DNA of 52,478 bases, from IMG/VR virus record IMGVR_UViG_3300025646_000058, positions 1 to 52,478 of that record. One strand, written 5' to 3'. The notes below the pieces were generated by a model. That model worked only from the letters and a program-made list of their open reading frames with translations, made no database searches and was not told the DNA's origin. The position numbers and the translations under genes are program-made. Position 1 is the stretch's first letter. The number at the start of each line of letters is the position of its first letter. This document shows, piece after piece, positions 1 through 52,478 of this stretch. The DNA comes from a virus (lineage: Duplodnaviria > Caudoviricetes).

Positions 1-114
1 AGATTTTATATTTCTAATTAAATCTTCCTTAAATACAGGGTTATACGTACTATCAAAAACTTGTGCTAAACCTCTACCTTGCCCTTGCGATAAACCTAGT
101 GAATCGCCTTGCAT
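1..114 (-). CDS. Partial CDS running off the left edge (MQGDSLGLSQGQGRGLAQVF...), possibly an internal virion protein
   Basis: ATG at 114, 13 nt after the stop of 128..907, open to position 1; not in the ORF track. Confidence 0.6.
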   Translation of the reverse strand, partial: MQGDSLGLSQGQGRGLAQVFDSTYNPVFKEDLIRNIKS

Positions 115-127
115 TGAATCAAAACTA

Positions 128-907
128 CTATCCATTATTTAACCAATTAAAACCACCACTAAAAGGAGGTACAATACCACCTAAAGAAGAATAATCATCT
201 TGTGCTTCTAGCATATCAGGTAATCCACCTTGTTGAGAAGTATTAATATTATTGCTTTGATTTATGTATGGATTAGTAAAAGTAAAATTAGTATTGCTAC
301 CAGAAGTTTTGTTAGTGTTATTGTTTGGCAAGTTAAAATTAACACCTTTACCGCCCATATACCTATCATACATATCGTAATCAAGTAACATTTTAGAACT
401 ATCAGTTAATCCACCCATCACATTCTGCATACCTGCACCAATTAATCCTTCTGCCATTCTCATTTGATTTAAGAAAGGCTCAAACTCATTTAATTGGAAA
501 TTCATATCTCTCTGCCTACCCATTTCAGCTCTGTTAGCTTGTAGGTTCTGCAAATTGTTTAACCTCATATTAGCATCGGTTGAAGCTAACTGATTTAACG
601 CATCTTGTTGTTGTTGATACACATAAGGTACTCCTGCAATTCCTGCCTTTCTATCTCCTAACTGTCTTAACGCATTTTGCTCTTGGCGTTGCATTTGTTG
701 TAAATACATATTCCTAGTAGCCTCTGGCATACCTTCCAATGCTTGTGTTTTAGCTTGGGTTAAGTTTTGCTGTACCTCCTCTGGGATTTCTCTCATTGGT
801 CTTTCAGCTCTCGCTTTTCTTCTACCCTCTAAAAACTGCAAAATACCAGTACCGCTTTTTACTGCTGCTGGTATTCCTGTTACTAAGCCTAATGTTATCG
901 GATCCAT
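128..907 (-). CDS. Putative internal virion/ejection protein
   Basis: Gly/Ala-rich N-terminus and Gln-rich helical body; follows tail genes in the virion operon. Confidence 0.5.
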   Translation of the reverse strand: MDPITLGLVTGIPAAVKSGTGILQFLEGRRKARAERPMREIPEEVQQNLTQAKTQALEGMPEATRNMYLQQMQRQEQNALRQLGDRKAGIAGVPYVYQQQQDALNQLASTDANMRLNNLQNLQANRAEMGRQRDMNFQLNEFEPFLNQMRMAEGLIGAGMQNVMGGLTDSSKMLLDYDMYDRYMGGKGVNFNLPNNNTNKTSGSNTNFTFTNPYINQSNNINTSQQGGLPDMLEAQDDYSSLGGIVPPFSGGFNWLNNG

Positions 908-1159
908 TTATATCTTATTAATTGTGTAACATATTCCACTTGTCGCTAAAGATACACACACAATTTGTTGTATATCATAACTCAAAAACAAAGATAATAA
1001 AATCCCACAATATAAACCAATACATTGTGGACAACTTATCATTACCCCTAACTTAGCACTTTTTAAAGTTAGATACTCCCTAAATCCCTTTAAAATGTAA
1101 CTCTTTGTTATTATCATAGCTAATCCATAACTAGATAATATACTGATAAATATATTCAT
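908..1159 (-). CDS. Small membrane protein, DUF1360-like
   Basis: Hydrophobic helices with SCPQCIGLY, resembling the CPxCxG motif of DUF1360. Confidence 0.55.
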   Translation of the reverse strand: MNIFISILSSYGLAMIITKSYILKGFREYLTLKSAKLGVMISCPQCIGLYCGILLSLFLSYDIQQIVCVSLATSGICYTINKI

Positions 1160-4100
1160 TATCTTAAATTTCTTTCAGATGGTGCGTAGTTTAACCCTAC
1201 TTGATATACCACTTCTTTTAGTTTTGAGTTAGTAATTAACTTAACTAAGAAACTTCTATCCCTCATTGCATCACCATTGATTTTAGGAAACTCCTCATTT
1301 ACAGTATTTACATCCCTCCAAACTTGCGAATAGTAAATATGCTCCTTACCATCAAACACTAAGTTATCTATATCTTCCTCTAAGAAGTCGTAAACATCAT
1401 TAGTAGTTTCCTGCCCATTTCTAGTTTCTATAATTACATCAAATGGAGTAGTAGTATGTAATGCTATTGACTTAGCAATTTTATTTTTATCCCTTTCCGC
1501 ATTAAAAGGTATCCATAATTCTGATTGATTATTTATACCATAGAATGTTGAATGATTTTCGTTTTGGTCATGTAAAAATAAAGCACCCCTATTAAATGAA
1601 GCTAAAGTTAAACCTATTGAACATAAGTATTCAGGCGTATATGAATAATAAGTTGTCCAATGCTTTGTTGTTTCACTAAACGCTAAAGTAATTGGTTTAA
1701 TATTTATCTCTTGCTTTCTTTCGTATTTAGGTAGGATAGGACTTGTACTAATTGTGTAGACTCCTGTTTCAACATTTCGTTCAATAGTAGTTTCTGTTTC
1801 AAATCCAGAAACATTATTCAACGTTTCAGTTGTAAATAAAATATCCGTACTTTCAGGAACTAACATTGTTTCAACTGATACAGTACCGAAACTTATATTA
1901 CCCACTACTGGAGGTATAAATAATTCCCTAGTTAATTCACCAAAAGCAACTACTAATTCCTCATAAGCTGTATCAAATGAAGTAAAGATTGTAGGCACTA
2001 TTTCACTTGCTAAGTATTGCCCAAACTTATCCTCAAAAAACTCTTTCATTTTTATATCGGATAGTAAAGTAATACCATCATTACTTAACCTACATACCGC
2101 CCCACGTTTATAATCTACAAAGTATCTTTGATTACCATTGTAACAGAAACTTTCAGGGTTTAACGCTATTCCATATTCTCCTGTATAATACACAATTTTA
2201 GATAGTACCTTCTCACTAGCAGCAACAGTACCCTGTCCAAATTGGTCAAATATAACATTCTCCTCCACTAAGATACTTCCTACTTTTAATTCCTGGTAAC
2301 AATCTAATCTTTTATTAAATGAATGTAATCTTTGAATACTACCATAAACTCTATCGTATTGCTCAAAGTTAACATCAAAGAAACTATTTAAGCCATTGAT
2401 TGAAGTTTCAGGTATAAATCTATCACTATAATAAATCGTTGTAGGTCGTCTTAATTGTTTAATATCCATATTAACAATATTAGGTCGCCCTGCATCAGTT
2501 GTTATAAAACTTCTATCAACAAAATCATTAACATAATTAGACTCTACAAATTCACTTGAATAAGTAGTTTCTGTAATAGGCATATTCCTTTGGAATAAAT
2601 AAGTATCTCCCGAAGTGAATTTAACTATTGCAGGTTCAGTGTCTGTTTGGTCTTGTACGTTACCTTTGTGTAATCCATTTTCAATTAGATAAAACTCGCC
2701 TATCTCAAAAAACAAGTTATTCTCTACATCTTTTAATGGAGTATATATCTCAAATAAATCACCACCATTTGTACTCAATGAAGGTAAGTTAAATTCATTA
2801 CGTAAAGTTAAAACTCCTGTACCAATATCATAAGATAAAATCTCTAAATCAAAGCGTGTAGAAAATGGGAAACCTTCCGCACTCTTTATAAATCTTATTC
2901 TATCTCCCTTTGTAAATGTATATACTAATTCACTTCCTTTGTTTACTTCGTTATAAATGTTTACTATATTGTCTATGCTTATATTAATTGTGTAACCATC
3001 ATTACTTGATGTTACATCACCCGATAACGTTTTGTATTCAGTTGTTTTAGAAATGAATTGTATGTAGTTTGTAAAGTTTAATTTCTTAGTTCTTACCCAA
3101 GCATAATGTGTCGCCCATTCAGGTGCTTTATTATACAAGTATCCGCTTACTATTGGTACTGATGAAAATGCGTATTGTGTAGGGTCACCCAAAACACTTT
3201 GTAAACCTATCTTAACCTTATCAGTAAAGAATGGTAAATCTAAGCGTAAATCCTCAATAGTGTTTACTGCTCCACTTCTATTCGCTCTATCATAATAAAC
3301 TATACCAAACTCATAAGATGCACCACGTTTTAAAAAACTAGTACCTAAACCAAATGTAGTTACAGCTTCTATATTACCTAAATCTAATCCAATTTCTGAA
3401 TTATATATTTGTATAGCAGGATCATTGTTAATATCCAAATACATATCAACATTACCCACAATATTATCAGTAACGTTATATCGTATTTGACTATTATTTG
3501 TAAATCCATAAATTGTGCCTGTATATCTTGATTGATTTAAACTTTGTGCAAAGTTATTAAATGAATCAGCGTAAACTATAATATCAAAGTAACCGTTTGA
3601 ATCTGTAAATTGATTATCACCTCTTTCAGCTAAAACAATTAATCCTGGTACAGAACTACCATTATTATCTACTATCCTACCACTTACGTTTGATTTAACA
3701 CTATCTAAAGCAAATCTATTTTTAACTTGCGCTAATAATAATAAACCATCATTATCAGTTGAAGGTATGTTAGTAATAACAGATAAACTTTCTAAAGCTC
3801 CTTTATACATTATTAAAGGAGTTTGTAGTGAGCCTTGTTGTATCGTTAAGAATTGTGTAACATCCGTTTTAATAAAGAAAAATCCGTTATGATCCGTAAA
3901 AGTAAATTTGTTAGCGAAATATCTACTTTGCCCTGCTACATAATTTCTGTTAGCTGTATAAAAACCTTCTGGTATATCATTAGAACCTTTATAATTTATC
4001 CTACTGTAAGTAACCCTTTGTTGCCCCCTTACATCATTTGTAGTGTTATAAGTTTCAGCTTCGTTATCATGTAAATATCCAAATGAAATAGTGTTATCTA

Positions 4101-5892
4101 TGTTCAACTCTTTTCTTTGAGTAGCTAAATTAACCCTTATCTTAGGATATGTAATATCAGCAATTTCAGTTGTGCCAATTTCTTTTACCTCACCACCTTC
4201 TACTTTTACTTTACACTCACAACCATCAATACCACCTACACGCATTGTAAAGGTAGAAGTTCTTTCATACGGTCTTGTAATATCATCATACTCTTCCTTA
4301 GTTGTTAAATGGCTAGCTATCCTTAAAATATATTCCCCATCAGGAATACCTTTTAATTCAAATTCACTATAAACAGCTTGCTGCTCCATTAAGTCAACTA
4401 TCCTTTCAGTATTAACTCTGTTTACAAAAAATACATTTGTAGAACTCATTATATCTGGGGCAACCCTCCTTTGCTTACTTATAGTCTTATAGTTAGTTCC
4501 AACTAAATAAACTACAAATCCAGCTAAAGGAATAGGGTTGTAATATAGTCCATTATTCAGATATTCTTTTTCAGTATCACCATCAGTAGAGTTGTTTCTA
4601 GCTATTAAAGCATGAGCTGTACTTACACTACCGAAATAAGGCTTACCACTATTATCACCATTTAAGTATCTTATTGGTTGACATCTTTGAAACGTTATTG
4701 AGTCATAATACTTTTCACCAATAGCAGCTAAACTTAGGTTTGGTACACCTAATACTCCTGCTGGCATATTGTTTACGTTTCTTATATATATTCTACCCTT
4801 AATTGTGTTTAATTCTTCGTCAGGTAATTGTGCATCCTCAAAAGCTTCATATTGAACATCTAAATCAGCTTCTACTTCTACATTATCATAATCCTCTATA
4901 ATATCACCATACACAATTCTATTACCCTCAATTAACGCCTGCGTTCCAGCTAATAAAGGTAACTTATCAAACAATTTAAGACTATCCCTTACATCAACTA
5001 ATGAATAGTTACCATCGTTATAGAAGTTATATACAAAATCCCCATTACCACTTTGCTCAAAAAAACTAACTGGCTTATCTAAAATTGAAATAAAATCTTT
5101 ACTCTCACTATCTCTTGCTACTATCTCTACACGCTTAACTAATTTACCACCCGAAGGCACAATTACTTGTATAGCGTTATTAAACTGATTAGTAGTTTGT
5201 ATATATGAAGTGTTGCTTATAGTCTGTTTTGATATAGGACTAAATGCACTCTTCTCTCCATCATCATATATGTATCTTGCTTTAAACTGCCATAATTCAT
5301 TACGGAAGTAGTTGACATCAAATTGTGTATCCGTAAAATATTTACTTGTAGGCGGATATAATGGCGGATATTTAACTGCATCAATAATATCTAAGGTAAT
5401 AGGTAAATCATATTTATCTCCTGTTAAACCTGTATTAAATGCTCTTATTGATTTACCAATATTAAATTTTCTTGGTGGATTTAATCTATCCACAAAATAA
5501 ATTAATTGGTTATCATTATCTAAATCCAATACATTCACATGGGTAATCAAATGCTCCTTACTGAAATTCAATAAAGGCGAAATCATAACCATTATGCTTT
5601 GGTCTTGTAGCAAATTATATTGAACAATATGGTGGTCGCCATTACTGTTGTGGTTGAAATAATAAACAATATTATCCCTTTTGTATTCGTAAGCACCAAT
5701 AGTTGTATTCTCTCCTTCTGGTAATTCAATATACCTTATCTCATTACCCTTGCACAATTCAACTGCGTTCTTATTTTCTGAATCACTAGATCCAATTCTT
5801 ACATTTACAGCTTTTCGGCAATAGCCATTTTCCACATCTCTTTCGTCTGTGTCGGCATCCATACCATAAACTACTCGTCTATTCTCTACCAT
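1159..5892 (-). CDS. Tail stabilisation/nozzle protein (crAss-like, P22 gp10-like position)
   Basis: 1577 aa; GMDADTDER..AVNVRI start, YEFGIVYYDRANRS, YGIALNPESF and YFVDYKRGAVCRLSNDGITLLS motifs typical of this family. Confidence 0.75.
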   Translation of the reverse strand: MVENRRVVYGMDADTDERDVENGYCRKAVNVRIGSSDSENKNAVELCKGNEIRYIELPEGENTTIGAYEYKRDNIVYYFNHNSNGDHHIVQYNLLQDQSIMVMISPLLNFSKEHLITHVNVLDLDNDNQLIYFVDRLNPPRKFNIGKSIRAFNTGLTGDKYDLPITLDIIDAVKYPPLYPPTSKYFTDTQFDVNYFRNELWQFKARYIYDDGEKSAFSPISKQTISNTSYIQTTNQFNNAIQVIVPSGGKLVKRVEIVARDSESKDFISILDKPVSFFEQSGNGDFVYNFYNDGNYSLVDVRDSLKLFDKLPLLAGTQALIEGNRIVYGDIIEDYDNVEVEADLDVQYEAFEDAQLPDEELNTIKGRIYIRNVNNMPAGVLGVPNLSLAAIGEKYYDSITFQRCQPIRYLNGDNSGKPYFGSVSTAHALIARNNSTDGDTEKEYLNNGLYYNPIPLAGFVVYLVGTNYKTISKQRRVAPDIMSSTNVFFVNRVNTERIVDLMEQQAVYSEFELKGIPDGEYILRIASHLTTKEEYDDITRPYERTSTFTMRVGGIDGCECKVKVEGGEVKEIGTTEIADITYPKIRVNLATQRKELNIDNTISFGYLHDNEAETYNTTNDVRGQQRVTYSRINYKGSNDIPEGFYTANRNYVAGQSRYFANKFTFTDHNGFFFIKTDVTQFLTIQQGSLQTPLIMYKGALESLSVITNIPSTDNDGLLLLAQVKNRFALDSVKSNVSGRIVDNNGSSVPGLIVLAERGDNQFTDSNGYFDIIVYADSFNNFAQSLNQSRYTGTIYGFTNNSQIRYNVTDNIVGNVDMYLDINNDPAIQIYNSEIGLDLGNIEAVTTFGLGTSFLKRGASYEFGIVYYDRANRSGAVNTIEDLRLDLPFFTDKVKIGLQSVLGDPTQYAFSSVPIVSGYLYNKAPEWATHYAWVRTKKLNFTNYIQFISKTTEYKTLSGDVTSSNDGYTINISIDNIVNIYNEVNKGSELVYTFTKGDRIRFIKSAEGFPFSTRFDLEILSYDIGTGVLTLRNEFNLPSLSTNGGDLFEIYTPLKDVENNLFFEIGEFYLIENGLHKGNVQDQTDTEPAIVKFTSGDTYLFQRNMPITETTYSSEFVESNYVNDFVDRSFITTDAGRPNIVNMDIKQLRRPTTIYYSDRFIPETSINGLNSFFDVNFEQYDRVYGSIQRLHSFNKRLDCYQELKVGSILVEENVIFDQFGQGTVAASEKVLSKIVYYTGEYGIALNPESFCYNGNQRYFVDYKRGAVCRLSNDGITLLSDIKMKEFFEDKFGQYLASEIVPTIFTSFDTAYEELVVAFGELTRELFIPPVVGNISFGTVSVETMLVPESTDILFTTETLNNVSGFETETTIERNVETGVYTISTSPILPKYERKQEINIKPITLAFSETTKHWTTYYSYTPEYLCSIGLTLASFNRGALFLHDQNENHSTFYGINNQSELWIPFNAERDKNKIAKSIALHTTTPFDVIIETRNGQETTNDVYDFLEEDIDNLVFDGKEHIYYSQVWRDVNTVNEEFPKINGDAMRDRSFLVKLITNSKLKEVVYQVGLNYAPSERNLR

Positions 5893-5893
5893 A

Positions 5894-6646
5894 TTAGAAT
5901 TTTGGTGCTAATTTATTTCCTTTACGCATTGTTTGTAAAAACTCTTCCTTAGTGAAAGATTTAAACCTCGCAACACTTTTCTTTTTCTCAATGATGTAAT
6001 TTCTTCTAAACACTTCTTTTTGATTTAAAGCTACGTTTAAATTACTCTCCACCATCTTCCAGGTTATGTATGATTTAACTGTATCAATAATATATGGATG
6101 TACTGCAAATTGTCCATCAGTTCTACTTAAATCAGATAGGTACTCCATATAAATTGTGCTACCTCCTGAATATCCCTCTAATGCAATATATCCTAATTCC
6201 TCATTAATCTTGTAGTAGCCATTCATATTCTGCCCACCACCTAAACCAAACATACCTCCTGTAATCTCACCAAAATTAAAAAATGAATGGTCGTTATATT
6301 CCCAATAAATAACTTCACTAATTCCTGTATTACCTGCTGGAGATAAAATCTTACCACAACTATCTACCACCACATCTTTACCTCTTGTAAAGCTAGGGTA
6401 CAATGGTCTAATTTTACCACCTGTATCGTAAATACCTAACGTAATTAATGAAATATAATCTTTTGGTAAATCTACCGTATCATTTGAATTTACAGTTAAT
6501 AATTTTGCAACAGGCTGTCCACTTACATCTAAGTTTAAAGTTCTTAAACAACCCAACGCTAAAGATAAAGCTCTAGCGTATTTGTGTTCAGTATTACCCG
6601 ATTCAAATAACCACTCCCTTACTACACTATCTATTGTTGTATTCAT
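5894..6646 (-). CDS. Tail tubular/ring protein
   Basis: NDTVDLPKDYI and IYMEYLSD motifs; third of three ring-protein-like genes. Confidence 0.65.
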   Translation of the reverse strand: MNTTIDSVVREWLFESGNTEHKYARALSLALGCLRTLNLDVSGQPVAKLLTVNSNDTVDLPKDYISLITLGIYDTGGKIRPLYPSFTRGKDVVVDSCGKILSPAGNTGISEVIYWEYNDHSFFNFGEITGGMFGLGGGQNMNGYYKINEELGYIALEGYSGGSTIYMEYLSDLSRTDGQFAVHPYIIDTVKSYITWKMVESNLNVALNQKEVFRRNYIIEKKKSVARFKSFTKEEFLQTMRKGNKLAPKF

Positions 6647-6648
6647 AA

Positions 6649-7275
6649 TTATTTCACGTTATCAGTTAATACATCTTGTGGCGTTTGCCTCATTGTATAA
6701 TACATTTGAACTACTAATTTAATAATTTCTTCCTGCATATTCAAAGGTAAATCAATATTATCTTCTTGACTATCACTTTGTATTCCACCTACTAGCTTTA
6801 TTAATAGCTTTTCAGGTATAGCAGCAGTATCCAAATTGTGCAAGTATATCCTTGTATTTTCTATGTAATAACCTTTGTTACCCTCTAAGTTAGCTACTAA
6901 CGTTCCTCTAGTTAACGCTAAGAAATCTGTTCTTAATGGCACAAATGTATTAAACTCATCTTGTACTGGCGATACGCTATATAAACCCATACCATTAGGT
7001 AAGTTAACATAACTACTGCTTATCGGTGCGTAATGCTTACATCTTTGTTTATCATATTTTACATTCTCTACAAATGAATAAATAAACGTACCATTCACAT
7101 TGTTCTCACCATCAGCATTTCTATTCTCGTAATAAGATGCTACAATGTACTTACCAAAACATTGGTCAACATACGTTTCTAACTCCTCCTTTGTTACTTG
7201 AACATCAGAGTTTACATCGCCCCCTTGAATAATCCTTTGAGCTTGTTCCGCTATTAAAGTTCTTGTATCTCTCAT
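6649..7275 (-). CDS. Tail tubular/ring protein
   Basis: Size, synteny and C-terminal DLPLNMQEEIIKL resembling the paralogous neighbours. Confidence 0.6.
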   Translation of the reverse strand: MRDTRTLIAEQAQRIIQGGDVNSDVQVTKEELETYVDQCFGKYIVASYYENRNADGENNVNGTFIYSFVENVKYDKQRCKHYAPISSSYVNLPNGMGLYSVSPVQDEFNTFVPLRTDFLALTRGTLVANLEGNKGYYIENTRIYLHNLDTAAIPEKLLIKLVGGIQSDSQEDNIDLPLNMQEEIIKLVVQMYYTMRQTPQDVLTDNVK

Positions 7276-7985
7276 TATACGCCTTGTTGTTTAAGTGTTT
7301 CAGAATATTGTACCAATTCAGCTTCACGTAAATTCATACCTAAATATGAAGCACACATAAAAACTAATTCATTCATACAATCTTCTGGTAATTCTATATC
7401 TGTTGATTTATCAATAGAATAAACTGGTTTATTGTTTACCACATCAAATCCCCATACAGGCGTTTTAGGCTTTCTTAAATATACCAACTTAACTGTTGAT
7501 ATAGTTTTAGGAAATATCTCTATCTTATCACCTATAAATCTTGCTACCCCTAACTTACCATTCTTTATTCTTTTACCGAATAGTACAGATGATAATTGTG
7601 CAGCCAACTCCGAATCTCTTAATATGCTAAAGTTAATTAAATCACTCTTTAATTCACCCTCTTTATCTAAATCATTTCTTACGTATGAAATTGTAGATAA
7701 ATGTAAATAATCATTAGGTAATGTTATTATACCGTTATTTACCTTATACGCTTCATTTACTACAATCAAATATCGTAAGTCATCTGTAATCTTTTGGTTT
7801 TGCTCAAAGCCTACCATAGCTGAACCATCAGGCTTTTGCTGTTTAACATTGTGATAGCGTTTAGTTATCAACTCATAAACCGCCCTAGAGATACTCTTAT
7901 TGAAATCTTTAGGAGTTAAAAAACCACTCTGACTTTTATTCGATATGAATTGTAAAAACTCATATACGCTATTTACATTTATCAT
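7275..7985 (-). CDS. Tail tubular/ring (head-tail adaptor) protein
   Basis: INVNSVY..NKSQSGFLTPKDFN, LPNDYL and YLRKPKTPVWGF motifs of crAss-like/flavophage ring proteins. Confidence 0.75.
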   Translation of the reverse strand: MINVNSVYEFLQFISNKSQSGFLTPKDFNKSISRAVYELITKRYHNVKQQKPDGSAMVGFEQNQKITDDLRYLIVVNEAYKVNNGIITLPNDYLHLSTISYVRNDLDKEGELKSDLINFSILRDSELAAQLSSVLFGKRIKNGKLGVARFIGDKIEIFPKTISTVKLVYLRKPKTPVWGFDVVNNKPVYSIDKSTDIELPEDCMNELVFMCASYLGMNLREAELVQYSETLKQQGV

Positions 7986-7996
7986 ATCTTTAAGTA

Positions 7997-10144
7997 TTAA
8001 ATAGAATCAAATGCTGCTATTATATCTGCTTCTGTATATGTTGAATCAATTGGATAACATAAGTTTATTGTAAAACTAAATCCACCCCATTGTGCAGGTT
8101 CATTTGCATCAATAGCTGTTGGATAAGTTTTAGTTGAATCAGTAATACTAAACCCTCCTATTTGTTCTTTATATGAATAATAAGAAGGTACATTAGCTCC
8201 TGAATCAGCTCTAGTAATTAACTTATAAACAGGGAAATTACCTATTGCAGTTCCTACTGAATCATCTGCATCTTTTTGTGAAATAACATTTAACTTACCA
8301 TCAGTATCCAACCTTACAGAACCAAATACAGTGTTTAAAGTAATTACATGAGTATTACCTGTATCTAAAATGTTTCTTTGTGAAAATACATTTTGCCCTA
8401 AAAACATTGTTTGATTAGGAGCTAATACCGTTGGTAAAATTGAACTTTGAGAAATCATAACACCATAAGGATTTACGTTATAACCACCATCAGTTCCTGT
8501 ATAAGTTTGAACATCCACATTGTAAGGACTTTGATAATCACTAAAAGGAGTTCTTAAAGTAGTTGAAGCTCCTGTTTGTGCTAAAGGTATTAATACTCTA
8601 CCTGTAATAAAAACTATCTTACCTACAACTCTAATACTAGGATTAGTCCAACCTACTACTGGTGCAAAACCAAATGTACCATTGTGACTATTCATAACTT
8701 TCCAACCACTATCGTAATTGTTTAAAAAATCATCTGGATTAGCCCATATTCTATTACCTAATGTATCACTTGATAATATATATCCACTTACTAAAGGATT
8801 TCCTAATGAGTTTTCTTTCGTAGCTAATTGTGTAGCATCCACCAAATCTCTACCTCTACTATTCAAGATTAAAGTACCTCTCCACGCTCCTACATATTCA
8901 GCTAATATCACAGGCTTATTACCACTTGTAGGTGATGAAGAAGCTTGTAAATCAGTTAAAGGAATACCAAAGATAGTTACGTTGTTACCATCTAAAGTTA
9001 TTTGTTGGTCAATATAAATAACAAAAGTATCTCCTTCTTTTGGAGTTCCTGCTCCTTGAATTGTCCATGATGAAGTTAATGTTACTGAACTTCCTGTAAT
9101 TCTAACGTATTTCTCATCAACACCTGGAGTTAAATTTAATGTACCTCCACCTGCTGTTAATTCTACATCTTTTCTACCTAAAACTTCTTGTGGAAAATTC
9201 GCACTCCTAAACGCTTCTACTGTTAACGGAATACCTGGTGAGCGTGTTACTTCCCAAAAATCACCATCAATGAATTGTAAGTAAATTACACTATCAGTAT
9301 CTCCTGTAACAAAACTAGCACTATTCGCTAAATTAATATTTCCTAACTCATTAATAGTTACCACCCTAGAAGCATTTAAACCTCTTATGATTAATGAATC
9401 ACCATTAGAGAAACCTTCTGCAATAATATCTGTTAAGTTATCACTTGCAGCTAAACCTTCTGTATCTACCTCTATTTGAGTTAACGTACCTTTTCTATCT
9501 ACTTTAATGCTTCCATCTAAAATTGTGTAAGCACGTATATCAATAGGTGCATTGTAAGGTCGTCTTACAATAAATGATGATATATCGGTTGCACCTGATA
9601 AACTTCCGTATGGAGCAGATACACTATCATTTATCCATACTTTAATACCTGTTTGTGCATCTATAATATCCTGCGATGAAGTACCACCATCTAAATCTGT
9701 TTTAGTAAATGCTAATGTACCTGTTACAGTTGCAGCTAAAGTTGATCCATTTAATGAAGAACCAAATCCAGACTGAATAAATATGTAAACAGTTTCACCT
9801 AATACTTGTGCAGTATAGTTTGGAGTTGAACTAAATGAATTAATAGCTGTTGCAGTTGCATTAGCCAAATCACTTAATGTAGCTCCAGAAATTGGAGTAC
9901 CTGTATCAAATATGGAAACACCATTTATAGTTAAATCTGTTACAGTACCTGTACCACTTGTATAGGTAATTGTAGCTAAAGCTAAAGTTTCCCCAATTAC
10001 AGGACTTGAACATAACAACATTTTATCAGCCTGCTCTTTGCCTGCTTTATTATTTTTAAATGTTGATATAATTGTATCATTGGAATTAGTTAAGTATATT
10101 AAACCTAAACCTGTTCCATATTTTGTTGCTTTGTTAAAACTCAT
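7997..10144 (-). CDS. Virion structural protein (tail fibre/spike-like)
   Basis: 715 aa, Thr/Ser/Gly-rich beta-type sequence in the virion operon. Confidence 0.6.
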   Translation of the reverse strand: MSFNKATKYGTGLGLIYLTNSNDTIISTFKNNKAGKEQADKMLLCSSPVIGETLALATITYTSGTGTVTDLTINGVSIFDTGTPISGATLSDLANATATAINSFSSTPNYTAQVLGETVYIFIQSGFGSSLNGSTLAATVTGTLAFTKTDLDGGTSSQDIIDAQTGIKVWINDSVSAPYGSLSGATDISSFIVRRPYNAPIDIRAYTILDGSIKVDRKGTLTQIEVDTEGLAASDNLTDIIAEGFSNGDSLIIRGLNASRVVTINELGNINLANSASFVTGDTDSVIYLQFIDGDFWEVTRSPGIPLTVEAFRSANFPQEVLGRKDVELTAGGGTLNLTPGVDEKYVRITGSSVTLTSSWTIQGAGTPKEGDTFVIYIDQQITLDGNNVTIFGIPLTDLQASSSPTSGNKPVILAEYVGAWRGTLILNSRGRDLVDATQLATKENSLGNPLVSGYILSSDTLGNRIWANPDDFLNNYDSGWKVMNSHNGTFGFAPVVGWTNPSIRVVGKIVFITGRVLIPLAQTGASTTLRTPFSDYQSPYNVDVQTYTGTDGGYNVNPYGVMISQSSILPTVLAPNQTMFLGQNVFSQRNILDTGNTHVITLNTVFGSVRLDTDGKLNVISQKDADDSVGTAIGNFPVYKLITRADSGANVPSYYSYKEQIGGFSITDSTKTYPTAIDANEPAQWGGFSFTINLCYPIDSTYTEADIIAAFDSI

Positions 10145-11970
10145 TATTTAGTAATTAAAAAGTTTATAAATACTGATTGGTAATTTTCTGTAATGTACGA
10201 TTGTGTTGGCGTACTAACTATATTATCACTAAACGAAATTAAAATATCGTTTACCGCTTTTTTTATAATCTTTAAATCTAACATCTGTAAATCTAACATA
10301 TCTTCACTTGATGAAATTGTATTATCTTGTGAGTTGTATTTAACTACCTTAACTACATTAGCTAATACCTTGTAAGCATCACTTGAAACTTGGAAGTCTT
10401 TTATAGATATAACGTTATTAGATTCTGGATAGTTTAATAAAGATATAGATGCTCTATCCTCTATTGTAGGAGTTGAGAAATCTAATTGTGCAACGTTAGA
10501 AACATTAGTTACTGTAAAGTTTAAACTTGGTCTTGCATTATAAGGTGCAGTTGAAAATCTATATTGAACCTCTAATAAAAAAGACATTTGCTCTACAACA
10601 TCAGGTACAACCCCACTTTTAATTGCAGGCGTGTAAGTTTTATTATTGCTACCATCAATCACCTCATTCACCTCAATAGTTGCTGAATCTTCTAAAGTAA
10701 CTGTTACAATATTTTGTAAAGCGTTTACTAAGTCAGCATCTAAACTTAAAGTAAATGTAGTAGTGTTTCCTGCAACAGTTGATACAACTTTTAATTGGTT
10801 ACTAGCAGATACAATATCTACATTGTTTGTAGAACCTAATCCTTGTATTAAAACGTTTCCTCCATCTTCACAGCTACAATCACTCGTACATCCTGTTACA
10901 GCTTGTATCTCTGCTAATATCTTATCTACATTAGTTGAGTTACCGCATTTTAATTGTGTCTGTAAACTACTTAAATACGAATTGGCTAAGATATACGCAT
11001 TTTTATAGTTATTAGCTAAAACATCATTATTTCCTTTGTATTGTAAATAACTATTTAACGTTTTAGAAATGCAACAATAAATGTCACACAATTTAATATC
11101 ACAAGTAACTTCTTTACTTAAAGTTTTCTCTAAGTAAAAAGTTGCTGAAAATCCATTTGTAAGCGTATAGTAATAATAACCCTTTACAGAAAATTCTTGA
11201 TTACCTGTATAGAAAGTTGAAGTGCTTAATACATTTGTAAATCCTACTATCGGATTTAAGCTTAATACACTTGGGAAAAATATCTTATGCTCTTTAGTAT
11301 ATACTATTCCATTAACAGTATTATCAGTTAAAGATTCAACAAATCCAATTATAGTTCTATCTGTTGTTTTATCATAAGCAATACTATCAATTGTGTAAGC
11401 TCCATCATTATTGCTAGAACCTGATATGTTTACTAATTGTGTAACCTTAAATAATCCTACTACGTTACCACTAAAACTAACTGTATTATCAACTGTACTT
11501 ACAGCTACAATAACAGCAGAATTAATTGGAGTTACCCCTGATAAATTATAAGCAGTTGTATCTGTACTTGTTAATAATGGTGATACACAATCTACATTAA
11601 TACTTAAATCAGCAGTAGGTCTGTCTAAATTAAAATTATATGATTTTGTTCTTGTGAATTGTGTAACCCCTGCATCATCAGTCACAGTTAGTGTTACATG
11701 ATAATCACCTTTAACAATATTGTTAGTACCTACATAAACAGGTAAACCAATATTATCTGATAACCTTGAAGAACTTAAATCTAAATCTGGTGAAGCAAAA
11801 TTTACATTGTCGTAAATTGTTCCACTATCGGATACAATCCTAATTAAACCTCTTACATTTGAGGCAGTTACACCTTGTGAGGAATAATCAGTTACATCTG
11901 TAACCTTTAAAAAACTGGTGGTTTTATCGTTTAAAAAGTTAACCGAAAAATCTATACTACTTATAGCCAT
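10144..11970 (-). CDS. Virion structural protein with Cys-rich segment
   Basis: 608 aa, beta-rich; CDIKLCDIYCC..GCTSDCSC cluster; own upstream promoter. Confidence 0.55.
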   Translation of the reverse strand: MAISSIDFSVNFLNDKTTSFLKVTDVTDYSSQGVTASNVRGLIRIVSDSGTIYDNVNFASPDLDLSSSRLSDNIGLPVYVGTNNIVKGDYHVTLTVTDDAGVTQFTRTKSYNFNLDRPTADLSINVDCVSPLLTSTDTTAYNLSGVTPINSAVIVAVSTVDNTVSFSGNVVGLFKVTQLVNISGSSNNDGAYTIDSIAYDKTTDRTIIGFVESLTDNTVNGIVYTKEHKIFFPSVLSLNPIVGFTNVLSTSTFYTGNQEFSVKGYYYYTLTNGFSATFYLEKTLSKEVTCDIKLCDIYCCISKTLNSYLQYKGNNDVLANNYKNAYILANSYLSSLQTQLKCGNSTNVDKILAEIQAVTGCTSDCSCEDGGNVLIQGLGSTNNVDIVSASNQLKVVSTVAGNTTTFTLSLDADLVNALQNIVTVTLEDSATIEVNEVIDGSNNKTYTPAIKSGVVPDVVEQMSFLLEVQYRFSTAPYNARPSLNFTVTNVSNVAQLDFSTPTIEDRASISLLNYPESNNVISIKDFQVSSDAYKVLANVVKVVKYNSQDNTISSSEDMLDLQMLDLKIIKKAVNDILISFSDNIVSTPTQSYITENYQSVFINFLITK

Positions 11971-11992
11971 TTGTATATTTTTATAATTGGGT

Positions 11993-12000
11993 CAAATATA
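11993..12000 (-). promoter_or_regulatory. Bacteroidota -7 promoter element (TATATTTG)
   Basis: TAnnTTTG 23 nt upstream of the 11970 start, just after a terminator. Confidence 0.6.
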
Positions 12001-12001
12001 C

Positions 12002-12032
12002 AAAAAAAACCGATAACAATTTGCTATCGGCT
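12002..12032 (-). terminator. Rho-independent terminator
   Basis: Minus strand CCGATAGCAAATTGTTATCGG hairpin followed by T8. Confidence 0.8.
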
Positions 12033-12054
12033 TTCTATTTTATTTTATTTTTTT

Positions 12055-13167
12055 TTATCCTTCTTTAATTTCGGATAACATCATCTTGATTTTTTGACCT
12101 AAGTCTAAGTCGTTATCAATCAATTCGCAAAACTCTGCCATTGATTTTCCTAAGTTAATATCATTTAATGACTTATCAGAAAACCTTGTCCAGGGACCAG
12201 CTTTATATAAAACTTTATGCTTTAACGCTTCTTTATACAAGATTTCGTTTTCACTATCGTTTGAGGTTACATCTAATCCACTTCTATTTGTAGTGAATGA
12301 AGGCGTTTTCATTAACTTAATTAACTTCTCAATTAACTCATTTGTTTCAGGACTTCTGAAAGATAAATCAGTTAAATACTCTACGTGATTAGTATTGATG
12401 CTAGGTACTTCACATACAGTTTGGATACCTCCTAATGTATATTCAATCTTAGCTCTATCAGCACTTACTTGTAAGTATTGCTCCTCAAAAGCTTTCATTA
12501 CCCAATATTTACGCTTTCTCTCATCAGAGTTCATTTCTTTCTCAAAACGATTTGGATCCATCTGTATCATATCTAATAAGATAGTTCTCATCTCATTCAC
12601 ATTTAACGCTTGGTAATTTCTTACATCAAATGTCATACAGTAAGCCTGTAATTCACTTTCAGTACACTCAAATACTTTACCTTGTAGTTCGTATATCTTT
12701 TTCTTTGTGTCGATAATATTTTCTGATTTTCTTTCTTTATCCTCTTTAAAGAAAATCTCTGGTTTACCTGGCATTCTAAATTCAGAATTAGACCTGTTCC
12801 AATTACACAAATCTAAATATTGTCTTTTTAATTTATCCCTACCATCAACCACTAACATACCATCTACAAAAATGATTTGCCCAAATCGGTTTCTAGGAAT
12901 ATCAATTGAACTTTGCTCATCAGCAAATACACTTGTTTCCCCAGGAATATAACGTATAGTTCTATTACCAGTTCTTTTTTCATTTGTTTTTTTATCTATC
13001 CATGACATATAAACAATATCCTCCGATGGAAGTATTTTGTTTTTTGGATAGTAGCAATCTTCTAATGTTGGATTAACCGCTCGGTTTGTTAAGAAGTAAA
13101 CGTGATTTTTAAAATCATCGTGTGTTGCAGGTTCGTAACCTGTCTTTGGTTTTTCTAATGTGTACAT
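12055..13167 (-). CDS. Conserved post-capsid protein with possible RecA-C-terminal-like domain
   Basis: RTIRY..SVFADEQ..IIFVDGMLVV motif of the gene following MCP in flavophages; C-terminal VLYKAGPW..LGKS. Confidence 0.6.
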   Translation of the reverse strand: MYTLEKPKTGYEPATHDDFKNHVYFLTNRAVNPTLEDCYYPKNKILPSEDIVYMSWIDKKTNEKRTGNRTIRYIPGETSVFADEQSSIDIPRNRFGQIIFVDGMLVVDGRDKLKRQYLDLCNWNRSNSEFRMPGKPEIFFKEDKERKSENIIDTKKKIYELQGKVFECTESELQAYCMTFDVRNYQALNVNEMRTILLDMIQMDPNRFEKEMNSDERKRKYWVMKAFEEQYLQVSADRAKIEYTLGGIQTVCEVPSINTNHVEYLTDLSFRSPETNELIEKLIKLMKTPSFTTNRSGLDVTSNDSENEILYKEALKHKVLYKAGPWTRFSDKSLNDINLGKSMAEFCELIDNDLDLGQKIKMMLSEIKEG

Positions 13168-13200
13168 TTTATTTAATTTAATTTAGTTTACATTTAATCT

Positions 13201-13229
13201 AAAAAAAAGGGGTAAGAATACCCTACCCC
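13201..13229 (-). terminator. Rho-independent terminator after the capsid gene
   Basis: Minus strand GGGGTA-N9-TACCCC followed by T8. Confidence 0.75.
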
Positions 13230-13254
13230 AATTTTATATCTAATCGTTAAGTCA

Positions 13255-14673
13255 TTAAACTCTTTCGATGTAGAAGAATCTGTTACCTCCAATACCTTGA
13301 AAACCACAAGCATCAGAGTATCTCATTGAGATAATATCTTTACCATTCTCGAATTGTGAGAAACCTTCAACTTTCGCTGCTTTTCTTTGTCTAACACCAT
13401 TCTCATCAACTAAGTAACGAACTCTTAATGAAGACATTTTCTCACCAGTTTTTACATCCATCTTAGCATCAGTTGGGATAATCATACCTTCGTGTGGGTA
13501 TCCGTAACCTTGTGCGCCTAATGATTGTAAATCGTTGAAGCTATCCATTGTTTTCTTCTTGAAGATGTAGTTACCAATTTGGTATTGGTTAAATTGGTAG
13601 TTGATAGCTGCATCTTGACCAAAGCTAAAGTTACCAAAAGTAATTGCTCCGTTCATTCTTGAATCAGCTAACACGTTATCAATAGCTACTGATAACTGAA
13701 TACCACACATAAACAAGTTTTCTTTAGCTCCTTTTTGTGAATCTAAAGTAAATACAATTTGATCCATATCAGCTTTAGTAAATCCTACGTTAGCAGCATA
13801 TCCTAAAGTGTTACCTTGTGATTGGATAAAAGGAATTAAACCTTCTGTTGTCATGAAAGGAGTACCAGCAGCAGCTTCTGCATTTGCTAAAGTTACGTTA
13901 GTTGTTTTCTTGTTAGTTAACAATGCTAACTCTCTAGTGTTTAAGAAACGTACATACGCATCTTCCTCACCTTTTAAGATGTAGTATCTTCCTTTTTGTC
14001 CTGATGGAGAAGTAAATTCTACCCAAGTTTTGATACCACTTGCAGTTGCAGGTAATTCAAAAGTTTCTTTAAACAACTGAATGTTGTTTGAGTATTTAGA
14101 AACCTTAGAAACTCTTGATTCAGGTTGAATATCACCTTCACCAAAAGCATTACCAACGATTGCAATTTCAGTATCAGTACCGTATGCAGGAATTGATTTA
14201 CCAGTTTCTAATGGGATTGCTACGAATGTACCTGCTGCTTTATTAACAGAAGTTACAGTAGCTAAAATCATATCAGAAGAACTAGCAGTTCCACTTGCAG
14301 GTTTTAACGCAATAATATCTCTAACTCTTGCAGCGATAATATCCTTATCAGTTGAACCAACAAAAGGAGATTGTGATAAGCTGTAAGAATCTTTAGCAGC
14401 AGCAGCTAAAGTAAATGTTGCAGCAGCACCTGCTCCAGCACCTGCAGTAGTTGCTTTTAATTTAGGATAGATACGACCCTCCTCAAAGTGGAAGTATTCA
14501 TAACCAGTTACAGGTTTCGCATATCCTGCGTTTAATAAAAATTCAGAAAGGTATTGATTTCCATATCGTTTACCTAACTCGTTGTCAAATTGTGGTTCAT
14601 GCAAATCCATTGCAGATACAAATCCAAAATCTGAACTTGCACCAAAAGAACCAGCTTCAAAAGGTAGTGCCAT
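13255..14673 (-). CDS. Major capsid protein
   Basis: 472 aa after portal and scaffold; KRYGNQ, NNIQLFKE and TEGLIPFIQSQGN motifs; followed by a strong terminator. Confidence 0.85.
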   Translation of the reverse strand: MALPFEAGSFGASSDFGFVSAMDLHEPQFDNELGKRYGNQYLSEFLLNAGYAKPVTGYEYFHFEEGRIYPKLKATTAGAGAGAAATFTLAAAAKDSYSLSQSPFVGSTDKDIIAARVRDIIALKPASGTASSSDMILATVTSVNKAAGTFVAIPLETGKSIPAYGTDTEIAIVGNAFGEGDIQPESRVSKVSKYSNNIQLFKETFELPATASGIKTWVEFTSPSGQKGRYYILKGEEDAYVRFLNTRELALLTNKKTTNVTLANAEAAAGTPFMTTEGLIPFIQSQGNTLGYAANVGFTKADMDQIVFTLDSQKGAKENLFMCGIQLSVAIDNVLADSRMNGAITFGNFSFGQDAAINYQFNQYQIGNYIFKKKTMDSFNDLQSLGAQGYGYPHEGMIIPTDAKMDVKTGEKMSSLRVRYLVDENGVRQRKAAKVEGFSQFENGKDIISMRYSDACGFQGIGGNRFFYIERV

Positions 14674-14695
14674 AATTAATAAAAAAGTTTAAAGT

Positions 14696-15919
14696 TTATA
14701 TTCCCAAAATTGCTTTTATGCCTAAATCTCTAGGCGATACTGTTTTTGTTCCTCCGCTTTTTTGACTTCCATCAAAATCCACATTGGATATTTCTTTAAT
14801 AATTTCCTCTGCCTTATAGTTAGCATTTTGTTGAATTAAAGTCTTAACAACTGATTTCCAATTCTTCATCATGAACAAGTCTTGTCGCATTGATTTAAAA
14901 TCGAAAGAGTTATTTTCTTTATCAGCATAACGCTTGTATATTTCAGCAGAATCCGTTATAGATTTTTCTACAAACTGTAAATCCTCCTCGTTAACCTTAA
15001 AGTTATATTTTTTATCTTTGTCTAAGTTAAAAGCTATTTCTTTAAAATCGTTTAAGTTAGTCTTTACTGCTGTATTCCATTTCTCAATCATTTCTTTCTG
15101 TTGTAAAGCTTGTTGCTCCATCTTTGCTTTAGCATCTTTATCTAAACCTGTTAAGTCTAGTTTTGGTAAATCAAATTGTGCATCATTCTTTAAAGCAGAA
15201 AGTTCGTTTCTGTACTCTTTAATCTTGTTTCTCAAAGAACTCTTATACCTGTTATTTTCAAGTATCTCTCTCTTATCAGCATCTTCTTCATCAAAGTTTA
15301 TAGCTGAATCATACATCTCTAATTCAATCTGTATTTCTTTATCAGTTAAACCTTCTCTCTTTAATCCCGATACAAATACATCTCTATCGTTTAAAGCGGT
15401 TACATCTAAAGTTTTTACTTCCGCTATTTGCTTTATCTTATTCCAATCTAAATCACCATCCGTTAATAATGATGCCACCTTACTTAACTCTTCCTCACTT
15501 AGTAAAGGTTTCTTTTCCTTTAGTGATTTGTATTCGTTTACTAATTGTGCAACATCCTCAATCTCTAAATCAGGAAAACTCTCCTTAAACTTAGTATTCA
15601 AATCAAATACACTCTCTTCCTTTACTTCTTCTTTATTAACTTCCTTAGTTTCTGTATCAACTGAAAAATCAAACACATCAGAAGCAACATCTTCATTCTT
15701 ATTATCCACCTCTAAGTTTTTACTCTCTTCTGCAACAATAGTTTCAGTTTTTACTTCTTCTTTTGTTTCAGTCTGAACTTCCTCCTTAGGAGCTTCCTCA
15801 CCTTTACCTGCTACAAAATCTTTAAAGCTTGTTTCGGTTTTTAACTCCTCATCCTCTTTTATTTCAGCGGTAACATTAAGACTTTGCTCAATCTTACCCT
15901 TTAAAATTTCCTCTAACAT
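14696..15919 (-). CDS. Scaffold-like protein
   Basis: Highly acidic, coiled-coil; lies between portal and capsid. Confidence 0.6.
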   Translation of the reverse strand: MLEEILKGKIEQSLNVTAEIKEDEELKTETSFKDFVAGKGEEAPKEEVQTETKEEVKTETIVAEESKNLEVDNKNEDVASDVFDFSVDTETKEVNKEEVKEESVFDLNTKFKESFPDLEIEDVAQLVNEYKSLKEKKPLLSEEELSKVASLLTDGDLDWNKIKQIAEVKTLDVTALNDRDVFVSGLKREGLTDKEIQIELEMYDSAINFDEEDADKREILENNRYKSSLRNKIKEYRNELSALKNDAQFDLPKLDLTGLDKDAKAKMEQQALQQKEMIEKWNTAVKTNLNDFKEIAFNLDKDKKYNFKVNEEDLQFVEKSITDSAEIYKRYADKENNSFDFKSMRQDLFMMKNWKSVVKTLIQQNANYKAEEIIKEISNVDFDGSQKSGGTKTVSPRDLGIKAILGI

Positions 15920-15957
15920 ATTATATTAAATTAAGATAAATTAAACTTATAATATCG

Positions 15958-15965
15958 CAAATATA
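15958..15965 (-). promoter_or_regulatory. Bacteroidota -7 element (TATATTTG) for scaffold/capsid
   Basis: TAnnTTTG in the portal-scaffold intergenic gap. Confidence 0.55.
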
Positions 15966-15988
15966 ATAAAAAAAATCTATAAACAAAT

Positions 15989-18319
15989 TTATTCAAAAGT
16001 TTTTAAACTATTTCCCTCTTTTTTTTCAGGCACATAATCTAAAGCTTTTTGGAATTTAATCTGCTTGATTTTTTCCTCACCTCTTGTTTCTTCTTTCAAC
16101 AATTCACCCTCTACTGTTATACCTGCTAACTTCATTTTGTATTCATACTCCATTTGAATTTCAGCTAACTTAGCCTGGTTCTTAGCTTGTATCAATTGCA
16201 TTTCAGCTTGTGCAGCAGCCATTGCTGATTGAGTTTGCGCTTCTGCATTAGCTTGTTGTAAAGCTAAAGATTGTTGTTGCTGTAACTCCATACGCTTTCT
16301 ACGTTTCTCTTTCAACAAATCAATAGCAACCTTAGTATTAGTTTTTAATACATCTCTTACCTCTAACGCATCCTCTAAGTCTATATTACCAGTTTGTAAA
16401 GCTCTCTCAACCTCCATTAAGATTTGCTCTATCTCATCAACGTTTGGTAATAAATCTATCTTGATACCCAATGTTGCAGAAGAAACTTCTTTATTCAACT
16501 CTAATATATCAATAGTTTCTTTACCTAAAGCAGGAATAAATCCTTTTAATCCGTTTGGATCATACTTAGATTTCATCTGTAACATTGTACCACAATGAGT
16601 AGCTACTCTATTCATTAATGATAAGAAAGCATCAACCAATGGTCTAGTTGTATTTCTTGAAGAACCAATTGCCATTTTTTGTACTCCAACTAATGTCTTA
16701 CTGTTAGGCGTACTTCCATCTCTAAACTCATTTAAACCAGATACAGTTCGTATCATATCTAAATGGTAATTATACAAACTAATAAATCCTTGTATCTCAC
16801 CAACGTTAAATCCATTTGGTGATGATGATATAGGACTTCTTTGCATTGTATTATTATCCAAATCAGTTCCTCTAAAATAGAAGTTACCTGTTTGGTCGTA
16901 AATCTCTACTAATTCTAATGGAGTAATTGAACCATCACCTTTGCCCACAATTACATTCTCTAATCCTGAAACATCAATCATTAAACCACTAGGTTTAGCT
17001 TTAGCTATAAATTGCTGTATCTTTAAATGAATTAATTGTATCTGGTCTGCGTGCGGTATCATACGCTCTACGATTGACTTATTGTCCATATCGTAAATAT
17101 CTTGTGCGTATATCTTAAACCTACTATGTACTTTACTACTATAAGCATTATTATTTTTTGGTCGTGCCATATTCTTACGTAAACCGTAATTCATTATATA
17201 GTCGCTTCCAACTATCCACATACCATCGTAGTAACACTCTAAATCTTTAGATAATACTTCAATCTTTTTCTTAGATTCTTTATTCGGCTCGTAACCTTTA
17301 CTTTTTTTATTCAAAAAGAAACCATCTTCCTGGTAATATTTCTTTTCGTAAGTAACATTAAAGTTACTACTCTTAAACTCAAAATCTAATACATCAATAT
17401 AGAAGTCATCAAAGTTTTCTAAACTTCTTGAATCATCATAATAGTAAGCACCCTTTTCAGATAACCTATCTACTGAATATCCATCCCTATTTCTACCATA
17501 AGTTTTTACTATATCAATTAATTCCTCATCACTTAACGTTTTATTGATTAACCTTAAATCATGAAAATTCATCTTAACAACCTCTCCTGCATATTCTAAA
17601 TCAGAACAGTCAGGTCTAGTAGTATATGGTATAACTAAATTTCTAGGATCAACATAAGCTATCTTAATATCATAGTTAGCATCAAAGTAAGTTTTAATTG
17701 CTCCCCACTTCAATACTATCATATCTCTCAATACACGCTTTTTGATTTCCGATATTTCATTATTCTGGAATACAAAAGATAAAGCTAACTCAATTGCTTT
17801 TTCACTTGATTGCTTATATGTATTCTTTAAATATGATTGTATCTGCTCCTCATTCTCCATTGTAGGCACTTCTTTATCTACAACAGATGTTCCTGCTATT
17901 TGTTCTAACTCTTTGTTTATATCCTTTAGTAAGAAGTTAGCGTATAGCTTGGCTTTCATTTCGTCAAATTGTGTAAGGCTACGGTCATCAATAGCCTCTG
18001 CCGAAACTCTAAAGTCTTGTTCCATTAATTCACCAACTAACAAGTCAACGAATTTAGGAATGATAGGTATGGGAGTAAAATCTAAATTCAAATATGATTG
18101 GTCGCCATTTAAACCTAATAAATCCTTAAACTTATCTATGCTGTGAGTACCCTCTGCATATTTTCGGTTACGAACAAATTTCTCTTTCTTATTAAACAAA
18201 GAAGATGTATCCCTAGTATATACCTCGTATATAGCTCTAGCGTATTTTAAACCATATTCGTTTTCCGACTTCTCCTCCTTACTTGCTGTCCGAGAAGGAA
18301 AATGATAATTTTTATCCAT
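15989..18319 (-). CDS. Portal protein
   Basis: FPS..EYGLKYARAI, SYLNLDFTPIPIIPKFVD and SGLNEFRDGSTP..LVGVQK motifs; directly after TerL. Confidence 0.88.
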   Translation of the reverse strand: MDKNYHFPSRTASKEEKSENEYGLKYARAIYEVYTRDTSSLFNKKEKFVRNRKYAEGTHSIDKFKDLLGLNGDQSYLNLDFTPIPIIPKFVDLLVGELMEQDFRVSAEAIDDRSLTQFDEMKAKLYANFLLKDINKELEQIAGTSVVDKEVPTMENEEQIQSYLKNTYKQSSEKAIELALSFVFQNNEISEIKKRVLRDMIVLKWGAIKTYFDANYDIKIAYVDPRNLVIPYTTRPDCSDLEYAGEVVKMNFHDLRLINKTLSDEELIDIVKTYGRNRDGYSVDRLSEKGAYYYDDSRSLENFDDFYIDVLDFEFKSSNFNVTYEKKYYQEDGFFLNKKSKGYEPNKESKKKIEVLSKDLECYYDGMWIVGSDYIMNYGLRKNMARPKNNNAYSSKVHSRFKIYAQDIYDMDNKSIVERMIPHADQIQLIHLKIQQFIAKAKPSGLMIDVSGLENVIVGKGDGSITPLELVEIYDQTGNFYFRGTDLDNNTMQRSPISSSPNGFNVGEIQGFISLYNYHLDMIRTVSGLNEFRDGSTPNSKTLVGVQKMAIGSSRNTTRPLVDAFLSLMNRVATHCGTMLQMKSKYDPNGLKGFIPALGKETIDILELNKEVSSATLGIKIDLLPNVDEIEQILMEVERALQTGNIDLEDALEVRDVLKTNTKVAIDLLKEKRRKRMELQQQQSLALQQANAEAQTQSAMAAAQAEMQLIQAKNQAKLAEIQMEYEYKMKLAGITVEGELLKEETRGEEKIKQIKFQKALDYVPEKKEGNSLKTFE

Positions 18320-18341
18320 ATAACATTTATCTATCTATTTG

Positions 18342-18349
18342 CAAATGTA
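18342..18349 (-). promoter_or_regulatory. Bacteroidota -7 element (TACATTTG) for portal
   Basis: TAnnTTTG in the 40-nt TerL-portal gap. Confidence 0.5.
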
Positions 18350-18359
18350 ATAAATATTA

Positions 18360-20426
18360 TCAATTGTACCTTTTGTTTTTATATGTTTTTACTAAACTAT
18401 TTATTTTTAGCTTATTAACGCTTAATTCTTCGTGCGTTCTGTTATACCTTGTTGAACCTGCTAATGCCAAAACTGCTGCAACAAACTCATCGTAATCTGT
18501 CCACTTATCTGGCTTAAACGAAATCAGGCACTTGCACAATTTGTTAAATAGCATATTCCCATAACGCTCCTCACTCTCAAAGTACCCCACATTCTCATTG
18601 ATATACATTTCCATCATCTCCATTAAATTCTGCCTTAACTCGGCACTATTCATTGGAATACCTTTCTCCTTCTGTTTCTTTGATGAAAAACTTACGTGCG
18701 TACTCTTAGGTCTATCCATTAAGTAAAACTCCTTACCTTTCATTCTAAAGTAATTAATCAAACCTATCTTGTTATTCTCCGCTAATACCTCACAACCATA
18801 AAATACACAAGCCTTTAATATATCCTCCCAAAAGTCCTCTGGGTTACTTGGTCTGTTTACATACTCGCATACGAACATTTTGCTGAATTGTGCATCCATC
18901 ACGCTCAATTTCTTAAACACATAAAACGCTCCGTTTGAACGCCTACTGTCTGTTGTTATCCTATGGTCAAAGGGGTCAACCCCTGCACTTAAACTCAAAA
19001 AGTTTATCGGCTTTATTACACCTTGCACAATTTGTGTCTTGTTCCTATAATCAACCTCTGGAAACCATAACACACTAAACCTACCATTCTCACTAGGTAA
19101 AAAATCAACAACTGTCTTAGCCTCATCTTTCCATACAAAATTACCTTTCGTTATAAATGAAGCAGGTAAGGTATTGTTATATTCAATCTGCTCATTTAAT
19201 CTTATTACATCAAAGATACTGTCCTTACCATCCATGTAAAAAGCCTCATCAATATCCAATGGATACTTCCTTTTGTGTGAAGCTAATGCAATTGAATTTA
19301 ATCCTATTCTTGATTTTTTAATGTAAGTTAAAGAGCCTTCTGTTATCCACTCACCATCCATACCCATTAATGGTTCTTTTGGATCATTTATAACACTTCT
19401 TCCATATTCATCTATAAATCCTTCCAAACCATGAGTAGCAGGTTTAAAATATCTCAACAATCCTGATGGAGTTGTTTCCCTACCGTTCTTCTCTGCTTCT
19501 GCTAAATCACTATCTAACCATAACCTATAACAATTCTCCCCTCCTTTTTTTTCCATTTCTTCCACAGTCGAAGTGTGCAACGATTTACCTACTACACGCT
19601 TACCTATCTTCAAACACTCTTTCACAATTAACCAACGATTGTAAACATCAACCTCCAAAGTCTTACCTATCTCATCATCATAATAGAACTTCAACTTTGT
19701 ACCATCATACGCCTCCTCCGTACTAGGTTTAAATCCAATAACTGAATTGATTACATCTTTATACGTTTTCTTACCAATCTTCGTAGTCCTTGTTCCTGGC
19801 TCTTCAAACCTCAACTCCTTTTGCGGATTACTATCCCCACTATCTACTGGCTTCATGTAATGCTCCAACTTCTTCCATGAAGAAACTAACTTTGAAAAGA
19901 TAACCTTAGCATCACCCAACGTTTTACTTTGGATACCTGTTAAGCTTTCTTTATTCATAGTCGCTATATTATACAATACAGCAGTCGAACGTGCAGTCTT
20001 ACCATCACGCCTGTTAGTTAATTGCATTAAACCTAAGCACCAACTTAGATTTTCTGTGTATTGAAATAAATGAAAGAAATCCCTATCTGATTCTTTGTAA
20101 AAAGCAAAACCTTCTGGTAATCTCCAATAAACCAAAAAGAAATAATGATGCCCTGTGATATATGTTATCTCTCCACAATTGTAAAACCAAAAGCCTTCTC
20201 TCCTACGTTTAAATTCCCTAGTCAAATATTCAATCTGCTTTTCAGTATCTAACGCATCAAACGCTTTCTCCCCTAATATATCATTTGGTCTAAACCATTT
20301 CTGTTCCTCTACCTTTAAATTCCACCCCATTATCTCCTTCTTGTCTTTAGGACATTCTGGTAATTCAAAGGTATATTCTCCAACAGTTACTTTTCTGTTG
20401 AAGTCTTTAGGTAATTGTGCAACCAT
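18360..20426 (-). CDS. terL: Terminase large subunit
   Basis: YITGHHY, Walker A-like NRRDGKT, YYDDEIGK Walker B, KYP..EAF, nuclease GVDPFD and LAENNK. Confidence 0.92.
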   Translation of the reverse strand: MVAQLPKDFNRKVTVGEYTFELPECPKDKKEIMGWNLKVEEQKWFRPNDILGEKAFDALDTEKQIEYLTREFKRRREGFWFYNCGEITYITGHHYFFLVYWRLPEGFAFYKESDRDFFHLFQYTENLSWCLGLMQLTNRRDGKTARSTAVLYNIATMNKESLTGIQSKTLGDAKVIFSKLVSSWKKLEHYMKPVDSGDSNPQKELRFEEPGTRTTKIGKKTYKDVINSVIGFKPSTEEAYDGTKLKFYYDDEIGKTLEVDVYNRWLIVKECLKIGKRVVGKSLHTSTVEEMEKKGGENCYRLWLDSDLAEAEKNGRETTPSGLLRYFKPATHGLEGFIDEYGRSVINDPKEPLMGMDGEWITEGSLTYIKKSRIGLNSIALASHKRKYPLDIDEAFYMDGKDSIFDVIRLNEQIEYNNTLPASFITKGNFVWKDEAKTVVDFLPSENGRFSVLWFPEVDYRNKTQIVQGVIKPINFLSLSAGVDPFDHRITTDSRRSNGAFYVFKKLSVMDAQFSKMFVCEYVNRPSNPEDFWEDILKACVFYGCEVLAENNKIGLINYFRMKGKEFYLMDRPKSTHVSFSSKKQKEKGIPMNSAELRQNLMEMMEMYINENVGYFESEERYGNMLFNKLCKCLISFKPDKWTDYDEFVAAVLALAGSTRYNRTHEELSVNKLKINSLVKTYKNKRYN

Positions 20427-20770
20427 TATTTTTTACTTTTCATTGCCATTTCATATACGCTTCCACTTTCCCTATCTATCTCCTGCACATACTCATCACC
20501 CAACCCTGCGTATATCTTATCCAAAGTTTCTACGTACTTAGATATATTATCTGCATACTTAAACGCTCTATCCATAATCTTGTCATCTTTATTCGATGCT
20601 TCCTCTTCGGATATTGCAGACATTAAAATTTTATTGTTGTTGTGGATAAACGTGCGTAAACTCTTATACGTTTCACATTTAATACTATCGGTATTCAAAT
20701 CACGTAATTTAGATTCTAAATGCTCCACATACTTACGTGCTTCCACATCTTTGATTATTGGTCTTTTCAT
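20426..20770 (-). CDS. Hypothetical protein, terminase small subunit position
   Basis: Small helical protein translationally coupled to TerL; ATG at 20770; promoter at 20802-20809. Confidence 0.5.
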   Translation of the reverse strand: MKRPIIKDVEARKYVEHLESKLRDLNTDSIKCETYKSLRTFIHNNNKILMSAISEEEASNKDDKIMDRAFKYADNISKYVETLDKIYAGLGDEYVQEIDRESGSVYEMAMKSKK

Positions 20771-20810
20771 TGTATTTAATTTAATTTGATTTAACTAAAC
20801 ACAAATATAT

Positions 20811-20841
20811 AAAAAAAAGCCTACTAAATTAATAGTAGGCT
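20811..20841 (-). terminator. Rho-independent terminator
   Basis: Minus strand AGCCTACTA-TTAATT-TAGTAGGCT plus T-run. Confidence 0.8.
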
Positions 20842-20934
20842 CTCTTAAAACATGAAGAAATCTAAGAAAAGAAAAGTTGGCAGTACAAATGTAATATTAT
20901 TTTTCTAATAAAATAATCTTTTACTGAAAAAAAA

Positions 20935-21477
20935 TTATAATACTAAATATAAATCACCAACAACAGCAGCAAACGGTAAAGTATCAGCAGTTGCTACAAC
21001 ACCAAACTTAGCGTTACCAGCAACAGCAGGAATGTTAATTACTGTTTGTCCTACTACTAAACCACCGAAATCAGTAGTTGTACTTGTTGAAGTAGCTACG
21101 ATTTTTCTAACTAATACGAAGTTAGGTAATCCAGATACATCAGTTCTGATAGTCAAAATTCCTAATGAGTTACCATCTTCATCATAACCGATTTTTGTTA
21201 AATCAGTATCTAATGATTGTGCGCTTTTTACTCTGTTTGTATTTAAAGCAATATCAACAGCCGAACTGTCCTCTACTGTTTGAAATAAAACCTCCGAAGC
21301 TAATACTAAGTCCTCGATAGCAATATCTGCCTCTACTGTATTAGCAAAGCTTTCTGCTTTGTTTTTGTAAGTTACAGAACAAGTAGATGCACCTGTACTT
21401 ACTACTGTGATAATATCTAAATCGTTAATTAAAACTTCATTACCACTAACATCATTTAAAACGTGTAATTTTGCCAT
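20935..21477 (-). CDS. Hypothetical, probable virion protein
   Basis: 180 aa, Val/Thr/Ala-rich, followed by a terminator. Confidence 0.55.
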   Translation of the reverse strand: MAKLHVLNDVSGNEVLINDLDIITVVSTGASTCSVTYKNKAESFANTVEADIAIEDLVLASEVLFQTVEDSSAVDIALNTNRVKSAQSLDTDLTKIGYDEDGNSLGILTIRTDVSGLPNFVLVRKIVATSTSTTTDFGGLVVGQTVINIPAVAGNAKFGVVATADTLPFAAVVGDLYLVL

Positions 21478-21500
21478 TTTGTATTTTTTAAAAGTTTATA

Positions 21501-21764
21501 TTACTCTATATCATTTGTTACCTCTACATCAACACCCTCAAAGTATTTCCATATTACCCTATTCCCATCTTCACGCTTTACCTCAATTATATATCGTTTA
21601 ACCCCATACAACTGTAAGTAATTCTTATCTCTATAAATATCACTTATAGATACCCTTTTCCCCCTCACCATAAACTCCTGACCTAATCTTAAACTAAAGG
21701 CAGTATCCATTCTACCATATACCTTTAATTCATAAATACGACCAGAATCCATATCGTGTAACAT
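21501..21764 (-). CDS. Conserved phage hypothetical protein
   Basis: 87 aa ORF with its own promoter; GQE..I.DI..WK.F pattern. Confidence 0.55.
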   Translation of the reverse strand: MLHDMDSGRIYELKVYGRMDTAFSLRLGQEFMVRGKRVSISDIYRDKNYLQLYGVKRYIIEVKREDGNRVIWKYFEGVDVEVTNDIE

Positions 21765-21781
21765 ACTAATACTTTTTTTAG

Positions 21782-21812
21782 CAAATATATAACAAATTGT
21801 GTAACCTACAAA
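21782..21812 (-). promoter_or_regulatory. Bacteroidota promoter TTTG-N19-TATATTTG with the dispersed motif in its spacer
   Basis: Both elements with 19-nt spacing; motif at 21795-21803. Confidence 0.65.
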
Positions 21813-21972
21813 AATTATATTAAAAAATAAGAGGCTGTTGTATTTGTCCTAGAAATACGGATCATGTTAGCCAATTTCCCCTTATTGTTTATTATTACAA
21901 ATTGTGTTAGTATAAGCAGGTTAAAATCCGTTGGTTTTTATAGTGCAAAATTTTGAATTGCGTAAACAGAGA

Positions 21973-22954
21973 TGTTAGCAGTAATACTACATTTCATCTC
22001 CGATTGAAGTTACTACTGTAAATTCTTTTTCTTTTCTTTTTTCTTCCACCCTCTTTAAAGAAATATTAAAATAATCCATATTATTCTCAATTCCTATAAA
22101 GTTTCTATTGGTATTTATACAAGCAATTCCTGTTGTGCAACTTCCAAATGTATTATCCAAAACAATATCGTTTTCATTACTAAAAGTTTCAATAATATAT
22201 TCTAAAACTCTTAATGGTTTTTGTGTTGGATGAAATCTTAAATCAATATCACTTGAATATTCTTTTGATTTTTGCGGTGTAAATGGTACTCTCCCACTTA
22301 TTATTGATAGTGGGTTTCGCTCTCCTGTATCAACTTTCCTTGTTCTTGTTGTAGGAGAATAAATGGTATTACCAACATATTCATTTTCTTTAAATGTTTT
22401 TCTTTGTGTAATAAACTCTTTTTCCTCAATCAACCATTTTTGTGGATTGTACATGTATTTATTATCAAATGAAAAAACAATTATATTTTCGTGAATTTTT
22501 TGATGTTTTTGGTTTGTTTGCATACCACTACCCGCTTTGTTTTTTAACCAAACAACTTCCTCTTTAAAGCAAGTTATATTAGAATTAATCATTACAGTTG
22601 TAAATGGTTGTGAGCCAAACAATACAATTGGTTTATTTGGCTTTATAATTCGTTTGTATTGTTCCCATAATTTATCAAATGGTATAATTGTATCCCAAGA
22701 ACAACTTGTCGTTCCATAAGGTAAATCACAGCAAATAAAGTCAATACTTTTGTCAGGTATCAATTTCATTTGTTCTATTGTATCTCCGTATCTTAAATCT
22801 ATTGTCATAATTTTATTTTAATATTTTTACCACCACTCAAAAAAAAAAAAAAGAAAAAGGTTCAGTTCTATGAATGAGCATTTGTGGTTAATTACCGTAC
22901 TACTGCTAACAGCGTATAAAAAACATTAAAACGATTTTTTATACGCAAAACGTT
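21973..22954. mobile_element. Integron-cassette-like module carrying a DNA methyltransferase
   Basis: 15-bp inverted ends with 1 mismatch (21973-21987, 22897-22911) and an adjoining AAC..GTT hairpin. Confidence 0.55.
21987..22808 (-). CDS. DNA methyltransferase, N4/N6 beta class
   Basis: Catalytic DLPY, HPTQKP, SAM-binding VLDNTFGSCTT. Confidence 0.9.
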   Translation of the reverse strand: MTIDLRYGDTIEQMKLIPDKSIDFICCDLPYGTTSCSWDTIIPFDKLWEQYKRIIKPNKPIVLFGSQPFTTVMINSNITCFKEEVVWLKNKAGSGMQTNQKHQKIHENIIVFSFDNKYMYNPQKWLIEEKEFITQRKTFKENEYVGNTIYSPTTRTRKVDTGERNPLSIISGRVPFTPQKSKEYSSDIDLRFHPTQKPLRVLEYIIETFSNENDIVLDNTFGSCTTGIACINTNRNFIGIENNMDYFNISLKRVEEKRKEKEFTVVTSIGDEM

Positions 22955-22961
22955 ATTAAAC
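22901..22961. repeat. attC-like hairpin
   Basis: TACTGCTAAC-A-GCGTATAAAAAA-N11-TTTTTTATACGC-AAAAC-GTTATTA; 12-bp perfect stem between AAC and GTT. Confidence 0.6.
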
Positions 22962-23159
22962 ATTTTCAAAACCTGTCATGTTTGCACAATTAAGACATTC
23001 CAACTCAACCAATCCTAACGGTCTTACCGCTATCCATTCATAGGTACATATATCGCACTTTACAGTTGATACTTCGTGAGGTTCATTTTCTAATTGTGTA
23101 GCCATCTCCCTTATTTTTATACGTTTCTTCCTTAATGATTTTATTTTATTAATTATCAA
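22956..23159 (-). CDS. Small zinc-ribbon protein
   Basis: CDIC..CLNC; stop codon abuts the TAAC of the hairpin; start uncertain. Confidence 0.6.
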   Translation of the reverse strand: MIINKIKSLRKKRIKIREMATQLENEPHEVSTVKCDICTYEWIAVRPLGLVELECLNCANMTGFENV

Positions 23160-23176
23160 ATAGTTATGAAAAATAA

Positions 23177-23599
23177 TTAATTTTGCTTAATAACCTTTTC
23201 TGCAAAGATACCATTTCTGTGTAAACATAAACCAATACCAGAACTATCCCATACAGTTAAATTATTATCATTAACTATAATACAAAGTCCACTATAAACA
23301 TATTCCTTATTATCAACCAATGAAATAACTATATCACCTTTATTATACCTCTTATCAATATCATCTGTGCTAATCACTAAATCTTTCTCGATGGCTGCAC
23401 AATTTGAAATCGCCCTCTCCAAATACCACTTCGCCTTCTCCAAATCCTCCCTTACATTATCACTCTTCTTTCCTGCCCTTGATATATACTTAATTACATT
23501 ACCTAAACTAAAATCTAAATTCCAAGCCTCTATTACTTTTATTGCTTCATATACGCTTTCTTTACCACCGTAGTGGTTTGGGTGATTTACTTTTTCCAT
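23177..23599 (-). CDS. DUF3310 family protein (T7 gp1.7-like)
   Basis: VNHPNHY, GNVIKYISRAGKK, EDLEKAKWYL. Confidence 0.85.
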   Translation of the reverse strand: MEKVNHPNHYGGKESVYEAIKVIEAWNLDFSLGNVIKYISRAGKKSDNVREDLEKAKWYLERAISNCAAIEKDLVISTDDIDKRYNKGDIVISLVDNKEYVYSGLCIIVNDNNLTVWDSSGIGLCLHRNGIFAEKVIKQN

Positions 23600-23711
23600 C
23601 GTTTCTAATTGTGTGAGGTTATTAAATTATTACTTCTGATGCTTGTACTAACTGTTTTATTCTACTTTCTTTTCCTATTTTTTTTTTAATCATAATATTA
23701 AATTATTATAC

Positions 23712-24383
23712 CTACACAATTCGCCTACCGAACACATGAACCTGGTGAACCACATAAGCTAACTTACCACCATAGTTTATCTTCTTCACATATCGCTTAT
23801 CAGTTATTACCTCATCTCCCACGTTTATCCCATACTCGTTATCATTAACGCTCTTTACTCTATAATACTTCTCACTCGGTTTCTTATTGTTTAACAAGAT
23901 TAAGGTATCAGACTTTAACTTCTCCTCTTCAATAGCCTCCAATAATACCCACTTATCCACCATTACCTCGCCACGCTCCTTGCACAATTTGAAGTATACA
24001 TTCGTCATACTCATTGTCAAATAATTAACCTTATATGGTATAACATACATATACGCATTACCTACCTTTACCCTGTTGGAAGGATCACACAAACTGTGAT
24101 GGAAGTAACACTCATCACCCTCACTTATATCAACACTCACGGAGCTTACACAATTTGAAATCGCTCTAGGCATCTTCATAACCTCACCCCTAAAACATAT
24201 ATTCATTACATCATCTGGTATATAGTCCTCCCTCATTACACTAAACAAACTATCCTTATACAACTTTATCTTCTCTCCACCCTTACCAACTATCTCCCAA
24301 CTCGCACTATCATCCTCTATATCCCTTACTAACATTAAGTCCTTCGCAAAACTTAAACTGTCTAAATCCTTAAATTCTTTCAT
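23712..24383 (-). CDS. GroES-like co-chaperonin with two GroES-like repeats
   Basis: Two G-D motifs (ISEGDECYFHH, INVGDEVI) and GroES-like ending GGKLAYVVHQVHVFG. Confidence 0.55.
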   Translation of the reverse strand: MKEFKDLDSLSFAKDLMLVRDIEDDSASWEIVGKGGEKIKLYKDSLFSVMREDYIPDDVMNICFRGEVMKMPRAISNCVSSVSVDISEGDECYFHHSLCDPSNRVKVGNAYMYVIPYKVNYLTMSMTNVYFKLCKERGEVMVDKWVLLEAIEEEKLKSDTLILLNNKKPSEKYYRVKSVNDNEYGINVGDEVITDKRYVKKINYGGKLAYVVHQVHVFGRRIV

Positions 24384-24389
24384 ATACGC

Positions 24390-24992
24390 TTAATTTATCC
24401 ATTTAATTACTGTTTCTCCTTTATAACCCTTTTCCCATACATACCAAGCATAAGCTACTGCACTACCCTCCTTTTTCTTACTCTCAAAATCACCATTCTT
24501 TGCACACATTATCCTACTGCTTGATACATACACAATTCGTGGCGGAAACTCCATAAACAACCTCTTCCTCCCCTTACCCTCCATAAACTGTAACTTCAAA
24601 AACATAGCAACCTTCCTACCCTCTGGTATTATACTTAACGCCTTATAGATAAACTCACTCGAATACTTATATGGCGGATTAGTTATTATGTCGCCTTCCC
24701 ATTCCAAATTGTGTAAGCCTAAGAAATCAACTCCACCCTCTCCATATCCCCTATCCACCAAATCCGTACTCCTCACTTCATACCCATTACGCTCAAATAC
24801 CTTACTCAAATGACCCTGACCACAACTACACTCCCATATACGCTCACTAAACGTTTCCTCCCTCAACAACAACTCTGCTGCTATTGGGTCTGTTGCGTAG
24901 AAGTCTAACTCCTCCCTATCCTTGTCTGTGTGATTACTTGCGCCTAATGTCTTATAAACGCTATTACTGTTTCCTGTCCAATCTTTACTCAT
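24390..24992 (-). CDS. DNA N6-adenine methyltransferase (phage type)
   Basis: DFYATDP, IWECSCGQG, IITNPPY, YAWYVW; likely start MSKDW at 24992 because a -7 element at 25021-25028 lies inside the longer ORF. Confidence 0.85.
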   Translation of the reverse strand: MSKDWTGNSNSVYKTLGASNHTDKDREELDFYATDPIAAELLLREETFSERIWECSCGQGHLSKVFERNGYEVRSTDLVDRGYGEGGVDFLGLHNLEWEGDIITNPPYKYSSEFIYKALSIIPEGRKVAMFLKLQFMEGKGRKRLFMEFPPRIVYVSSSRIMCAKNGDFESKKKEGSAVAYAWYVWEKGYKGETVIKWIN

Positions 24993-25316
24993 TTTATTTA
25001 CCTTTAAATTAAACCTGCAACAAAGATAATTACTATTCACCATTAAAAAAATTTTTGCAAAAACGTTTCCTGTATCCATACGGTGGAGAAAGTAGACTTT
25101 ACCCTTGATAATCAGTACTTTACAAAAATCACTTTTTTGCGAAAATTACCCCGAAAATTACAAAACGTTTCCTCTTTTTTACCCTTTATTTGCAAATTCA
25201 AGTATTTTATAATAATTTTACCCCCGACAATTACGCTAATTGACTTGTCGCAGTTCTTTATCTTTATCTAATTTCGGTGATTACTCGGATAATTCAAACA
25301 ATACTGTGGATGTGTT

Positions 25317-25347
25317 GGGTGGGGATTATACGGGGGGCGGGGCGGGG
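25317..25347 (+). other. G-rich island / potential G-quadruplex at the transcription divergence point
   Basis: GGG-T-GGGG-ATTATAC-GGGGGG-C-GGGG-C-GGGG. Confidence 0.6.
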
Positions 25348-25587
25348 CGTGATCCTCGTGGGAAAACGCAAAACTCAAACTGGGTAGGGGTCAAATTGAA
25401 TTTCAAAACTAAACTAACAAACTGATTTTCAGCGGTTTATGATTGAAAAACTAAACATTTGAACGCCTTATTTTATACCACCTCGAACGTGGGTGTAAAA
25501 ACTACCGACTTTTTTTTACGGATAAAAAACTGAAACTCAAGTATTTAGCGAATATATTCCTATTTTAATTTAATTAAACGCTATTAT

Positions 25588-26004
25588 ATGCCATTTGAAA
25601 AAGGGAATAAATACGGCACTAAAAAAACTGTAAAGCCTTATAAAACTAAGCAATTAACAAAACGCAAATTAAACCACAAGCCACGATATAATAATAATAA
25701 CGTTTTAATGTTCCATTCACTTTTGGAAAAAAAAAATGTTCCGAAGGCTTACTTATCTACTATGCTAAACATTAGCACGCCTAAAATAGCAACTAGATTA
25801 ATTAACACGCCTTTAAATCTTACTTTACAACAACTATTAAATATATCCTTCCTGTTAGATATTAATATAAATGATTTAGTTAATGTTATTATAGAGGATT
25901 TGCACTATTTAAATTGTGTATCATCCTCAAATGAACAAATAAAGCCATTTGTATCAGAAGAAGTAAAAATATTACACAATTCAAGCGAATGGTTTAACCG
26001 TTAA
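25588..26004 (+). CDS. XRE/Cro-type HTH protein
   Basis: LLEKKNVPKAYLSTMLNIS..LTLQQLLNISFLLDININDLV pattern; N-terminal MPFEKGNKYG. Confidence 0.65.
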   Translation: MPFEKGNKYGTKKTVKPYKTKQLTKRKLNHKPRYNNNNVLMFHSLLEKKNVPKAYLSTMLNISTPKIATRLINTPLNLTLQQLLNISFLLDININDLVNVIIEDLHYLNCVSSSNEQIKPFVSEEVKILHNSSEWFNR

Positions 26005-26158
26005 ATAACGCTTTTTTTTTTGCGTATATTCAAAAGATCTTTTTTTGTGTTCATACCTTTTTTTCCCCCTTTGCCAGTCAAACGGTATTTTTTTTTAAAA
26101 TTTTTCTCTCTCATTTTCAACTACTTACAAAAATCTTTCAAATTATTTTATGTTTTTA

Positions 26159-26191
26159 TTTGGAATTTAAAAACATTTATTTGTATCTTTG
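26159..26191 (+). promoter_or_regulatory. Early promoter TTTG-N21-TATCTTTG
   Basis: Full Bacteroidota consensus at the head of the small-gene array. Confidence 0.75.
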
Positions 26192-26225
26192 TTTTATCAA
26201 TACGAAACAAATAAAACTTTAAAAC

Positions 26226-26324
26226 ATGAAACAATTAAAAAAACAAAATTCAAGTAAAATTTTTTACGATATATTATTAATGTTAACCGTTTTTGTGATG
26301 GTTATGTTTTTAGCCTACTATTAA
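26226..26324 (+). CDS. 32-aa membrane peptide (MKQLKKQNSSKIFYDILLMLTVFVMVMFLAYY)
   Basis: First ATG after the promoter, A-rich leader, one hydrophobic helix; below the ORF-track cutoff. Confidence 0.55.
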   Translation: MKQLKKQNSSKIFYDILLMLTVFVMVMFLAYY

Positions 26325-26360
26325 CAACAAATAAATTATTAACAATTAAAATTTAAAACT

Positions 26361-26579
26361 ATGGAAAAGGAATTTAAAACACATGGCGCTTATATTTTAA
26401 GCAACACAAACAGTTTATTAATTGAATTATCAAATTGTGGTGACGGTGCGAGGCTTAAATTAAGCGACAAAAACAACGTTGGTAAATGGCAGCAAATTAA
26501 ATATAATAATTTTGGTGATCCGTTTGTTACTTACTATGGAACAAAGTATTATTTAAACGAATTTATAAGAGTTAAATAA
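26361..26579 (+). CDS. Early hypothetical protein
   Basis: ORF preceded by the repeated leader. Confidence 0.75.
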   Translation: MEKEFKTHGAYILSNTNSLLIELSNCGDGARLKLSDKNNVGKWQQIKYNNFGDPFVTYYGTKYYLNEFIRVK

Positions 26580-26589
26580 TTGTGTACCC

Positions 26590-26649
26590 ATGAAAATTAT
26601 TACAATCATTTTATTAACTGTATTAGCAGTATTACAACAAATAAATTAA
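26590..26649 (+). CDS. 19-aa hydrophobic peptide (MKIITIILLTVLAVLQQIN)
   Basis: Fills the gap exactly; signal-peptide-like; may be a remnant. Confidence 0.35.
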   Translation: MKIITIILLTVLAVLQQIN

Positions 26650-26670
26650 TAACAATTAAAATTTAAAAAT

Positions 26671-26856
26671 ATGAAAAGGTATCTTAATTTAAAAACAAAC
26701 TACGGCGTTGAAACAGTTGATCAGATCAACTCAAATGATTTTGAAACTTTAAAAGCTTTTAGGCTTGAATTAAAAAGGCTAGTTAGTGAAAATCATTCGG
26801 CAGGTTTATTGGTTTACACCTCACAAAAGGCAGATAAAAGTTGGAAAAAAAAATAA
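26671..26856 (+). CDS. Early hypothetical protein
   Basis: ORF preceded by the repeated leader. Confidence 0.75.
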   Translation: MKRYLNLKTNYGVETVDQINSNDFETLKAFRLELKRLVSENHSAGLLVYTSQKADKSWKKK

Positions 26857-26883
26857 ATTAATAACACTTTAAAATTTAAAACT

Positions 26884-27126
26884 ATGAAAAAAATAAATGA
26901 TACGTCTAAACTTTATAAAATATACGGTTTAGAATTTCCATTGACTTGCGATTTAGTAGCTAAATTTATTTTTGGCGTAAAAGATAGCGACAACGAAATA
27001 ATAAAAGCAATTAAAAACAATAAAATTTGCGAATATGATTTAAGTAGTTTTTTTATTAACTATGAATACAATTGGCAAAGTGATATTTATTTTATAGAGG
27101 ATTATTTAAGTAAATTAATAAATTAA
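26884..27126 (+). CDS. Early hypothetical protein
   Basis: ORF preceded by the repeated leader. Confidence 0.7.
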   Translation: MKKINDTSKLYKIYGLEFPLTCDLVAKFIFGVKDSDNEIIKAIKNNKICEYDLSSFFINYEYNWQSDIYFIEDYLSKLIN

Positions 27127-27147
27127 TAACAATTAAAATTTAAAACT

Positions 27148-27591
27148 ATGAAAAAGGAAGAAAAAATTAAAAAGGCAATTTTAAGCAACAAAAATTTATT
27201 AAAAAATATAGTTGCAAGCGTTTACGCTGATACTCAAGAAGAAGCTATAAATTATTTTATTGACAATGCACAAAGGTACATTAAAGCAATAAAAGAGGAA
27301 CGTGTAATTTGTAATATTATAAGCGTATCCAAAAGTGGTATGAGTCGTAGGCTTGAATTTAAAGAATTTAGTTATGATACTAAACAAAAAAGGGGCTTTT
27401 TATACCAATTCCATGTATTTTTTAAGTGTTTAGGCTATAAAAATAATGGCAATGGCTTTTTAATTAATGGTTGTGGTATGGATATGGTATTCCACACTAA
27501 TTACACTATCATAAATCAATTGTATCATTTAGGTTTTATTGATAAAGATACTTGTAATATTTTGGCACAAAAAAAGCCTAAATCGGTTTAA
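27148..27591 (+). CDS. Conserved phage hypothetical protein
   Basis: VSKSGMSR and GCGMDM motifs that recur in phage early proteins; repeated leader. Confidence 0.75.
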   Translation: MKKEEKIKKAILSNKNLLKNIVASVYADTQEEAINYFIDNAQRYIKAIKEERVICNIISVSKSGMSRRLEFKEFSYDTKQKRGFLYQFHVFFKCLGYKNNGNGFLINGCGMDMVFHTNYTIINQLYHLGFIDKDTCNILAQKKPKSV

Positions 27592-27606
27592 TAAAATTGT
27601 GTAAAC

Positions 27607-27680
27607 AGTCGAATAAGCGACTATAAAAAGACTTTAGGCTTATTGCGTTTAATGGGGTACTTTGCCCCATTAAGGTAGTT
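27607..27680 (+). ncRNA. Pistol self-cleaving ribozyme
   Basis: P1 AGUCG/CGACU, loop AAUAAG pairing with CUUAUU, AUAAAAAG linker, P2 ACU/AGU, GCGU, P3 hairpin, GGU cleavage site. Confidence 0.9.
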
Positions 27681-27715
27681 AACAAATTGTGTATTAATCT
27701 TAAAAATTAAAAGTT

Positions 27716-27916
27716 ATGGATATTTATTTAATTAAAGACAGTGAAAATTTATATTTTTCACGTAGTTTCAACAAAGAAAAATGGATCAATAATAGAGAAT
27801 TAGCTTATACTTATACGCTTGAGGAAGCAAAACAAATATTTGAATTTTTAAGTAGAATTAAGCAAGATTTAAGCATTGAAAATTATAAAACAAGTGAAGT
27901 AATAATTAAAAATTAA
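27716..27916 (+). CDS. Early hypothetical protein
   Basis: ORF with A-rich leader just downstream of the ribozyme. Confidence 0.7.
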   Translation: MDIYLIKDSENLYFSRSFNKEKWINNRELAYTYTLEEAKQIFEFLSRIKQDLSIENYKTSEVIIKN

Positions 27917-27920
27917 AGTT

Positions 27921-28199
27921 ATGGAATTAATTAATGTAAAAATCGGTACTGCAGAACACAAACTTATTAAAGGTTATAACTATCAAGTAACTTCAAGGTT
28001 TATTGATGATAATATAAGTGGTGAGGTATTTAATTTTGATACTCTAGAAGAGGCTAAAAAGCATTTAGATAATGAAATAAATACGCATATTAATTTGTTA
28101 AGTGAGCTTGAAAATACTTTGTTAAAAGCATTGGAATTAAGTGAACAACTAAATTTAGATATTAGTGAAAATTTACACGAAATTATTGATAATTTATAA
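27921..28199 (+). CDS. Early hypothetical protein
   Basis: Tightly packed ORF; FDTLEEAK motif. Confidence 0.7.
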   Translation: MELINVKIGTAEHKLIKGYNYQVTSRFIDDNISGEVFNFDTLEEAKKHLDNEINTHINLLSELENTLLKALELSEQLNLDISENLHEIIDNL

Positions 28200-28210
28200 A
28201 AATTAAATTT

Positions 28211-28471
28211 ATGGATACTTACATTAAATACAAAAAAATAAAAGATTATCAAAATAAAATAGTAGATAGTTTATCCTATAAATTAAACTTATACCCAAAA
28301 GATAACAACGGTTTAATACATGATAGTATAACAAAAACAATTGAATTTAAAGAGTTAAAAAATAAATTCAATATTGAATTTAAAAAACTGCAAAACATTA
28401 ATAAAATTGGAGTTAAAATGTATAAAAAAGATATTTTAAAAGATATAGAGGAAAAAAGAAAAAAAAAGTAA
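28211..28471 (+). CDS. Early hypothetical basic protein
   Basis: Tightly packed Lys-rich ORF. Confidence 0.65.
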   Translation: MDTYIKYKKIKDYQNKIVDSLSYKLNLYPKDNNGLIHDSITKTIEFKELKNKFNIEFKKLQNINKIGVKMYKKDILKDIEEKRKKK

Positions 28472-28493
28472 TAACCATTAAAATTTAAAAGCC

Positions 28494-29081
28494 ATGAAAA
28501 CAATTGCAATCTATCAATTTTCGGAATTAAGCGAAAATGTAAAACAAAAAGTAGTAGAAAATTTTGATACTGAATTAATACATACAGATCATATTTATTA
28601 CGATGCTCAAGAAACGTTTAAACAGTTTAACGAAAATATAGCCTACAAGCTTAAATACATGGAAAATGAGGATATAACAGGTTTAAGGCTACATAAATGG
28701 ATATTAAACAATTTATATGATGATTTGTTTAAACCTAAATTTATTAATAGTATTAAAAAAATAATAAAACATAAAAGGTTAAAAAATAATTATTACAAAA
28801 ATGGCAATGTTTCAAGTTTTTACTATTCTGCTATAAATGTAAATAATTGTTGTGTGTTAACTGGCGTTTGTTATGATGAAGATATATTAAAACCTATGTA
28901 TCAATTTTTGAATAAACCGTACGATATAACATTTAGACAATTAATAAATGACTGCAAAGAAAATTTAGAGAAAAGCTTGCAAAGTGAATTAGATTATTTA
29001 ACAAGTGAGGAAGGTATTATAGATCATATATCTTGTAATGATTATATATTTACTGAAAATGGTAATATTGTCAATATTTAA
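28494..29081 (+). CDS. Conserved phage early protein
   Basis: YQFSELSE..K start, CVLTGVCYD, NDYIFTENG end; widespread family of unknown function. Confidence 0.75.
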   Translation: MKTIAIYQFSELSENVKQKVVENFDTELIHTDHIYYDAQETFKQFNENIAYKLKYMENEDITGLRLHKWILNNLYDDLFKPKFINSIKKIIKHKRLKNNYYKNGNVSSFYYSAINVNNCCVLTGVCYDEDILKPMYQFLNKPYDITFRQLINDCKENLEKSLQSELDYLTSEEGIIDHISCNDYIFTENGNIVNI

Positions 29082-29121
29082 AATTGTGCAAGCATAAAAA
29101 AGTAGTAACGAATTAAAAAAT

Positions 29122-29373
29122 ATGAACATGAAAAATTATAGTTTACAAACTTGCGAAAATGCAATAGATAAATATGTTAATGAATTAGGCGGATATTGTA
29201 CGCAAATATATGAGGGTACTTTAGGTTTAGGTTTTTTGATCCTGCATGATGCGCCTGGATATAAACACATATTAATTAAGGAATATTTTATAAATAGTTG
29301 GAATAGTGGACACAAAGTAACAAAATATAAAGTTTTGCCAAAAAAATATAGAAACTTAATAAATTCAATTTAA
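29122..29373 (+). CDS. Early hypothetical protein
   Basis: EGTLGLG..IKEYFINSWNSGH. Confidence 0.7.
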   Translation: MNMKNYSLQTCENAIDKYVNELGGYCTQIYEGTLGLGFLILHDAPGYKHILIKEYFINSWNSGHKVTKYKVLPKKYRNLINSI

Positions 29374-29393
29374 TAATTTTAAAACTAAAAAAC

Positions 29394-30683
29394 ATGAAAA
29401 ATTTAGAAAAGTTAGTAAACAAAAAAACTAAAGTGTTTAACGAAAAAAACGGTAGTGTAATATACCTTACGGATGATATTAAAGTCGTAACATTTGACAA
29501 TTTTAAAAATGTTAACGGTAAGTTAGTTAAAACCAATGAAATTGGTGATAAAGATATAGTTTTATCAAAATTAGAAAAGATACAAATAAAAAATAGTATT
29601 GATATAACAGAAGCCATAAAAACTAACCTTGAAAAAATAAAACAAGCAAGTAAATTTGTTGGTAAAGATGAGTTACGTCCCGTTATGAATTACGTTTATA
29701 TTGATAAAGGTGATGTTGTGGCTACTGATGCGCATATATTGGTCAAATATTCAAATTGTGTAGGCTTAGAGGGGGTAAATGATAAGTTTATACATCCAAA
29801 AGTAGTTAGCTTGTTAGAGGAAGCTAAAAGCATAAAATATGACTCCAGATTCATGTATGCAGAATTTAACGATTATTATTTAATTGCAACTGATAACGGT
29901 ATTGGTAAATACCCTAATTATAATGCAGTAATAATTAGAGATGAATTAATCGAAAATGCTGTAAATATTAATATTGATGAAAATTATAAAGATGCTTTAA
30001 ATTTTGTAAATAAAGTTACTAATCAATTTAGTATATACGATAATAAGGCAAAATATTACTTTGAGGAGGAAGGGCAAATTAAGGAATTTAATGTAAAAAA
30101 GGCAAATGTTAGTTTAAGTGAAAATTTAACTATAATGCTAATGCCTTTAATGCAAGATAAAAATTTACCTAACAATCATGATATATCGTTTAACGCTTTA
30201 AAACTTAAAAAAATAGCTGATACCTACAAAGTAAACAATCTTAATATTAATTATGCGAATAGCAATAAACCAATTTTAATAACATTTGAACAAATCGAAA
30301 AAACAAAAAAAGTAGTAACAAACAAACAAACAGATATGGAGGCAATAATAAAACAAATGGCAGAAAAAATTGCTCAACTTGAAGCGCAAATAAATAATCA
30401 AGTAGTAACCGAAACAGTTAAACAAGTTGAAACAGTTAAACAAGTTGAAACAGTTAAACAAGTTGAAACGGTTAAACCTAAAATTGAAATAGTTGATTAT
30501 AGCGAAAAGAGTATTATGGTATATGGTGACACTAAACTAATTAAAGATAAATTACTAAATGCTAATATAAACGCAAGGTTTAATCCTTTTCTAAAATTAA
30601 ACGGTATTAAAACGCCTGGCTGGATCATATCTAATAAACATAAAAGTGTTGTGGAGGCTATTATTTCAAATTGTGTAGCCTAA
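29394..30683 (+). CDS. Fusion protein: partial beta-sliding-clamp-like region, coiled coil, repeat linker and C-terminal YSEK domain
   Basis: KFVGKDELRPVMNYVY..VATDAHIL..GKYPNYNAVI resembles DnaN domains 2-3; C-terminal DYSEKSI..GDTK..RFNP..GWI. Confidence 0.65.
   Translation: MKNLEKLVNKKTKVFNEKNGSVIYLTDDIKVVTFDNFKNVNGKLVKTNEIGDKDIVLSKLEKIQIKNSIDITEAIKTNLEKIKQASKFVGKDELRPVMNYVYIDKGDVVATDAHILVKYSNCVGLEGVNDKFIHPKVVSLLEEAKSIKYDSRFMYAEFNDYYLIATDNGIGKYPNYNAVIIRDELIENAVNINIDENYKDALNFVNKVTNQFSIYDNKAKYYFEEEGQIKEFNVKKANVSLSENLTIMLMPLMQDKNLPNNHDISFNALKLKKIADTYKVNNLNINYANSNKPILITFEQIEKTKKVVTNKQTDMEAIIKQMAEKIAQLEAQINNQVVTETVKQVETVKQVETVKQVETVKPKIEIVDYSEKSIMVYGDTKLIKDKLLNANINARFNPFLKLNGIKTPGWIISNKHKSVVEAIISNCVA
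30411..30477 (+). repeat. 18-bp in-frame tandem repeat, ~3.7 copies (ETVKQV)
   Basis: GAAACAGTTAAACAAGTT x3 plus GAAACGGTTAAAC. Confidence 0.95.
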
Positions 30684-30725
30684 AAAAAAGTAAATAAATT
30701 ATAAACCAAATAAAAATTAAAAACT

Positions 30726-31268
30726 ATGAAAAAAATGATTTTAGCGTTTAAAATTGCTCGAGGTGGCAGATTTAATAATCAAGGATATTTATATTTTTTA
30801 GGTGATAAAGATATAAACGAATTTACAAATGATTTGTTCCTTGTTAATGAGGAATATTTAACAAGTAATGGCGATAAAGTAGGTTTAACCGAAGATGATT
30901 GTCAAAGTGGTATAGGTAAGATTGATATAGATGGTAATTATAACACTATTTACACAAAATACAGTGATGATCTAACAGAAAAGGAGTTTGAAGCTATATT
31001 AAGGGAAAAATTGTGGAATACTGATACTATTGTCGAAAATTCAAACTTTGCCCTAACTTGCCAAACTTTTAAAACTAATGCAAATATTTTTCAGGGCGAA
31101 AATGGAGCGTATAATTTAAGCCTTGAAGGTTTTGAGGAATATTCGCTGGATGAGGCAAAGGAATTTATTAAAAATGAATTGCCATTTACATTTTGCCCTA
31201 ATGATTTTGAAAAAAATGTATGGAGTAAATTGTCTATTGTTTTATCTAATGTTTATCATTTATCTTAA
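30726..31268 (+). CDS. Early hypothetical protein
   Basis: 180 aa ORF with A-rich leader. Confidence 0.7.
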   Translation: MKKMILAFKIARGGRFNNQGYLYFLGDKDINEFTNDLFLVNEEYLTSNGDKVGLTEDDCQSGIGKIDIDGNYNTIYTKYSDDLTEKEFEAILREKLWNTDTIVENSNFALTCQTFKTNANIFQGENGAYNLSLEGFEEYSLDEAKEFIKNELPFTFCPNDFEKNVWSKLSIVLSNVYHLS

Positions 31269-31279
31269 TTGTGCAAGCT

Positions 31280-31441
31280 ATGAACGAAAAAATACAAATT
31301 GCCTCCGTACAATGTGCGGAGGAATACCTAAACTTAACTATTGTTGAGTTGGAAACAGGGCAAAAAAGGGAAAAAATAAGATTTTTTTTGGATCTTGAAT
31401 TGCTTATACTTGAAGCGAATAAAAATATTAATTTGAATTAA
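31280..31441 (+). CDS. 53-aa hypothetical protein (MNEKIQIASVQCAEEYL...)
   Basis: Fills the gap between two genes; not in the ORF track. Confidence 0.5.
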   Translation: MNEKIQIASVQCAEEYLNLTIVELETGQKREKIRFFLDLELLILEANKNINLN

Positions 31442-31478
31442 TTAAATAAAATAGTATTAACATTTAAAATTTAGAAAC

Positions 31479-32144
31479 ATGAAAAAGTATGCAGAATTAA
31501 CACAAACAGACAGAGTAACATTAGATTTTTTAGGATTAAAAACCTTAGATCAAGCAAATGAAAATTCAAGTCATAACGAATATAGTAAAAAATATGCCTT
31601 AGAGGAATTAGAGTTTTTACAAACAAATTTTAAAAACTATGTTTCAACAATAGTTTATTGTAAAGCTACTGAATTAGAGTGTAATTTTTTAGATAATATT
31701 CAAGCTTGTTTAATTGTTGATGGTTATATTTTAAGCGTATATATTTATAAGGGGAAAGTTCATTTATCACCTCATTACAAATATTTTTGGTTAACTAAAA
31801 ATATTAATTTTAATGAACCTGAACCAAACAAAATTGGCGTTTTTAGCGATAAAAAGATAAATGACTGGATAAATTATTGTAAAGCTAAAATTGATTATTT
31901 AATAAAACAAAATGCAAAGGATATTATTCATACTGCTAAAATAGAGAAGGAAACGGTTTTGTTTTTGAAAAAATTAAATAAGTATTTAACGCATGATAAT
32001 GGTGATTCAAAACACTATAAAATTGGCGGATTGATAGATATTTATTTCAAAAAAGATAATACAGTAACCGAAGCTAAATATCAATTTAATGTTAGCATGA
32101 GTAATAACAGTAATGTATTAGAGTTGTTGAGTATATTAAAATAA
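31479..32144 (+). CDS. Early hypothetical protein
   Basis: 221 aa ORF with a degenerate copy of the repeated leader. Confidence 0.7.
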   Translation: MKKYAELTQTDRVTLDFLGLKTLDQANENSSHNEYSKKYALEELEFLQTNFKNYVSTIVYCKATELECNFLDNIQACLIVDGYILSVYIYKGKVHLSPHYKYFWLTKNINFNEPEPNKIGVFSDKKINDWINYCKAKIDYLIKQNAKDIIHTAKIEKETVLFLKKLNKYLTHDNGDSKHYKIGGLIDIYFKKDNTVTEAKYQFNVSMSNNSNVLELLSILK

Positions 32145-32148
32145 TTAA

Positions 32149-32186
32149 AATTGTGTAGCCTTCTGAATTAAGGAGGTTACACAATT
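32149..32186 (+). repeat. 16-bp hairpin built from two inverted motif copies
   Basis: AATTGTGTAGCCTTCT-GAATTA-AGGAGGTTACACAATT, two G-U pairs. Confidence 0.85.
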
Positions 32187-32203
32187 AACTAAAATCTTAA
32201 ACA

Positions 32204-32386
32204 ATGGTAAAGGGTAATTTTTATAACAAGGAATATGTTAGTATCCAAATGGATTATTTAAAGGTAGTAAATTGTGTACTATCCTGCATTAATCAAATAC
32301 AATTGGATAATGCGAATAAACTAAAGGAATTTTTTAAACAAAAACATAAAAGTAATATGTTTTATAAGGATTTTAATTTTGAATAA
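32204..32386 (+). CDS. Early hypothetical protein
   Basis: Last ORF before the terminator. Confidence 0.6.
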   Translation: MVKGNFYNKEYVSIQMDYLKVVNCVLSCINQIQLDNANKLKEFFKQKHKSNMFYKDFNFE

Positions 32387-32407
32387 TTAAATTGTGTATC
32401 CATAACC

Positions 32408-32441
32408 AAAAGCCTAGCTATTAATTTAGTTAGGCTTTTTT
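32408..32441 (+). terminator. Rho-independent terminator ending the early array
   Basis: AAAAGCCTAGCTA-TTAATT-TAGTTAGGCTTTTTT. Confidence 0.85.
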
Positions 32442-32758
32442 ATTTGTTTTAAGCCATTATCTTTTTGTAAATGGTATAAGTATATCAAAACGATATAAAA
32501 GTTTGTTAGGATTAAAATAAATAGCTTATAATTTAATTGTAGTAGTGTTTTTATATACGCTTTTTTATCCTGGAGCTGGATTTTTTGTGTTTCATTTATT
32601 TTTATGCGAATAAATAAGTAGCTCCCGAACCTTAAAAAAAAACCGATTAACAAATCACCTTAATCAAAAGGAACTCATTAATCGGTTAAAACTATGCCCA
32701 AAACAGAATGCAAATATAAAGTGTTTTTTGATTAAAAACAAAAAAAAATGAGGTTTTA

Positions 32759-32790
32759 TTTGTTTATCCAAAGTAAAATAAGTAGTTTTG
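32759..32790 (+). promoter_or_regulatory. Promoter TTTG-N20-TAGTTTTG
   Basis: Bacteroidota consensus upstream of 32946. Confidence 0.65.
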
Positions 32791-32945
32791 CAATTGTAAG
32801 TTTAAAAATTGATTGTATTAATTAGTTTTTAATTGTTTTATTGTCTTGTTTAGATGTTAGGGCATTGAGTTGCTACTTTGCCCGAAGCATCATTTTTTAA
32901 AACAGGAAATAAAAACTTACAACACAAGATAATAAAACGTAAACT

Positions 32946-34220
32946 ATGATTAATACCTATGAGTGTGTTAGTAAACCACAAGTAAAAGATACTATTCCTA
33001 TTCAAGTTTGGCTTGACCAAATTAAAAAATCAAAGTATTCAGATTTAATTATTAGCGCAAGAAACGGTATTACGTGCTACGATACAGTTAAAAAGATTTT
33101 ACCTTGTACTACGTTTAACTTTTTATTTAAAGGATTTAAAAACGATAAAAATATAATTAAACCTACTGGATTTATATATATTGATGTAGATAGTAAAGAT
33201 TTTAATATTAATACCATTAACAAAAAAAAGGTATTTTCTTACTACAAATCATTTGGAGGTAAAGGTTATGCGATTATAGTTAAGGTAAAAAATATTGATA
33301 TAAACAACTTTAAAGAAACTTATATTGGTATCTGTAAAGATTTGAACATAATTGATTTTATAGATATTAACGCTATTAAAAAAACACAATACAATATATT
33401 ATCCTACGATGAGGATATTTACATTAACCTAGATAGTGAGGAATTTAACAGTAATAATTATACTTTAAGTGATACTAACTTAGCACCCACTAAATTGGTA
33501 AAAGAAAAAAAAGATCCATTACAGTCCCTATTACATAAAAAAGAAGAAGATAAAAGAGTATATAGAACCGTAATGGGACTAAAATTAGGTAGGAACAAAA
33601 AAAAGGGATTTCAGAAAATTAGATACAATAATATAGATGAGTTATCAAAAAAAGAAACAGAAGGAATATCGTACAAAATAGATTGGGAAGGTTATGATTA
33701 TGTAGAGTGTTATGTTCCAAAAAAAAAGATATTAAAAGGTAATAGAAATAACAGCTTATTAAGTTATATAAATAATCTCGTATGGCTTAATCCCGAATTA
33801 TCAATCAACTTAACTATAAAAATAATTTCCAATGTAAATACAGTTATGTTTGTAGAACCATTAAGTAAAAATGAAATATTTAATGCAGTAAAATCTGTTT
33901 TTGAGTACAAAAATAACGGATTATTGAAACCTATATACTCAAAAAGAAAGCGTAAATTTTTATTTAACTCCGATTCAGGATATAGTATGAAAGATAAGTT
34001 AGAAATAGTAGCATCAGAAGTAAATAAAAAAAGAGTTGATAACAGTAAACAGAAAATTTACTCATTTATAGAAAATTGGGATTTTAAAAAAGAAGGTAAA
34101 ATATCACAAGTATCATTACAAAAAGTATCGAGTATGAATATAAAAACAATAAAGAAGTATTACCCACAATTCAAACAATACATATCAGAATTAAACCAAC
34201 AATATAAACAAAATCTATAA
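32946..34220 (+). CDS. BT4734/VirE-N-like primase-domain protein with PriCT-like region and C-terminal HTH
   Basis: KKILPC.TF, TGFIYIDVD, KSFGGKG; GNRNNSL; ISQVSLQKVSSMNIKTIKKYY. Confidence 0.7.
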   Translation: MINTYECVSKPQVKDTIPIQVWLDQIKKSKYSDLIISARNGITCYDTVKKILPCTTFNFLFKGFKNDKNIIKPTGFIYIDVDSKDFNINTINKKKVFSYYKSFGGKGYAIIVKVKNIDINNFKETYIGICKDLNIIDFIDINAIKKTQYNILSYDEDIYINLDSEEFNSNNYTLSDTNLAPTKLVKEKKDPLQSLLHKKEEDKRVYRTVMGLKLGRNKKKGFQKIRYNNIDELSKKETEGISYKIDWEGYDYVECYVPKKKILKGNRNNSLLSYINNLVWLNPELSINLTIKIISNVNTVMFVEPLSKNEIFNAVKSVFEYKNNGLLKPIYSKRKRKFLFNSDSGYSMKDKLEIVASEVNKKRVDNSKQKIYSFIENWDFKKEGKISQVSLQKVSSMNIKTIKKYYPQFKQYISELNQQYKQNL

Positions 34221-34256
34221 AAACGCTGCACAATATAGATAAAAAATTATTTGAAA

Positions 34257-34289
34257 TTTGGAATAAATAATAAAAAGTATATATCTTTG
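34257..34289 (+). promoter_or_regulatory. Promoter TTTG-N21-TATCTTTG
   Basis: Full consensus upstream of 34305. Confidence 0.7.
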
Positions 34290-34304
34290 AAAAAAAGTTA
34301 GGCA

Positions 34305-34568
34305 ATGATAAGTAAAAAGTTAAACATATTACAAAATGTATTTAAGGTAAAGGATAGATATTTCCTACTTCAAGATTATACATTTGCTTATTGTTTAAAA
34401 ACAGGTAAGAAGTACGAAGGCAACGTTTACAAGACTTTTTTAGATAGTAGATTGTTATCAGGTAATAATGCTACTGATATAATCGAAATAGAACAGAACC
34501 AGGAATATTATGATGGTATATTGGGGATGTATTATTCGATTTTAAATTGTGTAACCAACTTAATTTAA
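34305..34568 (+). CDS. Hypothetical protein
   Basis: ORF after a promoter. Confidence 0.6.
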   Translation: MISKKLNILQNVFKVKDRYFLLQDYTFAYCLKTGKKYEGNVYKTFLDSRLLSGNNATDIIEIEQNQEYYDGILGMYYSILNCVTNLI

Positions 34569-34575
34569 TATAATC

Positions 34576-34893
34576 ATGAAGAAAAAAATCCAGGAAACAG
34601 AAGTTTACAAAAAGTACATTCAATTAATGAGTTACGGATTTGATTGCACAATTGAAAAAAGCGTTAATCTACTTTACTCACCAAAGGAATATGTAGCTTT
34701 ATTTGTAAATAACCCTAAACAATTATTAACATTATCGCTACACGCAGGAAACTTTGAAATTATATTGTGTAAGATGCACAATACGGATAGAGTATATGAA
34801 GTGAGGATGCCAGTACACAATTTGGATTGGGCAGAACAAATAGATTTTGAAGGATTTAATCCTCCTGCTTTATTACCTGATAAAAATGCGTAA
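34576..34893 (+). CDS. Hypothetical protein
   Basis: Operonic ORF. Confidence 0.65.
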   Translation: MKKKIQETEVYKKYIQLMSYGFDCTIEKSVNLLYSPKEYVALFVNNPKQLLTLSLHAGNFEIILCKMHNTDRVYEVRMPVHNLDWAEQIDFEGFNPPALLPDKNA

Positions 34894-34929
34894 ATCAAAT
34901 AAAAATCAATAACCTTAAATTTAATTAAA

Positions 34930-35418
34930 ATGAAAAAATTATTTATCTCATTATCATCATTAGTATTATTATCTTGTTCAACAACAACTGTAACAGAAGA
35001 AACTGTAGTAGTAGATCCTTACTTTAAAAAAGCTTATTTCAGTAATGAATTTGGTACAATAGACTCTACACAATTTGGATATTTAGCAATTGAAGATGGA
35101 ATATATAGAACTGATACAGATTATGAATTAAAAGTAAAAATTGCGTATAGTCCAGCAGATAGTTTATTAGCTTTTACGTTTTATGAACATGGTGAGTATG
35201 AAGCACAATTTGAAGAAAATGTATTTGTAGAATTAAAAATAGAAAATGAAGAAACTGTAAAGTTAATGACATTTGATAATGTTTGTTATGATAATAGAGT
35301 TTTAACAAAACTATTAAAATCTACAAATAAAGAAGTTTTAAAATGTAAAGTGTATTTAGATTATGGAAATTATAACTTTACTTTAAACGTAAATGAGTTT
35401 AAAAAAATATTAAAGTAA
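34930..35418 (+). CDS. Lipoprotein
   Basis: MKKLFISLSSLVLLSC lipobox signal. Confidence 0.75.
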   Translation: MKKLFISLSSLVLLSCSTTTVTEETVVVDPYFKKAYFSNEFGTIDSTQFGYLAIEDGIYRTDTDYELKVKIAYSPADSLLAFTFYEHGEYEAQFEENVFVELKIENEETVKLMTFDNVCYDNRVLTKLLKSTNKEVLKCKVYLDYGNYNFTLNVNEFKKILK

Positions 35419-35522
35419 TTAAAATAATGTAGCTAAGAGAAAGTTCAGGAAGCTTAGCATAAGTTAATTCCTGGTAATTGATTAACCTATAAACAAACAT
35501 TATTTTATATTAATTAAAATAT

Positions 35523-35703
35523 AAACTCTTCAATGCTAATGGAGAAGCAAGTGAACCAGTGGAAAACATACAATTAAACCACCAGATATTTCACAACACA
35601 ACCAAGAGTGTTAGCTTTGAAGTTAGACTATCATAAATTAAATATGTAGCGACAGCAGAAATGACTAACTGCGATAGGTCAACTTGGGGACATTGAAGAG
35701 TTT
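35523..35703 (+). ncRNA. Candidate structured ncRNA (or MITE-like insertion)
   Basis: Perfect 13-bp closing stem AAACTCTTCAATG/CATTGAAGAGTTT enclosing several short hairpins. Confidence 0.5.
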
Positions 35704-35746
35704 TTTAAATTATATAAGGCATTAAAAACTATTTATTTGAATAATT

Positions 35747-36139
35747 ATGATAGATATATTTATATTTTTAGCAATAATAACTCCATTAATAGTATTGCTA
35801 GAACGCAGAAATAAACAAGTTAAATCTTTAATGATAGAAAACCAAATATTAAAACACGATGCCCCTAGTAGAATAGTTGATACTTATCGGATAAAAGTCT
35901 CAGAAGATAATCTTAAAGCTACAATAGAATGTGGAGCTTATCCTAAAGGAATGAAGATTATATTTTTTACTAAATCGGATAATGAAACGTTAGGTACGTA
36001 TGATTTAACTTTAAAAGAATTATTAAATATTTTACAAGAGCATAATAATAAAAATAATTTTCATGGCTATTGTTCAAAAGAAACAGTAGAAGGTAAGAGA
36101 TGTAAATATATTTGTGATAAACCTGAATGTGGTTGGTAA
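35747..36139 (+). CDS. Membrane-anchored hypothetical protein
   Basis: N-terminal TM helix; Cys-rich C-terminus. Confidence 0.65.
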   Translation: MIDIFIFLAIITPLIVLLERRNKQVKSLMIENQILKHDAPSRIVDTYRIKVSEDNLKATIECGAYPKGMKIIFFTKSDNETLGTYDLTLKELLNILQEHNNKNNFHGYCSKETVEGKRCKYICDKPECGW

Positions 36140-36159
36140 AAATTAAAATAGAATAAATA

Positions 36160-36372
36160 ATGAAATTAATTTACTTACTAATACTTCCAAGCCTAGCCTT
36201 TGCACCATCTAACAATATACAAATAAAGCAAAGGTTTGACTATGCCGAATATTTAAGGCAAAAAATAAATTGTATTTTGGAGCTGGAAGATGGATCTAAT
36301 TATTGGGAGTTTAAAAACAAGACAAAGGATAAAGAATTATTAATTAAAAAATATTTAGAGAGATGGAAATAA
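36160..36372 (+). CDS. Hypothetical exported protein
   Basis: Signal-peptide-like N-terminus. Confidence 0.55.
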   Translation: MKLIYLLILPSLAFAPSNNIQIKQRFDYAEYLRQKINCILELEDGSNYWEFKNKTKDKELLIKKYLERWK

Positions 36373-36605
36373 AAGACTTAAAACAGCCATACAAAGAAAA
36401 TAGCAAAAGATACTTTATAGTTTCTTATTCAGGTAAAATTAATTCAAACATCTTTGTAGGTTTTACTGATTTTTCAACAGACGGATGTTTTTTAAATCTT
36501 AAAACAACAGTTGATTATATAAAAGAAAAACAAGGAATAAAAGAATGCGTTATTACCAACATAATGGAAATAAGCGAACAAGATTTTAATGATTGGAATA
36601 ATTAA
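36363..36605 (+). CDS. Hypothetical protein
   Basis: Overlapping operonic ORF. Confidence 0.65.
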   Translation: MEIKDLKQPYKENSKRYFIVSYSGKINSNIFVGFTDFSTDGCFLNLKTTVDYIKEKQGIKECVITNIMEISEQDFNDWNN

Positions 36606-36626
36606 ATTTAAAAAAACACTAAGAAA

Positions 36627-36980
36627 ATGAAACTAACTAAAGAGCAAAGAGATAACATAACCAAACTAAGTGCTTTATGTTCAATTCAAACACTTATGTT
36701 TAGCGGTTGCAAGGCTGATATTATAGCTATGAACACCCATACTTTAAAGCAAAGTTACAAATACGATACTTTATCAAAACCTAACAAAAAAGTAGTTGAT
36801 AAGAAAATAGCAGAAGCGGTTAAGGGGTTAAGTCTAACTATTGAAACGGTTATAAAGGTAAACGCAAGGATTGAAACATCAATGCGAAACACTTTAGGCG
36901 ATGAAGTTGTTGATGCTTTGATTGATGAGATAGATTTAGCATTAGATAAAGTTGAACTTGATAAATATTTGAAAAATTAA
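36627..36980 (+). CDS. Hypothetical protein
   Basis: 117 aa ORF; its 3' end is duplicated downstream. Confidence 0.65.
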   Translation: MKLTKEQRDNITKLSALCSIQTLMFSGCKADIIAMNTHTLKQSYKYDTLSKPNKKVVDKKIAEAVKGLSLTIETVIKVNARIETSMRNTLGDEVVDALIDEIDLALDKVELDKYLKN

Positions 36981-37737
36981 AATAAAGTAAAATGAACAAA
37001 ATATTTAATGACAACGCAATAGCAATAATGGACAGGATGATTGCTAAAAACTATAAAGTTGATTTAATTGTAACAGACCCTCCATATAAAATTACGGCAA
37101 GGGGTAATGGTGGAAATAGTGGGGGTATGTTTCAAAAGAAAGAAGTTAATAACGGTAAAATATTTAAAACTAATGATTTAGAAATTGAAGATTGGTTGCC
37201 GAGATTTTACAATATACTTAAAGATAATTCACATTGTTATATTATGACAAACAATAAGAATATAACAAATTACTTAAAAGTTATTGATACCATGTATTTT
37301 AATGGAGATAAAAAACAAAAATTTCATTTCATTAAAAATCTTATATGGGTAAAGGATAATAAAATAATGGGGCAAACCTATATGTCACAATTTGAATATG
37401 TAATTATGCTAAGAAAAGGAGAGCATAAAAAGATAAATGATTGCGGTACTTCTGATGTTTTGCAATTCCCTAATAAAAAGATGAAAGGAGAAGACGGAAA
37501 AACAATTCACGATACCGAAAAACCTATCGACTTAATGAAAGTTTTAATTCAAAATTCATCAAACGAAAATGATATTATTTTTGAGCCTTTTATGGGTATT
37601 GGAGCAACTTGTATTGCTAGTTTATTATCAAACAGACAATATATTGGCGTTGAACTTGATGAACACTATTTCAAAATTTCAGAAGAACGATTAAAAAAAG
37701 CACTTGATAAAGTTGAATTAGATAAATATTTGAAAAA
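36938..37737 (+). repeat. 39-bp direct repeat pair bracketing the MTase gene
   Basis: 36938-36976 and 37699-37737, 35/39 identical, both encode ALDKVELDKYLK. Confidence 0.9.
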
Positions 37738-37750
37738 AGAAAAGTTATGA
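36992..37750 (+). CDS. DNA methyltransferase, N4/N6 beta class
   Basis: VTDPPY, HDTEKP, FEPFMGIGAT. Confidence 0.9.
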   Translation: MNKIFNDNAIAIMDRMIAKNYKVDLIVTDPPYKITARGNGGNSGGMFQKKEVNNGKIFKTNDLEIEDWLPRFYNILKDNSHCYIMTNNKNITNYLKVIDTMYFNGDKKQKFHFIKNLIWVKDNKIMGQTYMSQFEYVIMLRKGEHKKINDCGTSDVLQFPNKKMKGEDGKTIHDTEKPIDLMKVLIQNSSNENDIIFEPFMGIGATCIASLLSNRQYIGVELDEHYFKISEERLKKALDKVELDKYLKKEKL

Positions 37751-37992
37751 AAACAGCAATACAAGAATTAATAAAAGACTTAGAGTTAGAGATAAAAAAA
37801 TTAAACTCTAATCATAGAGATGAATATATGGAGCAAGGCGGTATAGAGAAAGCGATAGAATTATGTGAGCATTATATGACAAAAGAAAATGAACAAATAG
37901 AAAAAGCATTTGAAGAAGGTATGTTTCATCACTCAAACGGTTTAACCCCTAAAGAGTATTACCAAGAAACATACAATAACATAATACTATAA
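37747..37992 (+). CDS. Hypothetical protein
   Basis: MKTAIQELI..EQIEKAF..EYYQETY, common in Bacteroidota phages. Confidence 0.7.
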   Translation: MKTAIQELIKDLELEIKKLNSNHRDEYMEQGGIEKAIELCEHYMTKENEQIEKAFEEGMFHHSNGLTPKEYYQETYNNIIL

Positions 37993-37994
37993 AA

Positions 37995-38177
37995 ATGAAA
38001 CCACTAACACTAGAATACGCCACAGAAAACAACTTTACAGCGGTTGACTACGTGAAGTATTTTAAACCTGACTGGAGCGATGAAGCTTGTTTTGACCTAT
38101 TAATGGAAGAAACTAGCTACCCTTTTGACTTTGAAAGAATGATAAAACAGTTAAACAACAAATTTTGTGTGAAATGA
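37995..38177 (+). CDS. Hypothetical protein
   Basis: Operonic ORF. Confidence 0.6.
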   Translation: MKPLTLEYATENNFTAVDYVKYFKPDWSDEACFDLLMEETSYPFDFERMIKQLNNKFCVK

Positions 38178-38362
38178 AAGAACAATATTTCAAAATCTAC
38201 GATAACAACAATATCCTCGCATTAGTTAGTCCTACTATTGAAAGCGTTTATGATTACTTAATGGATATGCAAATGTTTGAAGATTTAAACCTTTGGAATA
38301 TGGAAGTGAATCAGGTAAAATGGTTAACTAATAGTTGGTATGTTAAAAAAGTAATGATTTAA
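38165..38362 (+). CDS. Hypothetical protein
   Basis: Operonic ORF; probable start at 38174. Confidence 0.55.
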   Translation: MCEMKEQYFKIYDNNNILALVSPTIESVYDYLMDMQMFEDLNLWNMEVNQVKWLTNSWYVKKVMI

Positions 38363-38373
38363 AAGAATAAGAC

Positions 38374-38757
38374 ATGAAGAAAAAAGATTTAATGGATTTT
38401 TTATTTTACCTTAACGATAAAGGATTAATAAATAACTATGATTTTGATTATGAAAAAGAAATACATAAATACTTAAACAAAGATAAGCACTCTAGAAAGC
38501 CTTTGTTGGATATATTTAATGAAGTGTGCAACAGATTAAACGTACACCCAAATGAAGTTAAAGGCAGAACTAGAGCAGAAGAATTTGTACGTGCTAGAAT
38601 AGTTTACACAATTATCGCCTTGACACACGAATACAGGTTACAACAAATAGGTAAACTAATTAACCGCCATCATTCAAGTATTATCCACTATAAATCAGAA
38701 TACGAAAATATTAACTATAATCCTAAACTTTTAAATGATTATCTAAAATGCGTGTAG
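38374..38757 (+). CDS. Stand-alone DnaA domain IV (Bac_DnaA_C)-like DNA-binding protein
   Basis: IFNEVC..LNVHPNEVKGRTR..FVRAR..LQQIGKLINRHHSSIIHY mirrors the DnaA K.R..V.PR..L..IG..RDHTTV.H pattern. Confidence 0.8.
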   Translation: MKKKDLMDFLFYLNDKGLINNYDFDYEKEIHKYLNKDKHSRKPLLDIFNEVCNRLNVHPNEVKGRTRAEEFVRARIVYTIIALTHEYRLQQIGKLINRHHSSIIHYKSEYENINYNPKLLNDYLKCV

Positions 38758-39044
38758 GTGATAAAGTAGTTTGTATCAATGATAGAATTGATCCAGACAA
38801 ATTAGAAGAAATTAAAAACGATTTTGAAAATTGGATTGTAAAAGGAGAAGTTTACACAATTAGAGAAATCCTAGACAACGATGGAATAGTACCAGCACTA
38901 TTATTAGAAGAGGTACACAATTTTCCTAAATTCTTTAAATTAATTAATAGAGTACAAGAACCTGCATTTGCAACTTGGAGGTTTAGCAAATTTGAAATGC
39001 TAAAAGAGGAAATGAAGCTTGTTGACCATGAAGCTTATTGTTAG
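38748..39044 (+). CDS. Conserved phage hypothetical protein
   Basis: VGDKVVCIND..KGEVYTIRE..F..RF pattern. Confidence 0.7.
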   Translation: MRVGDKVVCINDRIDPDKLEEIKNDFENWIVKGEVYTIREILDNDGIVPALLLEEVHNFPKFFKLINRVQEPAFATWRFSKFEMLKEEMKLVDHEAYC

Positions 39045-39138
39045 ATAAAATCTATTAAAAACAAAATAAAATAGATAAATAATATATAAAATTATTTTAT
39101 TTTTAGAAACAAATTAAGTAACTTTGAAAAAAAATACA

Positions 39139-39345
39139 ATGAAAAAAGTAAACGAAAAATTACCAGATTTAATTAAGTTCCTTGAACAGCCAGGTATAAA
39201 CAGGAATGGTTTATTTAGGGAAATAGGAATTAGGCGTGAATTAGTTGATGTAGTTATACGCAGAGGAAAATTAACAGAGAAGTTTTATTTAAGGATATTA
39301 CCACAGTTAGAAAAGTATGGATACAAAGATACCGAAAACAATTAA
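39139..39345 (+). CDS. Small possible DNA-binding protein
   Basis: INRNGLFREIGI; ATG at 39139 preferred because TAACTTTG at 39119-39126 looks like a -7 element. Confidence 0.55.
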   Translation: MKKVNEKLPDLIKFLEQPGINRNGLFREIGIRRELVDVVIRRGKLTEKFYLRILPQLEKYGYKDTENN

Positions 39346-39517
39346 GGATTGTGAAACTTATGAGGATTACTTTGTTTGGTTACAATTAAATGTTCCTCAC
39401 TATGTTTCACCACAAAGATTACAAGGTAATCAACACGTTAAAGTATTTAAGACACCAACAACAAGAAGAAAAATGTGTGAGATGCTTGCACAATTATTAC
39501 ATGAACAATTAAAATAA
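39317..39517 (+). CDS. Hypothetical protein
   Basis: Operonic ORF. Confidence 0.55.
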   Translation: MDTKIPKTIKDCETYEDYFVWLQLNVPHYVSPQRLQGNQHVKVFKTPTTRRKMCEMLAQLLHEQLK

Positions 39518-39518
39518 T

Positions 39519-40169
39519 ATGAAGAAGGCAATTGTGTATATAAGAGTTTCAACTGATGACCAAGCTAATTCGGTTGAGATGCAAGAAGAAAAGTGTGTAG
39601 CATACTGTAATTTTCATGGCTACACAATTGATGGCGTTATCAAAGATATAAACATATCAGGAAGCAGTAAACTATTCACTAGAGAGGGAGGTAAACAACT
39701 TAAAAGTATTAAAGATGTAAATATTATTACATTAAAGCTAGATAGGATGTTTAGGAATGTTCTAGATTGTTTAAATTCTTTGGATCATTTCACAGAGAAT
39801 AATTGTGCATTGACCTTTGTTGATATGGGAGGTATGAGTATGGATACCTCAAGTTCTTTAGGTAGGTGGTTTATTACTATGCTTTCAAGCTTTAGTGAGT
39901 TGGAGCGTAATATTATTGCAGAGCGTACTACTTCGGTTTTAAGGAGTAAAAAAAGTAGAGGTGAGCAATACAATGGTACAGCACTATTTGGCTTTAAATA
40001 CGTGGATAAAAAGATAGTTGAAAGTGAGGATATTGAAATAGTTAAGGATATAATCGCAAGGTTAAAGCGTAAAGAAAAAAAAGCGGATATTTGTAGGGTA
40101 CACAATTTGCCGAATTTTAAGAAGATTTACAACATACAGAAAAGAGAAGAATATAAATACCTTTGGTAA
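39519..40169 (+). CDS. Serine recombinase, resolvase/invertase family
   Basis: YIRVSTDDQ catalytic Ser, KLDRMFRN, SELERNIIAERT. Confidence 0.92.
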   Translation: MKKAIVYIRVSTDDQANSVEMQEEKCVAYCNFHGYTIDGVIKDINISGSSKLFTREGGKQLKSIKDVNIITLKLDRMFRNVLDCLNSLDHFTENNCALTFVDMGGMSMDTSSSLGRWFITMLSSFSELERNIIAERTTSVLRSKKSRGEQYNGTALFGFKYVDKKIVESEDIEIVKDIIARLKRKEKKADICRVHNLPNFKKIYNIQKREEYKYLW

Positions 40170-42238
40170 TGATTGAATATATAAAAAAAATACAAGCACT
40201 AGGCTACACAATTTTCCCACTAAACAGGAATAAAGAACCTAACTTTAAAAAAGGAGGTGTCATTAATACCTATTCATGGGCAGATTTTAATCATACTAAT
40301 CCGTTTCCATTAAATGATGAAACAGAAAAGCTATTTATATACTTAGGGGTATCTTGTGGTAAAGCTTCAAACAATTTAGAGGTTATTGATGTTGATTGTA
40401 AGTATGAATTAAATCAGGATTTATGGAAAGAGTATTCGGAGTTGTTGAAAGATAATTTATCAGAGGAAACCTATTCCAAATTGTGCATCATTAAGACTGT
40501 TAACAACGGTTACCATATCTATTACAAATGTGGTGTAATTGAAGGTAATAAAAAACTTGCACAAAGAAGTTTTACTAAGGAAGAAAAAAACGCTTTGTTT
40601 TTACAGTTAAAAGCTGATGGAGTTGAAAAGGAAAAAGCTATAAATACTTGTAATAGTAAACGTGCAACGTTAATTGAAACTAGAGGAGAAGGTGGTTATG
40701 TTGCAACATACCCTAGTGATGGCTACACAATTATACAAGGAAGCTTTGAAACAATACCTACCATTACAGAAGAGGATAGAGATATTATCATGTGTTGTGC
40801 TAAGGCAATGGACTTAATGGAAGAGGAAACAATAATTGAGAAAAAAGTTTCCTTACCTGTTTGGGAAGAAGGTAAAAAGCCTTGGGATGCCTACAACGAA
40901 CAAACTACTGCTTCTGATATGGCTGATTTGTTTACTCGTAATGGCTACACAATTACTAAACGTATTAAAAATAAAATCTACATCAAACGACCAGGAGGTA
41001 AATCACAATCAGGAAACATTAAAGAAGATGTTAAACTGTTTGTAGCTCATTCAAGCAATACGCCCTTTGAAGTTGGTAAAGGTTATCCTGCATCAGGAGT
41101 ATTTGCGGTACTAGAATGTGGTGGTGATTTTTCACTAGCAGGTAAGAAGTTACTTGAAATGGGATATGGTGATAAACCTAAAAAGAAGTTATCAAATGAT
41201 TTTGAGATTTTATCTGAAACGTTTGAGCCTGAAAAATATGTCGCTAAAACTAATAAAAATAAGGAACAGATTGAGAAGTTTTTACGTGGTGAATATGCAA
41301 TGGGTTTATCAACTGGGTATGAATCATTAGATGAATACTATATGTTTAAGCAAGGTAAATTTGATGTGTTTTTAGGACATGAGAATATAGGTAAATCTAC
41401 AATACTTTGGTATATGTGTGTACTTGCTAATATCTTGCACAATTGGAAATGTATAATCTACTCAACAGAAAACGATGCTTGGGTAGTACAGAAACAAATG
41501 ATGGAATTTTTAGTAGGTAAAAAAATGAGTTTGTTTACTGAAAAGGAAAAAGAGATTTCTTACGAATGGTTCGATAAAAACTTTGTGATAATTGAAAATG
41601 AAAAGTTATTAGCGTATAACCAAATACTACAAGTTGCTGAATCGTTTTTACTAAAGGGCGAATATCAGGTATTGATGATAGATCCATACAACACTTTATC
41701 ATACAATTGGGAAGGATTAGATAGGCGCATGGGGTTACACGAATATCATCACCACGTGGCTACACAATTCAAACAATGGAGCAAAAACATAAATTGCAGT
41801 ATATGGTTAAATATGCACCCAGTAACAGATGCGTTAAGAACAGTAGAGGCATCAGGAGATTTTAAAGGATTAAGAAAACCTCCTATTTCTTCACAAGCAG
41901 AAGGTGGTGGTAAATGGGTAGCTAAAGCTGATAACTTTGTAGTATTACACCGTTATACTAAACACCAAACTGAAAATAACGTAACGTTTTTTGATGTGCA
42001 TAAAGTAAAAGAAACCTTTACTGGTGGTAAACCAATGATAGATGGTAATGCTTTTAAATTAAGATTAACTAACTATGGAGGTTTTATAGGTTTTTTTGAT
42101 GAACAAAATAGAAATCCTTTATTGGGTATATTCAAAAAAAGGTTTATCTTTGGGGAGCAAATGGAAATTAAAGAAGAAATTGAAGAAAAGCCTAAAAGTA
42201 GATTATCTAAATGGACTGATATAACAGCTCCTTTCTAA
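40163..42238 (+). CDS. Prim-pol primase fused to SF4 (DnaB-like) helicase
   Basis: LEVIDVD, GYHIYY, IETRGEGGYV; Walker A GHENIGKS, Walker B MIDPYN, NMHP. Confidence 0.88.
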   Translation: MVMIEYIKKIQALGYTIFPLNRNKEPNFKKGGVINTYSWADFNHTNPFPLNDETEKLFIYLGVSCGKASNNLEVIDVDCKYELNQDLWKEYSELLKDNLSEETYSKLCIIKTVNNGYHIYYKCGVIEGNKKLAQRSFTKEEKNALFLQLKADGVEKEKAINTCNSKRATLIETRGEGGYVATYPSDGYTIIQGSFETIPTITEEDRDIIMCCAKAMDLMEEETIIEKKVSLPVWEEGKKPWDAYNEQTTASDMADLFTRNGYTITKRIKNKIYIKRPGGKSQSGNIKEDVKLFVAHSSNTPFEVGKGYPASGVFAVLECGGDFSLAGKKLLEMGYGDKPKKKLSNDFEILSETFEPEKYVAKTNKNKEQIEKFLRGEYAMGLSTGYESLDEYYMFKQGKFDVFLGHENIGKSTILWYMCVLANILHNWKCIIYSTENDAWVVQKQMMEFLVGKKMSLFTEKEKEISYEWFDKNFVIIENEKLLAYNQILQVAESFLLKGEYQVLMIDPYNTLSYNWEGLDRRMGLHEYHHHVATQFKQWSKNINCSIWLNMHPVTDALRTVEASGDFKGLRKPPISSQAEGGGKWVAKADNFVVLHRYTKHQTENNVTFFDVHKVKETFTGGKPMIDGNAFKLRLTNYGGFIGFFDEQNRNPLLGIFKKRFIFGEQMEIKEEIEEKPKSRLSKWTDITAPF

Positions 42239-42277
42239 AAATAAATAAATCAAGTAATAACTAAATCAAATCAAACA

Positions 42278-42934
42278 ATGGCTAGAGGAAATCAGCAAGA
42301 CAACTACACTAACTTTTATGTAAAGTTGGTAGGATTGAAAAAAGGAAGCAAAGAATGTTTCTTTGAATTTAAACAAAAAAAGGGCGACAAGTACGAAGTT
42401 GTTGATAAGCAACAAACTTTTGAAGGCTTGCTAGAAACTATCAAAGTTAAAGAAATTGAGCATGAAGGTAAGAAAAAACCTGTGTTAGAAATTATCCTGC
42501 GTGATGATATTGCAGCAGAAAGATATTTCTTGAATATGGGTATGAGTAATATTTCAAGGCAATTAATTTCTTGCTTACATTCAGCAGAAAGCTTAAACCA
42601 TTTATCATTCTGGACTAAAATGGGAGATAATGGTTTTCCCATCCTAGTAACTAAAGCCAATAATAGTAGTGATAAACTACAATGGGGTTTAGATATGAAA
42701 GAGTTATCTGCTAAGTATGTTACTGAACATAAAGTAGGTGATGATATTATCAGAGTGTATAAGGAGTTGGATAACTACTTATTAACGCAAATTTTACCTG
42801 GTGTCATATCTAAAATTGTGCAACAACCTAAAGCAAGTATAATGACTGTTAAAGATAGTGTACCTGCGGAAGTTGTAAAGCCTAATGTTTATGAGGCTAG
42901 TGAAGAAGAAGGTGATGATGATTTACCATTTTAA
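42278..42934 (+). CDS. Single-stranded DNA-binding-like protein
   Basis: Acidic C-terminal DDDLPF tail; replication module position. Confidence 0.65.
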   Translation: MARGNQQDNYTNFYVKLVGLKKGSKECFFEFKQKKGDKYEVVDKQQTFEGLLETIKVKEIEHEGKKKPVLEIILRDDIAAERYFLNMGMSNISRQLISCLHSAESLNHLSFWTKMGDNGFPILVTKANNSSDKLQWGLDMKELSAKYVTEHKVGDDIIRVYKELDNYLLTQILPGVISKIVQQPKASIMTVKDSVPAEVVKPNVYEASEEEGDDDLPF

Positions 42935-42941
42935 TTAATAC

Positions 42942-42957
42942 TGCCCCTTCGGGGGCA
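42942..42957 (+). terminator. cUUCGg hairpin (weak terminator or stabiliser)
   Basis: TGCCCC-TTCG-GGGGCA with only a short T tail. Confidence 0.6.
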
Positions 42958-42964
42958 TTATACT

Positions 42965-43231
42965 ATGGAAATATATCCTGACCTAAAGATAGTTGAAACA
43001 GACAATTCATTTGAACTATCAACGCACGTAAGATTGTTTTATAAAGGTGAAAGCTATTTAACCTATGTATTTGAACAAGTATTTTTTGATAATGATGGGA
43101 AATTAGCAAGAAAACATTGTTTACAAAGCTTTATAAATACAATTGATTTGGTGCATACACAATTGGAAATCACAGAACAATTAATAACTAAAGAAATAGT
43201 AATAAAAGAAAATGGAAAAGGCAAAGATTAA
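42965..43231 (+). CDS. Hypothetical protein
   Basis: Operonic ORF. Confidence 0.6.
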   Translation: MEIYPDLKIVETDNSFELSTHVRLFYKGESYLTYVFEQVFFDNDGKLARKHCLQSFINTIDLVHTQLEITEQLITKEIVIKENGKGKD

Positions 43232-43613
43232 CCAGATTTATTTGGATAGCTTTAAAGATGCTAAACAAACACACTTTGATTTGATATGGGATTTAATCCA
43301 TAGTACAAACAAGGAACAAGATTATCGCATATTTGTTGATGATTTTAATTCAATATTGGAACGTAACTTTAAGTATGCAGACCAAAAGGCACAAAGGCAG
43401 TTTAAATCATTAAGAAAAGCAGGTTACACTTCGGAGGATGATATAAAAGTGTTTAAAGCATTAAAAGATGATCCATTTCATTCCGAATGTGATTACAGAT
43501 TTTGTACTCCTGAATATATTACACGCATGAATATATATGAAAAGTACAGAAACCAGTACAGAGAAGTAAAGAAAATTAATCCAAGTGAAATTAAAGCAAA
43601 TCCTTTTAGATAA
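43212..43613 (+). CDS. Hypothetical, replication-organiser C-terminal-like
   Basis: GYTSEDDIK..DPFH..TPEYITR..EKY pattern. Confidence 0.55.
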   Translation: MEKAKINQIYLDSFKDAKQTHFDLIWDLIHSTNKEQDYRIFVDDFNSILERNFKYADQKAQRQFKSLRKAGYTSEDDIKVFKALKDDPFHSECDYRFCTPEYITRMNIYEKYRNQYREVKKINPSEIKANPFR

Positions 43614-43915
43614 TGAATACAGACTTATTATTTGACCTTATAGTAGCATGGGGTAAAGAACGTGGCATTTTAGATAAAGCTACGGTGCGTACACAATTTG
43701 AAAAATTAATGGAAGAAGTATTAGAATTACACGAAGCCATAGTAACCGATAACGAAAAAGAATTTAAAGATGCTGTGGGTGATTGTGTAGTGGTATTAAC
43801 GCTTCTTTGTAAGTTAAAGGGGGTTGATATTAATAATTGTGTAAACATCGCATACAACGTAATTAAGGAGCGTACAGGTAAAATGGTTAATGGTACTTTT
43901 GTAAAGGATAAGTAA
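43613..43915 (+). CDS. MazG-like nucleotide pyrophosphohydrolase
   Basis: KLMEEVLEL and KDAVGDCVVVL, AYNVIKERTGKMVNGTFVKD. Confidence 0.88.
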   Translation: MNTDLLFDLIVAWGKERGILDKATVRTQFEKLMEEVLELHEAIVTDNEKEFKDAVGDCVVVLTLLCKLKGVDINNCVNIAYNVIKERTGKMVNGTFVKDK

Positions 43916-44118
43916 TGGATATAGCGTATATTTATACCAATGGTGAAGATACTAAAGTTTTTGGTTCGGAGCTTACACAATTAGACCACGACAACCTAAC
44001 CGAAAACGATTACCATTTAACTGCTTCTATACATACAGTTGAGCTAATTAGAAAATTGTGCAACGTTGAAAATAAAGAACGACACCAAATAATTGATAAA
44101 CTATTTAAGCATATATAG
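43915..44118 (+). CDS. Hypothetical protein
   Basis: Translationally coupled ORF. Confidence 0.6.
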   Translation: MDIAYIYTNGEDTKVFGSELTQLDHDNLTENDYHLTASIHTVELIRKLCNVENKERHQIIDKLFKHI

Positions 44119-44215
44119 ACTAAATCTATTAACGCTTTATTATTGATAGAAACAATCAATTAAAAACCTTGCACAATTTAAAATAGTAACCTTAATTTAG
44201 TAAAAAAAATAAACA

Positions 44216-45331
44216 ATGAAAGATTTTCCAAAAGAATTGGCGCACCTTACACAATATGCTAAATACTGCAAAAAACTAAAGGAAGGAGTATATGGCTTTT
44301 TTATTAATCAGTTTAATCCTGATGGCACAAAGAACATAGACTGGTATGAATTTAGAAAAAACACTTTAGGTGCTTCTGAAACTGCAACTGCTTGTGAAGG
44401 TGGTTATGATGAGTATGGAGTAAGAGCTAAATTGTTTTGGAGTAAAGTAGGTGCTAAATTTCCTGAAATAAAATCTAAATTTACCTTTTGGGGGTTAGAA
44501 TTAGAACGTAATGTTGCTAATGCTTGGAAGTATTATGATGGCTCGGAAGAAGGGTATATCGATAATAGATACAACGCAAATGTTATTCGTGAATTTCAAG
44601 ATTTAAACTGTTATGCTATTAATATTAAGTATCCTTATCTTTCTGCATCTTTTGACTTTCTTGTACCAGAAGGGCAAGTAAATCCATTTAGTGGTGAGGT
44701 TGTGAATTTTTCGTATCCTTTAGAGATTAAAACTATCTCTTTAGCTGCTGCTGAAAAGTACGAAACAGGATTGCCTGTTAGATACATATTCCAAACTCAC
44801 CAACAAATGATTATCTGGGAATGTGATTACTGTGAGATTGCTGCACTAAAAGGTGGTACTGATTTTCAAGTTTACCCTATTAAAATGGTTGATAGTGTAA
44901 AGGAAATGGTATTGAAAGAAACTAAGGAGTTTTGGGATTTAGTTGTTGAAGCTAGACCTATTTACAATGAGTTAGAAATAACTTTTGATAATGATAAAAA
45001 ACAACAATTAAGAGAGCAATTAGATAACTTAGAACCTGAACCTGAACAAAATAAAGGTTACGAGGATTTTTGGAAAGAAAAATATAAGGAAGGTAGTATT
45101 GCTAAAGAATTAGTTGGTACTGATGATGATTTCCAAATTGCTGTTGCTTATAAAGATATTCTTGAAGAAGAAAAGGAATTATCAACTAAAAAACAATTAA
45201 TTAAAAATCACTTGCTTTATATTATGAAAGATTATGAGGAACTTACTTTTGGTGATAAAGGTAGGGTAGTACATAGAAATAATCCAGGTAGTAGAGCTTA
45301 TTTTGGAGTTAACATTAAGAATTATAAGTAG
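44216..45331 (+). CDS. YqaJ/lambda-exonuclease-like recombinase
   Basis: W..FRKNTLGASE, WGLELE, YPYLSASFD, LEIKT, Y.FQ..QQM. Confidence 0.88.
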   Translation: MKDFPKELAHLTQYAKYCKKLKEGVYGFFINQFNPDGTKNIDWYEFRKNTLGASETATACEGGYDEYGVRAKLFWSKVGAKFPEIKSKFTFWGLELERNVANAWKYYDGSEEGYIDNRYNANVIREFQDLNCYAINIKYPYLSASFDFLVPEGQVNPFSGEVVNFSYPLEIKTISLAAAEKYETGLPVRYIFQTHQQMIIWECDYCEIAALKGGTDFQVYPIKMVDSVKEMVLKETKEFWDLVVEARPIYNELEITFDNDKKQQLREQLDNLEPEPEQNKGYEDFWKEKYKEGSIAKELVGTDDDFQIAVAYKDILEEEKELSTKKQLIKNHLLYIMKDYEELTFGDKGRVVHRNNPGSRAYFGVNIKNYK

Positions 45332-45597
45332 TGAGATTTAAAATAGGCGACAAGGTAAGGATAGTTAATTACGGATCTAAATTAAAAATCCGTAAAGATG
45401 AATACAAAGATTTATCAATAACATTTCCTATCATTAAAGAAGAAGGTGATTTTTACATTACAGATATGAGTAGAGAAAAAATAGGTAAGGAAACTATTAT
45501 AACAAAAGTATCTGATGGGCAATACGCTACTGAATTAGTTTCATGGCTTAATGATAACCAATTAGAATTAGTAAACGATACACAATTAGATATATGA
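45331..45597 (+). CDS. Hypothetical protein (KOW/SH3-like)
   Basis: FKIGDKVRI start; GTG start coupled to the upstream stop. Confidence 0.6.
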   Translation: MRFKIGDKVRIVNYGSKLKIRKDEYKDLSITFPIIKEEGDFYITDMSREKIGKETIITKVSDGQYATELVSWLNDNQLELVNDTQLDI

Positions 45598-45860
45598 AAA
45601 TAACAATGCCAGACAACAAGGAGTATGATGTAAACATATACTTTACTGTTAGAATGAATGGTTACGGTAGTTGGAAGATAACTGCAAATTGTGGTGATAA
45701 CGAAAAGACTATTACAACCAACAAAATGTACCTTATAGAAGGTATATACACTACTAATAAACCTAAAGATGAATACATATATGATTCATTTAAAAGTGAA
45801 TTTGAAGGGTGGCTTTGGTTTATATTAGATAAAAACTCAATAGGTAATTTTAAAAACTAA
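45594..45860 (+). CDS. Hypothetical protein
   Basis: Operonic ORF. Confidence 0.6.
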   Translation: MKITMPDNKEYDVNIYFTVRMNGYGSWKITANCGDNEKTITTNKMYLIEGIYTTNKPKDEYIYDSFKSEFEGWLWFILDKNSIGNFKN

Positions 45861-45863
45861 AAA

Positions 45864-46568
45864 ATGGACAAAGATTTTAATCAAAAATACAAAAAAGTTA
45901 AACAACGTATTGTTGAACTAAAAGAACAAAAATTATGGGATGATGTTAATATCAACACCGAAATAGTTAAGATTGATAAAAAACTAGATAGCGTTAATAA
46001 AGAAAAGCTATACGCTATTGTTAAAGCTACGGTTGAAATTGGTGGTAAATCATTTACTGCACACGCAATGGAAACAGAAGGAGTTGGTGATATTAACTAC
46101 CTACACTTTATCGAAAATGCTGAAACTTCTGCTGTGGGTAGAGCTTTATCATTTGCAGGTATCAAAGATGAAGAAACTACTGATATTGCCTCTAAAGAAG
46201 AAATAGAAACTGCAAAAGAGCAATTAAAGGATGTGAACATTGAAAAGCGTAAAGAAGTTGCACAAAACTTAATTGAGCAAACTTTACAAAAGAAACAATT
46301 AGGTATTACTGATGTAGTAAAACCTAAACAAGTTAAGTTTGATGAAAGTAACATACCAGTATTTGCTGAATTAGGAAATAATAGTATCAGACCTAAAGCA
46401 GAGAGAGAAAAGATTATTACGTGGCTTAAATCTGTAAAGAAGTTTGATGAGAATGTACTTATAGGTGCTTTGATTGCTTCGGAAATGAGTATTAAGTTTA
46501 AATCATTTAATGAATTAATCAATAAAGGATCATACCAAGATATTTTAAACACTTTTAAACATTTATAA
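45864..46568 (+). CDS. Rad52/Sak-like single-strand annealing protein
   Basis: TAHAME..IN..IENAETSAVGRALSFAGI; near the YqaJ exonuclease. Confidence 0.7.
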   Translation: MDKDFNQKYKKVKQRIVELKEQKLWDDVNINTEIVKIDKKLDSVNKEKLYAIVKATVEIGGKSFTAHAMETEGVGDINYLHFIENAETSAVGRALSFAGIKDEETTDIASKEEIETAKEQLKDVNIEKRKEVAQNLIEQTLQKKQLGITDVVKPKQVKFDESNIPVFAELGNNSIRPKAEREKIITWLKSVKKFDENVLIGALIASEMSIKFKSFNELINKGSYQDILNTFKHL

Positions 46569-46909
46569 TGGAAAAGGAAGAATTTGTTTCTATAATGAAC
46601 AGTATTGAAAAGCATTATAGACAATACCAAAACAAAACCAATGTATTATCTACACAATTAGGTGGTAATATAGATTTTATCGGTGGTGAATTTGTTGATA
46701 TTGTAGTTAGAACATTACAGCAAGTATTTCCTCCTTACATTGATAAAGATGGTAAAGTACACTGCACAATTGAATACTATATGTACGATTTAGATTTTGG
46801 TAAACGTACAGACTTATCTATTACACATATAGATAATGGAGTTGAAAATAAAATATTATTAACTGATGCAGGTAAGCTGTATGATTACTTAACTACTTAT
46901 GGAGTATAA
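46568..46909 (+). CDS. Hypothetical protein
   Basis: IEYYMYDLDFG..LYDYL. Confidence 0.65.
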   Translation: MEKEEFVSIMNSIEKHYRQYQNKTNVLSTQLGGNIDFIGGEFVDIVVRTLQQVFPPYIDKDGKVHCTIEYYMYDLDFGKRTDLSITHIDNGVENKILLTDAGKLYDYLTTYGV

Positions 46910-47726
46910 ATATAAATCAAAGGAAGAGGAGTTTTTTGCGTTGTGGTTAGATGAATTGTGCAAGCATGGGTTTATTGTTGAATATGTTTATGAGCCTAAA
47001 CCAATATTGTTATCGGATAAAGTAGAAAGAATCGTTAATGTAAAAGGTAAGTTAGCTACACAATTTGTGTTGCACCCTCACGAATATACATACGATTTTG
47101 AAATACTTTGGGATACTAAAGCAATAGGTATATTCGCTACACAATTTGAAGCAAAACAAAAATCCCAAACACCATTATATTGTGATAAAGAATATGTAAG
47201 CTACATAGAGATTAAACCTGAATTTGATTTTAAAAATATGACTAGAGAAGTTATGATTAATCTAAAATGGGTTTACGAGAAACATAAAATCTTTGTGAAT
47301 TTAGTTAAGATACCTAGTTTTTTTAAAAAATCTTTTACTCCATATAAATTTTTACAGAATAAAAACGGAACAATGAAGAAGATTAAGTACACGCCTATTT
47401 TGAAGTTTGCACAATTCTTATCGAATGCACTAGCAAAAACCAATAGAGAAATAGAAGTATCCGTAGAAGGATGTATTGCTAACGTAAAACTAATTGATAA
47501 ACATTCGCATTTAGTTTTTCCTGGTGAAATTGAATTAGAAGTTGAATTTACTTATGAAATTGATGAGTATGAAACAGGTGATGGAGTTACTACACCTAGA
47601 GAGAAATGGATGGATGTTACAGTTAAAATTGAGGAGGTTACACACTTAGGAATGGAAATAACCTTAGAAAGCAAAACCTTACACTCAATAGAGGAATTAA
47701 TAATTGAAGAGATAAAAAATAAATAG
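46899..47726 (+). CDS. PD-(D/E)XK endonuclease (endonuclease I/DUF1064-like N-terminus)
   Basis: YKSKEE, YEPK, YTYDF, YIEIK. Confidence 0.7.
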   Translation: MEYKYKSKEEEFFALWLDELCKHGFIVEYVYEPKPILLSDKVERIVNVKGKLATQFVLHPHEYTYDFEILWDTKAIGIFATQFEAKQKSQTPLYCDKEYVSYIEIKPEFDFKNMTREVMINLKWVYEKHKIFVNLVKIPSFFKKSFTPYKFLQNKNGTMKKIKYTPILKFAQFLSNALAKTNREIEVSVEGCIANVKLIDKHSHLVFPGEIELEVEFTYEIDEYETGDGVTTPREKWMDVTVKIEEVTHLGMEITLESKTLHSIEELIIEEIKNK

Positions 47727-47728
47727 TC

Positions 47729-47974
47729 ATGATAATAGAAAGAAAAGACATCGAAACAGTTAGCGTTACTCTTCCAGAGTATTTATTAATTAAACAAGAA
47801 AAGATACGTAGTTTACCTTGTGATATACGCAAGAAATATATCCAAATTGTGTGTGCAGGTAAACATAACCTATCCGAAGCTATGATTTGTAAGCGTTTAG
47901 TTTCAAGCGAGAAGGTTACACACTTTAAAAAAGCTATAACCTTAAACTACATTATCAAATGGGAAAAGAATTAG
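47729..47974 (+). CDS. Hypothetical protein
   Basis: Operonic ORF. Confidence 0.55.
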   Translation: MIIERKDIETVSVTLPEYLLIKQEKIRSLPCDIRKKYIQIVCAGKHNLSEAMICKRLVSSEKVTHFKKAITLNYIIKWEKN

Positions 47975-48237
47975 ATATGTTTATTGAGATATGGAAAGAA
48001 AGACCTCACTATTCAGAAGTATCAGGTGAGCCACTAGGTAGCTTTAATGTTGCTTATTTTTCACATTTACTATCTAAAGGTGCTTTTCCTGAACATAGAT
48101 TAAATAAAGATAATATAATGCTTAAAACAATTGAAGAGCATATGCTTTGGGAAACAAGTGATAGAGAAAAGTTAAGGAAGATACCTAAATGGGAAAAGGT
48201 ATTTGAGCGTTATGATAAACTAAAATTTAACGGATAA
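47959..48237 (+). CDS. Degenerate HNH/NinG-like nuclease
   Basis: SEVSGEPL..FSHLLSK..RLNKDNI....EEH. Confidence 0.65.
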   Translation: MGKELDMFIEIWKERPHYSEVSGEPLGSFNVAYFSHLLSKGAFPEHRLNKDNIMLKTIEEHMLWETSDREKLRKIPKWEKVFERYDKLKFNG

Positions 48238-48735
48238 ACCTACTGTTGGGGTTCTATTATAAATATTAAATCCTACTTCCGCCTGGTATCTATCCCATAA
48301 ATAAGAAGCTTTTGGGGTGATGTTTTGGTATCCAAATTGTGTACCGATGTAAATTCCTCTTGGTTGTATTACATTAGTTATTTTAACCGTATCAACTCTG
48401 TGGTATGAAGGAATATTCGCTGTGTATTTTATATCTGTATTTAGTAATGTACCATTCACAATTTGTTTAATTTCCATATCAATTAACGTATCCTTATATT
48501 CAGTTAAATATTCGTTAGCTTGCACAATTAGGATACTGTCGATTATCGTATCCCTAACCACTCTAACAATTGTTGCAGGAATACTAGGTGCATAAACTGT
48601 TTTAGTTACATATACAGTATCAGTTTTACCTTGTATGTATTCAGTCTTAGTTTCAGTTACTTTTACTCCACATTTTTTAAAAGTAATTAAAAATAAAACT
48701 ACCATTAAACCTATAATTATAATATTATTTCTCAT
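48220..48735 (-). CDS. Membrane-anchored protein, spanin-like position in the lysis cassette
   Basis: N-terminal TM ending KKC, DTV repeats, beta-rich C-terminus ending in F; start at 48735 overlaps the PAS stop. Confidence 0.55.
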   Translation of the reverse strand: MRNNIIIIGLMVVLFLITFKKCGVKVTETKTEYIQGKTDTVYVTKTVYAPSIPATIVRVVRDTIIDSILIVQANEYLTEYKDTLIDMEIKQIVNGTLLNTDIKYTANIPSYHRVDTVKITNVIQPRGIYIGTQFGYQNITPKASYLWDRYQAEVGFNIYNRTPTVGLSVKF

Positions 48736-49127
48736 ATATTTCTGCATGTGCAAACTAAGTAATTATTCGGCAACAAAGTTAAATAAACTTCTTCTTTTAC
48801 TTCATCACCATTTTTTGCGTAACCAATATATTTTCCGTTCCATTTGCCATTAGCAAATATAATAGGAAAAACTATCGTTTTAAAATATTCAACATCATTA
48901 GGCTTGTATAATATCTCCCATTTTTTACCTGTCAATTCTTCAACCGTATAACCAAACATTTCTGCATGAGCTTCATTGAGATAAATATACTCGCCATTTT
49001 CGTTAAGGATAGCAATACCCTCGTGGCTAGTATTAATTGCCAACCTTAGCAACTCATTTTGCTTAAATAATAAGCTTATTTTGTCGCTTAAAGACTTGAT
49101 TTCTTCAATATTACTCAAAGATTTCAT
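48732..49127 (-). CDS. Stand-alone PAS-domain protein
   Basis: EGIAILNENGEYIYLNEAHAEMFGYTVEELTGK..W.G..KNG..RNI PAS/PAC signature. Confidence 0.9.
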   Translation of the reverse strand: MKSLSNIEEIKSLSDKISLLFKQNELLRLAINTSHEGIAILNENGEYIYLNEAHAEMFGYTVEELTGKKWEILYKPNDVEYFKTIVFPIIFANGKWNGKYIGYAKNGDEVKEEVYLTLLPNNYLVCTCRNI

Positions 49128-49128
49128 A

Positions 49129-49455
49129 CTAAATTTGTTTTAAAATCCACGAAATTATAAAACCTACGACTAATTCAATAGCAATTAATAACCCTATTGC
49201 TTTAGACCATTTGTTTTTTTGATCGTAAACCTCATCTTTAACTTCTTTCATTTGTCTAGGTGACCATGTTTCGGTTACCTCTTTTTGCCAAACTTTTATA
49301 TCCTGAATTTCTTTTTCGGTAGTGTGAACCTTAGCAATGTCACGGCGTAAATTCTCAAATTTTAAATCAATATCCGCCTTTAGCTTGTCGATTGCATTTC
49401 TATTACGCTCTAACTCGTTTAATATTAATTTTGTGAAGTCGTCTATTTCTTTCAT
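49129..49455 (-). CDS. Coiled-coil protein with C-terminal TM (holin/antiholin-like)
   Basis: Heptad-rich body and one hydrophobic helix; lysis cassette. Confidence 0.55.
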   Translation of the reverse strand: MKEIDDFTKLILNELERNRNAIDKLKADIDLKFENLRRDIAKVHTTEKEIQDIKVWQKEVTETWSPRQMKEVKDEVYDQKNKWSKAIGLLIAIELVVGFIISWILKQI

Positions 49456-49518
49456 TATTATATATAGATATATATTAAAGTTTACAAAAATAAAAAATTA
49501 GTTAATATTTACACTACT

Positions 49519-49758
49519 TTAATCTTTATTTAATTTTATATTTTCTGCAATTGTGCCACCTGCTAATAAACTTGCACCAGTTACTATACTAAATTCAATT
49601 ATTGAAATAGTAGTACTGCTTTCAACACCATCAAATTGAACTTTAATTATATAGTATGAACTAATTAATAATGCCCATAATACTAATACTACTCCAACAA
49701 ATCTTTTACTAGATACGTTAGAGTTTTTATCAAAGATACCTTTTATCCAATTAATCAT
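49519..49758 (-). CDS. Holin-like protein (2 TM)
   Basis: SSKRF followed by two TM helices; adjacent to the endolysin. Confidence 0.65.
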   Translation of the reverse strand: MINWIKGIFDKNSNVSSKRFVGVVLVLWALLISSYYIIKVQFDGVESSTTISIIEFSIVTGASLLAGGTIAENIKLNKD

Positions 49759-49768
49759 AACTATTTAG

Positions 49769-50248
49769 TTAAAATATATAATTGCCAATTTCTTCCTTTA
49801 CGAATTTCTTTACATCAAAGTTAGGACAAGTTTTACCTTTGTCTAAATCTGTGTGCCCAAAAAACTGTTCTTGACTTAATATTTTTCTATCAATTAATTC
49901 TACTATCAAATACGCTAAAGTTTTTTTCTGTTCATCAGTTCTTTCATCTTTACCTTTAAATCCACCAATTAAACAAATGCCTAAGTTACCAGTATTAAAT
50001 CCTCTTACGTGCGCTCCTGTTTTATTTATATCTCTACCTATTTGTATGTTTCCATTAGGTAAAACAACTAAATGATAACCAATTTCTTTAAACCCTCTTT
50101 GTTTATGCCACAATTCAATTTGTTCTGCTTTATCTCCCCTATTAACAGGGCTATCACTTACATGAATTGTGCAACGTGTTAACTTTTGTGTTATAGTAGG
50201 AAAGTTTTTTAAAAACTCTTCTAATGTAAAAATATCAAACTTTTTCAT
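49769..50248 (-). CDS. Endolysin, N-acetylmuramoyl-L-alanine amidase (T7 lysozyme-like)
   Basis: IHVS, WHKQRGF.EIGYH, GAHVRGFN, GICLIGG, GH..KTCPNF; probable start MKKFD at 50248. Confidence 0.92.
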   Translation of the reverse strand: MKKFDIFTLEEFLKNFPTITQKLTRCTIHVSDSPVNRGDKAEQIELWHKQRGFKEIGYHLVVLPNGNIQIGRDINKTGAHVRGFNTGNLGICLIGGFKGKDERTDEQKKTLAYLIVELIDRKILSQEQFFGHTDLDKGKTCPNFDVKKFVKEEIGNYIF

Positions 50249-50249
50249 A

Positions 50250-50738
50250 CTAATAAACCAAATTAAATTCTGTAAATAATCTAGCACTAACTTCATTGTA
50301 TAAATCAATTATCCATTGAGGTTTTTCTTGCCTTTTTCCTTTTATATAATCTCTAAAATTAAAAAATGGTCTAGCCATTCTTACTACTTGAAATTGCGTT
50401 AATGCCCAGGCTTCACTATTACCGCTACACAATTCGATATATAAAAATATAACATCATTCTCATAACAACCAAACCCCATACGTGAAGGATAATCGTGAA
50501 AGAATACAGATAAGTTACCTGCATATCTATCTTTGATAAATGTCTTACCATCAAACCCTCTAGTTTCCCAATACCTACTTCTAAATATCATTTCAAGATT
50601 ATTCCTAAATGATATACCTAAGTTAAAATCCTCTGCTTGTTTTAAGTAGTTTTTCCAAACTGATTTTTCACTAAAGAATCTAAATTCATATCCAAATAGT
50701 TGATTCTTATAAGGTGATGTGTAAGGTTTATATTCCAT
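50250..50738 (-). CDS. DUF1353-like protein
   Basis: FDG.T..FFHDY..D.IF..VVR pattern. Confidence 0.5.
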   Translation of the reverse strand: MEYKPYTSPYKNQLFGYEFRFFSEKSVWKNYLKQAEDFNLGISFRNNLEMIFRSRYWETRGFDGKTFIKDRYAGNLSVFFHDYPSRMGFGCYENDVIFLYIELCSGNSEAWALTQFQVVRMARPFFNFRDYIKGKRQEKPQWIIDLYNEVSARLFTEFNLVY

Positions 50739-50740
50739 AG

Positions 50741-50878
50741 TTATTCAATTATATAAGGATAGTGAGGATGTTTTTTATAGTCTATTTTTTTATTAATTGT
50801 GCAACTATTAAATAGGTACATAAATATACCCATTAATACTATAAATGCAACTCTTTCAAAATTAGATTTGGGTTTCAT
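50741..50878 (-). CDS. 45-aa putative lipoprotein (MKPKSNFERVAFIVLMGIFMYLFNSCTINKK...)
   Basis: Fills the gap exactly with 2-nt spacers; lipobox-like FNSC; not in the ORF track. Confidence 0.6.
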   Translation of the reverse strand: MKPKSNFERVAFIVLMGIFMYLFNSCTINKKIDYKKHPHYPYIIE

Positions 50879-50880
50879 AT

Positions 50881-51516
50881 TTAACAAATTATTATTCTTC
50901 TTCTTGCTACTGCCAATTCTGTAATCTCAATACTCATTATAACACTTGTAGCAGTGGCGCCACCCTCTATCGTTTTACTACCTGATGTTAATGATGGACT
51001 TATACCACCCCATGTAAAGTTATTAATATTATGGTTCCAGTCAACAGGTCTACTTGTACCTTGTGGTATCTCAATATAAGCAGCAGTACTGTTACCTCCA
51101 ATACATGAACCTAATATCATACTATTTGCTAATATTGTAAGGCTTGTAGTTGATGGATTAGCTTGTGTACCATTATAAGCAGTTACCCCAACTCCATTTG
51201 ATCCAGTAAATGAGTAACAAACTGTTGAAGTACTATTCCAACTTCCACCACTTAAAGTAACAGCAACTGTATTAACACCTGTTGGTGGGTTCTTTAATTC
51301 CCAAACTGTCCAGTTAGTAGAATATGGTGTAGATTGATTTCTTTTATTAGTCATACTAACTCCACCATAAGTAACACTACTTGTTGATACTGCAGGTGCA
51401 GATACTATTATAACTAAACATCCATCAGAACCAGTATTTTGGTTATGGCTAAATGAATAACTACTACCTGCTGGTACTCTTACATCTGTCGTTCTATTTC
51501 CTTCTACTAATGCCAT
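50881..51516 (-). CDS. Tail-fibre-associated beta-rich protein
   Basis: Ser/Thr/Gly-rich; VTYGGVSMT and NPPTG motifs. Confidence 0.6.
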   Translation of the reverse strand: MALVEGNRTTDVRVPAGSSYSFSHNQNTGSDGCLVIIVSAPAVSTSSVTYGGVSMTNKRNQSTPYSTNWTVWELKNPPTGVNTVAVTLSGGSWNSTSTVCYSFTGSNGVGVTAYNGTQANPSTTSLTILANSMILGSCIGGNSTAAYIEIPQGTSRPVDWNHNINNFTWGGISPSLTSGSKTIEGGATATSVIMSIEITELAVARRRIIIC

Positions 51517-51800
51517 TATATGTATGGGTTTATATCAGTTATTTCATTTAATCCCATTCCCTCCACAGATGTGGTAATTTGATGTGCCTCATAAACTGCA
51601 GGAGTGGTATCAAAGAATACGGAAATGTTAATTGCCCCACTCTGTAAATCTGACCTATTGTTATCAATCCAATTTCCATACGTTGATTCATAGTTGCTAT
51701 TGATTAAAGCACAGTCCTCCATATTAATTAAATAACCCAATGGAGTAAAATTAACATTTCCATTAACTAACTTTATTTCATTTAAAATACAGTATTCCAT
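51516..51800 (-). CDS. Hypothetical protein (tail-fibre-associated)
   Basis: Coupled ORF in the operon. Confidence 0.6.
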   Translation of the reverse strand: MEYCILNEIKLVNGNVNFTPLGYLINMEDCALINSNYESTYGNWIDNNRSDLQSGAINISVFFDTTPAVYEAHQITTSVEGMGLNEITDINPYI

Positions 51801-52300
51801 TAGTCTATTGTATATCTTATATCTATTGTTATTCTAACATTTGTTCCAGATGCCGCAGTTGTTTCAAACCATACCCAACTATTTGCTGGTATTGTTGCAT
51901 CACTAAGTGTTGCTACGTTACCAGTAGTAGTACTTGTAGTTGCCGCAGAAGTAGTTAAAGCATTACCAGCAGCATTTCTATCTGTACTATGTTTTAATTG
52001 GTAAGTTGTACTTGGTGTAGTACCTACACTTACAGCAATCACCTCTTGAACTGTTATTGCAACATCAGTCCTAAATATTGTCATATCTTCTGTTGCAGTT
52101 GGTGCTTCAAGAGTAAATGTTTTGTTGAAAATAGCTGATGCACTATCAATTAAAGGTGTTAAATTACCTGAACTATCTTTAAGAGTTAATTTATTATCAG
52201 CGCTATTGATAAAGATAGAATAGTGTCCTGTATCAGGATTTTCAACATCTCCTGTTACAATTGACTTTATACTAAAATAAGGGTATTTTAAATTTATCAT
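51800..52300 (-). CDS. Virion structural protein
   Basis: Thr/Ala-rich jelly-roll-like C-terminal region. Confidence 0.6.
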   Translation of the reverse strand: MINLKYPYFSIKSIVTGDVENPDTGHYSIFINSADNKLTLKDSSGNLTPLIDSASAIFNKTFTLEAPTATEDMTIFRTDVAITVQEVIAVSVGTTPSTTYQLKHSTDRNAAGNALTTSAATTSTTTGNVATLSDATIPANSWVWFETTAASGTNVRITIDIRYTID

Positions 52301-52478
52301 TATTTCTCGTTTATTTGTGCGTTATATTGTTCCAGTAAGGCTCTATGTTCAGGTAATAAAGTATTCACATAAACATATACTAATCCATTTTCTCTAATAG
52401 TTTCAATGTTATTTTCCTTACGATAAACTGCTATTTCAGGATAATCACCTAACATATTTAAGCAATCATCATTTGATT
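52300..52478 (-). CDS. Partial CDS entering from the right edge
   Basis: Open frame (..GDYPEIAVYRKENN..EQYNAQINEK) with a stop overlapping the 52300 ATG. Confidence 0.65.
   Translation of the reverse strand, partial: SNDDCLNMLGDYPEIAVYRKENNIETIRENGLVYVYVNTLLPEHRALLEQYNAQINEK

Follow-up and report, generated by a model that had tools for sequence, protein, structure and literature searches.

Why does a phage genome carry the non-palindromic word AATTGTGYA (reverse complement TRCACAATT) scores of times, and what reads it? The window, the whole stretch of DNA that was analysed, is an entire phage contig of 52,478 bp, and its source is a freshwater phage of the Flavobacterium type. The word occurs in it 83 times exactly, 44 times on the plus and 39 on the minus strand, with 53 copies in the T form and 30 in the C form. 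The sequence-only reading had put the genome-wide number at about 82 (43 and 39), missing one forward copy; all the coordinates it listed reappear in the table below. Its estimate of about two copies expected is close to the mean of 2.43 (sd 1.71, largest 8) given by 100 dinucleotide-preserving shuffles.

The word is all-or-none: the exact form is enriched, and its one-letter neighbours are at background, with 0–5 copies for each of the 26 words that differ from the T form by one base. Beyond the core, position +10 is C or G in 65 of 83 sites and +11 is C in 44 of 83, so that the C/G bias reported after the word is real, and position −2 is C in 38 of 83. The relatives described below have the same flank bias, reaching +14. 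The recognition site is an invariant, asymmetric 9-bp core with weaker flanks, about 17 bp in all; the sequences flanking the copies are not repeated.

Within ORFs lie 72 copies (47 antisense, 25 sense), in all three phases on each strand; the other 11 are found between genes or at the edge of an ORF. The peptides encoded at the copies comprise YTI, xTQF/L, xHNx, NCV/A, xLCx and xIVx; the earlier description of varied genes, frames, orientations and peptides, plus intergenic copies, holds, with all six frames and non-coding DNA in use. A synonymous-codon shuffle that keeps every protein and each gene's codon pool gives a mean of 25.4 copies (sd 3.4, max 34, n=200), which includes about 11 copies that no ORF fully contains and that the shuffle leaves as they are; the coding copies number 72 observed against about 14 after the shuffle. 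The enrichment thus persists in a control that the sequence-only reading had suggested.

Three complete relatives (TerL 77–78% identical) carry 94, 96 and 101 copies, with 0–1 copies each of the word read backwards, which serves as a control. Window sites are letter-identical in the orthologous genes of these relatives in 23/48, 23/48 and 26/49 cases (48–53%), compared with 10–11% for all other 9-nt windows. Where the amino acid is the same, the codon is kept in 89–91% of cases inside the word and in 60–61% outside it. Comparison with close relatives, which the sequence-only reading had named as a possible refutation, thus does not refute it. Copies in the majority orientation of their block are conserved in 73/113 comparisons and those in the minority orientation in 12/33; even the minority copies are about 15 times above chance, and the 36% of them that are conserved exceed the 10% background. 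Independent assemblies also have the word: it is present in four IMG/VR records, in three contigs from metagenomes, and in 20 sequencing runs, of 14 studies, that contain the stretch. Because all six frames are used, the excess outlasts codon shuffling and orthologous sites are conserved, selection on the word acts on DNA and not on proteins, as had been claimed, and it is purifying.

The range of the word is narrow. Relatives with TerL identity of 55% or less have 0–2 copies per locus. A sister clade (TerL 51–55%) instead carries the one-letter variant AAATGTGYA, at only 5–14 copies per record; these copies are sense to putative early genes in 11/14 (G007) and 6/9 (G005) cases, and 7 and 3 of them, respectively, are no more than 5 nt from a stop codon. 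Regulatory sites at the junctions of operons are arranged in this way. Among 401 sampled Bacteroidia genomes, which may not include the phage's true host, none is saturated, the maximum being about 230 copies or about 1 per 14 kb, and most have the word at about twice its backward-read control. The sample includes two unpublished, unremarkable genomes (G103 and G189), of which the claim is independent. As four related phage genomes have the word and none of the 401 Bacteroidia exceeds about 1 copy per 14 kb, the word is a trait of the phage lineage and not of the host. The host sample lends no support to the Chi and uptake-sequence precedents that had been invoked.

The strongest clue, absent from the earlier reading, is the block-organised orientation of the copies. 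In the window, the central divergent operons (blocks B and C) have the word on the sense strand in 17/21 cases, and elsewhere it is antisense in 47/62. For the window and the three relatives, sense copies amount to 17/21, 14/15, 12/12 and 11/12 in the central block and 15/62, 16/79, 19/84 and 23/89 outside it, a split for which Fisher p lies between 1e-5 and 1e-7 in every genome; the four tests are not independent, since many orthologous sites are common to the genomes. The orientation of non-coding copies follows their block. Coding copies of the central block are 10:3 sense, even though 7 of the 10 sense ones cost a Cys codon, so that coding does not account for the bias. Of the 21 copies of blocks B and C, 8 are no more than 10 nt from a stop codon. 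The gene layout marks the central divergent operons as putatively early. The hairpin in block C is taken as the end of the rightward operon; a simple scan found a sense-strand terminator at the corresponding block boundary in 0/3 relatives. GC skew tracks transcription, with no extra switch at the block borders. Spacing of the copies is no more even than random (CV 1.12 vs 0.98), and there is no cluster beyond chance that would mark an origin. The earlier reading as a passive coat, or as a segregation or packaging signal, is not what this arrangement suggests: block-wise orientation points to a directional process.

Table 1. Genome blocks, genes discussed and all copies of AATTGTGYA in the window; peptides encoded at the copies are given in brackets.
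Feature	Position	Strand	Remarks
Block A, structural/packaging genes on −	1..22899	+	20/25 copies on +, antisense to genes
Block B, leftward operon adjoining divergent gap, putatively early	22900..24650	-	6/7 copies on −, sense
Block C, rightward putatively early operon, hairpin and T-run end	24651..32450	+	12/14 copies on +, sense
Block D, replication/recombination genes on +	32451..48200	-	24/32 copies on −, antisense
Block E, lysis and small genes on −	48201..52478	.	3 copies on +, 2 on −
Divergent intergenic gap that separates block B from block C	25080..25587	.	0 motif copies; core kept in relatives
13-pair hairpin then T run	32408..32439	+	10 nt after copy 32390
First gene of rightward central operon, weak Cro/C1-type HTH	25588..26004	+	alternative candidate reader
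127-aa stand-alone DnaA domain IV HTH protein	38374..38757	+	candidate reader of AATTGTGYA
Small serine recombinase (resolvase/invertase type)	39519..40169	+	PF00239 103.8 bits; phrog_95/125
Prim-Pol fused to DnaB-like helicase	40169..42238	+	candidate reader if sites serve priming
Clade-specific conserved 133-aa protein, replication module	43212..43613	+	71–77% identical in relatives
Copy	920..928	+	antisense, ORF 908-1159 (YTI)
Copy	1750..1758	+	antisense, ORF 1159-5892 (YTI)
Copy	2189..2197	-	sense, ORF 1159-5892 (KIVY)
Copy	2986..2994	+	antisense (YTI)
Copy	3851..3859	+	antisense (VTQF)
Copy	4826..4834	+	antisense (DAQL)
Copy	4910..4918	-	sense (RIVY)
Copy	5321..5329	+	antisense (DTQF)
Copy	5751..5759	-	sense (ELCK)
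Copy	6834..6842	+	antisense, ORF 6649-7275 (LHNL)
Copy	7594..7602	+	antisense, ORF 7275-7985 (AAQL)
Copy	8826..8834	+	antisense, ORF 7997-10144 (ATQL)
Copy	9521..9529	+	antisense (YTI)
Copy	10484..10492	+	antisense, ORF 10144-11970 (VAQL)
Copy	11389..11397	+	antisense (YTI)
Copy	11435..11443	+	antisense (VTQL)
Copy	11657..11665	+	antisense (VTQF)
Copy	15174..15182	+	antisense, ORF 14696-15919 (DAQF)
Copy	15543..15551	+	antisense (VAQL)
Copy	17967..17975	+	antisense, portal gene (LTQF)
Copy	18533..18541	-	sense, TerL (KLCK)
Copy	18886..18894	+	antisense, TerL (DAQF)
Copy	19024..19032	-	sense, TerL (QIVQ)
Copy	20413..20421	+	antisense, TerL start (VAQL)
Copy	21795..21803	+	intergenic
Copy	22983..22991	-	sense, ORF 22956-23105 (NCA)
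Copy	23092..23100	+	antisense (ATQL)
Copy	23396..23404	-	sense, ORF 23177-23599 (NCA)
Copy	23713..23721	-	sense, overlapping stop of ORF 23712-24383
Copy	23981..23989	-	sense (KLCK)
Copy	24147..24155	-	sense (NCV)
Copy	24529..24537	-	sense, ORF 24390-25079 (RIVY)
Copy	24707..24715	+	antisense (LHNL)
Copy	25912..25920	+	sense, ORF 25588-26004 (NCV; NC[VA] in 3/3 relatives)
Copy	25973..25981	-	antisense (LHNS)
Copy	26578..26586	+	overlapping stop of ORF 26361-26579
Copy	27595..27603	+	intergenic, stop 4 nt before
Copy	27685..27693	+	intergenic, ATG (27716) 22 nt on
Copy	29082..29090	+	intergenic, stop of ORF 28494-29081 directly before
Copy	29754..29762	+	sense, ORF 29394-30683 (NCV)
Copy	30669..30677	+	sense, final codons of ORF 29394-30683 (NCV)
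Copy	31267..31275	+	overlapping stop of ORF 30726-31268; next ATG 4 nt on
Copy	32149..32157	+	intergenic; inverted pair with 32178
Copy	32178..32186	-	intergenic; inverted pair with 32149
Copy	32270..32278	+	sense, ORF 32204-32386 (NCV)
Copy	32390..32398	+	intergenic, terminator-like hairpin just after
Copy	34545..34553	+	sense, ORF 34305-34568 (NCV)
Copy	34645..34653	-	antisense, ORF 34576-34893 (CTI)
Copy	34814..34822	-	antisense (VHNL)
Copy	35067..35075	-	antisense, ORF 34930-35418 (STQF)
Copy	38605..38613	-	antisense, within DnaA-IV gene (YTI)
Copy	38853..38861	-	antisense, ORF 38748-39044 (YTI)
Copy	38914..38922	-	antisense (VHNF)
Copy	39487..39495	-	antisense, ORF 39317-39517 (LAQL)
Copy	39530..39538	+	sense, recombinase gene (AIVY)
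Copy	39621..39629	-	antisense (YTI)
Copy	39801..39809	+	sense (NCA)
Copy	40099..40107	-	antisense (VHNL)
Copy	40205..40213	-	antisense, Prim-Pol-helicase gene (YTI)
Copy	40479..40487	+	sense (KLCI)
Copy	40724..40732	-	antisense (YTI)
Copy	40946..40954	-	antisense (YTI)
Copy	41436..41444	-	antisense (LHNW)
Copy	41761..41769	-	antisense (ATQF)
Copy	42814..42822	+	sense, ORF 42278-42934 (KIVQ)
Copy	43156..43164	-	antisense, ORF 42965-43231 (HTQL)
Copy	43690..43698	-	antisense, ORF 43613-43915 (RTQF)
Copy	43835..43843	+	sense (NCV)
Copy	43974..43982	-	antisense, ORF 43915-44118 (LTQL)
Copy	44054..44062	+	sense (KLCN)
Copy	44170..44178	-	intergenic
Copy	45579..45587	-	intergenic
Copy	46651..46659	-	antisense, ORF 46568-46909 (STQL)
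Copy	46763..46771	-	antisense (CTI)
Copy	46954..46962	+	sense, ORF 46899-47726 (ELCK)
Copy	47057..47065	-	antisense (ATQF)
Copy	47138..47146	-	antisense (ATQF)
Copy	47408..47416	-	antisense (FAQF)
Copy	48335..48343	+	antisense, ORF 48220-48747 (GTQF)
Copy	48521..48529	-	sense (LIVQ)
Copy	50165..50173	+	antisense, amidase gene 49769-50296 (CTI)
Copy	50426..50434	-	sense, ORF 50399-50551 (NCV)
Copy	50795..50803	+	antisense, ORF 50741-50878 (CTI)

The word is very probably read by a factor that the phage itself encodes. Of the two proteins singled out earlier, that at 38374 proves to be a DnaA domain IV HTH protein, and the motif contains TnCACA; that at 25588 gives only a sub-threshold Cro/C1 HTH match (PF13443, 19.1 bits, cut-off 22; phrog_4583, E 0.006). 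The 38374 protein scores 42.4 bits with Pfam PF08299 (cut-off 31.5), and two orthologues (G001 and G003) are also over the cut-off with 52.3 and 47.6 bits. Its structure model has a pLDDT of 91.9; the ten best PDB matches in a Foldseek search are all DnaA, with E values of only 0.013–0.18, and superposition on 3pvp and 1j1v gives TM 0.79–0.80 and rmsd 1.7 Å. Neither the basic loop R..VRAR nor the H-S-S-I/V-I-H helix varies among the six clade sequences. According to the review PMC5742627, the part of the 9-mer box that is read by the DnaA helix is 5'-TnCACA-3'. TRCACAATT starts with exactly TnCACA, for which the chance in a random 9-mer is about 0.008 by our own arithmetic. Against this reader, the protein is only 35–37% identical between the window and relatives with the identical word. 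Among 63 loci of other phages with a small DnaA-IV gene (those of at least 9 kb; from 80 loci, the 17 shorter than this were dropped), none has an equally enriched word, the best z being 11.8 compared with about 22 in the window; a DnaA-IV protein alone is therefore no predictor of saturation. In the sister clade the DnaA_C match is sub-threshold and lies inside an ORF of about 300 aa. We place the DnaA-IV protein as reader at somewhat below an even chance.

The copies, about 100 per genome and strand-oriented, are probably bound by a phage protein similar to the DNA-binding end of DnaA, the bacterial replication initiator. As to what they do, the best explanation, which we hold tentatively, is that they are phage-specific, DnaA-box-like sites acting as orientation-dependent barriers. 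The word would be a lineage-specific recognition site on double-stranded DNA, kept under selection at about 100 copies per genome; the sites would represent a diverged DnaA box with a TnCACA core, and their most likely reader would be the stand-alone DnaA domain IV protein. Because both the site and a monomeric reader are asymmetric, the bound complex could form a one-way barrier to a machine moving on DNA. In the putatively early central operons, where sites lie preferentially at gene ends, bound protein would stop RNA polymerase and shut the operons off. The sites are reversed in the genes for replication, structure and lysis; there sense transcription and co-directional replication would pass, and wrong-way traffic would be stopped. 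Counting against the barrier, three quarters of the copies are in its permissive orientation, for which blocking of antisense or head-on traffic, or titration, may be offered as secondary ideas only. The all-or-none sharpness is also unusual for transcription-factor sites and commoner in recognition by enzymes or on single strands, and the terminator scan of the relatives (0/3) counts against the barrier as well. Of the earlier claim that a protein coats the genome at the word, the protein now has a candidate in DnaA-IV, and a coat finds no support here; binding by this protein, polar-barrier action and an early central block we infer.

The main rival, which we rate only slightly lower, is that the copies are priming or loading sites for the Prim-Pol–DnaB-like helicase, read directly on single-stranded DNA or by way of DnaA-IV, which would serve as adaptor. 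Where forks run with middle and late transcription, TRCACAATT would be on their lagging-strand template and would offer a start for priming, restart or helicase loading every 0.5–1.2 kb or so. The Prim-Pol is over its Pfam cut-off (PF09250, 27.1 bits, cut-off 22.8) and is fused to a weakly matching DnaB_C region (phrog_19930), and a separate DNA polymerase was not found among the ORFs scanned. PMC7102993 offers a precedent in the phage NrS-1 Prim-Pol, whose de novo synthesis depends on an 8-nt template sequence that occurs twice, at the centre of the genome. An all-or-none word that is strand-polar in long blocks suits such a role, and correctly oriented copies occur once per 0.5–1.2 kb. This is the scale of bacterial Okazaki fragments. 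The position of the DnaA-IV gene in the replication module and a fold-complex score also favour a replication role: DnaA-IV with the 133-aa protein, which gives weak leads to replication-initiation families, scores 0.46 (best of 3 controls 0.01), with at least 91% of contacts agreeing between runs and a partner pLDDT of at least 83. The mark in this test is reached by 58/80 solved complexes and 2/110 mismatched pairs, and at 0.60 or below by only 7 of the 80 and by both passing mismatches; a predicted contact of this kind would more often be wrong than right unless likely beforehand, and lends weak support. Priming, however, requires that forks cross the central block head-on or that two origins lie at its borders, where GC skew has no extra switch, and neither an origin-marking cluster nor regular spacing is seen. 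The conserved excess of minority-orientation copies also speaks against it, and the sister clade has a homologous Prim-Pol-helicase (33–35% identical), yet only 5–14 variant sites, mostly at central-operon stop codons, a placement ill-suited to priming.

It is improbable that the word is a Chi- or KOPS-like signal for a translocase or nuclease of the host (AddAB/RecBCD, an FtsK-like pump or a helicase-nuclease defence), accumulated by the phage to tame the enzyme in a direction-dependent manner. Chi and KOPS are skewed along bacterial replichores, and the sharp, non-palindromic, strand-polar word resembles them in that about 75% of copies are co-oriented on two long arcs with a convergent point at about 48.2 kb; the twofold excess over the control in most sampled Bacteroidia fits as well. 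The inverted central block is, however, not predicted, the sampled genomes are far from saturated (even if the true host may lie outside them), and the few one-letter-variant copies at sister-clade operon junctions suggest a reader on the phage side. Known Chi and KOPS words are shorter than nine invariant bases plus flanks.

That the word is the site at which the small serine recombinase, or some other enzyme of nicking or recombination, acts appears very unlikely. It could then serve as a half-site where one strand is nicked, as happens in some phages with interrupted genomes, or as a hotspot for gene-cassette exchange between co-infecting relatives. The recombinase is catalytically plausible (YIRVST motif) and conserved in the clade, the asymmetric site, at about 17 bp, is as long as a recombinase half-site, central-block copies lie at gene junctions, and two metagenome runs from different studies have 27 other letters in place of the gene 30726-31268, which lies between copies 30669 and 31267. 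The replacement junctions in these assembled contigs, however, fall 5–9 nt beyond the copies and do not amount to a simple repeat-to-repeat deletion; most copies are inside conserved genes away from cassette borders, and the enzyme is present (39–42% identical) in the non-saturated sister clade. Still less credible is an RNA signal, AAUUGUGYA in central-operon transcripts, read by a processing nuclease or translational repressor on the model of T4 RegB and RegA. The central-block word is sense, often between a stop and the next start, 3–48 nt upstream of ATG, with equivalent placement in the sister clade, but 62 of 83 copies lie outside that block, 47 of them antisense, where an RNA role predicts avoidance, and RegA- or RegB-like proteins were not seen among the proteins scanned. 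That the enrichment is a non-functional by-product of amino-acid or codon usage, a repeated protein motif, a mobile repeat or assembly is scarcely conceivable: protein composition contributes something, since the protein-keeping shuffle leaves roughly 14 coding copies, but frame usage with non-coding copies, unrepeated flanks, the excess over that shuffle, the relatives' counts, recurrence across independent records and runs, and orthologous-site conservation contradict it.

Also counting against the best explanation, the phage word lacks the 5' TTA part of the DnaA box and is extended 3' of CACA instead. For the orientation-dependent barrier, the proposal made for the central operons follows the logic of the mycobacteriophage stoperators.

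The word AATTGTGYA (TRCACAATT on the other strand) occurs in 83 exact copies in the window, 44 on the plus and 39 on the minus strand, with 53 copies of the T form and 30 of the C form; this corresponds to one copy per 630 bp. Dinucleotide shuffles of the window (n = 100) contained a mean of 2.43 copies and 8 at the most, bearing out the genome-wide saturation reported in the sequence-only reading. An unbiased 9-mer scan of the window ranks AATTGTGYA top in enrichment, and the 26 other single-base variants of AATTGTGTA are present in 0–5 copies each. The word is extremely sharp and non-palindromic. The flanks carry weaker information: position −2 is C at 38/83 sites, −1 is A or T at 63/83, +10 is C or G at 65/83 and +11 is C at 44/83, while the relatives have A or T at +12 in ~90% of sites and C at +14 in ~53%. 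The site is therefore about 17 bp overall, and asymmetric. Along the window, neither even spacing of the copies nor an origin-like cluster beyond chance was found.

The copies are spread over coding and non-coding DNA. Seventy-two of the 83 lie within ORFs, in each of the three phases on both strands, and 11 are non-coding or at an ORF edge; the peptides encoded at the copies are unrelated (YTI, xTQF/L, xHNx, NCV/A, xLCx, xIVx). Synonymous-codon shuffles that keep all proteins (n = 200) contained 25.4 ± 3.4 copies, including ~11 untouched non-coding ones, so that ~14 coding copies are due to protein and codon make-up, compared with 72 observed. The earlier proposal that selection acts on the DNA rather than on the protein is supported on each of these points, and also by comparison with synonymous positions in close relatives. 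In codon-aligned orthologues from three relatives, compared at ~71% overall DNA identity, 29/48, 27/49 and 29/49 of the window copies are still a motif, and 48–53% are letter-identical, as against 10–11% of other 9-nt windows in the same genes. Codons of unchanged amino acids are kept identical in 89–91% of cases inside the word and in 60–61% outside. The word is under purifying selection at the DNA level and is a lineage trait. In near-identical contigs, mismatches in motif letters number 0/198 and 0/45 versus 0.9% and 3.8% outside, counts too small for significance.

Two simple accounts of the distribution were rejected. Newly acquired genes are not devoid of the word, which reaches 1.34 copies per kb in ORFs that have no orthologue among the three relatives, compared with 1.62 per kb in core genes (P = 0.41). 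Its absence from the two phrog_67 methyltransferase genes is not significant. A role as early promoter was discarded, as the small genes at 26.3–27.2 kb carry a separate 54-nt upstream repeat; a sigma-70-type promoter scan found 106 promoters where 103 are expected and is uninformative in such AT-rich DNA. The 54-nt direct repeat (26324–26377, 26634–26687, 26847–26900 and 27111–27164; copies 67–100% alike) is found ahead of four successive small genes, before each start codon. It is a different element from the 9-mer and likely serves the rightward central operon as a common promoter or leader.

The window spans the entire record, a single contig of 52,478 bp. Leftward genes occupy ~25.1 to 0.1 kb and rightward genes 25.6–48.2 kb, followed by a second leftward block at 48.2–52.5 kb; in addition to the tabulated features, an amidase, a YqaJ-type exonuclease, a small serine recombinase and a Prim-Pol fused to a DnaB-like helicase were identified. 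The crAss-virus muzzle domain of the 1577-aa structural protein indicates that this small freshwater podophage has tail architecture in common with crAss-like phages. No sign of lysogeny was seen within the window. Several relatives of the large terminase (TerL; P0056, P0065, P0067, P0081, P0092 and P0095, ~1020–1075 aa) contain homing-endonuclease or intein-type Pfam domains, marking the terminase of this phage group as a recurrent intein host.

Coordinates of annotated features of the phage genome
Feature	Coordinates	Evidence
Structural protein, 1577 aa	1159–5892 (minus strand)	crAss-virus muzzle domain PF25731, 97 bits
Portal	15989–18319	
Large terminase (TerL)	18360–20426	
DNA methyltransferase	21987–22808	
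DNA methyltransferase	24390–25079	
DNA methyltransferase	36992–37750	
DnaA domain IV (DnaA-IV) protein, 127 aa	38374–38757	Pfam Bac_DnaA_C (PF08299), 42.4 bits, cut-off 31.5

Flavobacterium, Cellulophaga and Maribacter are the hosts of the nearest named phages, whose TerL is only ~32% identical to that of the window. A megablast search for close phage records returned the methyltransferase gene as sole match; the leftmost of the three such genes is 86.6% identical in DNA sequence to Flavobacterium phage mymlan6, which suggests a recent transfer and offers a clue to the host, presumably a freshwater member of the Flavobacteriia. Each of 20 public runs, drawn from 14 studies and mainly freshwater, contains at least half of the sampled words from a 10-kb stretch. 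The phage, found in freshwater, marine and aquaculture metagenomes across these 14 studies, is thus ecologically widespread, though uncultured. Other metagenome runs carry variants of the genome: gene 30726–31268 (region 30686–31280) is swapped for 27 letters in two runs, a 251-letter insertion is present at 34575 in four, the methyltransferase segment 36973–37993 is missing from three, and gene 29122–29373 (region 29124–29391) is missing from one.

Loci at graded distances were gathered via a profile of TerL relatives. The three complete IMG/VR relatives with a TerL identity of 77–78% (G001–G003, 63–70 kb) contain 94, 96 and 101 copies, with 0–1 of the backward-read word; a near-identical 24-kb fragment has 33, and short metagenome contigs at 77–99% have 4–8 copies per 2.7–4.9 kb. 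In locus L124, at 67% identity, 5 copies are spread over 19.5 kb, and conservation is no higher in the aligned motif letters than elsewhere (mismatches 32/81 versus 3229/10003). TerL relatives at or below 55% have 0–2 copies per locus. The sister clade (TerL 51–55%) is without the word; the top-enriched words there are TGCACATTTA and its parts, and the reverse complement, AAATGTGCA, is one letter off the word of the window. Whole sister-clade records contain only 5–14 copies of this AAATGTGYA form. In one of them (G007), the copies are sense to a leftward small-gene operon at 11/14 sites, and 7 are no more than 5 nt from a stop codon; the corresponding counts in another (G005) are 6/9 and 3. 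Some sister-clade copies belong to a 16-bp palindrome or to TAA-ATG stop-start junctions, and L124 has nine AAWTGTGYA copies, mainly upstream of TerL. The variant sites in the sister clade and L124 therefore point to a likely history in which a central-operon junction site of ~10 copies underwent a one-letter change and then spread genome-wide in one clade.

The host side of the distribution was assessed in 401 genomes taken evenly from the class of a Flavobacteriia MAG, a sample that may not include the phage's own host. The largest totals in these Bacteroidia genomes are ~230 copies, at best one per 14 kb, and the word is typically about twice as frequent as its backward-read control. Two of the genomes (G103 and G189) are unpublished, but have ordinary counts and can be omitted without altering the result. 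As none of the 401 is saturated, a host word with DUS- or Chi-like saturation was rejected, although the phage's own host may have a modest Chi-like enrichment. Of the two groups that the sequence-only reading proposed to check, the related phages are saturated and the sampled host-class genomes are not. A two-copy pattern scan of IMG/VR found no other phage with dispersed saturation among at least 118 loci, which have 2–5 copies each apart from one (L098) with 10 in a tandem array.

Words of this kind may be common as lineage-specific features of aquatic Bacteroidota phages. The window itself has a second word, GCGTATA, in 27 copies versus ~6 expected (e.g. 7276, 20454, 22912/22940, 24383, 26022 and 32554); it is enriched only in the window and the near-identical contig, with 10–13 copies in G001–G003. 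Several copies read GCGTATATG at start codons, and two form a 35-nt inverted repeat (22912–22946) at the end of the leftward central operon. In the nearest named TerL relative (L002; MW202828.1, 1–50000) the 16-bp palindrome GTGTCGTTAACGACAC is over-represented, at ~11 places; ATACCAAC occurs 12 times in locus L333 versus 0.5 expected, and CCACACCA 10 times in locus L206.

The orientation of the word changes with the gene-expression block, a feature absent from the sequence-only reading. In the structural block (1–22899) the word is antisense to the genes in 20/25 copies, and in the replication block (32451–48200) in 24/32. In the central block, which consists of the two operons diverging from the gap at 25.1–25.6 kb (22900–24650 and 24651–32450), it is sense in 6/7 leftward and 12/14 rightward copies. 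With the block limits fixed across genomes by gene homology, sense copies make up 17/21 of the central block in the window, 14/15 in G001, 12/12 in G002 and 11/12 in G003, compared with 15/62 (47/62 being antisense), 16/79, 19/84 and 23/89, respectively, elsewhere. Fisher's test gives p = 1e-5 to 1e-7 in each of the four genomes, although the tests are not independent since many orthologous sites are common to them. Non-coding copies share the orientation of their block, and 8/21 central copies are non-coding or at an ORF edge. Coding constraints cannot account for the bias: the coding copies of the central block are sense by 10:3 despite 7 of the 10 requiring a Cys codon. Site by genome, copies in the majority orientation are kept in 73/113 cases and those in the minority orientation in 12/33, both above the 10% background.

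On its layout, the central block is putatively early: its operons diverge, small ORFs abound, and its first gene shows a weak Cro/C1 HTH. The rightward part is closed in the window by a hairpin of 13 pairs plus a T run (32408–32439), which lies 10 nt after a copy; a simple scan found a matching sense-strand terminator at the block border in none of the three relatives. In G001 and G002 (locus L283, 964–979, and locus L279, 5727–5742, minus strand), the antisense strand directly past the central-operon end carries a short conserved hairpin, GTGCAAG..CCTGCAC, with a T-rich tail behind it. The GC skew of the window tracks transcription and has no replication-linked switch at the block borders. 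The core of the divergent intergenic gap (25302–25444) is 72–77% identical in G001–G003, is richer in G+C than its surroundings, has zero copies of the 9-mer, and might act as a common control region or origin, or encode a small RNA.

A plausible candidate for the reader of the word, on the basis of profile matches and a predicted fold, is the DnaA-IV protein. PF08299 also matches the orthologues in G001 (52.3 bits) and G003 (47.6 bits; cut-off 31.5), and a six-sequence profile matches Thermotoga maritima DnaA domain IV with an E value of 0.0016. The AlphaFold model has a pLDDT of 91.9, and every one of its best ten PDB fold matches is a DnaA; domain IV structures with bound DNA (3pvp and 1j1v) superpose on it with a TM score of 0.79–0.80 and an rmsd of 1.7 Å, although the Foldseek E values are only 0.013–0.18. 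The proteins of the clade (93–127 aa; 93 aa in the relatives) consist of domain IV only, and the six clade sequences share the loop R..VRAR and the helix H-S-S-I/V-I-H without variation. The review PMC5742627 gives the DnaA box as the 9-mer TTATnCACA, in which the recognition helix contacts TnCACA in the major groove and Arg399 contacts TTA in the minor groove. TRCACAATT opens with TnCACA, as do the sister-clade word (TGCACA...) and that of L124; by our own arithmetic, a random 9-mer has TnCACA on either strand with a probability of ~0.008. Against this assignment, the protein of the window is only 35–37% identical to those of the relatives, the TTA part is missing from the word, and the sister clade shows only a sub-threshold match, inside a 301-aa ORF.

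Among 63 loci of at least 9 kb from other phages that encode small DnaA-IV proteins (a 7-sequence subfamily, 17 shorter loci having been dropped), none has comparable saturation, and a general link between such proteins and saturation was therefore not found. The DnaA-IV profile matches 6,690 metagenome representatives at E ≤ 0.001, probably including full DnaA proteins, and no assigned role for small DnaA-IV proteins was found in the literature. Two long proteins, P0125 (1680 aa) and P0187 (1052 aa), have 9 and 6 matched DnaA-IV stretches, respectively, and are tandem arrays of the domain.

The orientation code implies a machine travelling along the DNA. The word may be a polar barrier to RNA polymerase, a tentative reading, though the likeliest of those considered, drawn by analogy with stoperators. 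In the central block, and in the ancestral form, a bound monomer would halt RNA polymerase arriving from one side; the opposite orientation in the other blocks would let sense transcription pass. The sense copies at gene ends in the central block and in the ancestral form are consistent with stoperator logic, and this single rule accounts for the block borders, but it leaves most copies with a merely secondary role.

Only slightly less likely is that the copies are replication sites at which the Prim-Pol-helicase primes or starts lagging strands. The phage encodes such an enzyme, with the Prim-Pol domain present, and the Prim-Pol of NrS-1 requires an 8-nt template word (PMC7102993); correctly oriented copies, at one per 0.5–1.2 kb, would suit lagging-strand starts. 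The DnaA-IV gene is placed between replication genes, and in a fold-complex test the DnaA-IV protein and a conserved 133-aa neighbour (43212–43613) scored 0.46 versus 0.01 for the best of three controls, which lends weak support: the mark is reached by 58/80 solved complexes and 2/110 mismatched pairs, with only 7 of the 80 solved complexes but both passing mismatches at or below 0.60. At least 91% of contacts agree in these runs, and the partner pLDDT is at least 83. However, the copies have no origin-like cluster or regular spacing, minority-orientation copies are enriched and conserved, the sister-clade placement is at variance, and the central block would have to be crossed by forks head-on. 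The geometry would also fit a Chi- or KOPS-like signal of the host, an improbable reading with no support among the 401 sampled host-class genomes. What probability remains is shared by an RNA signal, sites for a recombinase or nicking enzyme, and explanations not yet conceived.

The barrier to RNA polymerase could form part of a wider ‘direction code’, which we regard as unlikely as a whole: ~100 exact DnaA-box-like words, read by an orphan DnaA-IV protein, would tell moving machines (RNA polymerase, the replisome, perhaps host nucleases) their permitted direction by their orientation, one in the early operons and the opposite in the rest of the genome, the system having grown within one clade from a few early-operon junction sites. 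If so, the phage would carry a genome-wide system of polar insulation or traffic that belongs to a new class, and the DNA-binding fold of DnaA would have acquired a new use.

Chi, KOPS, uptake sequences and stoperators are examples of genome-saturating words, and each has led to a directional DNA-reading machine. Here a phage 9-mer at the stated density switches strand by gene-expression block, under selection strong enough to fix synonymous positions and impose Cys codons, and has a plausible, testable candidate reader in a 93–127-aa protein. Should the link to this reader be true, it would assign a function to the metagenome-abundant small DnaA-IV proteins, supply synthetic biology with a compact DNA-protein module that depends on orientation, and exemplify the spread of a regulatory site from ~10 to ~100 copies within one clade.

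Stoperators, in mycobacteriophage L5 and other phages of cluster A, are short asymmetric sites of the gp71 repressor, present in many copies per ~50-kb genome, oriented with transcription and thought to be barriers for elongating RNA polymerase. The word resembles them in its many exact, short, asymmetric copies in one phage genome of ~50 kb and in an orientation tied to transcription, most closely in the central-block copies and in the sister-clade copies at gene junctions. It differs in being about three times as numerous, in lying mostly inside ORFs rather than in short intergenic spaces, in reversing between blocks instead of keeping one orientation throughout, and in a candidate reader with a DnaA-IV rather than an immunity-repressor fold. 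PMC11447400 mentions stoperators in passing. The same paper describes intergenic 21-nt direct repeats of unassigned function in the T1-like phage TLS, oriented with transcription, with 18–21 copies ~76 nt upstream of start codons and a degenerate middle; these are likewise phage-specific, directly repeated and oriented relative to transcription, whereas the present word is exact, more numerous and mostly inside ORFs.

With the DnaA box the word shares a 9-bp asymmetric form with TnCACA, and a protein of the domain-IV fold is encoded by the phage. In the DnaA box, however, TnCACA is the 3' part, whereas in the phage word this core is at the 5' end and followed by ATT; the 5' TTA is missing, and G/C predominates in the three bases that precede TRCACA on the 5' side (complementary to +9 to +11). 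In contrast to the DnaA system, there are ~100 copies in 52 kb, dispersed and without an origin-like cluster, and no AAA+ filament is possible, as the candidate reader lacks domains I–III.

Chi and KOPS are over-represented non-palindromic host words, co-oriented on chromosome arms and used by host machines. The present word is similarly over-represented and non-palindromic, with ~75% strand co-orientation, but it is longer, ~7–20 times denser, and shows no such host enrichment among the 401 sampled genomes. The DUS and USS of Neisseria and Pasteurellaceae are exact 9–10-mers at ~1 per kb, in any reading frame, and tied to competence; saturation at about this density by an exact 9-mer in all frames is shared. 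Unlike these bacterial sequences, only a phage clade is saturated here, none of the 401 genomes comes near such a density, and orientation is in blocks; an uptake sequence is ruled out, no sampled bacterial genome being saturated.

T7 gp4 primase recognises trinucleotide sites. Like such phage primase template words and the 8-nt word of NrS-1, the word is exact and strand-specific, and a Prim-Pol-helicase is encoded by the phage. NrS-1 indicates that a phage Prim-Pol can require eight specified bases, and PMC7102993 gives two copies of its word, at a central origin; here there are ~100 dispersed copies.

Among the literature matches listed, no published account of such a phage word was found, the matches to the word being mainly primer lists. 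Stoperators are closest in working and DnaA boxes in site, but the defining features of each fail: the copies are not intergenic and not in one orientation, and there is no TTA half, AAA+ reader or origin cluster. The word is best grouped with the polar over-represented recognition words, with a real chance that it is a new kind.

Follow-up and report, generated by a model that had tools for sequence, protein, structure and literature searches.

A putative integron-like gene cassette with a DNA methyltransferase cargo in phages of Bacteroidota

Main finding

Positions 21974 to about 22951 of the window (the whole stretch of viral DNA analysed, 52,478 nucleotides) are probably a single gene cassette that belongs to an integron-like system of site-specific recombination in Bacteroidota phages, a reading to which a probability of roughly 0.6 is given. 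Judged by its sequences the system is integron-like, yet it appears to be no canonical integron, with a recombinase that lacks the IntI insertion and with reversed ORFs.

A methyltransferase gene between paired arms

An inverted repeat of 14-15 nt stands on both sides of an N6/N4 DNA methyltransferase gene. It had been described in an earlier note, made from the letters of the window, as 15 bp with one mismatch, and was recovered as such: TGTTAGCAGTAATAC lies at 21973-21987 and its reverse complement, with one mismatch, at 22897-22911. The parts of the locus are listed here in the order in which they are read on the sense strand of the gene.

22956..23159, minus strand: backbone ORF of 67 aa upstream of the site, also present in the close relative L125, in a 98.6% identical flank
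22947..22958, minus strand: 5-nt spacer and ..TAAC core (sense), AAAAC-GTTATTA on the plus strand; outer core of the attC-like site
22912..22946, minus strand: junction hairpin with a perfect 12-bp stem and an 11-nt loop, of a covarying palindrome family
22924-22934, minus strand: hairpin loop, reading TCGTTTTAATG on the sense strand
22897..22910, minus strand: 5' arm, GTTAGCAGTAGTAC on the sense strand
22809..22896, minus strand: leader of 88 nt from the 5' arm to the ATG, with a long pyrimidine run
21987..22808, minus strand: N6/N4 DNA methyltransferase ORF (the cargo), 273 aa, PF01555 N6_N4_Mtase, E 7e-27, phrog_67
21987-21989, minus strand: methyltransferase stop TAG, overlapping the first base of the 3' arm
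21974..21987, minus strand: 3' arm, GTATTACTGCTAAC on the sense strand; 21973 takes the pairing to 15, and the boundary lies directly after ..TAAC
21944..21973, minus strand: flank directly after the cassette, backbone common to L125, with no significant fold
21501..21764, minus strand: backbone ORF of 87 aa on the downstream side, with 100% identity in the L125 record

All 14 positions of the two arms (21974-22910) pair, 13 of them as Watson-Crick pairs and position 11 as G.T. The stop codon of the methyltransferase had been placed a few bases from one core and that of the upstream gene against the other, and this too was borne out, since the TAG overlaps the 3' arm and the stop of the 67-aa ORF (22956-22958) falls within GTTATTA. 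Homology to the Flavobacterium phage mymlan6-1 ends at the outer limits of both arms; the window methyltransferase and gp007 of that phage are near-identical at both ends and diverged in the middle. The leader is kept among methyltransferase cassettes of the same type. GC skew is about -0.03 to -0.12 in the cassette and -0.36 to -0.58 in the flanks. A genome-wide motif had been said to be missing from the module; if that motif is ACACAATTTGTWATA the statement is right, with 14 matches against 1.69 expected and none inside the cassette. Counted in the window alone, the 15-mer has 7 matches at up to three mismatches against 2.75 expected, which is weak evidence.

The junction hairpin

The hairpin between AAC and GTT, with the 12-bp stem and 11-nt loop first reported for it, folds beyond shuffled sequences on both strands of the DNA: the plus strand reaches -10.6 kcal/mol (z -2.73, 0 of 200 shuffles as good) and the minus strand -12.3 kcal/mol (z -3.11, 2 of 200 as good). 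It is bordered by ..CTAAC-A on one side and by AAAAC-GTTATTA on the other (GTTATTA being 22952-22958). The site therefore shows AAC...GTT cores, unequal spacers of 5 nt and 1 nt and the 12-bp stem, and the crossover is proposed to adjoin 22951/22952.

For the loop motif 105 distinct contexts were counted, of which 83 are of the junction type; within the window it has one exact match and one further match at one mismatch (25700), with 2.41 expected by chance. Among 34 distinct stems 93.9% of the cells pair, compared with 69.8% in shuffles and 37-51% in slid controls, and 131 cells have changed on both sides against 41.8 in shuffles; none of 500 shuffles reached the observed score. The window row fits the junction alignment (A2), in which the AAC and GTT columns are invariant and the stem covaries. 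Uniqueness of the hairpin to this locus had been named as a point that would speak against a cassette. The same stem was found to precede other cassettes at three loci (L054, L072, L233), and hairpins of the Polaribacter phage P12002L have the same loop and nearly the same stem. An Rfam scan of 21400-23400 with E values up to 10 returned four chance-level matches, none at the hairpin.

At the other end of the cassette, the half hairpin that had been suspected at 21944-21976 was not confirmed, shuffled sequences folding just as well (z -0.38 and 0.09). The stretch itself is recurrent, with similar sequence following other cassettes at L071 and L370. The window as a whole holds one armed cassette and one complete junction hairpin.

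Replacement of the cassette at a fixed site

In phage L125, which is 98.5% identical, another methyltransferase cassette with other arms occupies the same site, again with G/A at position 11, and the L125 flanks on both sides are 98.4-98.6% identical to those of the window. The replacement, seen in L125 and in a contig from another sample, sequencing run X9, takes up the window from 21977 to 22937-22943; at 21977 the homology to L125 begins again, and the joint of the X9 contig falls at the same position. Limitation of the module by the GTT and AAC cores, as claimed by the earlier note, agrees with this replacement and with the end of mymlan6-1 homology at the arm ends. The polarity that it assigned on the plus strand, from a start at GTT (21974) to an end in the hairpin, likewise agrees with the L125 swap and with the recombinase-proximal junctions described below. 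Twelve pairs of similar cassettes in different contexts also bear on polarity: four have only the upstream junction in common and none only the downstream one. Homology breaks at or within a few bases of GTTA/TAAC, and the exact crossover bond cannot be read from the breaks because the core is common to both sides.

Four runs out of 24 were compared, and the window allele was found in X6 and X7 and the replacement allele in X9. Contigs assembled from these four runs, which drop rare forms, showed neither empty sites nor circles nor inversions; joints with a change of strand at the locus, joints at the cores and other direct recombination products were likewise absent from them. The RNA runs had a share of sequence words of only 0.05-0.09. 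Among the 80 best of 505 loci related through a DUF3310 neighbour, L125 was the only close relative of the window, and the empty-site allele envisaged in the earlier note was found neither among close relatives in that set nor in the contigs. The 87-aa neighbour is present at four loci, two of which (L371 and L372) are without an insert that L370 carries; this comparison is not a clean one, since the insert of L370 includes extra sequence and its 5' arm is degenerate.

A cassette family in viral contigs

The system is widespread in phages of Bacteroidota. A total of 251 distinct cassettes (median 310 nt) with at least 53 distinct arm sequences were found in viral contigs. Fully paired GTTA/TAAC arm pairs numbered 100 in 916 kb and none in shuffles, and 95 of the 100 have G.T at position 11; this pairing exists on the ORF sense strand only, the other strand having A.C. 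Triplets were complementary in 48 of 52 nearest arm pairs. On the sense strand of the ORF a cassette reads, in order, ..TAAC, a 5-nt spacer, the hairpin and 1-2 nt, then a 5' arm of GTTA and 10 nt, a leader, the ORF, and a 3' arm of 10 nt and TAAC, with a single ORF per cassette and its stop codon within the 3' arm. In 234 of the 251 cassettes the sense strand carries the longest ORF, and the distance from the stop to the end of the cassette is 13 nt in 76 cases and 1 nt in 49. The window cassette has the 14-nt arms with G.T, the stop in the 3' arm and the junction palindrome of this family, and its TAG, 13 nt short of the cassette end, belongs to the commonest stop class.

Three observations count against the preferred reading. 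The two arms of a cassette are 100-2000 nt apart within arrays, and in some cassettes the reading frame continues through the 5' arm. Matches to the 5'-arm pattern had no exact partner within 3 kb in 62 of 114 distinct cases; these are chance hits, locus ends or diverged arms. The genome of mymlan6-1 has three methyltransferases with arms whose middle triplets covary, to which a wider scan added two armed cassettes. A strict 14-nt arm scan of P12002L gave no match, and 9-bp arms are visible there by eye. Among the 80 largest cluster representatives, the cargo comprised 13 N6_N4 methyltransferases, one D12 and one MT-A70 methyltransferase, one weak match to a C5 methylase, and also Tad6 and ADP-ribosyltransferases. 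Predicted counter-defence functions thus recur among the cargo that can be named.

A short tyrosine recombinase beside the arrays

In other, larger phages the cassette arrays run into the gene of a tyrosine recombinase through a junction, TAAC-TATNATATATA, that resembles attI. The enzyme is Xer/IntI-like, has 264-270 aa and the domain order PF13495 + PF00589, and carries the C-terminal catalytic motifs of Xer-type enzymes. Eighty viral loci were chosen solely by homology to a 266-aa member. They contained 191 cassettes upstream on the same strand as the recombinase gene, none upstream on the opposite strand and 2 + 2 downstream (shuffles, 8); all 191 have their ORF co-oriented with the recombinase gene and pointing toward it. 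Where at least 1.5 kb of upstream sequence was present (55 loci), a cassette was found in 51 and two or more in 40. A pattern search located the TAAC-TATNATATATA junction in 43 of the 66 distinct regions upstream of the recombinase gene, at 37-106 nt from it, and the recombinase adjoins the array in four of five large records.

The enzyme is without the IntI insertion, 34 aa standing opposite 82 aa of VchIntIA, and its score on the curated integron-integrase model TIGR02249 is 151-161 bits against a cut-off of 265. All scores fall below the curated Xer cut-offs as well, and the nearest curated families include integron integrase. The nearest solved structures are Pyrococcus XerA-like 4a8e, followed by VchIntIA 2a3v, XerA 5hxy and XerD 1a0p. 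Integrases of the cultured phages Ingeline and Freya are 36-41% identical, and these phages have few arms.

The window record, 83% complete by its own estimate, contains no PF00589 tyrosine recombinase, and none was found in the L125 record or in the complete mymlan6-1 genome; an array end at a recombinase behind TAAC-TATNATATATA is likewise absent from the window record and present in relatives. The statement that no integrase was in view is accordingly right for tyrosine recombinases and overlooks a serine recombinase at 39519-40169. This serine recombinase was considered as the acting enzyme and rejected, its family being absent from all five array-bearing records.

Alternative explanations

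The alternative that survives best, although it is unlikely, takes the cassette ends as expression signals (a terminator-like hairpin, a leader and an RNA stem), with homologous recombination shuffling the cassettes, much as in the promoter-stem-loop modules of T4-type phages, and the neighbouring recombinase doing another job. The G.T pairing works on the mRNA-sense strand alone, the sequence leading up to the ATG is conserved and the arm contains stop codons, all of which would suit such signals; the window phage encodes a RecE-like exonuclease, and in the methyltransferase cassettes, which are mosaics, the ends are conserved and the centre has diverged. Of the twelve pairs of similar cassettes in different contexts, the eight that share neither junction point the same way. 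Units from arm to arm are thus moved by themselves as well; this suits homologous exchange at the arms and would not be expected of a strict integron mechanism. On the other hand, 14-nt arms offer little length for homologous exchange, and the arm sequence differs from cassette to cassette (53 kinds), so that common homology is lowered rather than raised. Also against expression signals stand the strand bias of 191 to 0 and the strict ending of the arrays beside the recombinase gene, at a conserved junction.

A true integron cassette is less probable still. The hairpin would then be a canonical attC for a host IntI and the phage locus a remnant of ordinary bacterial integron traffic in the form of a CALIN, a cluster of attC sites without an integrase. 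The imperfect palindrome between AAC...GTT cores fits, as does the proximity of the array recombinase to integron integrase among curated families. Existing attC tools called the CALIN of P12002L, a phage with near-identical hairpins, and IntI1 recombined one site of that CALIN (PMC9892861). Against it stand the missing IntI insertion and the low TIGR02249 score of the array recombinase, the lack of an Rfam match at the site, arm complementarity over 14 nt with a fixed G.T where an integron has a 7-nt core, and the reversal of every ORF relative to site polarity. The integron-cassette pattern seen by the earlier note holds for a cassette with core limits and does not extend to the enzyme, the ORF direction or the length of pairing. 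In a canonical integron the cassette ORF runs from the GTT start to its attC; once polarity is set by the recombinase-proximal junction, every ORF here runs in the opposite direction (191 of 191 co-oriented with the recombinase, 234 of 251 on the sense strand).

It is very improbable that each cassette is an invertible gene switch whose ORF a tyrosine recombinase flips between its own inverted arms. Tyrosine recombinases need an identical core between partner sites, and core identity is present here, as are single genes between pair-specific inverted repeats beside such an enzyme. Yet none of the 191 upstream cassettes is in the flipped orientation, the strand that the arm asymmetry marks as sense carries the longest ORF in 234 of 251, and the contigs of the four runs, in which rare forms can be missed, have no strand-change joint at the locus. 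The slightest chance is left to a MITE-like non-autonomous transposon moved by a distant transposase, or to a chance repeat: terminal inverted repeats of 14-15 nt are present and within the window alone the 15-mer is not significantly overrepresented, but flanks of 48 cassettes show no target duplication by eye, the arms vary among cassettes and stay paired, the linked enzyme is a tyrosine recombinase and no transposase, and 100 arm pairs against 0 exclude chance.

Proposed mechanism and significance

If the locus is an integron-like cassette, as preferred here, its arms and the junction palindrome would form a long folded site once the cassette is circular, and the recombinase would excise cassettes and insert them at the GTTA/TAAC cores; as with integrons, its most likely substrates would be folded single strands. 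An array-type recombinase is missing from the window phage, which makes the cassette a solitary one, probably brought in or exchanged in trans by an enzyme of a co-infecting phage or of the host. Action in trans is assumed because the window, L125 and mymlan6-1 all lack a tyrosine recombinase. The enzyme may come from another phage rather than from the host; relatives of the recombinase also occur in Bacteroidota genomes. Recombination with a relative holding another cassette at the same site would be an alternative route. Orphan methyltransferases of phages protect phage DNA from host restriction, and because of this established knowledge the cargo is predicted to methylate phage DNA against host restriction.

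A broader proposal, for which the odds are judged about even, is that large lytic phages of Bacteroidota own an integron analogue. It would consist of the short Xer-like recombinase without the IntI insertion, the attI-like TAAC-TATNATATATA and reversed single-ORF arrays, with the hairpins and the pair-specific 14-nt arms, in which G.T marks the strand, serving as sites on one folded strand; it would capture counter-defence genes such as those for methyltransferases, Tad6 and ADP-ribosyltransferases and trade them among phages, and solitary cassettes, among them that of the window, would be its dispersed products. Such an analogue may have arisen independently or may be a sister lineage to the integrons of bacteria.

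To our knowledge, integrons are held to be bacterial devices, and phages have been reported just as occasional carriers of their parts. The present data point instead to a gene-capture platform that is common, is encoded by phages and has a recombinase and a site design of its own kind, carrying hundreds of unrelated small genes of which the nameable ones are often counter-defence genes. If the mechanism is true, it would explain swaps of anti-restriction methyltransferases at fixed sites in Bacteroidota phages, with the window and its 98.5% identical twin as a worked example, and would allow unknown anti-defence genes to be found in viromes by a simple sequence rule. The minimal Xer-like enzyme, which may act on folded single strands, would also bear on the origin of integron integrases.

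Comparison with known systems

T4-type phages, which are large and lytic, have promoter-stem-loop modules, in which short conserved hairpin elements bracket small, variable, shuffled ORFs. We know of no pair-specific inverted arms and no dedicated recombinase in those modules. The array recombinase is like Xer-type recombinases in size, in the order of PF13495 and PF00589 and in its catalytic C-terminal motifs; unlike the Xer enzymes of dimer resolution, it is placed at the end of an array behind a conserved junction.

Bacterial integrons (PMC4889954) likewise have an array of very diverse, mostly single-ORF cassettes with a tyrosine recombinase at one of its ends, imperfect palindromes with AAC/GTT cores between the cassettes, a distinct site beside the recombinase gene, strand-asymmetric structure, and both solitary cassettes and arrays without an enzyme. 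The phage family differs from them in its recombinase of 264-270 aa without the IntI insertion and in ORFs that are co-oriented with the recombinase gene and point to it. The start of a cassette is complementary to its own site over 14 nt in the phage family and over 7 in bacterial integrons, and the asymmetry seen in the former lies at the G.T/A.C position, that of the latter in the known extrahelical bases.

Among the CALINs described from virulent phages the nearest case is that of P12002L (Qi et al. 2023), which carries N6_N4 methyltransferases (PMC9892861). The same study reports 17 CALINs in 10,705 phage genomes, viewed as parts of bacterial integrons on phages, and recombination of one of two tested P12002L attC sites with attI1 under IntI1; the tested sites may not be the hairpins seen here (PMC9892861). 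Its available part makes no mention of long covarying arms, of G.T, of reversed ORFs or of a phage-borne recombinase with an attI-like junction (PMC9892861), and literature searches turned up no other work on this cassette architecture. By the CALIN rule two sites are needed (PMC4889954, PMC9892861); the window has one complete site and so lies outside that definition. The P12002L and window loci are alike in having no integrase at the locus, N6_N4 methyltransferase cassettes and AAC...GTT palindromes, and the P12002L methyltransferases match that of the window.

Anatomy of the methyltransferase cassette

The cassette runs from window position 21974 to about 22951. The features of the window considered here were as follows.

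21973-21987 and 22897-22911: 15-nt inverted repeat with one mismatch
21987-22808, minus strand: N6/N4 DNA methyltransferase, 273 aa (PF01555, E 7e-27)
22809-22896: leader of the methyltransferase cassette, with a long pyrimidine run
22912-22946: hairpin with a perfect 12-bp stem and an 11-nt loop
24390-25079, minus strand: further DNA methyltransferase (phrog_799), without GTTA/TAAC arms
36992-37750, plus strand: further DNA methyltransferase (phrog_67), without GTTA/TAAC arms
39519-40169, plus strand: small serine recombinase of 216 aa (PF00239; integrase/invertase in PHROG), immediately preceding the primase-helicase gene

The repeat and the hairpin described in the earlier note were both confirmed. 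On the gene strand the mismatch of the repeat is a G.T, and only there do 15 of 15 positions pair. The hairpin fold was better than that of shuffled sequences (z -2.7 and -3.1), and its neighbors are ..CTAAC-A on one side and AAAAC-GTTATTA on the other. The upstream gene was indeed found to stop at the core, the stop codon of a 67-aa ORF lying within GTTATTA. The half hairpin proposed at 21944-21976 folded no better than chance. The GC skew of the cassette is unlike that of the neighboring sequence, and the cassette contains no copy of the over-represented motif ACACAATTTGTWATA. This motif has 14 matches in the window with at most two mismatches (1.69 expected), including minus-strand copies at 21788-21802 and 21893-21907. 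Upstream of an 87-aa gene it was seen by eye in a TTTG ... TAnnTTTG setting, which we take to resemble the Bacteroidota promoter consensus.

The window record is 52,478 bases long, with an estimated completeness of 83%; terminase, portal and structural genes occupy the minus strand, and the plus strand carries the replication genes. With the two unarmed genes, the phage carries three methyltransferases. The armed gene is a mosaic: when 21987-22808 was compared with positions 2835-3623 of viral locus L001, the middle was diverged and contained indels, while the ends and leader were near-identical across unrelated phages, a sequence pattern that suggests swapping of the target-recognition part. 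The leader (88-100 nt, with the pyrimidine run) is conserved in methyltransferase cassettes of eight viral loci (L001, L014, L050, L067, L071, L095, L098 and L108) and may be a regulatory RNA element; the Flavobacterium phage mymlan6-1 is annotated with a 38-aa ORF, gp008, within it. In some cassettes (L001 5399-6242, L115 and L088) no stop codon interrupts the frame across the 5' arm, translated there as Val-Ser-X-Ser-Thr. Directly after it comes the conserved methyltransferase N-terminus, so the real start codon may lie within or upstream of the junction. Spikes in contig depth of 48-270 were observed in four metagenome runs at 22044-22147, a conserved methyltransferase motif, and at 22876-22979, the arm plus hairpin; these short pieces are therefore common to many other genomes in those samples.

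Boundaries and exchange at the site

In a search of isolated-phage DNA, the match to mymlan6-1 covered 21974 to 22911, exactly arm to arm. In the alignment the module ends are near-identical and the central part of the gene has diverged; similarity ends at GTTAGC and GCTAAC. Arms are present on each of three adjacent mymlan6-1 methyltransferase genes; their middle three bases vary between genes and are complementary within each gene, and G in one arm and A in the other always occur at the same place. A wider scan found two additional armed cassettes in this locus, one of them a methyltransferase.

A different cassette occupies the site in L125, a phage 98.5% identical to that of the window. 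Its flanks match at 98.4-98.6% on both sides, and 21977 to 22937 is replaced by 818 different bases. These contain, besides a larger palindrome, a 227-aa ORF that carries a DPPY motif and matches D12 methyltransferases weakly. The arms of this ORF are different 14-nt sequences, again with G/A at position 11. The same replacement occurs in a 3,037-nt contig from sequencing run X9 (joint at 21977 to 22943, 824 letters between), and the window's own form is present in runs X6 and X7. An empty-site allele was sought among close relatives and none was found.

Elsewhere, locus L370 holds an insert of about 590 nt (about 3400-4000) with a palindrome, a 126-aa ORF and a ..CTAAC end, followed by a recurrent flank. 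Both edges carry TTTTTTGATA, and the genes flanking the insert adjoin each other in L371 and L372. In three unrelated contexts (window 21944-21973 with L125 3229-3260; L071; L370 at about 3880-3915) the last cassette is followed by similar sequence, ..GTTTAYRCAATTCAAWWTTTTGCAC, which could serve recombinase-less arrays as a landing site or as an end-of-array sequence.

A family of arm-bounded cassettes

Viral contigs were scanned by pattern for arms, giving at least 120 stretches. Among the matches listed, middle triplets were complementary in 48 of the 52 nearest arm pairs, and for another 62 of the 114 distinct 5'-arm matches an exact partner was not found within 3 kb. A free-arm scan (GTTA + 10 nt followed by 10 nt + TAAC, pairing at all 14 positions with no more than one G.T) found, among the matches listed, 100 pairs in 916 kb versus 0 in shuffles. 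The pairs represent 53 distinct arm sequences, form arrays with as many as nine members, and have G.T at position 11 in 95 cases. Across all viral loci 251 distinct simple cassettes were obtained (median 310 nt). The longest ORF lies on the arm-defined sense strand in 234, and the 3' arm supplies the stop codon, whose end lies 13 nt from the cassette end in 76 cassettes and 1 nt from it in 49.

The 212 cassette proteins of at least 40 aa formed 196 clusters at about 60% identity. Among the 80 largest cluster representatives a Pfam family was assigned to 28 and none to 52. The assigned proteins include 16 DNA methyltransferases (13 N6_N4, one D12, one MT-A70 and one weak C5 methylase match), the Thoeris inhibitor Tad6 and three ADP-ribosyltransferase-type matches (two ART-PolyVal, one weak PARP); among the remaining eight are two RNA ligases, an exoribonuclease, an acetyltransferase, a phosphatase and a tRNA synthetase.

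Cassettes are joined by imperfect palindromes consisting of TAAC, about 5 nt, stem, loop, stem half, 1-2 nt and GTTA, with loops of 11 nt or 60-70 nt. Alignment of 34 distinct junction stems gave pairing in 93.9% of cells (69.8% shuffled; 37-51% in slid controls) and 131 two-sided changes versus 41.8, a value reached by 0 of 500 shuffles. The window loop, TCGTTTTAATG on the gene strand, occurs among the loci in 105 distinct contexts, of which 83 are junction-type and 20 are "empty" hairpins with two short arms around the loop alone. In these empty cassettes GTTA + 5 nt and 5 nt + TAAC enclose only the 11-nt TCGTTTTAATG (L213 2308-2378, L216 327-397, L218 8893-8963, L239 8915-8985, L251 255-325 and 15 others), and several directly precede an attI-like junction. 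The exact window stem occurs with the same arm type in L054 and precedes different cassettes in L072 and L233; the hairpin thus flanks varied ORFs, as the earlier note had proposed to check.

A recombinase at the array ends

A single tyrosine recombinase was found in four of five large array-bearing records, about 0.35-1 kb from the array end and on the same strand. With one 266-aa recombinase as sole query, 80 viral loci were fetched. Upstream of the recombinase gene, its own strand carries 191 cassettes and the opposite strand 0; a further 2+2 lie downstream, against 8 in 1.10 Mb of shuffled control. A cassette was present in 51 of the 55 loci with at least 1.5 kb upstream, and two or more in 40. 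Where the last cassette adjoins the recombinase gene, its TAAC leads into a conserved TAT-N-ATATATA, unlike cassette-to-cassette junctions, which begin with G and a palindrome. This type of signature was matched by pattern in 43 of 66 distinct upstream regions, with close variants seen by eye in most others. Nearby genes are of the large-lytic-phage type (Dda-like helicase, RNA ligase, NAD ligase, clamp, sigma factor, endolysin, homing endonucleases); in L229 (9844-13261) an HNH homing endonuclease gene appears to split the NAD-dependent DNA ligase gene. Recombinase relatives with 40-56% identity occur in many Bacteroidota genomes, where 17 of 80 loci hold 30 arm pairs in two layouts, 29 with G.T, versus 3 in shuffles.

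No tyrosine recombinase was found in the window record, the L125 record or the complete mymlan6-1 genome. The serine recombinase at 39519-40169 is the only recombinase found in the window, and its family was absent from the five array records tested. Among Freya_1 to Freya_10, isolates of one Polaribacter phage, the length of sequence before the integrase gene varies by as much as about 4.1 kb (the match starts at 83 to 4180), and ..TTGTTGCTAAC|ACCC precedes this gene in Freya and in Cellulophaga phage Ingeline (L373 among the records compared).

The recombinase-adjacent junction would fix the crossover side as ..TAAC| on the gene strand. This polarity fits the unit swapped in L125, which is hairpin, arms and ORF, and also 12 similar cassette pairs in different contexts, of which 4 share the upstream junction only and 0 the downstream only. 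The other 8 share neither, so arm-to-arm units also move alone. No recombination event was seen, and the mechanism of cassette movement is therefore one that we infer; the chief alternative is that expression signals serve as sites of homologous exchange, in which case the arms may also act at the RNA level.

Comparison with known systems

The cassette reading of the earlier note was largely right in anatomy and polarity. The recombinase has PF13495 and PF00589 domains. Its best curated families are XerA/integron integrase (169-195 bits, cut-off 220) and TIGR02249 integron integrase (151-161 bits, cut-off 265), and every curated-family score was below cut-off. Among solved structures a Pyrococcus XerA-like protein is nearest, followed by VchIntIA; between the matched stretches the recombinase has 34 residues versus 82 in VchIntIA, and the IntI insertion is thus absent.

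Qi et al. 2023 (PMC9892861) identified 17 CALINs in 10,705 phage genomes. One, in Polaribacter phage P12002L, contains two methyltransferase genes; two of its attC sites were tested, and IntI1 recombined one of them with attI1. P12002L matches the window methyltransferase, has 9-bp arms around one methyltransferase, and its hairpins, which are not necessarily the sites tested in that study, have the window's loop and nearly its stem. Long covarying arms, the G.T, reversed ORFs and a phage-borne recombinase with its own junction were not found described in the literature searched, including the consulted part of PMC9892861. By the tests run, with the IntI insertion absent, scores below cut-offs and ORFs reversed, the system is not a canonical integron. 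Read on the opposite strand (window plus), the order is recombinase gene, attI-like site and G|TTA-cassette-palindrome-G|TTA, a layout that the phage arrays share with integrons, but with every phage-cassette ORF reversed.

Follow-up and report, generated by a model that had tools for sequence, protein, structure and literature searches.

Introduction

The pistol class of self-cleaving ribozymes was reportedly described by Weinberg and colleagues in 2015. According to Harris et al. (2015, PMC4604425), pistols cleave with Mg2+ at a GU junction, where the scissile bond was placed, and the reaction leaves 2',3'-cyclic phosphate and 5'-hydroxyl ends; a two-nucleotide junction, usually GU, on the 3' side between P2 and P3 is given there as a rule of the class. 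The same source describes pistols as frequently lying near phage genes and a representative from Alistipes putredinis as active in vitro (PMC4604425). A role has been proposed for ribozymes of another class, the hammerheads in polycistronic transcripts of prophages and phages, which would convert long transcripts into gene-length mRNAs; one of them lies upstream of an early helicase gene in the haloviruses HF1 and HF2, and for HF2 the 5' end of a transcript has been mapped close to the hammerhead cleavage site (Perreault et al. 2011, PMC3088659). Processing of polycistronic transcripts by phage ribozymes is an existing hypothesis. As given in a 2019 review (PMC6765202), which repeats the idea, it is stressed to be unproven, and the purpose of bacterial and phage self-cleaving ribozymes is said to need additional work.

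The locus described here lies in a linear contig from IMG/VR, of an uncultured freshwater tailed phage, that was analysed whole (52,478 nt, estimated 83% complete) and is referred to below as the window. It resembles the pistol class (RF02679) in its three stems, P1-loop pseudoknot, linker, core nucleotides, GU junction and position near phage genes, and differs from it in a pseudoknot with one G-C pair and in a lower G+C content. With the hammerheads of phages and prophages it shares the placement of a self-cleaving RNA between co-directional genes, shortly before a start codon and in the early region; the class and fold are different, and the window has a single ribozyme rather than several grouped around a gene. 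Synthetic insulators of the RiboJ type are engineered and hammerhead-based, and their cleavage strips upstream RNA and leaves a defined leader with a 5'-hydroxyl. To these the window pistol, which is natural and belongs to another ribozyme class, bears a functional analogy only.

Results

A complete pistol ribozyme between two small ORFs

A search of the window against Rfam with cmscan matched the Pistol family (RF02679) on the + strand at 60.7 bits (gathering score 34.5, E = 1.1e-8), and the hit was recovered again in a second run (Table 1). The alignment covers model positions 1-68 of 68 without truncation, every upper-case unpaired consensus position is matched, and insertions and deletions are confined to the P3 loop. 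A preliminary description of this DNA had proposed a complete pistol here, and the full-length match to the covariance model bears that proposal out. RF02679 was the sole Rfam family above threshold in the 52,478 nt, and no second ribozyme was observed in the window; at E ≤ 5 the extra rows were RybB (22.6 bits) and aCoV-5UTR (18.2 bits), both below threshold and taken to be chance.

The sequence at 27607-27680 reads as the preliminary description gave it, and its division into elements was correct for P1, the 6-bp pseudoknot, the linker, GCGU, P3 and the GU junction. P2 had to be amended, as it has four pairs (G-U, A-U, C-G and U-A) and not three. All six pairs of the pseudoknot (27612-27617 with 27639-27644) are Watson-Crick, a single G-C among them. 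U27648 follows the conserved GCG and opens P3, and exactly two nucleotides, G27675 and U27676, separate the end of P3 at 27674 from the start of P2 at 27677. The proposed cleavage at G27675|U27676 agrees with both the model alignment and the pair table, and the 40 nt claimed between U27676 and the ATG at 27716 were likewise correct. Cleavage site and chemistry would in this case be those published for the class. When the isolated element was folded, P1 and P3 were present in the minimum free energy (MFE) structure, with z = -3.56 and none of 200 shuffles equally stable. On the strength of the covariance model, the element at 27607-27680 is confirmed as a real, complete pistol ribozyme, and it is probably active.

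Table 1 Features of the pistol locus in the window, and pistols in deposited genomes
Feature	Position	Strand	Basis or remark
Upstream ORF, 147 aa, phrog_12365	27148..27591	+	homologue precedes the L002 pistol
AATTGTGTA copy, 4 nt past the upstream ORF's double stop	27595..27603	+	outside the ribozyme
Pistol self-cleaving ribozyme, complete, 74 nt	27607..27680	+	RF02679
P1 hairpin, 5 Watson-Crick pairs (27607-27611/27618-27622)	27607..27622	+	pair table, MFE fold
P1 loop AAUAAG, 6 nt	27612..27617	+	pair table
A-rich linker AUAAAAA	27623..27629	+	gapless against model positions 17-23
P2 5' strand GACU, pairs with AGUU at 27677-27680	27630..27633	+	pair table
Conserved core: UUAGG (27634-27638), pseudoknot strand, GCG (27645-27647)	27634..27647	+	model upper-case consensus
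Pseudoknot 3' strand CUUAUU, pairs with 27612-27617	27639..27644	+	pair table
P3 hairpin, 10 pairs (27648-27657/27665-27674), 7-nt loop	27648..27674	+	pair table, fold
Predicted cleavage junction G/U	27675..27676	+	unpaired junction nucleotides in model alignment
Predicted 5'-hydroxyl leader, 40 nt, A/U-rich	27676..27715	+	holds the word copy at 27685-27693
AATTGTGTA copy, 5 nt after the ribozyme	27685..27693	+	
Downstream ORF, 66 aa, no family	27716..27916	+	differs from the gene after the L002 pistol
Pistol in MH616963 (L127)	1506-1575		RF02679
Pistol in NC_018863 (L128)	1507-1575		RF02679
Pistol in NC_022763 (L129)	1494-1561		RF02679

Genomic setting and plausible host

The phage genome is organised in two arms. 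Genes for the large terminase, the portal, virion proteins and two DNA methyltransferases lie on the leftward arm, which runs from 25 kb to position 1. The rightward, regulatory and replication arm extends from 25.6 to 48.2 kb; it opens with a weak match to a helix-turn-helix (HTH) protein and a run of small ORFs, and further on carries a third methyltransferase, a serine recombinase, a primase/helicase and a RecE-like exonuclease. About 2 kb into this arm, the pistol occupies a 124-nt spacer between two co-directional small ORFs, and the called ORFs in 25.5-48.2 kb are all on the strand of the ribozyme. For the protein encoded upstream, the only Pfam match lay below threshold; PHROGs placed it in a family of unknown function, and the ESM Atlas returned no usable match. 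For a 195-aa protein encoded at 28494-29081, the search found no viral relatives.

The sole nucleotide match to a deposited phage was 0.9 kb at 86.6% identity to Flavobacterium phage mymlan6, in the region of the methyltransferase gene at 21987-22808. The terminase relatives from cultured phages, at about 33% identity, all belong to phages of Flavobacterium, Cellulophaga, Tenacibaculum or Maribacter, and DNA of the phage was found mainly in sequencing runs labelled freshwater metagenome, none of the runs listed being recorded as RNA. A host among the Bacteroidota (Flavobacteriia) is plausible from these relationships. The three methyltransferase genes in this 52-kb phage lie at 21987-22808 (-), 24390-25079 (-) and 36992-37750 (+). 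As a separate observation, hexamers containing GATC (TGATCC/GGATCA and TGGATC/GATCCA) are over-represented across the whole window, with 18-19 copies against about 5 expected.

A covarying partner at a syntenic locus

Six related viral loci were retrieved with the 147-aa upstream protein. A pistol was present in one of the six, the closest (L002, 54% protein identity), where it scored 65.2 bits and begins at the last base of the stop codon of the homologous upstream gene. L002 sits on G005, a contig of 63,321 nt that is rated complete and has one pistol. Between the two pistols, seven of the 25 helix pairs show compensatory double changes, and all four helices are touched (two changes in P1, one in the pseudoknot, one in P2 and three in P3). 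The L002 pseudoknot lacks one terminal pair that is present in the window, and the unpaired core is the same in both save for one variable linker base. The fold of the window pistol appears to be under selection, because compensatory changes are combined with an identical catalytic core at a syntenic locus.

These comparisons also bear on the reading of the element as a chance resemblance or as a decayed, inactive relic. The very A-U-rich pseudoknot would fit a relic; against it stand an E value of 1e-8 over the full model, the retention of all conserved core positions and the seven compensatory changes relative to L002, which argue for continuing selection. We regard a chance match or relic as extremely unlikely.

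The other five loci are without a pistol. In four of them (L003, L004, L005 and L007) the homologue of the upstream gene runs up to or into the next gene, no spacer exceeding 14 nt, and in L006 a terminator-like hairpin follows the homologue. The ribozyme-bearing spacer is thus a block that is either present or absent, measuring 124 nt in the window, 106 nt in L002 and ≤14 nt in the four pistol-less relatives. Since five more distant homologues do without a pistol, the ribozyme is dispensable for the upstream gene family. A pattern specific for the pseudoknot matched no other viral contig; its single match in metagenomes, contig L251, agrees with the window at 100% identity over 1,447 nt.

Pistols in other phages and in bacteria

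A conserved-core pattern matched at least 119 stretches in IMG/VR contigs, and a structural filter with dereplication by context left 77 canonical phage pistols among the matches listed. Most of these 77 lie between co-directional ORFs, as the window pistol does. Measured from the stop of the upstream same-strand ORF, the median distance is 19 nt (15 nt in the window, -1 in L002), and measured to the start of the next ORF it is 42 nt (35 nt in the window, 31 nt in L002); the random-position control for these distances is crude, so that they are descriptive. The setting of the window pistol is typical for phage pistols.

Full-length pistols that are unannotated in the records were also observed in the Bacillus phages B4 (NC_018863, 71.4 bits) and Spock (NC_022763, 74.0 bits) and in the Crassvirales metagenome-assembled genome (MAG) MH616963 (68.0 bits). 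The start of each coincides with, or shortly precedes, the 3' end of a small hypothetical gene, and the next gene in the same direction follows at about 90 nt; in MH616963 the ribozyme shares 20 nt with the end of a hypothetical CDS as annotated. They differ from the window pistol in a shorter P3 and in more G-C-rich pseudoknots, and no protein homology was detectable between the window phage and the Crassvirales locus. Crassvirales are described as infecting Bacteroidetes (PMC10136315), and a pistol in this order therefore suggests that the class is present in phages of Bacteroidota.

Among bacterial assemblies, 15 of 120 pattern-matched loci were canonical pistols; the structural filter removed the other 105, as is to be expected when a pattern of 15 bases is searched for in 596 Gb. 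Carriers include Bacteroidales, Bacteroidaceae, Sphingobacteriaceae (two copies) and Alistipes, as well as one Flavobacterium MAG whose genome is flagged as unpublished. Among the literature matches listed, no paper had pistols in Bacteroidota phages in its title. The class, its link to phages and its presence in Bacteroidota are all already known and are not new here, and the window pistol or a close relative may already be among the published pistol representatives.

A weak pseudoknot and a possible anti-core pairing

Among 87 distinct canonical pistols sampled, the window pseudoknot is the only one with a single G-C pair, the others having two to five, and the G+C content of the ribozyme is 38% against a sample median of 56%. 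With one G-C pair in the pseudoknot and a four-pair P2 that includes a G-U, activity of the window pistol could therefore be low or condition-dependent.

One form of such dependence would be gating by translation. The stretch AAGCCUAAA (27574-27582), which falls in the final codons of the upstream gene, could pair with the core stretch UUUAGGCUU (27633-27641) and so prevent both P2 and the pseudoknot from forming; the core would then be released by a ribosome that terminates at 27589-27591, and cleavage would follow translation of the upstream gene. The complement is perfect over 9 nt and appears in both the MFE and the centroid folds of the 201-nt context, where it replaces the pseudoknot. 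It is also the longest upstream complement among 92 pistols; only one of 200 shuffles of the window's upstream 80 nt reaches 9 nt, and in L002 five nucleotides of it remain at the corresponding offset. Nevertheless, the mean over the 92 pistols is 4.57 nt, compared with 4.80 for reversed and 4.71 for shuffled sequences, which is no excess over the controls, and anti-ribozyme pairing was rejected as a general feature of pistols. A best of 92 at p of about 0.005 is expected by chance, the observation was made post hoc, and the pairing is not kept in L002, where it measures 5 nt (shuffle p 0.62). The 9-nt complement between AAGCCUAAA and UUUAGGCUU is probably chance, and we consider translational gating very unlikely.

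Flanking repeats and a genome-wide polar word

Copies of AATTGTGTA on either side of the ribozyme had been read in the preliminary description as a hint that it moves or is regulated as a unit. Both copies, at 27595 and 27685, are present and in direct orientation. The word is, however, dispersed through the genome: the window holds 53 exact copies where 1.36 are expected (2.0 under an order-3 Markov model), and 45 of the 53 lie inside genes (32 antisense, 13 sense). The related G005 has 51 copies and none of the reversed word. Neighbouring copies are at most 100 nt apart in 8 of 52 gaps, counted by hand, with about 5 expected for random placement. In L002 the downstream copy is kept at the same 5-nt spacing after the pistol, while no exact copy occurs upstream of it, where a one-mismatch version lies inside the upstream gene. 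Variant contigs of two runs, X10 and X11, carry G>C at 27691 within the downstream copy. Three gene ends in the rightward arm (26578, 32149 and 32390) have a copy of the word at most 5 nt from the stop and no ribozyme, and the junction of ribozyme and word was in no other viral contig searched.

A mobile or jointly regulated unit bounded by AATTGTGTA, with the repeats as a target-site duplication or as recombination sites, would account for a direct 10-nt repeat, AAATTGTGTA, on both sides and 90 nt apart, for the presence or absence of the ribozyme spacer among relatives, and for one variant contig whose match to the window restarts 4 nt after the upstream copy. The 53 window and 51 G005 copies, mostly in genes, and the frequency of close gaps speak against such a unit, as do the missing exact upstream copy in L002, the mutated downstream copy in X10 and X11, and the gene ends that carry the word without a ribozyme. 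The bracket proposed earlier is not upheld, only the downstream copy being common to L002, and we hold the chance of a mobile unit to be negligible. The flanking pair is instead a by-product of a dense genome-wide word, because 53 copies are present, L002 has no upstream copy, the variants are altered and close pairs are common.

In its full form the word is AATTGTGYA, which occurs 83 times in the window, where about 3 copies are expected, and 101 times in G005. The most over-represented 7-mer of the window is AATTGTG (107 copies against 17.5 expected under the order-3 Markov model). AATTGTGCA occurs in 30 copies against 1.1 expected under the same model and has little polarity. Up to 34.5 kb most copies of AATTGTGTA are on the + strand, whereas between 34.8 and 47 kb the - strand has the majority, so that polarity switches at about 34.6 kb, inside the rightward arm and away from the switch in gene strand. 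In both phages, copies of the word in the promoter-proximal early arm are in sense orientation and frequently sit at gene ends; elsewhere they are antisense.

A repeat coding for a peptide was rejected, as the copies fall in three antisense and two sense frames and give different peptides; selection on AATTGTGTA therefore acts on the DNA. An origin in the host genome was rejected for four Flavobacteriia genomes, in which the word is not enriched, with 35, 48, 50 and 16 copies against 27, 25, 56 and 18 of the reversed word. Among the matches listed in a string search of the literature for AATTGTGTA, all were unrelated by title. Candidate functions for the word are a replication- or recombination-polar signal (Chi- or KOPS-like) or a primase start site.

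Ribozyme and word might also act together. Since copies of AATTGTGYA in the promoter-proximal early arm are sense-oriented and gather at gene boundaries, the word might act there on RNA. In both pistol-bearing phages the predicted cut would leave a 5'-hydroxyl mRNA beginning UAG(U/C)UAACAAAUUGUGUA, with the same spacing, and this start is shared despite flanking proteins that are 54% identical and downstream genes that differ. In a composite signal acting on RNA, the ribozyme would present the word at a fixed distance from the new 5' end, where it might be, for example, a binding site for a phage factor controlling early mRNAs, and cleavage might in addition depend on whether the upstream ORF is translated, by way of the 9-nt anti-core. 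Taken separately from the ribozyme, AATTGTGYA could be a new lineage-specific polar DNA signal for replication or recombination. We think it quite improbable that this whole set of proposals, the composite signal on RNA together with the polar word on DNA, applies.

Junction cassettes and a mosaic boundary

Small genes around the pistol are joined by recurring junction cassettes, which extend from the stop across the spacer into the first codons, while the joined genes themselves are unrelated. A first series of about 54 nt (67-87% identity) occurs at 26324-26377, 26634-26687, 26847-26900 and 27111-27164, and a second type (78% identity) occurs after the ribozyme at 27689-27720, 27894-27925 and 28190-28221. 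The two series meet at the pistol. The predicted leader includes the junction sequence that is common to the next two gene starts. In G005, the gene that follows the pistol is a homologue of window ORF 26884-27126, which is upstream of the window pistol.

Population variants were taken from contigs of four DNA runs, and among the differences listed none falls in 27607-27680. In a contig of run X11 the match to the window ends at 26891 and is taken up again precisely at 27607, where the ribozyme begins, to run on across the downstream gene; the intervening stretch of about 650 nt is without alignment at ≥80% and may be a diverged allele rather than different genes. Clean differences at the level of whole cassettes also occur: a contig of run X11 skips 27919-28208 (290 nt), where a 92-aa ORF lies at 27921-28199. 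L251 is identical to the window from 26497 onward, and its first 632 nt are without alignment to the window. Judged from these alignments, the ribozyme sits at a mosaic boundary.

Transcription signals around the ribozyme

TAnnTTTG is the consensus of the Bacteroidota -7 promoter box. No such box was observed between the upstream stop and the ATG, the nearest being at 26184 and at 26967 (inside ORF 26884-27126), and no terminator-like hairpin was found in 24.8-30 kb. Both promoter scans are crude, and the one for sigma-70-like promoters returned 32 sites compared with 34.6 in shuffles. Because the ORFs are on one strand and neither a terminator-like hairpin in 24.8-30 kb nor a TAnnTTTG box between stop and ATG was found, it is reasonable to infer that the ribozyme is internal to a longer, early-type transcript. 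The preliminary description had placed it in the early polycistron of a Bacteroidota phage; it does lie on the coding strand inside the rightward arm and the host is plausible, while "early" and "polycistron" are suggested by gene order. An unrecognised promoter may lie in the conserved junction sequence after the ribozyme, and if so the role of the ribozyme would be to trim transcripts that read through, and not to split one polycistron.

The missing terminator invites another account, in which the pistol is a 3'-end module of the 147-aa gene: a structured, exonuclease-resistant mRNA end would replace a terminator, and expression of the downstream genes would rely chiefly on start signals within the conserved junction sequence. 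The L002 pistol stays with the homologous upstream gene while the gene that follows differs, and pistol-less L006 has a terminator-like hairpin after the homologue where none is found in 24.8-30 kb of the window. The sequence at 27689-27720 moreover recurs before the next two genes (27894 and 28190) and could hold a start signal. In X11, however, the ribozyme goes with the downstream side, the match restarting at 27607, and no promoter element is recognisable between the ribozyme and the ATG. We judge the 3'-end module to be unlikely; it and the splitting of a transcript are not mutually exclusive.

Discussion

We consider it probable that a functional pistol in this spacer self-cleaves at G27675|U27676 and parts the upstream from the downstream message, and splitting of a polycistronic transcript is the likely role of the window pistol. 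As RNA polymerase reads through the spacer, the 74-nt element would fold into P1, the 6-bp loop pseudoknot, P2 and P3, and the backbone would be cut co-transcriptionally by internal transesterification. The upstream message would then end in a compact ribozyme fold with a 2',3'-cyclic phosphate at G27675. The downstream message would begin at U27676 with a 5'-hydroxyl and an unstructured A/U-rich leader of 40 nt before the ATG; by the pair table, the 3' product would be tethered to the ribozyme after the cut by the four base pairs of P2 only. The likely effect is that the stability and translation of genes would be uncoupled across the cassette boundary. That the site is transcribed, that the RNA is cut in vivo and that expression is altered as a result are what we infer from this arrangement, and either of the two messages might be the one to gain from the cut.

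Knowledge of the pistol class itself is unchanged by this locus, as pistols near phage genes and in Bacteroidota are already in print. The window pistol would rather be of value as a clean natural test case for what phage ribozymes do: it is a single copy, its syntenic partner in a complete related genome covaries with it, and its place is where two arrays of small-gene cassettes meet. Pistols of phages B4 and Spock and of the Crassvirales MAG could serve as cultivable models.

Flavobacteriia make little use of Shine-Dalgarno pairing. With a host from this group probable, the 5' end of the mRNA and its leader could therefore matter for expression. The flanking repeat, for its part, points beyond the ribozyme to a larger unexplained feature of this phage lineage, the polar word AATTGTGYA, which is stranger than the ribozyme itself.
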